From contig PQXB01000001.1 in NCBI GenBank assembly GCA_003194425.1, forward strand, positions 30,001-62,000: a stretch of DNA of 32,000 bases, given 5' to 3'. The notes beneath the pieces were generated by a model. The model had not been told where the DNA came from. It saw only the letters and a list, made by a program, of their open reading frames with translations, and made no database searches. Below are positions 1-32,000 of this stretch, piece by piece. Origin of the DNA: Candidatus Methanophagaceae archaeon (lineage in GTDB: Archaea; Halobacteriota; Syntropharchaeia; Alkanophagales; Methanospirareceae). The first letter of the stretch is position 1. Each line of letters starts with the position of its first letter. A program made the translations under genes and the position numbers.

Positions 1-1305
1 AAGAGCGGTTGGGTCTCAGTTTGCGGGCTGCCGTTTGCTTTGCGCGGGTGGTACGAGATTGGGCGGACGGAAATAAACAAGCCTGAGTTCTTCCGCGAGC
101 AGGGCGTTGATTTCAGGACAGAGACAGAAGTGACAAAGCTGAATTTGGAGGAAGGAGAGGGCAGCGTGACACTCAACACTGGCGAAGAGATAAAATATGA
201 TTTCCTCGTGCTGGCGACGGGGCGAAAGCAGTCCGTGAAAGAGACGGAACTCGACGGTGTTTTCACTTTTAACAACGAGGAGGACGCGGAAAAGATAGAA
301 GCGGCACTGAACGAGGAGGGAGTGAAAAGCGCTTACATTCGCGGTCGTGGTATTTTGGGACTGCAAGCGGCAGCCGCTTTCGCAACGCGGGGGTTGAAGA
401 CAACACTTCACGGCGGCGCTCCTTCGTTGCTGCCTTCCAACTTAGACCCCGAAATGGGCGACTTGGTAAAAGAGCGGTTGGAGAAGGAGGGGATAAGATT
501 TATTCTCGACGCACGAGAAATTACAGCGATAAAAAGTGAAGGGCGAGAGGGCAGAGTGAAGACGGTCGTGATCGGGGAAAAGAAAAATGGAAAGGAGAAG
601 GGGAGAGAGGAGATTCCTGCGGATATTGTTATAATCGGGAAATGGATGCTTCCTGAGGTAGACCTCGCAAAAGCAGCGGGAGTGGAGATTGGAGAAAGCG
701 GCGGAATTGTTACGGACAGGGGAATGCACATTAAAAAAGGGCGAGGGCATCTAACCAATGTCTACGCAGTCGGCGACTGCACGGAAGTCGTAGACGCCGT
801 CACGCACCGACCGCGACTGAACCAACTCGCTTCTACCGCGGTCACTCAAGCCACGGTCATTTCTGACAACATTCTGAGCGAGATTAGCGGGCTGCCAAGC
901 CTCTACTCGCCTTGCGAGTACTGTTTCGGTCCGACAGTAGCGGATGTCGGAGGCGTCTTGATCGGCTCGGTCGGCGTTACAACCGAAGCAGCGGCACGGG
1001 CAGGCATAAAAACAATTAGCGGGAAGGCGACGAAACTCACGAAGGCACGCTACTTCCCCGGGGCGACTCCACTCACCCTGAAATTGATTTTTGAGGCGTA
1101 CACCAAGAAATTAATCGGGGCGCAAATGGTCGGCGAAGCCACTGTCGCGGAGCGTGTAAACGAGTTAGGACTCGCTGTTCGTGCAGGAGTTACCGCAGAG
1201 GAGATGAGAAGTATGGAGCGGTGCTACGACCCTTCGCAGGCGCTGTTGGTTGATGTGACGGTAGACGCTGCGACCGCGGCTTTGGGAATTACGCCAGTGT
1301 ACTAA
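1..1305 (+). CDS. NADH oxidase / CoA-disulfide reductase family pyridine nucleotide-disulfide oxidoreductase (5' end lies outside the window)
   Basis: Frame 1 is open from base 1. It reads KSGWVSVCGLPF, matching the redox-active Cys motif (SFxxCGLPY) of Nox/CoADR enzymes. GRGILG dinucleotide-binding fold, VYAVGDC motif, TAA stop at 1303-1305. The track ORF 40..1305 starts at an internal TTG. Confidence 0.8.
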   Translation, partial: KSGWVSVCGLPFALRGWYEIGRTEINKPEFFREQGVDFRTETEVTKLNLEEGEGSVTLNTGEEIKYDFLVLATGRKQSVKETELDGVFTFNNEEDAEKIEAALNEEGVKSAYIRGRGILGLQAAAAFATRGLKTTLHGGAPSLLPSNLDPEMGDLVKERLEKEGIRFILDAREITAIKSEGREGRVKTVVIGEKKNGKEKGREEIPADIVIIGKWMLPEVDLAKAAGVEIGESGGIVTDRGMHIKKGRGHLTNVYAVGDCTEVVDAVTHRPRLNQLASTAVTQATVISDNILSEISGLPSLYSPCEYCFGPTVADVGGVLIGSVGVTTEAAARAGIKTISGKATKLTKARYFPGATPLTLKLIFEAYTKKLIGAQMVGEATVAERVNELGLAVRAGVTAEEMRSMERCYDPSQALLVDVTVDAATAALGITPVY

Positions 1306-1340
1306 CCTAACCCTGGCCCTCCCTTCTCCCTTTTTATTTT

Positions 1341-1778
1341 TTAAAACAAATCAAATGGTTTTTTTACTGGAACAAACGCTTTTAACCTCGTAAAATGCCG
1401 GTCATCACATAAAAAAACATCAATCTTCTCTCTCTTGTTTAACCACTCGAAAGTAGCGAGGTGAAAAGCGTCCGCAGCGTAAAGGTTCGTCTCTTTGATT
1501 AACCTTTCTGCAATCGGGACCAGCTCATCACGAAGCGAAACAAAATTTATCCTGTGCAACCTCAAATCCTCAATATCTATCGTTATAATCTCTTTTGGCT
1601 TTTTGTCCTTCTTCAACGCCCGTGCAATCTCAAGAAAAGCCCATTTTGACGAGTAACCCTGCCACTCTCCTTTATCAACTTTTTGGATTATTCTGTCCAT
1701 CACGGCACTGTCCTCCTCCTTTTTATACAGTTTCACGAGCACACTGGAATCGAAATAAAGCCGCAAAGAAAGCCTCAA
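1341..1778 (-). CDS. vapC: PIN-domain ribonuclease toxin (VapC-like)
   Basis: 145 aa with the PIN acidic signature spread as YFDSSVLV, DAFHLA and CDDRHF. Its TTG start overlaps the stop of the upstream antitoxin gene (TTGA). Confidence 0.8.
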   Translation of the reverse strand: MRLSLRLYFDSSVLVKLYKKEEDSAVMDRIIQKVDKGEWQGYSSKWAFLEIARALKKDKKPKEIITIDIEDLRLHRINFVSLRDELVPIAERLIKETNLYAADAFHLATFEWLNKREKIDVFLCDDRHFTRLKAFVPVKKPFDLF

Positions 1779-2023
1779 AGCTCGTCCTCCTCCCTAACCT
1801 CCTCTATTAACTCGCCTGCACTCTTCCCAGACGACCCAAATACCTCGTTTAATGCCCGCAATATTTTGAGTCTTGAGACGGTTTCAGTGCTCATCAGCCC
1901 GAGATAAAGCCTTACTGCTTCCCTCACAAGTTCGCTCTTATCCCGAAGCCCGAGTTCTTTTCTCGTCTTTTCCACTGCGTACAATTCCTTCTCCGAGAAT
2001 TTTGCTGAAATGTTGACGCTCAT
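1775..2023 (-). CDS. vapB: Ribbon-helix-helix (CopG/VapB-like) antitoxin
   Basis: 82 aa. The N-terminal segment (SELVREAVRLYL) looks like an RHH fold. 4-nt overlap with the PIN gene, the typical type II TA arrangement. Confidence 0.65.
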   Translation of the reverse strand: MSVNISAKFSEKELYAVEKTRKELGLRDKSELVREAVRLYLGLMSTETVSRLKILRALNEVFGSSGKSAGELIEEVREEDEL

Positions 2024-2082
2024 TTTAAACCTTTCTTTAAAAAAGAAAAATATAGCCTAAAAACTAAAGGGTATTTATATAC

Positions 2083-2098
2083 TCAAACTTAAGTTTGA
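2083..2098. promoter_or_regulatory. Perfect 16-bp palindrome TCAAACTTAAGTTTGA in the vapB/DUF2341 divergent intergenic region (candidate operator)
   Basis: Read directly. It is its own reverse complement and lies 60-75 nt upstream of the vapB ATG, next to TATA-like tracts (gtatttatata, ctatattttt on the minus strand). Confidence 0.3.
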
Positions 2099-2239
2099 AA
2101 ATTATGAAACTATTCGTCCTTCCCGCGAGAAGAGGGCGAAGGCGCGAAGGGAAGGCAGAGGCGAAGGGGAGAGGCACTGACTAAGGGAGGAGAAGCGAAA
2201 AGGAAAACAAGAGGAAGGAAAATATTTGGGACCGCTTTA

Positions 2240-2935
2240 GTGGCGGCGTTTGTAGTGGGGGCGGTGTTTGCGACTGCGGTCTCGGCGGCGACCGCGGCAG
2301 AGAGAGGAGCAGCGGGAGGAGGCGTAGTAGAACGAGGTTGGAGCGAGTGGGAATATTCAAAGACAGTGCTGGTAAAAGAGAACTCAGGTCAGACGCTGAC
2401 AGATTATCAAGTGCTCTTGAACCTCTCGGGTGCGGACTTCCCAGCAGAAGCGAAGTTAGACGGAAGTGACCTAAGGTTCGTGGACGCCGAGGAAAAGGAG
2501 GAGTTGAGTTACTGGGTAGAGAAGTTCGACGCGGCGAACGAGACAGGCAGGGTGTGGGTAAAAGTGTTGGAGATTCCGGCAGACGGCGAGGCAGAGTTAA
2601 AAATGCTTTTCGGCAACCCGAGTGCAGAGTCGGCGAGCAACGGCAGTGCGGTCTTTGAGTTGTTCGATGTTTCTGGAATTGTTGCGTTCTGGCATTTTGA
2701 CGAGGATTCTTGGTCTGGCACGGCGGGCGAGCAGAGTTTTGGGGCGGTCTGGGGCGTTGCGCTCTCAGATCCAACCACAAGCGAGATTCTCTCTTTTGAC
2801 GCGACCTACTGGAATTACGAGCCGAGAGAAACAGAAACCACGAAAGCCAAGAAATCGCAGGTTAGCCTCGCAAACGAGATAAAAGAAGCGGTAGAAATTG
2901 GTGGAAAAGCGGCTAAAAGAGCGAGTAGCGCTTAG
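2240..2935 (+). CDS. DUF2341-domain secreted protein, apparently a truncated remnant (possible pseudogene)
   Basis: LDGSDLRFVD..LSYWVEKFD..GRVWVKVLEIPADGEAELKMLFGNP matches the DUF2341 signature. The following AFWHFDEDSWSG..LSFDATYW looks like the start of a LamG/ConA-like domain, but the ORF then stops and overlaps truA by ~38 nt. The GTG start leaves a signal peptide with no charged n-region. Confidence 0.5.
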   Translation: MAAFVVGAVFATAVSAATAAERGAAGGGVVERGWSEWEYSKTVLVKENSGQTLTDYQVLLNLSGADFPAEAKLDGSDLRFVDAEEKEELSYWVEKFDAANETGRVWVKVLEIPADGEAELKMLFGNPSAESASNGSAVFELFDVSGIVAFWHFDEDSWSGTAGEQSFGAVWGVALSDPTTSEILSFDATYWNYEPRETETTKAKKSQVSLANEIKEAVEIGGKAAKRASSA

Positions 2936-3779
2936 AATCGGCTACCTCGGTACCAACTACCACGGCTTTCAGATTCAGCCTCGGACGAGAGAGCCGACCG
3001 TAGAAGGCGAACTCTTCAGGGCGTTAAGGCAACTCAAGATTCTCGAAGACGAAGACCGAAGAGCAGCACACTACTCCGCCGCGGGTAGGACCGACAAGGG
3101 CGTGCACGCCCTCGCACAAGTCGTCTCCTTTGACACCTCGAACCAAAATCTCTCCCCCCGAATGCTAAACAGTGCGCTTCCTGACGACATTTGGGTCTCG
3201 GCACTTGCGAAGCCACACTCTGAATTTAACGCACGCAAGGACGCGGTCAGTCGTGAGTACAGGTATTTTTTGTTCTCGCAGGGGCAGGTGGATTTGGAGG
3301 TAGCACGAATGCAGGAGGCGGCGGAGTTGCTCGTCGGGTGGCACGACTTCGCTAACTTCTGCCAGCAGCCCGAAGCCGAGCAGCGTCGCTCAACCGTGAG
3401 GCAGGTAAAGCGGTTGGAGGTGAAAAAAAGGAGTTCGTTCGTCGTCGTAACTGTAGAGGCAAACGGGTTTCTGCGTAAAATGGTGCGGAAAATCGTCTCT
3501 GCGTTGAGACTGGTTGGCAGCGGTGCGAGAGACAAAAAATGGGTGGAGGATTTGTTGGAACTGCGGGTAAAGGAAAAGGAGCAAATTGAGCCTGCGCCTG
3601 CCTTCGGGCTTGTTTTGAAAAGTGTTTCTTACCGCGGGCTTGAGTTCGTAGAAGACGAGTACGCGAAGCGGAGAATAACGGCGCGACTAAAGGAGGGTTT
3701 GGCTTTTCACACCGCGTTGGCAGCGGTGCTGGGGGAGATGAAAGGTTTATTGGAGAATAGCAAAGAGTGTTTAAGATGA
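2898..3779 (+). CDS. truA: tRNA pseudouridine(38-40) synthase TruA
   Basis: ALRIGYLGTNYHGFQIQP and GRTDKGVHALAQVVSF (catalytic Asp motif). 293 aa. No ATG is available; the start is TTG 2898 or GTG 2901. Confidence 0.9.
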   Translation: MVEKRLKERVALRIGYLGTNYHGFQIQPRTREPTVEGELFRALRQLKILEDEDRRAAHYSAAGRTDKGVHALAQVVSFDTSNQNLSPRMLNSALPDDIWVSALAKPHSEFNARKDAVSREYRYFLFSQGQVDLEVARMQEAAELLVGWHDFANFCQQPEAEQRRSTVRQVKRLEVKKRSSFVVVTVEANGFLRKMVRKIVSALRLVGSGARDKKWVEDLLELRVKEKEQIEPAPAFGLVLKSVSYRGLEFVEDEYAKRRITARLKEGLAFHTALAAVLGEMKGLLENSKECLR

Positions 3780-3887
3780 ATGTGGGAGAAGTTTCCAAGC
3801 AGGTTTTATTAGACGAGGAAGATTGCAAAATCAAAGGAATAGATTTCGTGGAGTTCATCAAACGGAGAAAGAAAATCTAATCACAAA

Positions 3888-4817
3888 CTATCCAAAAACT
3901 ATCTCAAATTCGCAATTTTCATCTAAATTTAAATTTAAAGTCTTTTGAGTGACACCCACTTTCCGTTTTATAATCTCCAAAAATTTGGGGTTTAGTTCAA
4001 TTCCAACGCTATTTCTATTTAACTCTTTCGCTACTTTCATTGTTGTTCCGCTTCCTAAAAACGGGTCTAAAACAGTGTCGCCCGCAAATCCAAGTTCTGG
4101 GAGAGCAGCAAAAGAGAACATTTTTATAAGTCGTCTTGGAAGTTCGTCTGGAAACATCGCTAAGTGCTCTTTCTGTCGTATCCCAGGAAATCGCCAATGA
4201 CCCGCAAACAATTCTCTCCACTCTTTAAGACTCAACGCCGACTTCTCTTTGACCCTTTTTATCCACTGCTGCTTTGTAATTCCCTTCTTCTTTAAATTCT
4301 CTTTAATTTTAAAAGTCTCTGGAAATTCCAAGCCATTTCCTTTTCCAAGTTTCTTAAAAATTAAAATATATTCGTAGTCATACTCCACTATCCCATTCCT
4401 CGGGTAAGGAAAAGAACCCATTACATTCGCTCCGCCACTAGGATTCACGGTCCCCTTCTTCTGCCAAATAATATGACCCATATAATCAAAACCAATTTCT
4501 TCACATTTAATAATAAAATGAGCGTGAATTGGCAGCGCTTTGTGCCGACCTAAAACTGGAGTTGTATTATAAACATCGCCAACATTTATAATTAATCTGC
4601 AATTTGGCTGCAAGACCCGAAAACATTCTTTCCAAACTTTTGCTAGTTCATTTATGTATTCTCTAAAAGAATTGCCAAACCCTATTTGACCTTCAATTCC
4701 GTAATCTTTAATATGAGCGTAAGGCGGAGAAGTTATTATTAATTGTATTGACTCGTCTGCAATCCTTTTTTTCATAACATTTTCTGCATCTCCAATAATA
4801 ATCTTGTGTTTTGTCAT
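3888..4817 (-). CDS. Beta-class DNA methyltransferase (N4-cytosine or N6-adenine; the SPPY motif favours m4C)
   Basis: Motif IV ITSPPY near the N-terminus and motif I DPFLGSGTT near the C-terminus, which is the beta permutation. The gene is visibly AT-rich compared with its neighbours. No adjacent endonuclease ORF. Confidence 0.88.
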   Translation of the reverse strand: MTKHKIIIGDAENVMKKRIADESIQLIITSPPYAHIKDYGIEGQIGFGNSFREYINELAKVWKECFRVLQPNCRLIINVGDVYNTTPVLGRHKALPIHAHFIIKCEEIGFDYMGHIIWQKKGTVNPSGGANVMGSFPYPRNGIVEYDYEYILIFKKLGKGNGLEFPETFKIKENLKKKGITKQQWIKRVKEKSALSLKEWRELFAGHWRFPGIRQKEHLAMFPDELPRRLIKMFSFAALPELGFAGDTVLDPFLGSGTTMKVAKELNRNSVGIELNPKFLEIIKRKVGVTQKTLNLNLDENCEFEIVFG

Positions 4818-4861
4818 CCGTATTGTTTTATTTATTTTAAAATCTCCTACTTTTTAAACTT

Positions 4862-5374
4862 TCAATGAAGTCTCCTCTGCTTGACAAAATAGTACGCAAC
4901 CACACCAAAAATGGAGCAGAGCAGAAAAGCCATAATTCCGCCGTTTATGCCTGCTGCTGCCCACTCCCTCCTCCACCACCTGCAGTCCAACGCCACCTGG
5001 ATCGTGGTTAGCTGAATGTAGCCAAAGAGCAGGTTCATCAAAATGCCCTGGCTAAGAAGAAAACTGCGGGTTGAACTGTACAACTCCGCCCTTTCCTCCT
5101 CCGACAGTTTCCTTGGGTCAACAGGGAAGTTGTAAATCCCCGGACACCGCTCCACCAGAAGCCCGAGTGCAACCAGCAAAAGAACCAGAGCAGTCTGAAC
5201 CGTGGGTAGAAGGAACATTGTTTCCTTGCTCCCCCACGCGTTGGGCGGACCGTGAAAGCCGAAGTGCGTTGGAACCTGTTCAGGCAGCGTCGGGTAAAAA
5301 TAAACGACCGCAGCCCAACTCCCCACTGCCAAGACCAAATTCACAAACACCGCTACAGCGTGCCTCCTCCTCAT
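4862..5374 (-). CDS. DUF1648-family integral membrane protein
   Basis: 170 aa with about 4 hydrophobic helices. The N-terminal LPEQVPTHFGFHGPPNAWGSK resembles the DUF1648 signature (lP..iP.Hf...G.pd.wg.k). Confidence 0.65.
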   Translation of the reverse strand: MRRRHAVAVFVNLVLAVGSWAAVVYFYPTLPEQVPTHFGFHGPPNAWGSKETMFLLPTVQTALVLLLVALGLLVERCPGIYNFPVDPRKLSEEERAELYSSTRSFLLSQGILMNLLFGYIQLTTIQVALDCRWWRREWAAAGINGGIMAFLLCSIFGVVAYYFVKQRRLH

Positions 5375-5409
5375 TTTCGTTAAAGTGTAAGGGAGCGCTG
5401 CAACGGCTT

Positions 5410-5580
5410 TTACTCGTTTTTCCTGAACTCAGTGTAACCGCATTTTCCGCACGAAAACCTGTCTTTATGCTCGGCTAAAAAGACTCCTGTCCCGCACCTT
5501 GGGCACATTTTCCGCTTCCTGCGCAGCCTTGTCTCGCCTCTCTCTTCCACTACTTCATAAAACTTCTGTACCGCAGCCAT
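5410..5580 (-). CDS. rps27ae: Ribosomal protein eS31 (S27ae)
   Basis: Not in the ORF track because it is only 56 aa. My translation: [66 protein letters not shown] zinc ribbon with FLAEHKDR, directly downstream of rps24e as in other archaea. Confidence 0.85.
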
Positions 5581-5588
5581 TTTTTATC

Positions 5589-5921
5589 CTACGACGCCCC
5601 TCCAAAATTCCTCTTTAAAATGTGCTCCCGCTCGATCTCCCGCAGCCTGTCCTCTCTCTCGTACACCTTCGCGTAGCCGACCGTCTCCTGCCGCCCGAAT
5701 TTCGTCCGCATTCTCTCTATTACGAGGAGGTTTGGACTGCACCGTAGTTTTTTTATCAAGACCGCTCGTGTCTCTTCCCTGCTCGGCGTCGCTCCTTTCC
5801 CTTCCCCCTTCGCACTCTTCTCTCCTTTTCCCGCAGCCCCTTCTCCGTGCTTTAATCTAAAAAACACTTCCTTCCGCCTCAGCAATTGATTCTCCCGATC
5901 CTCTGTTATTTCTATCTCCAT
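5589..5921 (-). CDS. rps24e: Ribosomal protein eS24 (S24e) with a low-complexity insertion
   Basis: MEIEITEDRENQLLRRKEV..ATPSREE..GYAKVYE..EHILKRN matches S24e. An extra GEGAAGKGEKSAKGEGKG sits between KH and ATPSR. Confidence 0.9.
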   Translation of the reverse strand: MEIEITEDRENQLLRRKEVFFRLKHGEGAAGKGEKSAKGEGKGATPSREETRAVLIKKLRCSPNLLVIERMRTKFGRQETVGYAKVYEREDRLREIEREHILKRNFGGAS

Positions 5922-6022
5922 CTTTTTCTTATTCCAAAGTTTTTCTTAAGAAAAATTTTACTAAAAGAATTAGGGCAGGTGCAAGGAGAAGAAAGCGATT
6001 TTGATCGCTCTCACGACCCTCT

Positions 6023-6208
6023 TCACCGCACTTTCAACGCGTAGCGACCCGCTTTTTTTATCTCCAATTTCTTCGCAATCTCCGACCCTTTTGCGTCTAC
6101 AATTATTACATAACCGCTCCAGTCGTCGCTGAGTGAATTAGAACCGCAGTTGCAGACCGACTTCCCACTCTCGATTATTCCGTGACAGTCCCTACACGCT
6201 TTTTCCAT
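6023..6208 (-). CDS. spt4: Transcription elongation factor Spt4 (RpoE'')
   Basis: MEKACRDCHGII..CNCGS..SDDWSGYVIIVD..EIAKKL..GRYALKV is a zinc ribbon plus NGN-binding region. The ATG at 6208-6206 overlaps the rpoE' TAA (TAATG), so I prefer this start over the 93-aa track ORF. Confidence 0.85.
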   Translation of the reverse strand: MEKACRDCHGIIESGKSVCNCGSNSLSDDWSGYVIIVDAKGSEIAKKLEIKKAGRYALKVR

Positions 6209-6825
6209 TATTCCCGCTCCTTCTCCTTTTCCTTCTCCTTTTCCTTCTCCCGCTCCTTCTCCTTCTCCTTCTCCTTCTCCTTCTCCCGCTCCTCTTCGAT
6301 CCACTCGATTTTCCCCAGCCCAGGCTGTCTCATCGTCAGTCCGATTTTGCTGTCACCAGGGTCCAGTTCGTTAAGAGAAATCGCGACAATTCTCGCCCGC
6401 AACCTGTCCCCTTCGCCCAGTGTCTTACCAGAGTCTTTAGTAACGAGTTTCGCACCCTTCTCGTCGTACGAAATATATTCGTCGGTGATTTGGCTGATGT
6501 GCAGCAGCCCGTCGAGCGGTCCAATCTCAACGAAAGCCCCGAACGCCACGATTTCCACAACCGACCCTTCTACGACCTCCTGCATCTTTGGCCGAAAAAC
6601 GAGTGCGTCAAAAACGGTCTCGTAGTAAACGCCCGCGTCGCCAATCATTATCCGCCCCTCTTTTATCTCCACGACCTTCTGCACCGCGACGAAGATTCCG
6701 ATTTTCTTGTCCAACCTGCCTTCCAACTTCTCCCGCAGCACCGCCTTCACCACGACCTCTAAATCGTCGCCTAACCGCTCTGGCGGCACCCTCACCACAT
6801 CAACCGCTCGTATTTTTAGATACAT
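6208..6825 (-). CDS. rpoE1: RNA polymerase subunit E' (Rpo7, S1 domain) with a C-terminal (EK)n extension
   Basis: N-terminal Rpb7 fold followed by an S1 domain (VVEGSVVEIVAFGAFVEIGPLDGLLHISQI) and LTMRQPGLGKIEW. It then continues EEEREKEKEKEKEKEREKEKEKEKEKERE, encoded by the hexanucleotide array. Confidence 0.9.
   Translation of the reverse strand: MYLKIRAVDVVRVPPERLGDDLEVVVKAVLREKLEGRLDKKIGIFVAVQKVVEIKEGRIMIGDAGVYYETVFDALVFRPKMQEVVEGSVVEIVAFGAFVEIGPLDGLLHISQITDEYISYDEKGAKLVTKDSGKTLGEGDRLRARIVAISLNELDPGDSKIGLTMRQPGLGKIEWIEEEREKEKEKEKEKEREKEKEKEKEKERE
6211..6296 (-). repeat. Hexanucleotide microsatellite (AAGGAG)n on the sense strand; CTCCTT-type on the + strand
   Basis: Read directly: ttcccgctccttctccttttccttctccttttccttctcccgctccttctccttctccttctccttctccttctcccgctcc. 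Confidence 0.95.
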
Positions 6826-9800
6826 TTAGCCGCTTCTTTTCTCCTCGTTCTCCTTCTCGCTCTCCTCTCTCTGTTTCTCCTCCAGCCGCTTCTCAACCTC
6901 AGCAACATTCAACCGCGTCGAAATTATCGCGTCCGGGTTCAGCGAAATCGAGTCAATCCCGCACTCGACGAGGAACGCGGCGAACTCTGGGAAATCGCTC
7001 GGCGCCTGCCCGCAAATCCCAACCTTCCGCCTCGGCTCGTGCTCGTGCGCTACTTTTATGACCTGCTTCACCAACCTTTTCACTGCCTCGTTCCGCTCGT
7101 CAAACAAGCCCGCAACCAAGTCCGAATCGCGATCCAAGCCCAGCGTCAGTTGCGTCAGGTCGTTCGAGCCGATGCTGAACCCGTCAAAGACCTCCGCAAA
7201 CTCGTCCGCCAAGATCACATTCGACGGAATCTCGCACATCACATAAACCTCCAACCCGTTCTCGCCCTGCCGCAGTCCGAACTCTGCCATCGTTTTTATC
7301 ACTTTCCTGCCCTCCTCGGGCGTCCTGCAGAACGGAATCATAACTTTGACATTCGTCAGACCCATTTCTTCACGCACTTTTTTTATCGCACGGCACTCCA
7401 GCCCGAACGCGGGCTTGAACTTCTCGTCGTAGTAGCGAGACGCACCACGCCACCCCAGCATTGGGTTGTTCTCCGCGGGCTCGTAGAGGTAGCCGCCGAG
7501 CAAATTCGCGTACTCGTTCGTCTTGAAGTCAGAGAGCCGAACAATCACCTCGTTGGGATAAAATCCTGCTGCGATCTTCGCAATTCCCCGCGCCAAGTTG
7601 TCCACGAAAAACTGCACCTTGTCCTCGTAGGACGCACTCCGCTTCTCTATTTCTTTGACCACTCTCGCCAGCTTCTTGTCTCCTCCTGCTCCTCCTGCTC
7701 CTCCTGCTCCTGTTTCCGCCCGCCGCTTCAAGTCCTCGTACTCAAGCAGGGCGAGGGGGTGAATGCCGATGTAGGAATTAATGATGAACTCCTCGCGAGC
7801 CAAGCCGACGCCGTCGTTTGGGATTTGCCCCTGAATAAAAGCGTTCTCCGGCACCGCCGCGTTCATCATTATTCGTGTCCCCGGTCTCGGAAGATTGTCC
7901 AACACCAGCTTCTCTACGCGGTATTTCAGTCTCCCCTCGTAGATTCGCCCCGTCCCTTCCGAGCAGTCCACCGTAACATCTTTTACACCCTTCAACACCC
8001 TCGTCCCTCGGACTGTCCCGATAACGCAGGGAATGCCGAGTTCGCGTGAAATTATCGCAGCGTGGCAGGTCCGCCCTCCCCGGTTCGTAACAATCGCACC
8101 CGCGACTTTCATTATCGGCTCCCAGTCAGGGTCGGTCATATCCGTAACCAACACCTGCCCAGGCTTGAAGTTGAGAATGTCTCGGGCGTTCTCGATCACA
8201 TTTACTTCGCCGTACCCGATTTTGTGCCCTACAGCCTCGCCCTCGACCAACAGCCTACCCGCCTCTTTGAGCTTTTCCACCTCCTCTTCCAGCACGTAAG
8301 TCTCGAGCGAGGAGAGGTCTTTCTGCGAGTGCACGGTCTCAGGTCGCGCCTGAACAACGAAGAGTTCGCCTGTCGTCCCGTCTTTCGCCCACTCGATGTC
8401 CATCGGCGTCCCGTAGTGCTCCTCAATAATGCACGCCCACCGCGCGAGCCTCAGCACCTCGTCGTCGGTCAGCACGAATTTTTTCCGGTCTTCTTCCCCT
8501 ACCTTCTCCTGCCTCGTCCCTGTCCCTGTCTTTCTCGCCCCTGCCCCCGTTCCTGTCTTTCCTGCCTCTGCCCCCGTTCCTGTCTTTCCTGCCCCTGCCT
8601 CTTTGTAGACCATTTTCTTCCGCTTCGAACCCAGTTTCTTCTCAACAATCGGGCGGAAGCCCTGCCTCAAAGTCGGCTTAAAAACATAAAACTGGTCGGG
8701 ATTTACCGCTCCCTGCACCACGTTCTCGCCGAGCCCGTAAGCGCCGGTGATGTAAACAGCGTCGCTGAAGCCCGACTCGGTGTCAATCGAGAACATCACG
8801 CCCGAGCACGCCAAGTCCGAGCGAGCCATTTTCTGCACGCCGACTGAGAGGAAGACGCTGAGGTGGTCGAAGCCCTTGTCCACGCGGTAGGAAATCGCTC
8901 GGTTCGTGAAAAGAGAAGCGAAGCACTCCATCACTTTCTCCACCAACTCGTCCTCACCCCGCACGTTCAGGTAAGTCTCCTGCTGCCCTGCGAAACTCGC
9001 TGTGTTGTGCGTTATTATCCCCCCCATTCCAGCAGCGAAATTCTCTACCCCCGGAACAACAAAATCGTAGACGTAACCCGAATATTCAATCGGTTCTATT
9101 TCTTTTATGCCGTCCCACATTACAGCCCCTTTCAAACCCTCAAGAACCTCCTCCGCTCCGTAATTCTCTGCTACTCTTCTCAAAAGTCTCGCCCCAATTC
9201 TTCTTGAAATCCCCCCTTTATTCCACGGCGTCGCCCCTTTCTCAAATCGCCGCTCCTTTTCAACCTCGTCTTCGTAAAACGCCTTACCGCATTTCTTGCA
9301 ATAAAATCTCGTTTTACCTTTGTAACGACTCGTTCTTCCAACCACCGAACTGCACAGCGGACAGCGGCTCTCTTCCACCTCTTCCCTGGGCAACCTCTCC
9401 TCAACCGCGTCTCTGAACAAATCGGGATTTATTTCAAAGACCTCAATGAAATCAAAATGCTTCTCTTTCCCTTTGTAGTCTTCAGCCAGCGCATTCAACC
9501 TCTCGGCTTTTTTGACGCACTCGAAACCTACCAGGCGACTGAACCGCTCTGCCTCCTTGTAGGGAATTGAAATTCTGGTTAATTTCCTCCGCAAGTAAAA
9601 CTTCACGCCAAGCCGCTCTAAAAGCACTGCGACTCCTCCAATCAGGTCTTTAGAAAGGGAAGAGTAATTTATGGCGTTCTTTCCTACATCGCCGTCGCTG
9701 TCAAAACAGCCGCGCAAGAACGCACCCACCAACTCCCTCTCCAGCCCAAAGACAAAATCAGGCACCCTCTTCGTTCTGCAGTGCCGCCCTTTTCCCTGCT

Positions 9801-11010
9801 GATTTAGAGGCGCCCCTGCCACTCGGTGTAAGAACGAGACAAGCGAGGGGCAGTACACACGAACGCTTCCCTTGTTTATTTTCCTGCCCTCGTGCCACAA
9901 GCCCAAACCTTCAAGAAAGTCAGTCACTCGCTTTCGGATCTCAGGCGACGAGATTGTAATGCTGACCTCGTTCTGTTTGTAGGTGCTGCCTTCTGCGGCG
10001 TAGATTCCCAAGAAATAGAGAAACTCTTCGGTTAGGGGTAAATTGCGAGGCAACCCGTTCTGAATCTTCCAATTCCCGCTTCTTTTTAGCTTTACCTTCC
10101 CTGCCTCGTCTGTTACCGCTTCGTCGCTCTTCTCGCCACTCTTCAAATATTCCAAAACATCCAAATGCCGTCTCGCAGTCCTTGAAGCCCCTCTCCCAGT
10201 CTTAGGGTTAGGGTCAGGGTTAGGGTCAGGGTCAGGGACAGGGTCAGGGTCAGGGAGCCGCCTTACAACAGGAATTTTGTCCTCGGGCTCTAAGTCTTGA
10301 ATGGATTTTGTCCTGACTTTAAAGTCGCGGTCCAAGACGATTAGAGAATGGTCAGGGCTTACTTTTATCTCGCGTCCTGTTTTGGTGGTTATTTTGAAAA
10401 GAGTTGCCGCGTTTGCGGGATGCCTGTAAATCTCGTCCACCCTCTTCCACTTCACCTCTTTCCCTTTCTCCATCGCAGGGACTTCCATTCTGACGCCGGC
10501 GCCATTTCCGTTGTTTTTCGCTGCTTCTCTGTTGTACTCTTCGTACAGCCCTTCGACTTCCTGATAAACCGTCTTCCCTCCAAACTTGACCAACACCGGT
10601 TCGTCAGCAGCGATGCTCGGCAGATCCTCCGCGGTCGCACTGCTCCTAACAGCAACGTCAACGCCCTCGCCGTACCGCTTTTCCATTTCTCTGTAAGCGG
10701 CTCGAATCTCCTGCTCCAGCTCCGCGGGGCAGCCTGCGTTTTTTATCAGCGCCCGTATTTTGCTACCCCGCTCAGCCAAGTTCTTCATATCGTGCGTGTC
10801 TAAATCCGCAAGCGTGTCCCTGATTTTCCCCTGAATGCCCCCTACTTCGAGCACGTACTTGTAAGCCTCGGCAGTCACCGCAAAGCCCGAAGGAACATTC
10901 ACGCCCTCCTCGGTCAGGTTTCTAATCATCTCGCCAAGAGACGCGTTCTTACCGCCGACCAAGCCGACGTCGCCAGTTCCCACCTCTTCAAACCATTTTA
11001 TGAATTTCAT
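6826..11010 (-). CDS. ppsA: Phosphoenolpyruvate synthase (PpsA) interrupted by one intein
   Basis: MKFIKWFEEVGTGDVGLVGGKNASLGEM, SSATAEDLP / TASFAGQQETYLNV, GGRTCHAAIISRELGIPCV (phospho-His) and a C-terminal PEP-utilising domain. I place the start at ATG 11010; the track ORF begins 45 codons further upstream in implausible sequence. Confidence 0.9.
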   Translation of the reverse strand: MKFIKWFEEVGTGDVGLVGGKNASLGEMIRNLTEEGVNVPSGFAVTAEAYKYVLEVGGIQGKIRDTLADLDTHDMKNLAERGSKIRALIKNAGCPAELEQEIRAAYREMEKRYGEGVDVAVRSSATAEDLPSIAADEPVLVKFGGKTVYQEVEGLYEEYNREAAKNNGNGAGVRMEVPAMEKGKEVKWKRVDEIYRHPANAATLFKITTKTGREIKVSPDHSLIVLDRDFKVRTKSIQDLEPEDKIPVVRRLPDPDPVPDPDPNPDPNPKTGRGASRTARRHLDVLEYLKSGEKSDEAVTDEAGKVKLKRSGNWKIQNGLPRNLPLTEEFLYFLGIYAAEGSTYKQNEVSITISSPEIRKRVTDFLEGLGLWHEGRKINKGSVRVYCPSLVSFLHRVAGAPLNQQGKGRHCRTKRVPDFVFGLERELVGAFLRGCFDSDGDVGKNAINYSSLSKDLIGGVAVLLERLGVKFYLRRKLTRISIPYKEAERFSRLVGFECVKKAERLNALAEDYKGKEKHFDFIEVFEINPDLFRDAVEERLPREEVEESRCPLCSSVVGRTSRYKGKTRFYCKKCGKAFYEDEVEKERRFEKGATPWNKGGISRRIGARLLRRVAENYGAEEVLEGLKGAVMWDGIKEIEPIEYSGYVYDFVVPGVENFAAGMGGIITHNTASFAGQQETYLNVRGEDELVEKVMECFASLFTNRAISYRVDKGFDHLSVFLSVGVQKMARSDLACSGVMFSIDTESGFSDAVYITGAYGLGENVVQGAVNPDQFYVFKPTLRQGFRPIVEKKLGSKRKKMVYKEAGAGKTGTGAEAGKTGTGAGARKTGTGTRQEKVGEEDRKKFVLTDDEVLRLARWACIIEEHYGTPMDIEWAKDGTTGELFVVQARPETVHSQKDLSSLETYVLEEEVEKLKEAGRLLVEGEAVGHKIGYGEVNVIENARDILNFKPGQVLVTDMTDPDWEPIMKVAGAIVTNRGGRTCHAAIISRELGIPCVIGTVRGTRVLKGVKDVTVDCSEGTGRIYEGRLKYRVEKLVLDNLPRPGTRIMMNAAVPENAFIQGQIPNDGVGLAREEFIINSYIGIHPLALLEYEDLKRRAETGAGGAGGAGGDKKLARVVKEIEKRSASYEDKVQFFVDNLARGIAKIAAGFYPNEVIVRLSDFKTNEYANLLGGYLYEPAENNPMLGWRGASRYYDEKFKPAFGLECRAIKKVREEMGLTNVKVMIPFCRTPEEGRKVIKTMAEFGLRQGENGLEVYVMCEIPSNVILADEFAEVFDGFSIGSNDLTQLTLGLDRDSDLVAGLFDERNEAVKRLVKQVIKVAHEHEPRRKVGICGQAPSDFPEFAAFLVECGIDSISLNPDAIISTRLNVAEVEKRLEEKQREESEKENEEKRSG
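7681..7712 (-). repeat. 9-nt tandem repeat (GGAGCAGGA)x3 encoding GAGGAGGAGG inside ppsA
   Basis: The + strand reads tcctcctgc x3. Confidence 0.9.
8515..8601 (-). repeat. ~24-nt tandem repeat x3 encoding AGKTGTGAEAGKTGTGAGARKTGTG inside ppsA
   Basis: The + strand reads ctgcccccgttcctgtctttcctgc, repeated. Confidence 0.85.
9004..10617 (-). mobile_element. PpsA intein (538 aa) with a LAGLIDADG homing-endonuclease domain and a CxxC..CxxC zinc ribbon
   Basis: N-extein AEDLP | SIAADEPVLV (block A, Ser1), SPDHSLIVL (block B), LYFLGIYAAEGS and FLRGCFDSDGDV (two LAGLIDADG motifs), YVYDFVVPGVENFAAGMGGIITHN | TASFAGQQ (HN followed by Thr+1). Boundaries were counted codon by codon. Confidence 0.85.
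10203..10256 (-). repeat. Hexanucleotide repeat encoding PDPDPVPDPDPNPDPNP inside the PpsA intein
   Basis: The + strand reads tagggttagggtcagggttagggtcagggtcagggacagggtcagggtcaggg. Confidence 0.9.
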
Positions 11011-11181
11011 AATTCGACTCCTTCGCCTACGAGTTGTAATTTTATCCTCCAACTCTAATCTTTTAAAAGACTTAATAAACTTTATAAAAAAGTGAAGACG
11101 CATAAAAGTGAAACACGAGAGAGGGGCAAAATAGAGGAGGAGCATAGTAGAGGAGGGGCAAAATAGAGAAATAAGAGACGA

Positions 11182-11709
11182 ATGATTGAAGAAGAAATCG
11201 GGAACGAGCTACGAAGAGCGGGCGGCGGCGCAACCCTTGCCACCGCGGAGTCCTGCACCGGCGGGCTGGTCTCGCACAGACTAACGAACGCCCCTGGCTG
11301 CTCGGACTACTACAAAGGCGGTGTCGTCGCTTACGCCAACGAGGCGAAGGAGAAGGTTTTGGGTGTCGCGGGGGAGACGCTGCGGGAGAAGGGGGCGGTG
11401 AGCGCGGAGTGCGCGGTTGAAATGGCGCGGGGCGTGCGCGGGCTGTTTGAGAGCGACTTCGGCGTTGCAACCACCGGAATCGCAGGTCCCAGCGGGGGAA
11501 CGCCCGAGAAACCTGTAGGTTTAGTTTTTATAGCAGTGGCGACAAGAGACTTCGCAGACTATGAAAAACACTTCTTCCACGGGGACAGGGAAACGAACAA
11601 GCGCGAGGCGGCGGAGGCTGCGCTTGGAATGCTGAAGAAAAAAATCTTGAAAATAAAAACAGGAACAAAAGGGCTCGTAGCTCAGAAAGGTAGAGCAGCG
11701 GGCTTTTAA
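11182..11709 (+). CDS. CinA C-terminal domain / nicotinamide-nucleotide amidohydrolase (PncC-like)
   Basis: LATAESCTGGLVSHRLTNAPGCSDYYKGGVVAYANEAK..GAVSAECAVEMARGVR..GVATTGIAGPSGGTPEKPVGLVFIAVA. The last ~13 codons lie inside the tRNA-Lys gene. Confidence 0.8.
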   Translation: MIEEEIGNELRRAGGGATLATAESCTGGLVSHRLTNAPGCSDYYKGGVVAYANEAKEKVLGVAGETLREKGAVSAECAVEMARGVRGLFESDFGVATTGIAGPSGGTPEKPVGLVFIAVATRDFADYEKHFFHGDRETNKREAAEAALGMLKKKILKIKTGTKGLVAQKGRAAGF

Positions 11710-11744
11710 CCCGTCGGTCGCGGGTTCAAATCCCGTCGAGCCCG
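11671..11744 (+). tRNA. tRNA-Lys (anticodon UUU)
   Basis: Manual cloverleaf: acceptor GGGCTCG/CGAGCCC, D stem GCTC/GAGC, anticodon stem GCGGG/CCCGT with loop CT-TTT-AA, 5-nt variable loop, T stem GCGGG/CCCGT with loop TTCAAAT, discriminator G. CCA is not encoded. Confidence 0.93.
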
Positions 11745-11754
11745 TTCCTTTCCA

Positions 11755-12084
11755 ATGAAAAAAATGAAAAAAACGAAGGTAGCCGAGTCAAAAATACTTG
11801 AGCACGCGTTAGTGCCAAAGCACGAAATAATGAGCGAGGCAGAGGTAAAAGAACTTTTAGACAGCTACAAAATAAGGAAAGCGCAGTTGCCCAAGATTAA
11901 ATCTTCTGACCCAGTCTGCAAGGAGATAAAAATAAAAATTGTGGGCAAGAAAGGGGGCAAAAACAAGACCGCAGAGCAGACAAAGGAGAAGGAAAGAACG
12001 GCAGAGGTCGGCGATATCGTGAAAATAACGCGGCAGAGCAGAACCGCGGGAAAAGTCTTTTCTTACCGTCTCGTCGTGGAGTAA
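11755..12084 (+). CDS. rpoH: RNA polymerase subunit H (Rpo5) with an internal basic insertion
   Basis: HALVPKHEIMSEAEVKELLDSYKIRKAQLPKIKSSDPVCKEI ... GDIVKITRQSRTAGKVFSYRLVV. About 24 extra residues (KIKIVGKKGGKNKTAEQTKEKERTAEV) precede GDIVKI. Located directly upstream of rpoB. Confidence 0.88.
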   Translation: MKKMKKTKVAESKILEHALVPKHEIMSEAEVKELLDSYKIRKAQLPKIKSSDPVCKEIKIKIVGKKGGKNKTAEQTKEKERTAEVGDIVKITRQSRTAGKVFSYRLVVE

Positions 12085-12085
12085 G

Positions 12086-12145
12086 GCAGGGTGGAGAGAA
12101 GGTGGAAAGCAGGGTGGAGAGAAGGTGGAAAGCAGGGTGGAGAAA
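12086..12145 (+). repeat. Intergenic 23-nt tandem repeat (gcagggtggagagaaggtggaaa) x~2.6 between rpoH and rpoB
   Basis: Perfect copies at 12086-12108 and 12109-12131, and a partial third copy. Related degenerate purine-rich sequence continues to 12225. Confidence 0.9.
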
Positions 12146-12225
12146 AAAAGTAAGGTGGAACAGGTGGGTAGAGCAGGAGCAGCAGAGCAAGTAGGTAGAG
12201 TAAAAGTAAAAGGGGAGAGAGCAGA

Positions 12226-15200
12226 GTGTTAGACCGGAATGTTGTTGCGAAATCATATTTCACGAGGGAAAAAATAGCGCAGCACCAGCTCGACTCGTTC
12301 AACTACTTCCTCGAGAAGGGAATGCAGAAAGTCGTGGACGAGCAGTCCTACTCCTGGACTTCAATCAGCGGCGAGGACGAAGTGGAGGACGAGTGGAAGG
12401 GCGAGAAGACGGACGAGAGAGAGGAGAAAAAAACAGGCGAGGGAAAGGGTGAGAGCGAGGTAGAAGTAGAAGAGGAGGGGAGCAAGAGAAAGTATAAAAT
12501 TGGCGTTAAGTTCGGTGAAATAACTGTAGGCAGACCGAAGGCACGGGAAGCAGACGGGTCTTACGAACCAATTTTCCCGTCGCAGGCGAGGTTGCGGAAC
12601 TTGAACTACGCTGCACCGCTTCGTTTGGAAATGCAGTTAGTGAAAAAATACGAGGACGGCGACGCGGAAACAGGCGAAGCAGAAATTGTAGAGGTGGGCG
12701 AGAAGAAAGCAGTTGAAATCGGCGAGCTCCCGATAATGCTGCGGTCAAAGAACTGCAACCTTTACGGGCTTTCGGACGAGGAACTGGCGCTGGCGGGCGA
12801 AGACCCGTTTGACCCCGGCGGGTATTTTATCGTGAACGGGGCGGAGCACGTGATAATCACGCTTGAAGACCTCGCACCGAATCGGATTTTCGTGAGTTAC
12901 GAGGAGCGGTACGGCGGTAAATCCCCAGTCGCAAAGGTCTTCTCAACTAAACACGGCTTCCGCGTCCCGATAAAAGTGGGAATAAGCAAGAAAGGGATTC
13001 TCGAGGTCTCGTTCCCCGCGGTCGCCAAGAAGATTGAGTTTGTAACGCTTCTGCGGGCGCTGGGGCTTGAGAGCGAGGAGGAGATTCTGCGGGCGGTCTC
13101 GGACGACCCGCAAATTGAGCGCTACATTCGCGAGAACATTGAAGAGAGCGATGTGAGCACGCAAGAGGAGGCGTTGAACAAGTTGGGTCGCAGAATTGTG
13201 CCCGCGCAGGCGAAGGAGTACAGGGAGAAACGCGTTAATTATATTTTTGACCGCTACTTCCTACCGCACCTCGACGACCACTTGGCGAAGGCGCATTTCA
13301 TCGGCAGAATGGCGGAGGCGTGCTACGAACTTTATTTGGGCAGGCGGGGCGAGGACGACAAGGACCACTACGCGAACAAGCGGCTGAAACTCGCGGGCGA
13401 CCTGATGGAAGACCTTTTCCGCGTCTCGTTCTCGAAATTGACGCGGGATATGCGGTACCAGTTGGAGCGTGCAGAAATGCGGAAACGGGAACTGAAAGTC
13501 GCAACCGCGATTCGGTCCGATGTCCTGACCGAGCGGATTTTGCACGCGCTGGCGACTGGGAACTGGGTCGGCGGCAGAGCGGGCGTCTCGCAACTGCTGG
13601 AGCGGACGAATTATTTGGCGACTGCGAGCCACCTGCGGCGGATAATTTCTCCGCTCTCGAGGTCGCAGCCGCATTTTGAGGCGCGGGACTTGCACCCGAC
13701 GCAGTGGGGCAAGATTTGCCCGACCGAGACGCCAGAGGGTCCGAACTGCGGGTTGGTGAAGAATTTTTCGCAGCTGGTTGAAATCTCGGTTGGTGCGGAG
13801 GGTGCGGAGGGTGCGGAGGGTGCGGAGGGTGCGGAGGGTGCGGAGGGTGCGGAGGAAGAGCACGAGCGGCTTAAAATTGCTTTCTACGAACTCGGCGTTG
13901 TCCCTCCTGCAGCGAAAATAAAAGCGAAGGGAAGAACTCGTGTTAGGACTCGCGTCTTCCTGAACGGCGATTTTATCGGCTTTGTCGGCTCTTCTACCGA
14001 GCCAGAGCGGTTTGTAGCGGAGGTGAGGCGGAAGAGGAGAAGGGGCGAAATCTCGGGGCAGGTGAACCTCGCCTACTACCGGGACAGGCGGGACATTTTA
14101 ATAAACTCGGACAGGGGCAGGGCGAGGAGACCGGTAATTGTCGTTGAGGACGGAAAACCGCTGGTTACGGAATCGCAGGTTGAACAGCTGAGAAACGGCG
14201 AGATTGTGTTTGAGGATTTGGTGAAGTCGGGGGTGGTAGAATATTTGGACGCTGAAGAGGAGGAGAACGCACTGGTAGCGTTGGAGGAGGCGGACCTGAC
14301 GAGGGCGGGAAAGAAGGCGGGAGAGGAAGGCGACGCAGAAGGGGGTGCAGTAGCGAGGGGCGAGTACACGCATCTTGAAATCGACCCGTCGTTGATTTTG
14401 GGCATTGTTGCAGGCGTAATTCCTTACCCCGACCACAACTCCTCGCCGCGGAACACGATGGGCTGTGCGATGCTGAAACAGTCGTTGGGGCTTCCTGCTG
14501 CGAACTACAAGACCCGCACCGACACCCGAGTGCATCTTTTGCAGTCCCCGCAGAAGCCGTTGGTGAAGACGCGGACTGCGGACTTAATTTTGCACGACAA
14601 GCGACCGGCGGGGCAGAATTTCGTGGTCGCAGTCTTGAGCTACGAGGGTTACAATATGGAGGACGCCCTGATTTTAAATCGCGCGGCTGTAGACCGCGGG
14701 CTGGGGCGGAGTTATTTTTTCAGAACCTACGAAGGAGAGGAGCGGCGGTACCCGGGCGGCGAGGAGGACAGGTTTGAGGTGCCGGACGCGGAGACGGTCG
14801 GCGTTCGAGGTCAGGAGGCGTACAGCCAGCTCGACGAGGACGGGATAATAAATTCTGAGGTTGCAGTGGCGCCGAACGATGTGCTGATCGGGAAGACGAG
14901 CCCGCCGCGGTTCTTGGAGGAGACGACCGAGCTCTTGAGCCCTTTGGAGCGGCGGGACAGCTCGGTCTGCACGCGGTCTAACGAGCAGGGGACTGTAACT
15001 TCGGTCGTGCTGATGGAATCGAGCAGCAACCGGCGTTTGGCGAAAATCGCTGTCCGCGACCACAAAATCCCCGAAATCGGGGACAAGTTCGCGTCAAGGC
15101 ACGGTCAGAAAGGCGTGATTGGGTTGATCGTGCCGCCTGAAGACCTGCCTTTCACCGCGGACGGAATTATTCCTGATATGATTATAAACCCGCACGCGAT

Positions 15201-15828
15201 TCCTTCGCGAATGACCGTCGGGCACGTTTTAGAAATGATCGGCGGGAAAGTAGGAGCGTTGGAAGGGCGGCAAATTGACGGAACTGCTTTTTACGGCGAG
15301 CCTGAAGAGGAGTTGAGAGCTGCACTCGTGCGTTCGGGTTTCTCGCACACCGGCGCGGAAGTGATGTTTGACGGGCGGACGGGCGAGAAAATCGGGGCGG
15401 AGCGTGGGGCGGAGATCTTTGTCGGCGTTGTGTACTACCAGAAGTTGTACCACTTGGTCTCGGCTAAAATGCACGCCCGCGCGCGGGGTCCGGTGCAGAT
15501 TTTAACGAGGCAGCCGACTGAGGGAAAGGCGAGAGAGGGCGGGCTTCGGTTCGGCGAAATGGAGCGGGATGTTCTCATCGGCTACGGCGCCGCGATTTCG
15601 CTGAAGGACAGGCTCTTGGACGAGTCGGACCGCGTGGTTGAGCTGGTCTGCGGGAACTGCGGAATGGTCGCGAGTCAAGATGTGAAGACAGGGACGGTGT
15701 ACTGCCCGAACTGCGGTGCAGACACGGACATTTACCCGGTGGAGATGAGTTACGCGTTCAAGCTGCTGCTGGACGAGATGAAAGTGCTCTGCATTGCTCC
15801 GCGGCTGGAATTGGAGGAGGCGGTTTGA
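12226..15828 (+). CDS. rpoB: RNA polymerase subunit B (Rpo2), unsplit, 1200 aa
   Basis: [76 protein letters not shown] and the C-terminal CGNCG..CPNCG zinc ribbon. GTG start. Confidence 0.95.
13792..13854 (+). repeat. 9-nt tandem repeat (GGTGCGGAG)x7 encoding (GAE)n inside rpoB
   Basis: Perfect copies counted from the sequence, beginning 12 codons after the [11 protein letters not shown] motif. Confidence 0.95.
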
Positions 15829-15867
15829 AGTTAAGTTGGGTTGAGGAGAGGAGGTTGTTGAGTTGAA

Positions 15868-18800
15868 ATGAGGACGAAGAGGATAAAAGCGGTAAAATTC
15901 GGGCTGCTCTCGCCGAAGGAGGTTCGGAAAATGAGTAGTTCAAAAATAATAACTGCAGACACTTACGGCGAGGACGGCTTTCCGATTGAGATGGGGTTGG
16001 TGAACCAGCGGCTTGGGGTCATCGATCCGGGGCTGAAATGCAAGACCTGTGGTGGCAAAATGGGCGAGTGCCCGGGGCATTTTGGACACATCGAGCTCGC
16101 TGCTCCTGTTATTCACATCGGCTACGCAAAGTTGATTTTCCGAATGCTGAGTGCGACTTGCAGGAAGTGCGGCAAGGTTCTGCTCGGCGAGAAAGAGCGG
16201 AAACGCGTTTTAGACGAAATTGAACTGCAGAGAGAGCGGCAGGCGGACGTGGACGTGGTAGTGAAGCAGGTCTTCAAGGAGGCGGCGAAGACGAGCGTCT
16301 GCCCGTTCTGTGGCGAGCCGAAAATGGTCGTAAAATTGGAGAAGCCCTGCACTTACATTGAAATCGACGAGGAGGAGAGGAAGCGGCGGTTAATGCCGAC
16401 TGATGTGCGGGAGCGTCTTGAAAAGATTCCCGACGACGACCTGCCGCTCTTTGGAATAGACGCGAGGAGTGCGAGACCCGAGTGGGCGGTTCTAAAGGTG
16501 CTGCCCGTCCCGCCCGTGACCGCACGACCGACGATCACTTTAGAGAGCGGGCAGCGCAGCGAGGACGACCTCACGCACAAGTTGGTGGACATAATTCGGA
16601 TAAACCAGCGGTTCGCGCAAAACCGAGACGCTGGCGCACCGCAACTGATAATCGAAGACCTCTGGGAACTCTTACAGTACCACGTAAGCACCTACTACAA
16701 CAACGAAATCGCGGGACTGCCACCCGCGAGGCACAGGAGCGGGAGACCGCTAAAAACGATGGAGCAGCGGTTGAAAGGGAAGGAGGGCAGGTTCAGGGGC
16801 TCGCTCTCTGGGAAGCGAGTGAATTTCTCGGCTCGAACCGTCATTTCTCCTGACCCCGACATTGAAATAGACGAGGTTGGCGTGCCTGAAGCGATTGCGA
16901 GGGAACTTACGATTACGGTTACTGTGACTGACCGAAACCTCGAGGCGATGAAGGAGACGGTGAAGCGGGGGAATAAGCACCCTGGTGCGAACTACGTGCG
17001 GCGGGCGGACGGAAAAAAGGTGAAAGTAACGGAGAGCAACTACGAGTCGTTGGCAGACGAACTTGGCGTCGGCTGGAGGGTAGAGCGACACCTCCAAGAC
17101 GGCGACATCGTCCTGTTCAACCGTCAGCCCTCGCTGCACAGAGTTAGCATTATGGCACACCGCGTGCGTGTGATGCCGGGCAAGACTTTTAGGTTGAGCC
17201 CTGTGGTCTGCGTTGCTGGGGACACGCCAGTTCTACTCGATGGGGAAGAGGCAAAGATTGAAGATTTGAAGAGGCTGTGGGAGGGTGGAGAAAGAGGGGG
17301 AGGAGAAGGAGGAGAAGGAGGAGAAGGAGAAGAAGGAGAAGAAGGAGAAGGAGGAGGGCGGGATTTGCGCGTGCTTACCTGCGACTGGGCGACGAGGGAA
17401 CTCGTGCCTTCTCGGATAAAAGCGTTCCACTGCATAAATCCCGCGGAGTTTGGGCTGAAGTGCTACAAACTCAAGACCGAAAAAGGGCGGGAACTCAGAG
17501 TTACGGAAGACCACCCGTTTTACACCGCTCGCGGCGTGCTGCCCGCGAGGGAGCTGCGAGAGGGCGACAAAGTTGCGAGCTACCCGGTCGAATTCCCGAG
17601 TTTAGAGGTTGAGGGGGTTGAGGATTTGGCGGGTTTAGAGCCGAGAGTTCTGCTGACCGAGGAGGAAGTGCGAGGCTTCGTTCCTGAAAATGCCGACGCT
17701 GAGTACGTGGTTGCGACACTGAAAAATAAGGGGCTGCTTCCTCTACGAGTGGGTTCAAAGACAAAACCAAATTCAAACTTAAGCTCCAACTCAAAGCTTA
17801 AAATCCTCGCTCGCCTCGTCGGGCATATTTTTGGGGACGGGACGCTTGGCTTGGTCAAAGTCGCCAAAGACCGCAGAAACTTCAGAATTTACTTCAGAGG
17901 GGAAATAAGCGATTTAAAGCGGATAAAGGAAGATTTAGCTCTGCTTGGCTTCGAAAGCGGAGAGAGAAAAATCGTAAACGGCGTCTCTAACTGGTTCAAA
18001 CTTGGCTCGCAGCCGCTTGGCGTCCTTCTCGCTGCTCTTGGCGTTCCGGTTGGCGACAGGACTGTAAAAGAGGTGCGAGTGCCGGAGTGGCTCTTTGAGG
18101 TGCCGCTCGCGGTTAAGCGTGCTTTCCTCGCGGCGTACCTAGGCAGCGAACTCTCGTCGCCACTCACAGGCACGAGGAGCAAAAAGCGGTTTAGAGTCCC
18201 GGTCTTCAAAATAACCAAAGCAGAACGGCTCGTTGAAAACGGTTTTGCACTTGCCGACGACTTCGCGAGACTGCTGAAGGACTTCGGTGTCGCGGTCTCA
18301 AGCACGAAATTAGAGAGCGGGAACACTCGCAAGGACGGCACCGTGACGAAGACGGTCGTAGTGGAGTTGAGCAGCGGGTTGGAATCCCTTCAAAATCTCT
18401 ACGGCAAGGTCGGGTTCGAGTACGCGGCTGCGAAGGAAAAACGGGCACGGCACGCCTACTTCTACTTATCCGAGAAGTTGCGAGCGGGGAAGGAGCGAGC
18501 GAGGAAGCTTGAGGTTGCGAAGGCGCTGCGGGAAGAGGGAGCAACGCCGAAAGAAATAGCGGAGCGGGTTGGAATCCCGGAAGGGACTCTTAGTGGCTGG
18601 CTCCACCGTGGCTTCCCGAAGCAGCCGACCGCACCCAACAACTTCCCAGAATTCAAGGAATTCACGAACACCGCAACCGCGGGTCTCAGCAAATCCGGCA
18701 TTGTTTGGGACAAAATAGAGGTTGTAGAGGAGTGCTATTTGGAAACCGCCTACGATTTAACGACAGAATCGGAAAACCACAATTTCTTCGCCTCCAATTT

Positions 18801-20379
18801 GCTAACCGGGAACTGTCCACCCTACAACGCGGATTTTGACGGCGACGAAATGAATGTTCACGTTTTGCAGACCGAAGAGGCGAGGGCGGAGGCGAAGATT
18901 CTGATGGCTGTGCAGCACAACATAATTTCGCCCAGATTCGGCAAGCCAATCATCGGTGGCATTCACGACTACATCACAGGTCTCTTTTTACTCACATACG
19001 GTGAGAAGAAATTTACGAGGGAGGAGGCGTTGGGGATTTTAGAGAAAATAGAAATTGACGATTTGGGAGAACCTGCGGGTGTAGAGGCAGGTGCGGAGGC
19101 AGGTGCGGAGGCAGGTGCGGAGGCAGGTGCAGGGGCAGGTACAGAAGCAGGCGCGAGTGTGGAGGGCGGTACGGAGGGCAGTGTGGAGGGCAGTGCGGAG
19201 AGCAGTGCGGAGAGCAGTGCGGAGGGCAGTGCGGCGAGTTACTGGACGGGGAAGCAAATATTTAGCAGGATTTTGCCGAAGGGGTTGAACTTGCAATTTC
19301 GCGGAATGATGTGTGAGAAGTGCTTTGAGAAGGGAGGTAGGGCTGGGTGGAGGCGGGCTTGCGAGCGAGAGAACTGCACGCGTGAAGGCTACATAAAAAT
19401 AAAGGACGGAGAGTTGGTGAGTGGCGTAATCGACGAGGTGGCGGTAGGGTCGTTCAAGGGCAGAATAATCGACAGGATTTTTAGGCAGTTCGGCGAAGAC
19501 GCGACCAAAAAGTTTATAAAGGATAATTCGCGTCTCGCTACTAATTTTATCCTGCGGACAGGTTTTAGTTTCGGAATAAGCGAGGAGGACATTCCCGCGG
19601 AAGGGCAGTGGCAAATAAAAGAAGAAGCGGTGCGTGCTGCGGAAAGAAAGGTCGACGAGTTGATAAAAGCGTACGAGGAGGGTGAGTTGGAGGCGCTGCC
19701 TGGGCGGTCGCTGGAGGAGACGCTGGAACTCCTGATAATGCAGGAACTCGGTCGTGCAAGGGACGACGCGGGCGGAATCGCGGGGCGGTACTTGGGGATT
19801 GAAAACGCGGGCGTGCTGATGGCAAAGTCGGGTGCGCGTGGCTCGATGCTGAATCTAACGCAAATGGCAGCTTGCGTGGGGCAGCAGTCGGTCAGGGGTG
19901 AGCGAATTCGGCGCGGCTACCAAGACCGCACCCTGCCGCACTTTAAACCCGGCGACCGCAGTGCAAAGGCTCGCGGGTTCGTGCGGTCGTCCTTCAAAGA
20001 CGGCTTGTCGCCGACCGAATACTTTTTTCACGCAGTCGGCGGGCGGGAGGCGTTGGTGGACACCGCGGTGCGAACTTCACAGAGCGGCTACTTCCAGCGA
20101 CGGCTCATTAACGCCCTGCTCGACCTTGAGGTAAAGGAGGACGGGACAGTCCGCGAGACGAGGGACACGGTCGTGCAGTTCAAATACGGCGAGGACGGAG
20201 CGGACCCGTCAAAGGGCGAGTACGGGAAAGTCGTGGATTTGGACGAAATAATAAAAGAAGAAGTCAAAGAAAAAGAAGAAATGCCGAGGGAGAAGGAGAG
20301 GGAGAAAGAGAGGAAAAGGGAAAGGGAGAAAGAGAGGAAAAGGGAAAGGGAGAAGGAGAAGAAAAGGGAAAGGGAGTAG
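15868..20379 (+). CDS. rpoA1: RNA polymerase subunit A' (Rpo1N) interrupted by one intein
   Basis: Zinc motifs [47 protein letters not shown], intein, then [17 protein letters not shown] (catalytic triad), WTGKQIFS and [14 protein letters not shown]. Confidence 0.95.
17209..18813 (+). mobile_element. RpoA' intein (535 aa), LAGLIDADG type with an HTH segment
   Basis: FRLSPVV | [10 protein letters not shown] (block A, Cys1), VTEDHPFY (block B), [14 protein letters not shown] and [12 protein letters not shown] (LAGLIDADG-like), [21 protein letters not shown] (HTH-like), [22 protein letters not shown] | [11 protein letters not shown] (Asn followed by Cys+1). Boundaries were counted codon by codon. 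Confidence 0.85.
17281..17358 (+). repeat. GGAGAA/GGAGGA microsatellite encoding [25 protein letters not shown] inside the RpoA' intein
   Basis: Read directly from the sequence. Confidence 0.9.
19075..19239 (+). repeat. Two adjoining 12-nt arrays (gcaggtgcggag x~4, then ggcagtgcggag-like x~5) encoding a 55-aa A/G/E/S insertion in RpoA'
   Basis: Read directly. Encodes [55 protein letters not shown]. Confidence 0.92.
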
Positions 20380-20403
20380 GAGAAGAAAAGGGAAAGGGAG
20401 TAG
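20285..20403 (+). repeat. 24-nt polypurine tandem repeat (~4.5 units) at the rpoA1 3' end, running through the stop codon
   Basis: gagaaagagaggaaaagggaaagg x2, then gagaaggagaagaaaagggaaagg, then gagtaggagaagaaaagggaaagg, then gagtag. 20286-20376 is an uninterrupted 91-nt purine run. Confidence 0.92.
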
Positions 20404-20417
20404 GGAGAGGGCGTAAG

Positions 20418-21842
20418 GTGAAAAAGGAAGAGGCGGAAGAAATAGCAGAACTGCTAAAAGATGGAAAAGGCGATTTTACGGTGGCAGAGCTGACGGTTGG
20501 TCGCGAGGAACTCTTGGAGTCTGGGATTGAGGAGGCACACGCAGCGGACATTTTGAAAATGCTGGGCAGGCGAGAGGAGGGAGGGCTAAAACTCGCGGAG
20601 ATAAAGTCGCGGGTGAATGCCTGCGAGCAGTTGTCGGAGAAGATAAAATCTGAGTTAAATGAGAAGTTAAGGGCAGTGAGGCGAAGACTGAGTGCGGAAA
20701 AGTTGGACGCGATTTTGCGAAAGGTGGAGGCGAAATATGAAGAAGCGAAGGTGGAGCCGCGGGAGGCTGTCGGAATCGTCGCAGCGCAGTCAATCGGCGA
20801 ACCGGGAACACAAATGACTCTCCGCACGTTTCACTACGCGGGCGTGGGTGCAATTTACATTACGCTCGGGCTGCCGCGGATAATTGAGATTGTGGACGCT
20901 CGGAAGAAGCCCTCTACACCTGCGATGAAGATAAAATTGGCAGGAGAGTACGCGACCGATAAAAACAAGGCAGTGCAGCTGGCGATGGAAATTGAGGAGA
21001 CTTTTATAAAGGACATTGCCAAAATAGAAGCTTCTCCGGAGGATATGTCTGTGTGGGTTTCGCTGAATGAGCGGGAATTGGAGCGAAGGAATATTGGGAG
21101 AGAGGAAGTAGTTGCGAAACTGAGCGGCTTAAGTACAGGCACGAAGGCAGGCACGAAGGCAGGCACGAAGGCAGGCACGAAGGCAGGCACGAATGAGAAG
21201 GAGCACGCAGTAGAAATAGAAGAGACAGGAGCGGGCAGATTGCGAATCCCCGTGCAGACCAAATCTTATCACGAACTGCTGAGGCTCGAGGAGAAGGTGT
21301 CAAGCAAGCTGGCAGTGAAAGGAATCAACGGAATAAAAAGGGCGATTGTGAGGAAGGACGACGCGGACGGCGAATACATAATTTACACCGAAGGCTCGGC
21401 GTTGAAGAAGGTGCTGGAAGTGCCGGGTGTGGATTTCCGCAGAACAACGACGAACAACATCGCTGAGATTGCAGAAGTGCTGGGCATTGAAGCGGCTCGC
21501 AACGCGATAATCGAGGAAATGATGGAAACTTTAGACGAGCAGGGGTTGGATGTGGACGCTCGGCATGTAACGCTGATTGCGGACGCGATGACGATGGAGG
21601 GAGAGGTGAAGTCAATCGGACGGCACGGGTTGGCGGGCGGAAAATCGTCGGTTCTCTCGAGGGCTGCTTTTGAGGTCACGGTAGACAACCTCCTGGCAGC
21701 TGCTCTACACGGCGAGCGGGACGAGTTGCGGGGCGTTACCGAGAATGTGATTGTGGGGCAGCCGATAAAATTGGGGACTGGTGCGATTGAGTTGGTGGCG
21801 AGGCGGAGCGGAGGCGGGAGCACGCAGGCAAAAGGGCAGTAA
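20418..21842 (+). CDS. rpoA2: RNA polymerase subunit A'' (Rpo1C)
   Basis: [79 protein letters not shown] start. Confidence 0.92.
21136..21193 (+). repeat. 12-nt tandem repeat (ggcacgaaggca) x~4.5 encoding (GTKA)n in rpoA2
   Basis: Read directly from the sequence. Confidence 0.93.
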
Positions 21843-21856
21843 GGAAAGTAAAGAAA

Positions 21857-22348
21857 ATGGCAAAGGCAGGAAATTTAGGGGCAGGAAAAAAGGCGGTTGA
21901 ACTCTCGGATGTGAACAGGGAGTTGCAGAAAGTAGTGAGCAGCGGTAAAGTGCGGTTGGGGTCGCGGAAGACGCTGAAAGCGCTGAGAGAGAGGGAGAAG
22001 GTAGGAACAGGGGCAGGAGCAAGGGCAGGAGCAAGGGCAGGAGCAGGGGCAGGAGCAGAGGCAGGAGCGAAAATTGTCATTTACGCTTCTAACTGCCCCG
22101 CCGAGATAAAAGAGGCATTTACGGGTACTGGTACGAGTACGGGGGCGGAGCAGAGTAAAAACGGTGGCGGAGAGACTATTTTTTACGAATATCCCGCAAA
22201 CAGCCACGAACTCGGGCTTGCCTGCAAGAAGCCTTTTTCTGTTGCTTCTTTGTGCATTCTCGAGACTGGCGGGTCGGAAATTTCTCGGCTACTGTCTACC
22301 TCGAGCGAGGAAAACTTGAAGAAAGGAAGGTCGCGGGTAAGTAAGTAG
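21857..22348 (+). CDS. rpl30e: Ribosomal protein eL30 (L30e) with low-complexity insertions
   Basis: SGKVRLGSRKTLKAL ... AKIVIYASNCPAEIKE ... YEYPANSHELGLACKKPFSVASLCILETGGSEI. Canonical position between rpoA2 and nusA. Confidence 0.87.
   Translation: MAKAGNLGAGKKAVELSDVNRELQKVVSSGKVRLGSRKTLKALREREKVGTGAGARAGARAGAGAGAEAGAKIVIYASNCPAEIKEAFTGTGTSTGAEQSKNGGGETIFYEYPANSHELGLACKKPFSVASLCILETGGSEISRLLSTSSEENLKKGRSRVSK
22004..22072 (+). repeat. 12-nt repeat (gggcaggagcaa-like) encoding GTGAGARAGARAGAGAGAEAGA in rpl30e
   Basis: Read directly from the sequence. Confidence 0.9.
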
Positions 22349-22380
22349 AAGGGGGAAGAGAAGAGGAAAGAGAGAGAAGA

Positions 22381-22809
22381 ATGACCGTAAAGCTGGACAC
22401 TGAGGGAGTTAGGTGCATCGGCGTATTCGAAAGTCTTACGGGTGCAAGAGTCAAAGATTGCGTGGTGGATAACGGGGCGAATAAAGTGACTTTCGTGGTG
22501 AAGAAAGGGGACATGGGCTTGGCAATTGGGAAGAACGGGGCTAACATAAACAAGGTAGAAAACAGGCTAAGAAAAGTTGTGGAGGTCGTAGAGCATTCTT
22601 CAGACTTAAGCGAATTCGTAGAAAATCTGCTTCGTCCCGCTTGTGTGAAGAGCGTTGAACTGCTGACAAAAAACGAGAAGTGTTGCGCGTGCGTGAAGAT
22701 TTCCAAGAGATACAAGGGTGCTGCGATTGGACGAAATGGCGAAAAGATAAAAAGAGCAAAGTTATTGGTAAAGAGAAATCAAAATATAGACAATCTAATA
22801 CTTGTTTGA
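22381..22809 (+). CDS. nusA: Archaeal NusA-like protein (two KH domains)
   Basis: GLAIGKNGANINKVE and GAAIGRNGEKIKRAK are GxxG KH motifs. 142 aa. Conserved position. Confidence 0.87.
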   Translation: MTVKLDTEGVRCIGVFESLTGARVKDCVVDNGANKVTFVVKKGDMGLAIGKNGANINKVENRLRKVVEVVEHSSDLSEFVENLLRPACVKSVELLTKNEKCCACVKISKRYKGAAIGRNGEKIKRAKLLVKRNQNIDNLILV

Positions 22810-22818
22810 GGTGTGCGA

Positions 22819-23247
22819 ATGGGAAGAGGGATTTACGCAGCGAGGAAGGCGAAGAGGAAACGGAAGGAGCAGAGGTGGAAGAGCCCGGACTTTGTTCGGC
22901 GGACGTTGAAGACCGCGAGGAGGTCCGACCCGCTGGAAGGGGCGCACATGGGACGGGCGATCGTCTTGGAGAAGGTAGGGATCGAAGCGAAGCAGCCGAA
23001 CTCCGCGATCAGAAAATGCGTTCGCGTTCAACTAATCAAGAACGGAAAGCAGGTGACCGCGTTCTGCCCCGGCGACGGTGCGATAAAATTCATCGACGAG
23101 CACGACGAGGTGCTGATCGTTGGAATGGGCGGGCGGAAAGGAAGGTCGTACGGCGACCTCTCGGGCGTGCGATTCAAAGTCGTTGCGGTAACCGATGTCT
23201 CGCTGCACGAGTTGGTGAAGGGCAGAAAGGAGAAGGCGCTTAGGTAA
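22819..23247 (+). CDS. rps12: Ribosomal protein uS12
   Basis: [58 protein letters not shown] 22819 sits 6 nt after gaggtg. The in-frame GTG 22813 is the alternative start used by the track. Confidence 0.92.
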
Positions 23248-23261
23248 ACTTAGGTGAAGTG

Positions 23262-23343
23262 ATGGCGAGAAGAGAGGAAGAGAAGGGAAGGAGAGAAGAA
23301 AGGGGGAGAAAAGAGAGAGCAGAGATGGAGTGAAGAAGGGAAA
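23262..23343 (+). repeat. Purine-rich spacer between rps12 and rps7, with a 53-nt uninterrupted purine run at 23267-23319
   Basis: Read directly. Contains a 23-codon ATG-initiated ORF in a different frame from rps7. Confidence 0.85.
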
Positions 23344-23904
23344 GTGTTTGACAAAATATTTGAGAAATGGGACATCACGGAAGTGAAAATCGCAGACATC
23401 GGCGTCGAGAGGCACACAAGCCTCCAGCCGGTCTCGGCGCTGCACAGCGGAGGAAGGCACGCCAAACAGCAGTTCGAGCAAGCAAAGGTCTGCGTTGTGG
23501 AGCGGCTCGTCAACAAACTGATGCTGACCGAGCGGAACACAGGGAAGAAGTTGAAGACCTACAAAATCGTTAAGACCGCGTTTGACCTGATTTACGAGGC
23601 GACAAAAGAGAACCCGGTTCAACTGCTCGTTGACGCGATTCAGAACGCGGGACCGCGGGAAGAGACGATTCGGCTGCGCTTTGGCGGGATTTTGGTGCCC
23701 AAGCCAGTGGATGTGACCTCGCAGCGAAAAGTGGATCTTGCGCTGCTTTTTATCGCGCACGGGTCGCAGAAGTGCGCGTTCAAGAGCAGGCGGAGCATCG
23801 AGCGGTGCCTCGCCGACGAAATAATGAACGCAGCGAGGAATGCGAAGTGCTACTCGATAAACAAGAAGGAAGAGAAGGAAAGAATGGCACGGGCGGCGAG
23901 GTGA
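23344..23904 (+). CDS. rps7: Ribosomal protein uS7
   Basis: FDKIFEKWD, HSGGRHAKQQF, VERLVNKLM, NTGKK, ENPVQLLVDAIQNAGPREE, KKEEKERMARAAR. GTG 23344 is the first possible start in this frame and gives an N-terminus like the methanococcal MEIKLFGKWD as I remember it. Confidence 0.9.
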   Translation: MFDKIFEKWDITEVKIADIGVERHTSLQPVSALHSGGRHAKQQFEQAKVCVVERLVNKLMLTERNTGKKLKTYKIVKTAFDLIYEATKENPVQLLVDAIQNAGPREETIRLRFGGILVPKPVDVTSQRKVDLALLFIAHGSQKCAFKSRRSIERCLADEIMNAARNAKCYSINKKEEKERMARAAR

Positions 23905-23936
23905 GTTTCTCTTTTTTGCGTTTATTTAGGTTTAAG

Positions 23937-23944
23937 TTTATATA
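23937..23944 (+). promoter_or_regulatory. TATA-box-like element (TTTATATA) upstream of the TRAM gene
   Basis: The AT-rich tract aagtttatatag lies ~97 nt upstream of ATG 24041, implying a ~70-nt leader. The SD-like aggag lies 10 nt before the ATG. Confidence 0.4.
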
Positions 23945-24040
23945 GACAGAAAAGAAATTATAAAACAGGTGGCGTGGAGGCGTAGTGTAACAGTAGTAGT
24001 AAAGTGCCTCTGCAGCACCAAGAAATAGGAGATCTGAAAT

Positions 24041-24253
24041 ATGGAATACAGCAGAGACAGAGGGGTGCCGAATGCCCCTTTGAATATTGGAGAGACCTAC
24101 GAAGTAGAAATAGAGGACGTAGGGAGAGAAGGCGATGGAATAGCGAGAGTAGAGGGATTTGTGGTCTTTGTGCCCAATACGAAGAAAGGAGACAAGGTGA
24201 AGATAAAAGTAACAAAAGTCTCGAGGAGAGTTGGGTTTGCAGAAGTAGTGTAG
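24041..24253 (+). CDS. Small stand-alone TRAM-domain (OB-fold) RNA-binding protein
   Basis: 70 aa. GETYEVEIEDVGREGDGIARVEGFVVFVPNTKKGDKVKIKVTKV is the typical archaeal TRAM sequence. Confidence 0.85.
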   Translation: MEYSRDRGVPNAPLNIGETYEVEIEDVGREGDGIARVEGFVVFVPNTKKGDKVKIKVTKVSRRVGFAEVV

Positions 24254-24304
24254 TTGCGTAGCTTCTGACCGCGTGGGGCTTCGCTTTGTCTTGCCCCACA
24301 CCAT

Positions 24305-24349
24305 TTAGGGGCTGTTGCCCCTAATCCCTTTTTATTTTTTTGTTTTTTC
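24305..24349 (+). terminator. Hairpin ttaggggc-tgtt-gcccctaa followed by T-runs
   Basis: Perfect 8-bp stem with a 4-nt loop, then tccctttttatttttttgttttttc. Preceded by a second hairpin, gtggggc(13 nt)gccccac, at 24273-24299. Sits between convergent genes. Confidence 0.55.
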
Positions 24350-24950
24350 ACTCAAGCATTTTTAACCCAGAATAAAACCGCTTTAACTTGGCTTTCCCGC
24401 GTGCGAGCGTGAAATTCGCTTTTGAGACGATAAAATCTAGGTGCGGGTCGCTGCAGAACAGCACGCCCCCTTCAGCCAGCGGAACGTTAATTCGCTCGGT
24501 GCTCACGATTTCTACTACCACTTTTCCGTTGTCGTTTGAGTTTGAAATCGTTTTTATGCCGCTGTATTTGAACCCTGACTCATTCGCTACCGCTAACAAC
24601 GCCTTTGCCTTCCCCAAAGTTCTGCACGCCACGTGCAGAATCGGGGACTGCGACAAGAGCCAGACTTCGCCTTTCTCTGCTGTCCCTACCGCTGAACGCT
24701 TCAGCACCGCCAACACTTCTTCCTTCGTTACTGCGCGGTGCCACTTCCCGAGAAACACTGCCTCCCGCTTCGCCCCGACTTCAGGGACGCGGAGCAGAAC
24801 GATTCTGCCCGAGCAACTGCTCGTCGTGAAGAAGTCCTTGAGGCTGTTTAGTCGCCCGATTATTTCTACTACTTCTTCGTCTACTCGCCCCTTCTTCCCC
24901 TCCTCCGCGCGCAACCGCGCAAGCGCCCGCTCCTTCCGCTCTTCAAACAT
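24348..24950 (-). CDS. taw3: tRNA wybutosine/wyosine biosynthesis methyltransferase TYW3/Taw3
   Basis: DFFTTSSCSGRIVLL, FLGKWHRAVT, LLSQSPILHVACRTL, GFKYSGIK. I prefer ATG 24950 over the upstream TTG 24965 used by the track. Confidence 0.85.
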   Translation of the reverse strand: MFEERKERALARLRAEEGKKGRVDEEVVEIIGRLNSLKDFFTTSSCSGRIVLLRVPEVGAKREAVFLGKWHRAVTKEEVLAVLKRSAVGTAEKGEVWLLSQSPILHVACRTLGKAKALLAVANESGFKYSGIKTISNSNDNGKVVVEIVSTERINVPLAEGGVLFCSDPHLDFIVSKANFTLARGKAKLKRFYSGLKMLE

Positions 24951-25043
24951 CAACACCAAGAACAAGCCGAAAAATTTAGAAAATTATTTATAGAACCTGT
25001 TTTTTGTTTTTAAAGATAAACTAACACACCACACCAGCGAAAA

Positions 25044-25313
25044 ATGATAAAAATATTCTTGGCGGTCGGGCTGCTAATCGCACTCACGATATTACTTGCG
25101 TTGTGTCGAACGGTGCTCGGACCCGGCGTCTTCAACCGCGTGGCGGCGATAAATGTAATCGGGACAAAAACGATCGTCCTGCTGGTGATTATTGGGTATA
25201 TTTTCGAGCGGCCGCTCTTCTTTGACATTTCGCTTCTTTACGCACTCCTGAATTTTATCGGGACTTTGGCGTTCGCAAAATATTTAGAAAGGGGAGAAGT
25301 ATGGTCGGGGTAA
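25044..25313 (+). CDS. mnhF: Mrp/Mnh-type cation:proton antiporter subunit F (MbhB-like)
   Basis: 89 aa with 3 TM helices. VLGPGVFNRVAAINVIGTK and LLYALLNFIGTLAFAKYLE match MnhF/PhaF. Confidence 0.85.
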   Translation: MIKIFLAVGLLIALTILLALCRTVLGPGVFNRVAAINVIGTKTIVLLVIIGYIFERPLFFDISLLYALLNFIGTLAFAKYLERGEVWSG

Positions 25314-25330
25314 ATGTCGGGCTAATCGCA

Positions 25331-25377
25331 GCGGTAGGCGGTAGGGTAGGCGGTAGGAAAGGTAGGAAGAAGGTTAG
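25331..25377 (+). repeat. Intergenic GGTAGG(C)-type short repeat between mnhF and mnhG
   Basis: gcggtaggcggtagggtaggcggtaggaaaggtaggaagaaggttag. The ~7-nt unit is not divisible by 3. Confidence 0.85.
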
Positions 25378-25400
25378 AACAGGGCAGGGAGGGGACGGAG

Positions 25401-25754
25401 ATGATTGGGATAATTGAAATAATCGTAGTAATTCTCTTGGCAGCGGGCGTTTTTTTTATGCTCACGGGCGCGATCGGGCTGCTGCGGTTCCCTGATTTTT
25501 ACACGCGGCTGCACGCCACTGGGAAGTGCGACACGCTTGGAGAAGTCCTTATAATTGCAGGGCTGCTGCTGCACCACTTCTTCGTTTACAGCTCGGTCCC
25601 GGGAGCGGAACTCTCGGTGAAACTCGTGCCTGTGAAGCTCCTGTTTTTGATTGTGTTCATTTTTCTCGCCAACCCGACGGCGACGCACGCGATAATGAAA
25701 GCGGCTTACAACACGGGCGAGAAGCCCTGGAAGGTGGGAGAGGAGCGGAAATGA
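25401..25754 (+). CDS. mnhG: Mrp/Mnh antiporter subunit G (MbhC-like)
   Basis: LTGAIGLLRFPDFYTRLHATGKCDTLG and ANPTATHAIMKAAY match MnhG/PhaG. Confidence 0.85.
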   Translation: MIGIIEIIVVILLAAGVFFMLTGAIGLLRFPDFYTRLHATGKCDTLGEVLIIAGLLLHHFFVYSSVPGAELSVKLVPVKLLFLIVFIFLANPTATHAIMKAAYNTGEKPWKVGEERK

Positions 25755-26437
25755 AGAAGGGGGAGAAGGTAGAGAAAGGGAAGAAGGGGGAGAAGGTAGA
25801 GAAGGGGAAGAAGGGGGAGAAGAGTAGAGGGGTGAGGGGTAAAGAAGGGAAGAGAGGAGGGGAGGGCGGAGGAGGGGAGAGAGAAGGGGTGGAGAGGAAA
25901 GGAGGGAAGGGGTTTGGGATATTTGTAACCTTTTGCGTGTTGTTTCTGTTCTGGCTGCTTCTCTCAGGGATTTTTGATGCTTTTCATGTCGGAGCGGGTG
26001 TAATTTGCAGTGTGATTGTCGCGTTGATTTCGCACGACCTCTTGGTGCGGGAGCGGGGGGAGAAGGTGCTCCTGAAGTCGTTTAGGTTCGTAATTTATCT
26101 CGGCTGGGAGTTGTGGCAGATTGCGTTGGCGAATTTTGATGTCGCTTACCGCGTTCTGCACCCGAGGATGCCGATTGACCCGCTGATAATTGAGTTTGAC
26201 ACTCCGCTGCGAAGCGACTTCGCGCTCGTTACGCTCGCCAATTCCATAACGCTAACTCCTGGAACGATAACCATTTCGGTGGAGCCGGAGAGGGGCAGGT
26301 TTTTGGTGCACGCGATTTCGAAGAAGCCTGCTGACGCGCTCACGGTGGAGAAGACGATGCAAAATAAAGTGGCGGATGTTTTTATGGTGGGAGGACAAGA
26401 AAAAGGAGGAGAATGGAAAAATGATATGGCAGCTTGA
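25751..26437 (+). CDS. mnhE: Mrp/Mnh antiporter subunit E (MbhA-like) with a repeat-rich N-terminal extension
   Basis: ATG 25751 overlaps the mnhG stop (ATGA). The conserved part is FWLLLSGIFD..., ANFDVAYRVLHP and VTLANSITLTPGTITISVE...FLVHAI. The first ~55 aa are K/G/E repeats. Confidence 0.8.
   Translation: MKKGEKVEKGKKGEKVEKGKKGEKSRGVRGKEGKRGGEGGGGEREGVERKGGKGFGIFVTFCVLFLFWLLLSGIFDAFHVGAGVICSVIVALISHDLLVRERGEKVLLKSFRFVIYLGWELWQIALANFDVAYRVLHPRMPIDPLIIEFDTPLRSDFALVTLANSITLTPGTITISVEPERGRFLVHAISKKPADALTVEKTMQNKVADVFMVGGQEKGGEWKNDMAA
25754..25834 (+). repeat. 27-nt tandem repeat x3 encoding (KKGEKVEKG)n at the mnhE 5' end
   Basis: aagaagggggagaaggtagagaaaggg, repeated. Purine-rich sequence continues to ~25912. 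Confidence 0.9.
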
Positions 26438-26663
26438 CATCGCACTGTTGTTCTTGATTGTAGTGGTTGCCGTTGCTGCGATAACTTTGAGGGACCTCTT
26501 GAGTGCGATTATGCTCTTGAGTGCTTACAGTTTTCTGATGGCGGTGGTCTGGGTCGAGATGCACTCGGTGGATGTGGCGTTTACCGAGGCTGCGGTCGGC
26601 GCTGGTGCAACTACCGCTTTTTTAATCGCGGCGTTGTCCAGGACGGTGAGGTGGGAAAAGTGA
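26421..26663 (+). CDS. DUF4040 / MbhD-like small membrane subunit (MrpA C-terminal or MnhB N-terminal related)
   Basis: 80 aa with 3 TM helices. MHSVDVAFTEAAVGAGATT matches the DUF4040 aPDVAlTEAaVG motif. I prefer ATG 26421 over the track start 26376. Confidence 0.7.
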   Translation: MIWQLDIALLFLIVVVAVAAITLRDLLSAIMLLSAYSFLMAVVWVEMHSVDVAFTEAAVGAGATTAFLIAALSRTVRWEK

Positions 26664-26682
26664 GAGAGGAGAAGGAGAAGAA

Positions 26683-27303
26683 ATGAAACAACTCTCGGCA
26701 GTGGCACTATTGTTTGTAATCTTTTTGGGTAGTCTTTTCGTTTATGTAGCAGAGGACATTCCTGCTTTTGGCGACCCGAATTCCGCTCCTAACAGGTATG
26801 TCAAGTTGTTCGAAATTGATGCTGCGGGGTTAGAGGGCGATTTAGAGCAGGGCGTTCTCCCTGCGAGTTTAGTGGATAATTTAGAGGATGAGATTGAAGA
26901 ACGCGGTTTTCCTCTTCCTTCTGGAGTTGCGAGGGTTTCGGGAAAGGGAGAGGGAGAAGGAGAGGGAGAAGGAGAGGGAGAGGGAGAGGAAGCGGAAGGC
27001 GCCTGGGAGGCGGTTATTGTCCCAGCGGAGACGGAGCAGCATTTCTACCCGAAGGAGCAGAAGTACTACTTTATCGAGAAGAGGGGGGAGAAGTTGTGGG
27101 TTTACCGCTACGCACCTGTCAAAAGGTATATGGAGGAGGGGCCTAATGAGACAAATGTACCGAATATGGTAACTTACATTCTCGCAGACTACAGGGGCTA
27201 CGACACGCTTGGGGAGACGACTGTCATTTTCACCGCCGGCGTTGCGGTTATGCTGTTATTGAGGAGGCGGGAGAAGAGACCGCGGGAGAAGCGACCGGAA
27301 TGA
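26683..27303 (+). CDS. MbhE-like membrane subunit (MnhB-related) with a large extra-membrane insertion
   Basis: N-terminal TM helix then FGDP, and C-terminal NMVTYILADYRGYDTLGETTVIFTAGVAVMLLL (the DYRGfDTLGE motif). About 100 aa in between have no counterpart that I recall. Confidence 0.7.
   Translation: MKQLSAVALLFVIFLGSLFVYVAEDIPAFGDPNSAPNRYVKLFEIDAAGLEGDLEQGVLPASLVDNLEDEIEERGFPLPSGVARVSGKGEGEGEGEGEGEGEEAEGAWEAVIVPAETEQHFYPKEQKYYFIEKRGEKLWVYRYAPVKRYMEEGPNETNVPNMVTYILADYRGYDTLGETTVIFTAGVAVMLLLRRREKRPREKRPE
26941..26996 (+). repeat. GGAGAR microsatellite encoding GKGEGEGEGEGEGEGEE
   Basis: Read directly from the sequence. Confidence 0.92.
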
Positions 27304-27908
27304 ATAAAAAAGAAAGTAGCAAAGGGGAAGAGAGTAGCAAAAGGGAAGCGAAGGGGGGGGATGTAATTATTGAAGTGGTTACGAGGCTGATGGTTCCTTT
27401 TATTCAGTTGTTCGCGTTGTATGTGATAATTCACGGAGCAGGCGGACCAGGAGGCGGATTTCAGGGTGGTGTCATCTTCGGCTCCTCTTTTATCCTGTAT
27501 GCCATCGCGTTTGGCATCGTCAAAGCGGGCAACAGGTTCTCGGAGTCTGCAAATACCGTCTTCTTCAGCACCGGCGTCTACATCTACGCAGGCGTGGGGC
27601 TGCTCTGCGTAATTCTCAGTTACGGCGCTGCCCAGTTCCTAAATTACGGCTTCATTCCGCTGACGCACCATTTTGAAGAGAACAGGGCTCTCGGAATGGA
27701 CCTCGTGGAAATCGGAATTGGGATAACTGTGATGGCTGTAATTACTTCAATTTTCTTTAACCTCGCCTGGAAGCGAGAAAACGAAGGAGGGAAAAAAGCA
27801 GGAGAAGGAGGAGGAGAAGGAGGAGGAGAAGGGAGAAGACAAGCGGAAGGAGGGGAAGGAAGAGAAAGAAGGGAAGGAAGAGAAAGAAGAGAGGAGGTGA
27901 GGGGATAA
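27300..27908 (+). CDS. mnhB: Mrp/Mnh antiporter subunit B (MbhF-like) with repeat-rich termini
   Basis: VTRLMVPFIQLFALYVIIHGAGGPGGGFQGGVIFGSSFIL matches the MnhB core. ATGA overlap with the upstream gene. N-terminal (ESSKGE)(ESSKRE) and a ~40-aa G/E/R C-terminal tail. Confidence 0.85.
   Translation: MNKKESSKGEESSKREAKGGDVIIEVVTRLMVPFIQLFALYVIIHGAGGPGGGFQGGVIFGSSFILYAIAFGIVKAGNRFSESANTVFFSTGVYIYAGVGLLCVILSYGAAQFLNYGFIPLTHHFEENRALGMDLVEIGIGITVMAVITSIFFNLAWKRENEGGKKAGEGGGEGGGEGRRQAEGGEGRERREGRERREEVRG
27781..27905 (+). repeat. Polypurine low-complexity repeats encoding the MnhB C-terminal tail (GGKKAGEGGGEGGGEGRRQAEGGEGRERREGRERREE)
   Basis: ggagaaggaggagga x2, then gggaaggaagagaaagaa x2. Confidence 0.88.
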
Positions 27909-27910
27909 AA

Positions 27911-28291
27911 ATGATGGAGTGGTTAGTTGAGGAGGTGTTTGCGAAATACAATTACTGGATTTCCATTGTGCTTATGCTCATCGGTTTCTATGCGATGATT
28001 GCGAAGGAGAACCTGGTAAAAAAAATTATCGGACTAAACATTTTTCAGACCGCGATATTCCTGTTCTACATCTCGCTTGGCGATATTGTTGGCGGGACCG
28101 AGCCGATTGTGGTCGAAGGGTTTGAGAGCATTTATGTGAACCCGCTGCCGCATGTGCTTATTCTGACCGCGATTGTTGTCGGGGTTGCTACGACCGCGGT
28201 CGCTCTTTCTCTGGTAATTTTGATGTACGAGAAGTACGGGACGATTGAAGAGCCGGAGATAATTGAGAAGGAGCGAGAAGGAGAGGCGTAG
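27911..28291 (+). CDS. mnhC: Mrp/Mnh antiporter subunit C (NuoK/MbhG-like)
   Basis: 3 TM helices. GLNIFQTAIFLFYISLG and NPLPHVLILTAIVVGVATTAVALSLVILMYEKYGT match the MnhC/NuoK family. Confidence 0.88.
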   Translation: MMEWLVEEVFAKYNYWISIVLMLIGFYAMIAKENLVKKIIGLNIFQTAIFLFYISLGDIVGGTEPIVVEGFESIYVNPLPHVLILTAIVVGVATTAVALSLVILMYEKYGTIEEPEIIEKEREGEA

Positions 28292-28343
28292 GGAGAGTTG
28301 AGGAGAGGAAAGAAATGAAGGGCGCTAAAATGTTGAAGGAGAA

Positions 28344-29120
28344 ATGCTTGAAGCACAGACAGTTAGCGTGGCGTTCTGCTTCTGCTGCCTGATTTACGCC
28401 TCTCTCTCGGACCTAAAGACGAGAACCGTAGGGAACTGGCTTTGGGTGTTTATGGCTGCGGTAGGTGTCCCGCTCGCTACTTGCGGCATTCTCACGCACG
28501 CCGCCCACACCGCCGTCCAACTAATCTTCTCCGTCCTCTCTACCTCGGTGTTAGCCTTTTTCTGCTTTAGACTGGGTCTCTTTGGTGGTGCGGACGCGAA
28601 GGCACTAATTTGCATTTCGTTGCTTATTCCAAGTCATTTCTCGAGAGGGGTAGGAGCAGTAGGAGCAATTTCCTGTCCGTTTGCAGTTACGACGCTTTTT
28701 AACGCTGCTCTTCTCTCTACCGCTGCTCCGCTCTCGGTCTTCTTTTATAATTTATTTCAAGAGAGAAAAATAGAAAATGTTAAATTAATGTTCGTTGGTT
28801 ACAAGGTCCCTGTCGGCGAGCTTGCGTGTAAAAAGTATGTAAGATTAGTTCATTCGTATGAGGAAGAGGTGGTGGGCGAGGGAGAAGGAGAAGACGAGGG
28901 GGAAGGAGAAGGAGAGAAGGTAGTAAAAAGATTTTCGTTTGGTGGTGTAGAGATTGACGAGGAGACGGTGAAGAGGTTAAAAGAGTACGCTGCGGAGGGT
29001 AAAATTGAAGACGAGGTCTGGGTGACGCCAGAATTACCGTTTATGCTTTTCATCACCGCTGGCTTTTTTATCTCGGTTGTGTGCGGTAATTTAATAATGC
29101 TTGTATTTTCTTTACCATAA
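28344..29120 (+). CDS. Archaeal type IV prepilin/preflagellin peptidase (A24 family; FlaK/PibD/EppA-like)
   Basis: Catalytic Asp motifs YASLSDLKTR and LFGGADAKAL, multiple TM helices, and a soluble insertion before the last helix as in FlaK. Contains a VGEGEGEDEGEGEGE repeat. Confidence 0.83.
   Translation: MLEAQTVSVAFCFCCLIYASLSDLKTRTVGNWLWVFMAAVGVPLATCGILTHAAHTAVQLIFSVLSTSVLAFFCFRLGLFGGADAKALICISLLIPSHFSRGVGAVGAISCPFAVTTLFNAALLSTAAPLSVFFYNLFQERKIENVKLMFVGYKVPVGELACKKYVRLVHSYEEEVVGEGEGEDEGEGEGEKVVKRFSFGGVEIDEETVKRLKEYAAEGKIEDEVWVTPELPFMLFITAGFFISVVCGNLIMLVFSLP
28875..28918 (+). repeat. GGAGAA-type microsatellite encoding GEGEGEDEGEGEGE in the peptidase soluble domain
   Basis: Read directly from the sequence. 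Confidence 0.88.
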
Positions 29121-29179
29121 AAAATAAAAAAGGGGAGGTTTTACACAAAGTTTTACACAAAGGAGAGTTTTACACCTCC

Positions 29180-29581
29180 CTAAACCAACCTCTTCCCCGC
29201 GTTCGGTCCGACGCTGACTGAAAAAACCTCTTCCACTTTTATCAGCCCTACACTCTTCGCCTCTAGTTTCAACTTCTTCTTCACCGCTGCCTTCTTCTCC
29301 TCAAAGACCGCTCCCGCTGTCTGGAATCCCAGAAAAGAGCCTTTTACTTGGTAGCCTTTCGAGCCCTTCCAAGCAGCAACTGCGACCTTCTTCGTCGCCT
29401 CCAAATTCGCCCTCGTCTTCCCCAAGAACACATCTCCGAACGCGAGCGTCTCCTCGTCCAGCACCGAAAATGTCAGCACTGGCACCACATTCAATCTTCC
29501 CTCGGCGTCCGCGGTCGCGACTGCTTTTTGTGCACCCCAGTCCCCAAACATCTCCACAACCTCCTTCGGCATCTTTACCAT
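29180..29581 (-). CDS. Pyridoxamine 5'-phosphate oxidase-like FMN-binding split-barrel protein
   Basis: 133 aa. VATADAEGRLNVVPV...FGDVFLGKTRANLEATKKVAVAAWKGSKGYQVKG resembles the PNPOx-like family pattern. Confidence 0.65.
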   Translation of the reverse strand: MVKMPKEVVEMFGDWGAQKAVATADAEGRLNVVPVLTFSVLDEETLAFGDVFLGKTRANLEATKKVAVAAWKGSKGYQVKGSFLGFQTAGAVFEEKKAAVKKKLKLEAKSVGLIKVEEVFSVSVGPNAGKRLV

Positions 29582-29675
29582 TTTTTTTTCTCCCTCCGTC
29601 TGCTTTGACTACGCTTTGACTACTACTTAACTACTTTTAAATGCGACCACAACTATAAAAACCTACACAACTAAA

Positions 29676-30605
29676 ATGTCAAGAATAAAAAAAATTTTGA
29701 GCCTTGCCCTTGCTGGAGTGGCGGTGGCGGTGGTGCTTTTGGCTGCACTCCACGCTTACTACTTCTTGCCGCCCGAGTCCGTTGAGTTGCTGCTGCCGTC
29801 TTCCGCTGGAGGCGGGGACAAAATCGCGATAATTGAGATTAACGGCGAGATTAAAGAAAGCAGTTTAGAGCAGGTTCAAAAACTTTTAGACCGAGCCGAG
29901 ACGGAAGACGAGATAAAAGCGGTCGTGCTCAGAATAAACAGCGGTGGCGGCGGTGCAGTGGCGTCGTGGAAAATGCACAACGCAGTGAAGCGGCTGAAGT
30001 CAAAGTCAAAGTCAAAGGCAGAGGCAGAGGCAAAGGCAAAGGCAAAGGCAAAGGCAAAGGCAAAGGCAAAGACAGAGAAGCCTGTTGTCGCGTTTATTTC
30101 GGATTTCGGGGCTTCGGGTGCGTATTTGGTCGCAGTTGCAGCGGACAAGATAATTGCAACGCCTGTCTCGACGGTAGGAAGCATCGGAGTGTTAATGGTT
30201 TTCCCTTTTGATGTCCCCGCAAACGCGTCCGAGAAAGCCAAGAACCTCTCCTCTCTCTCTACTGGCGAGTTCAAAGACATTTTTTCAGACTACCGGCTAA
30301 ACGAGCGGGAGCGGGAATATTTAAATGAGCGGTTGCAGAGTCTCTTAAAAGTGTTCTTGGAGTGCGTCGCCGAGGGCAGGGGAATGAGCGTTGAGGAGGT
30401 GTCAAAGGTGGCACACGGTGGCTGGTTTACTGGGGCGGAAGGGGTGGAGTTGGGGCTCGTAGACGAGACAGGGGACTTGCAGGACGCTGTGGAGGAGGCG
30501 GCAGAACTCGCAAATCTCTCTTTGGAGGACACTAAAGTCGTAACTTTAGGAGTCGTGGGCTCGCGAGTGAAAGAGAGAGACTACAAGGGAAAAGGAGAAT
30601 TTTAA
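29676..30605 (+). CDS. sppA: Signal peptide peptidase SppA (S49 family, 36K type)
   Basis: N-terminal TM anchor, IAIIEINGEI, AVVLRINSGGG, GASGAYLVAVAADKIIATPVSTVGSIGV (Ser nucleophile region), and EREYLNERLQ...F helical region. Confidence 0.88.
   Translation: MSRIKKILSLALAGVAVAVVLLAALHAYYFLPPESVELLLPSSAGGGDKIAIIEINGEIKESSLEQVQKLLDRAETEDEIKAVVLRINSGGGGAVASWKMHNAVKRLKSKSKSKAEAEAKAKAKAKAKAKAKTEKPVVAFISDFGASGAYLVAVAADKIIATPVSTVGSIGVLMVFPFDVPANASEKAKNLSSLSTGEFKDIFSDYRLNEREREYLNERLQSLLKVFLECVAEGRGMSVEEVSKVAHGGWFTGAEGVELGLVDETGDLQDAVEEAAELANLSLEDTKVVTLGVVGSRVKERDYKGKGEF
29997..30072 (+). repeat. Hexanucleotide arrays (aagtca)x3, (gaggca)x2, (aaggca)x7 encoding KSKSKSKAEAEAKAKAKAKAKAKAK in sppA
   Basis: Read directly from the sequence. 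Confidence 0.95.
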
Positions 30606-31252
30606 GGAGCGAACATTAAACTTATCTCTTCCACCTCCGGCGCCTTCGCAAAGATAGTTACGAGGTCGTGCGTTTGGATGACTGTGTTCCCTCTCGGCAG
30701 AATTACATCGCCGTTTCGCTCGATCGCAACTACAAGCCCGCCTTTTATCCGCAACTTCGAGAGCCTGCTCCCCACGACAGGCGACTCTGGAGAGACGACG
30801 ACTTCAAAAATCTCGGCTTTGCCACCGCTCACGGTGAGGTAATCTTTTATCTTAGGCCGCTTCACCGAGAAGTAGAGGTGGCTCGCGACGGTCATATCCG
30901 GGTTCTCGAAGAGGAAAATCTCCGCCTCCTTGAACATCTCCACGTGCTCCTCCTGATTCACGACCGCAACGATTTTCTTCGTGCCGAGTCCCTTCGCGGT
31001 CAGCGACATCATCAGGTTCGCAGCGTCGTCCGAGGTCGTGGCGATGAGTGCGTTCGCTCTGCTCGCTTCCGCCTCTTCCAAGATTGACTTCTGCGTTGCG
31101 TCGCCGAGAATCGTTAGAACATCGTATCTCGCAGCGATTTCGCGGCACCGCTTCTCGTCCTGGTCGATCACGACCACGTCGTTCTTGTCCTTCGTCGCGA
31201 TGTCCACCAGGTTTCGTCCGATTCCGCCCAACCCCACGATTATTAGATACAC
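30602..31252 (-). CDS. trkA: TrkA-type K+ transport regulatory protein (RCK: TrkA-N plus TrkA-C)
   Basis: IIVGLGGIGRNLV Rossmann motif, VVVIDQDE, and a C-terminal TrkA-C segment (VVGSRLSKLRI..VVAIERNGDVILPRGNTVIQTHDLVTIF). Confidence 0.87.
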   Translation of the reverse strand: MYLIIVGLGGIGRNLVDIATKDKNDVVVIDQDEKRCREIAARYDVLTILGDATQKSILEEAEASRANALIATTSDDAANLMMSLTAKGLGTKKIVAVVNQEEHVEMFKEAEIFLFENPDMTVASHLYFSVKRPKIKDYLTVSGGKAEIFEVVVSPESPVVGSRLSKLRIKGGLVVAIERNGDVILPRGNTVIQTHDLVTIFAKAPEVEEISLMFAP

Positions 31253-31959
31253 ACTGACAACCTCCTTATTGAAAGTCTCTCGTTCGCAAAATCCACATAT
31301 TCCGGCACGATCTCGAACCCGATAAAACGCCTGTTCGTTGCTTTGCAGGCGACGGCAGTCGTGCCAGAACCCGCGAACAAGTCCAAGACCAAATCGCCCT
31401 CGTCGCTCGAGAAGAGGATTAATTTACGCACGAGTTTTACGGGCAGTTTCGTCGCCGTCTTCTCCTTCCCCCGCCAGTACTCGCGATTCACGACCAAAAC
31501 ATCCTCGGGGTAGTGCTCGATTTTGTTGAACTTGTATTTTCGCGGGTTCTTGACCACGAGCAGAATGTGGTAGTGGCTGGTAACAAACTTCCTCTTCGTG
31601 AAGACGCCGAACTGGTATTTCCAGATTAAGTGGTTCAGGGTCTCAAAGCCGACCTTGTCCGCAGCGACCAAAATCTCCTTGAGGTTCGTCCAGCCCGAGA
31701 AGACGTAGAGGCTTCCTGTCTCTTTTAGCACCCTGCGTGCCTCTCTCATCCACTTAACCGTGAAATCAAGGTAGTCGGCTTTCGGGATTTCGTTGTAGCC
31801 CTCGAGCACCCGCTCGGCGGTTCGGTGGTAGTTAGGTCGTCGCCCCGCGAATTCAATGCCAAACGGTGGGTCGGTTACCACGAGGTCGACTGCGCCCTCG
31901 GGAACGCTCTTCGCCAGCACGAGTGCGTCGCCGCAGTAAATTTTGTCTACTTCAAGCAT
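31243..31959 (-). CDS. Beta-class DNA methyltransferase (N6-adenine/N4-cytosine; DPPF motif)
   Basis: VDLVVTDPPFG (motif IV) comes before DLFAGSGTTAVAC (motif I). 10-nt overlap with the trkA start. The frame stays open upstream to the window edge, so a longer N-terminus cannot be excluded, although MLEVDKIYCGDA looks like a normal MTase N-terminus. Confidence 0.85.
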   Translation of the reverse strand: MLEVDKIYCGDALVLAKSVPEGAVDLVVTDPPFGIEFAGRRPNYHRTAERVLEGYNEIPKADYLDFTVKWMREARRVLKETGSLYVFSGWTNLKEILVAADKVGFETLNHLIWKYQFGVFTKRKFVTSHYHILLVVKNPRKYKFNKIEHYPEDVLVVNREYWRGKEKTATKLPVKLVRKLILFSSDEGDLVLDLFAGSGTTAVACKATNRRFIGFEIVPEYVDFANERLSIRRLSVCI

Positions 31960-32000
31960 TTTAAAGATTCTCTTGTCGTCTGCAAGCCAGTAAAAATCGC

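Follow-up and report, generated by a model that had tools for sequence, protein, structure and literature searches.

How short repetitive tracts come to interrupt conserved genes of an archaeon, and what process produces them, are the questions raised by this locus. The window, that is the whole stretch of 32,000 nucleotides, is assigned to the ANME-1a species "ANME1a sp003194425" (G37 type, 52% GC), ANME-1a being a methane-oxidising archaeon, and ~42 kb of the 1.4-Mb genome were examined. Positions 1-5500 of the window are nearly repeat-free, and repeats go on outside it, where an AlaRS carrying (RERERETE)n measures 930-1004 aa depending on the strain. A preliminary description had listed repeat tracts within conserved open reading frames. 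Each of them is present and in frame, and Pfam confirms the identities of S24e, Spt4, RpoE', CinA, RpoH, RpoA'', L30e, MnhE, MbhE, MnhB, peptidase A24 (Peptidase_A24 and Arc_PepC_II) and peptidase S49/SppA. The observation is thus confirmed, and is stronger than that description could tell; it had missed the 23-aa RpoH insert, the PpsA C-terminal array and the intergenic arrays (Table 1).

With a TRF score of at least 50, the window holds 23 merged arrays, together 1567 bp. In each of the 18 located in CDS the period is a multiple of 3 (6, 9, 12, 15, 18, 21, 24, 27 or 36), and the five non-coding ones, all intergenic, have periods of 16, 23, 13, 12 and 12. After 100 codon shuffles within genes, which left the intergenic arrays untouched, the mean was 5.3 arrays; since five of these are the untouched ones, ~0.3 coding arrays are expected versus 18 observed. 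Tandem-repeat coverage reaches 49-66 bp/kb, versus a median of ~2 bp/kb when the orthologous region around rpoB is taken from 80 further species of archaea, and perfect STRs (units of at most 9 nt, at least 3 copies) amount to 8.3 bp/kb versus a median of 1.09. Archaea have the lowest STR density of any group, with a mean of 1.02 bp/kb (PMC12699852). The suspicion that the density was out of the ordinary is therefore borne out, both above composition-matched expectation and above the 80 archaeal loci.

Table 1. Repeat tracts and inserts by window position, with their detection and the length differences between assemblies
Feature	Position	Strand	Detection	Length differences
S24e insertion, aa 25-40, GEGAAGKGEKSAKGEG	5802..5849	-	alignment to 1XN9	+24 nt in strain L088
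RpoE' C-terminal (EK)n tail, sense-strand (AAGGAG)n	6212..6293	-	TRF period 18/6, score 122; sense purine 0.96	
PpsA C-terminal tail array, E/K/R/S-rich	6840..6879	-	TRF period 21, score 52	
PpsA (GAG)3 insert	7680..7711	-	TRF period 9, 100% matches	L088 differs by 24 nt
PpsA (AEAGKTGTG)3 insert	8507..8599	-	TRF period 27, score 130	
PpsA-intein (PD/PN)n	10204..10255	-	TRF period 6, 8.7 copies	L088 differs by 24 nt
Intergenic, divergent PpsA / CinA	11121..11168	.	TRF period 16, score 75	
RpoH insert, 23 aa, aa 60-82, K/E/T/G-rich	11932..12000	+	alignment	+21 nt in L088
Intergenic, RpoH / RpoB	12086..12143	.	TRF period 23, 2.5 perfect copies, score 116	L088 shorter by exactly one 23-nt unit
RpoB insert 1, aa 53-86, acidic E/K/G, decayed repeat	12382..12483	+	weak TRF row 12373-12417	
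RpoB (GAE)7	13792..13855	+	9-nt unit, 7.1 perfect copies	36 nt (4 units) shorter in three other strains
RpoB insert 3, aa 696-710, K/A/G/E	14311..14355	+	alignment	+24 nt in other strains
RpoA'-intein (GGE/GEE)n, 100% purine	17287..17357	+	TRF period 24/9	4 alleles / 4 assemblies
RpoA' A/G/E/S loop insert	19084..19238	+	TRF period 12/36	-60, -78 nt
RpoA' (REKE)n tail	20284..20411	+	array crosses stop codon into spacer before RpoA''	TAG stop inside a 24-nt unit; AAG in L002, tail one unit longer
RpoA'' (GTKA)n insert, aa 241-263	21136..21206	+	12-nt unit, 4.8 perfect copies	3 alleles / 5 assemblies
L30e (GAGARA)n insert, aa 48-70	21998..22068	+	alignment	4 alleles / 6 assemblies
L30e second insert	22124-22147			
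Intergenic (GAAGAGAGGGAGA)n, S12 / S7	23256..23341	.	TRF period 13, 6.8 copies	+33-34 nt in other strains
Intergenic, MnhF / MnhG	25333..25357	.	TRF period 12	3 alleles / 6 assemblies
MnhE N-terminal (KKGEKVEKG)n low-complexity tail	25753..25906	+	TRF period 27, score 138	6 alleles / 6 assemblies
MbhE (GE)8, 100% purine	26940..26989	+	TRF period 6	5 alleles / 6 assemblies
MbhE C-terminal and MnhB N-terminal arrays	27267..27348	+	TRF periods 15 and 18	constant across 7 assemblies
MnhB C-terminal G/E/R tail	27796..27897	+	TRF period 27/18	6 alleles / 7 assemblies
Peptidase A24 (GE)n insert	28877..28911	+	TRF period 18	+18 nt in some strains
Intergenic, convergent genes, not purine-rich	29138..29162	.	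TRF period 12	-13, -12, -1 nt
SppA (KS)3(AE)2(AK)7	29997..30071	+	TRF period 6, 12.5 copies	6 alleles / 7 assemblies, all differences multiples of 6

Alignments identify the tracts of RpoB, RpoH, RpoA', RpoA'', L30e, S24e and PpsA as insertions between conserved blocks without a match in any relative; neither 23-28 Methanophagales/Syntropharchaeia orthologues nor solved structures contain them, and they occur in one species only. The insertion status had previously been argued from Methanocaldococcus and Pyrococcus sequences; it stands by alignment, the organism itself being an ANME-1a archaeon. In S24e, alignment to S24e 1XN9 pairs residues 2-24 with 3-25, and residues 41-105 with 26-90, which leaves 16 extra aa between two neighbouring residues; no DNA repeat is detectable there by TRF in the window. 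The RpoH insert, missing from 26 orthologues, separates the positions of residues 54 and 55 in solved archaeal Rpo5, and the (GAGARA)n insert of L30e, missing from 20, lies between residues ~31 and 36 in solved eL30 structures from archaea. RpoB insert 1 and RpoA'' (GTKA)n are each missing from 23 orthologues, RpoB insert 3 has no counterpart in them, the RpoA' loop site is just a short variable loop in relatives, and the (REKE)n tail is missing from these. The PpsA (GAG)3 site has ~17 aa extra relative to PEP synthase 2OLS, the C-terminal array lies outside that alignment, past its end, and the Pfam MNHE domain begins downstream of the MnhE repeat tail. An AlphaFold model of RpoB, overall poor with a mean pLDDT of 59.9, places insert 1 in predicted coil (pLDDT <50) flanked by strands 42-52 and 87-101, and gives insert 3 a pLDDT <50 as well; the location of the RpoB inserts between well-modelled elements suggests that they are tolerated as loops, as had been proposed. 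At the site that corresponds to aa 151-157 of this RpoB, the RpoB proteins of ANME-1c carry independent low-complexity inserts, which makes this a permissive insertion site used independently in that group.

The tracts are carried by 13 further independent assemblies of the species, produced with different assemblers from five sources (ENA, NCBI, JGI, Logan; Pescadero and other samples). Populations whose identity at substitution sites is ~99.3% differ in the copy number of the tracts, one tract having as many as 6 length alleles among 7 assemblies, while 10 control segments showed no length variation across assemblies. The process is therefore ongoing, as the repeats within both inteins had first suggested. 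These copy numbers were read from metagenomes assembled from short reads, where repeats may be collapsed or mis-resolved, and some allele lengths may be wrong because contigs break at tracts.

The rule that unit lengths are always divisible by 3 holds for all 18 coding arrays and fails between genes. Arrays are ~4.6 times denser in intergenic than in coding DNA (2.7 versus 0.60 per kb), and of 18 intergenic indels, 10 have lengths that 3 does not divide. Among 46 distinct coding indels, by comparison, 43 are multiples of 3, and 37 lie inside repeats, which cover 6.7% of bases. Intergenic units of 13, 16 and 23 nt, together with length changes of -23, +33/34 and -13 nt, show that divisibility by 3 reflects a filter of selection and is not intrinsic to the repeat-generating process. 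One DNA motif, (GGAGAR)n, encodes (GE)n in MbhE, peptidase A24 and the RpoA' intein, and the same hexamer read in another frame gives (EK)n in RpoE'. With the intergenic arrays and the RpoA' array that runs across its stop codon, this indicates a process blind to coding status and reading frame.

The tracts are thus real, lineage-specific, enriched and polymorphic, and bear the signature of a selective filter. We consider it likely that they are actively evolving variable-number tandem repeats, with their decayed remnants, along the genome of one ANME-1a species, arising by slippage or duplication and filtered by selection. A stretch of 6-36 nt of local sequence would be duplicated in tandem, probably by replication slippage or microhomology-mediated tandem duplication, and the array would then grow and shrink by whole units. 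Such duplication would be indifferent to frame and to coding or noncoding DNA, and selection would leave in genes those arrays with 3n units that encode hydrophilic flexible peptides (G/E/K/A/R/T/S) in loops or at termini; point mutation would later erode them into non-repetitive low-complexity inserts. The PpsA (AEAGKTGTG)3 site offers a trace of the first step: Neisseria PpsA has there a single 'KAEAGKSVTNV', and the unit is therefore duplicated local ancestral sequence. Yeast rad27 (FEN1) mutants display a tandem-duplication mutator phenotype. There, as in microhomology-mediated duplication, short local tandem duplications can become multi-copy arrays, much as would occur here; rad27 is a defined gene defect, whereas the likeness with our archaeon is one of mechanistic analogy. 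In bacteria, archaea and fungi, new tandem duplications are reported to arise mainly through the microhomology-mediated route (preprint 10.64898/2026.02.28.708716). That arrays form so often in this lineage might stem from a lineage-specific trans-acting change, the most likely candidate given that the sequence substrate is no different in relatives free of repeats. It could concern replication or repair fidelity, for instance flap processing or mismatch/loop repair, or alternatively how well selection purges insertions.

The purine bias of the tracts calls for another reading, in which H-DNA, R-loops or non-template G-rich structures would arise at homopurine mirror repeats, (GGAGAA)n for example, replication would stall and strand-oriented duplication follow, triggered by a third-position shift towards G. 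Purine richness on the operon-sense strand, first described for all tracts, is indeed found whatever the gene orientation in 17 of 18 coding arrays (0.74-1.00) and in 4 of 5 non-coding ones, the PpsA-intein (PD/PN)n being the sole coding exception (0.29). Purine content is 90% or more in about ten arrays, (GGAGAR)n occurs in 6 genes, and GC3 is 0.68 in this species versus 0.42-0.55 in repeat-free relatives, so that G-richness could possibly act in cis. Yet arrays that are not homopurine arose as well: (GAE)n at 0.78, (GTKA)n at 0.74, (PD)n at 0.29 and, between genes, the array at 29138 with 0.52. Polypurine tracts outside repeats number 0.71 per kb, versus 0.09-0.84 in ANME-1 relatives that have the same purine load and are essentially devoid of repeats. 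This contradicts polypurine content as the cause, and composition alone does not explain the tracts. Their orientation would follow equally from copying a sense strand that is ~60% purine in these genes, combined with selection for hydrophilic peptides, and a transcription-oriented mechanism is not required. We therefore regard the structure-driven reading as unlikely, although the four operon-internal noncoding arrays, purine-rich on the sense strand with no protein filter, may leave room for a contribution at the nucleic-acid level.

Less probable still is that the tracts are adaptive, selected as charged or flexible loops and tails in the protein (solubility, thermal or pressure adaptation, interaction surfaces) or for purine loading of the mRNA. 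Purine loading was reportedly proposed by Xue and Forsdyke as a driver of low-complexity segments in Plasmodium. The persistence of tracts in essential proteins of 13/13 assemblies, the hydrophilic nature of all encoded peptides and a slight rise in sense-strand purine (0.598 to 0.608 in five genes) would fit selection of this kind. Against it, the chemistry is mixed: (GE)n is acidic, (AK)n basic, (EK)n and (RE)n are neutral, and both (GAG)n and (GTKA)n are uncharged. A single motif is also read in different frames. Copy number is hypervariable and not fixed at an optimum, noncoding DNA is denser in arrays, and relatives with the same lifestyle and purine load lack the tracts. With a culture temperature of 37 C for the species (PMC5947290), thermal adaptation is no obvious driver.

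Insertion at permissive sites of conserved genes also evokes a mobile family dispersed in frame. Rickettsia palindromic elements are one such family, likewise inserted in frame into conserved protein-coding genes at structurally permissive sites. Theirs is a single mobile family, whereas here the tracts are mutually unrelated local tandem duplications: an all-against-all comparison of 26 tracts found only the simple (GGAGAR)n in common, the units are varied and tandem, and that of PpsA derives from local sequence. Ancestral segments lost in all relatives would require that over 20 lineages, outgroups and organisms with solved structures among them, had each lost them precisely and in parallel, and we hold both possibilities to be very improbable. 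An artefact of assembly or polishing, or of chimeric metagenome bins, which the metagenomic origin of the data and contigs of two sequencing runs ending within tracts might suggest, is effectively refuted by the recurrence of in-frame tracts at the same sites in the 13 further assemblies, by reading frames that are all open and by length changes of whole units.

Among known systems, Plasmodium falciparum, which has the top STR density among 117,861 surveyed genomes (PMC12699852), comes close. The low-complexity inserts of its housekeeping proteins are in-frame, lineage-specific, length-polymorphic segments between conserved blocks of essential proteins (see PMC7534687). Their composition tracks the genome nucleotide bias, their origin is ascribed to slippage or to unequal recombination, and the proteins tolerate them as loops. 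Plasmodium is an AT-rich eukaryote with Asn/Lys-rich tracts, whereas this prokaryote has 52% GC and GA-rich tracts encoding G/E/K/A/R. Ehrlichia is also a small-genome prokaryote with many tandem repeats whose copy number shifts between close strains (PMC545511, as cited in PMC10710844). Its expansions and contractions are described there as aimed at noncoding regions of an obligate intracellular bacterium; ours lie mostly inside conserved transcription, translation and metabolism genes of a free-living syntrophic archaeon. Bacterial contingency loci share slippage-prone repeats in or beside genes, with strain-variable copy number (see PMC3315296). They switch surface or restriction genes through shifts in frame or promoter spacing. 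Here housekeeping genes are concerned, and there is no on/off switching because all coding units are 3n. To find short purine-rich repeats filling the most conserved genes of a genome, those for RNA polymerase, ribosomal proteins and PEP synthase, is very unusual in a prokaryote.

The window holds an archaeal information-processing locus. By Pfam and ORF analysis, S24e, Spt4, RpoE' and an intein-bearing PEP synthase are encoded on the minus strand, and CinA, RpoH, an unsplit RpoB, RpoA' with an intein, RpoA'', L30e, NusA, S12 and S7 on the plus strand. Farther along lie a TRAM gene, TYW3, a Mrp/Mbh-like cluster, and the genes for peptidase A24, a PNPOx-like protein, SppA, TrkA and a DNA methyltransferase. 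The Mrp/Mbh-like cluster consists of small subunits only (MnhF, MnhG, MnhE, MbhD, MbhE, MnhB, MnhC), with no large antiporter-like or hydrogenase subunits beside it and the peptidase A24 gene directly next.

Independent assemblies contain the same locus, as found by exact-protein match of NusA. They include the NCBI MAG GCA_026133975.1, which is 11719B_bin4_ANME1, an ANME-1a of Methanophagaceae 'gen. nov. 3' assigned to the GTDB species ANME1a sp003194425 (Laso-Perez et al. 2023, Supplementary Table 2, PMC9894754); that species also includes ANME-1 G37, GCA_003194425.1 (PMC9894754). The window has a GC content of 52%. The G37 ANME-1a genome comprises 1.40 Mb in 5 scaffolds with 52% GC (Krukenberg et al. 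2018, PMC5947290), a value called unexpectedly higher than the 46% of the thermophilic G60 ANME-1a (PMC5947290). Two Logan contigs match the window at 100% identity, and the sequence covered for the species amounts to about 42 kb of the genome. Exact-protein look-up of a membrane protein near the left end gave no match, and that of CinA and RpoH led to one 1.9-kb contig only; the left half of the locus in other assemblies was reached through the RpoB protein cluster P0001.

Positions of the features discussed, in the window and in other assemblies (nucleotides unless marked aa)
Sequence	Feature	Position	Size or composition
Window	Region poor in repeats	1-5500	
Window	DUF2341 gene	2240-2935	231 aa
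Window	N6/N4 DNA methyltransferase gene	3888-4817	39% GC
Window	Membrane protein	4862-5374	
Window	Segment containing the PpsA intein	6826-11010	
Window	RpoA' intein	17209-18813 (aa 448-982)	535 aa
Window	RpoA' stop and 24-nt repeat	20377-20411	
Window	Site of extra DNA in L001, between TYW3 and MnhF	~24886-24898	
Window	Mrp/Mbh-like cluster	25044-28291	
Window, RpoB	Six inserts	aa 53-86, 151-157, 524-543, 587-589, 696-710, 1057-1060	
L001	Extra DNA	12592-13728	~1.1 kb
L002	Equivalent of the RpoA' stop	~7990-8030	
L024	RpoB of Ca. Methanoxibalbensis ujae, region of the insert	10175-10241	84 aa
L087	Stretch identical to the window	10204-12115	
L088	DUF2341/Laminin_G protein	1-722	>526 aa
L089	AlaRS	5330-8296	
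L090	AlaRS	6759-9773	
L092	MbhE and MbhD calls	8013-8613	
L093	Stretch identical to the window	3823-6282	

At a score of at least 50, TRF delimits 23 merged arrays in the window, 1567 bp in all, with head-to-tail units of 6-36 nt and, in several arrays, copies matching at 100%. Eighteen of them are coding, every one with a period divisible by three. Within-gene codon shuffling (100 rounds) yields a mean of 5.3 arrays, including the five untouched intergenic ones, so that about 0.3 coding arrays are expected from composition against the 18 observed. Genes that carry the tracts include those for PEP synthase, for RNA polymerase subunits B, A', A'', H and E', for the ribosomal proteins S24e and L30e and, past the right end of the window, for AlaRS. 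The in-frame repeats that the preliminary description had noticed in conserved genes are thereby borne out and extended. Repeat coverage reaches 49 bp/kb in the window and 59 and 66 bp/kb in two other strains, against a median near 2 bp/kb, and 0-0.13 arrays per kb, in the rpoB neighbourhoods of 80 other archaeal species under the same TRF settings; the repeat load of this rpo/ribosomal gene cluster is thus about 25 times normal. TRF coverage served as the metric because many arrays are imperfect with units of 12-36 nt. Perfect STRs (units of at most 9 nt, at least 3 copies) amount to 8.3 bp/kb against a median of 1.09, a metric that does not discriminate once 2 copies suffice. In a survey of 117,861 genomes, archaea are reported to have the lowest STR density of all domains, 1.02 bp/kb against 9.6 bp/kb in eukaryotes, and to be depleted of repeats relative to chance (PMC12699852).

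The repeats are not spread evenly. The whole left end of the window is poor in them, and the N6/N4 DNA methyltransferase gene located there, with its low GC content, has none; it may be a recent arrival that was only briefly exposed to the repeat-generating process. In the same region, the DUF2341 gene corresponds to part of a longer DUF2341/Laminin_G protein in the same-species locus L088, with poor alignment and many small indels between the two.

Comparison with orthologues (18-28 sequences for RpoB, RpoH, RpoA', RpoA'' and L30e) and with solved structures (S24e, PpsA, L30e and RpoH) shows what was added. In an alignment of RpoB with 24 homologues of 98% to 52% identity, six inserts, among them (GAE)7 at aa 524-543, are confined to the window and its 98%-identical cluster, and their sites are empty in the closest of the other Methanophagales, whose RpoB is 78% identical and measures 1113-1125 aa rather than 1200 aa. 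ANME-1-locus orthologues likewise lack the 23-aa insert of RpoH, the 23-aa (GTKA)n of RpoA'', the inserts of 23, 8 and 5 aa in L30e and the (REKE)n tail of RpoA', and at the A/G/E/S loop of RpoA' relatives have just a short variable segment. NusA, S12 and S7 carry no inserts relative to their ANME-1-locus orthologues. The S24e insert falls between residues 25 and 26 of 1XN9 and that of RpoH between residues 54 and 55 of archaeal Rpo5, while those of L30e separate conserved segments of archaeal eL30. Relative to 2OLS, PpsA has additional sequence at its tracts; the repeat unit AEAGKTGTG stands at the site of a single AEAGKSVTN in the Neisseria enzyme, so the PpsA unit is a duplicate of pre-existing local sequence. 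The tracts of MnhE, MbhE, MnhB, PepA24 and SppA were judged solely by Pfam domain limits and strain comparison. By these alignments, the tracts are lineage-specific insertions between conserved blocks, as the preliminary description had proposed.

An AlphaFold model of RpoB, built on a 26-sequence alignment and mediocre overall (mean pLDDT 59.9), predicts inserts 53-86, 526-543 and 695-711 as coil with pLDDT below 50 in a well-modelled N-terminal half, the first of them flanked by strands 42-52 and 87-101. This match with low-confidence coil segments lends local support to the suggestion that the tracts may be tolerated in loops. At the site of window aa 151-157, two ANME-1c RpoB proteins have independent low-complexity inserts, one of 29 aa rich in A/S/E (P0046) and one of 84 aa, rich in E/S/D and with (EESDSE)n, in Ca. 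Methanoxibalbensis ujae (P0047), which makes the site a recurrent permissive loop.

The arrays also differ among close relatives. Thirteen further same-species assemblies from ENA, NCBI, JGI and Logan, of differing samples and assemblers, share 99.2-100% identity with the window at substitution sites, yet lengths differ at nearly every tract. Measured as distances between unique anchors, allele lengths number 6 in 7 assemblies for SppA (AK)n and for the MnhB C-tail, 6 in 6 for the MnhE tail, 5 in 6 for MbhE (GE)n, 4 in 6 for L30e, 4 in 4 for the RpoA'-intein tract and 3 in 5 for RpoA''; ten control segments of like size show no length variation. Seven pairwise alignments give 46 distinct coding indels; 37 of them lie inside TRF arrays, which occupy 6.7% of bases, and 43 are multiples of 3. 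Differences come in whole units: RpoB varies by 36 nt (four 9-nt units), RpoA'' by 12 or 24 nt, and the spacer between RpoH and RpoB by 23 nt. The transition/transversion ratio among strains, 2.76, is unremarkable. The assemblies are short-read metagenomes whose contigs break at tracts, and single copy numbers may err, though the tracts occur in all of them. With their whole-unit copy differences and stable flanks, the tracts match slippage-type variable-number tandem repeats, and the earlier suspicion that the process is still at work is supported by up to 6 length alleles in 7 assemblies beside 10 invariant controls.

Several single observations accompany this variation. The single-run contigs L087 and L093, 100% identical to the window, end exactly within tracts, namely (PD)n, the 23-nt intergenic repeat and RpoE' (EK)n; the tracts fragment short-read assemblies. 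In L092 (JGI), the annotated MbhE is a fragment of 57 aa and MbhD is extended, which suggests either that the (GE)n tract changed its copy number with a frameshift or that it was misassembled. Past the right end of the window, AlaRS (L089, L090) carries (RERERETE)n of 31-43 aa and smaller repeats, its length ranging from 930 to 1004 aa by strain, and the adjoining TrpD-like glycosyltransferase carries (EEGG)n. The RpoA' intein is missing from 28 other ANME-1/Syntropharchaeia rpoA' genes; the PpsA intein is a LAGLIDADG intein, and both hold polymorphic repeats. Strain L001 has extra DNA with a 236-aa ORF and two small ORFs that is missing from the window and from L002.

Five intergenic arrays, overlooked in the preliminary description, have periods of 16, 23, 13, 12 and 12 (TRF). 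Noncoding sequence makes up just 1.8 kb of the window and holds 2.7 arrays per kb, a density 4.6 times that of coding DNA (0.60 per kb). Between strains, noncoding lengths change by -23, +33/34, -13, -12, -3 and -1 nt; a size not divisible by 3 is seen in 10 of 18 intergenic indels and in 3 of 46 coding ones. Since the intergenic arrays are denser and have units and indels outside the triplet rule, the generating process is not codon-aware; that rule is what selection lets pass in genes, and the claim that units are always divisible by three fails as a property of the process. In an all-against-all blastn of 26 tracts, the sole common sequence is simple (GGAGAR)n, which encodes Gly-Glu repeats in MbhE, PepA24 and the RpoA' intein and Glu-Lys repeats in RpoE'; it is the DNA motif, not the peptide, that recurs. 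The TAG stop of RpoA' belongs to a 24-nt repeat unit, and the following unit contains it again; L002 has AAG in place of the first TAG, and its RpoA' is one unit longer, so that the C-terminal tail appears to have formed from a repeat spanning the gene end.

Sequence composition does not account for the repeats being special to this lineage. On the sense strand, 17 of the 18 coding arrays have a purine content of 0.74-1.0, against a background of 0.60. Over RpoB, RpoA'', NusA, S12 and S7, the sense purine fraction is 0.60 with or without inserts and 0.59-0.62 in fourteen repeat-free ANME-1 relatives. The sole compositional difference found is GC3, 0.68 against 0.42-0.55 in relatives, and a cis effect of G-richness is accordingly a possible driver of the repeats. 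A transcription- or structure-coupled component (H-DNA, R-loops) may contribute; four operon-internal noncoding arrays, a small sample, are also purine-rich on the sense strand. Such a component is not needed: the purine richness could result from copying of a purine-rich sense strand together with selection for hydrophilic peptides, and the earlier inference of a transcription-oriented process needs revision. Purine loading or polypurine abundance is rejected as a cause by the repeat-free relatives, which have the same purine fraction and the same or higher tract density; polypurine/polypyrimidine runs of at least 15 nt outside repeats number 0.71 per kb here against 0.09-0.84. The substrate is thus the same in relatives such as L013, L009, L010 and L012, where arrays are nearly absent, which suggests that rate or tolerance changed specifically in this lineage, through replication/repair fidelity or through the efficacy of selection. 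Elsewhere, Ca. Methanoxibalbensis ujae (ANME-1c) has a milder coding version, 20 bp/kb, and the repeats of ANME-1-LC (L021) follow a different pattern, almost all being noncoding with units not divisible by three.

Thermophily is discounted as a cause, since Thermococcus and Methanocaldococcus loci are repeat-poor and the G37 enrichment is grown at 37 C (PMC5947290). The genome-based predicted optimal growth temperature of the species is 68-72 C (PMC9894754 Table S2); E/K/R-rich inserts may inflate such composition-based estimates. Dispersed in-frame mobile elements resembling Rickettsia palindromic elements are rejected, the 26 tracts sharing no complex consensus in blastn. The tracts are not contingency loci subject to phase variation either, because all coding units are divisible by three, with all frames of the window intact, and the genes are housekeeping genes.

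A succession of events could produce such arrays. Each would begin by short tandem duplication of local sequence; microhomology-mediated tandem duplication has been reported to be the main way in which this happens in bacteria, archaea and fungi (preprint 10.64898/2026.02.28.708716). Slippage would then grow and shrink the array by whole units, selection would purge frameshifting, hydrophobic or structurally disruptive arrays, and point mutation would finally wear the survivors into non-repetitive low-complexity inserts, of which RpoB aa 53-86 may be an example. Going further, we tentatively entertain, while thinking it rather doubtful, that the species is a natural 'tandem-duplication mutator' archaeon in which a factor for replication fidelity or repair was lost or altered, specifically in this lineage, raising short tandem duplication and slippage genome-wide. 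Candidates under this mutator reading would be flap endonuclease or RNase HII processing, PolD/PolB proofreading, or NucS/EndoMS-type loop repair; the process would have remodelled even RNA polymerase and ribosomal proteins, and might be tied to the shift to 52% GC.

In the literature searched, we found no account of such repeats in ANME-1 or any other archaeon. Among the closest analogues are the low-complexity insertions in housekeeping proteins of Plasmodium falciparum, which are likewise absent from orthologues, situated between conserved blocks and mirror the nucleotide bias of the genome in their composition. The variable tandem repeats of Ehrlichia ruminantium are also close, those being described as mainly noncoding (Collins et al. 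2005, as cited in PMC10710844). The locus extends a familiar type of genome behaviour to a domain where it was not expected and to genes under unusually strong constraint.

Against the low repeat density of archaea, an archaeon with hypervariable in-frame arrays in its core genes is a clear outlier. The tracts break short-read assemblies, inflate protein lengths and may bias composition-based predictors; they are also ready markers for strain typing of ANME-1 populations. Genome and transcriptome data are available for the G37 enrichment culture, whose ANME-1a is this species, so cause and consequences are directly testable. If true, the mutator reading would give archaea their first example of a genome as repeat-ridden as those of Plasmodium or Ehrlichia, and would offer a way to study how repeat instability is normally kept down in archaea.
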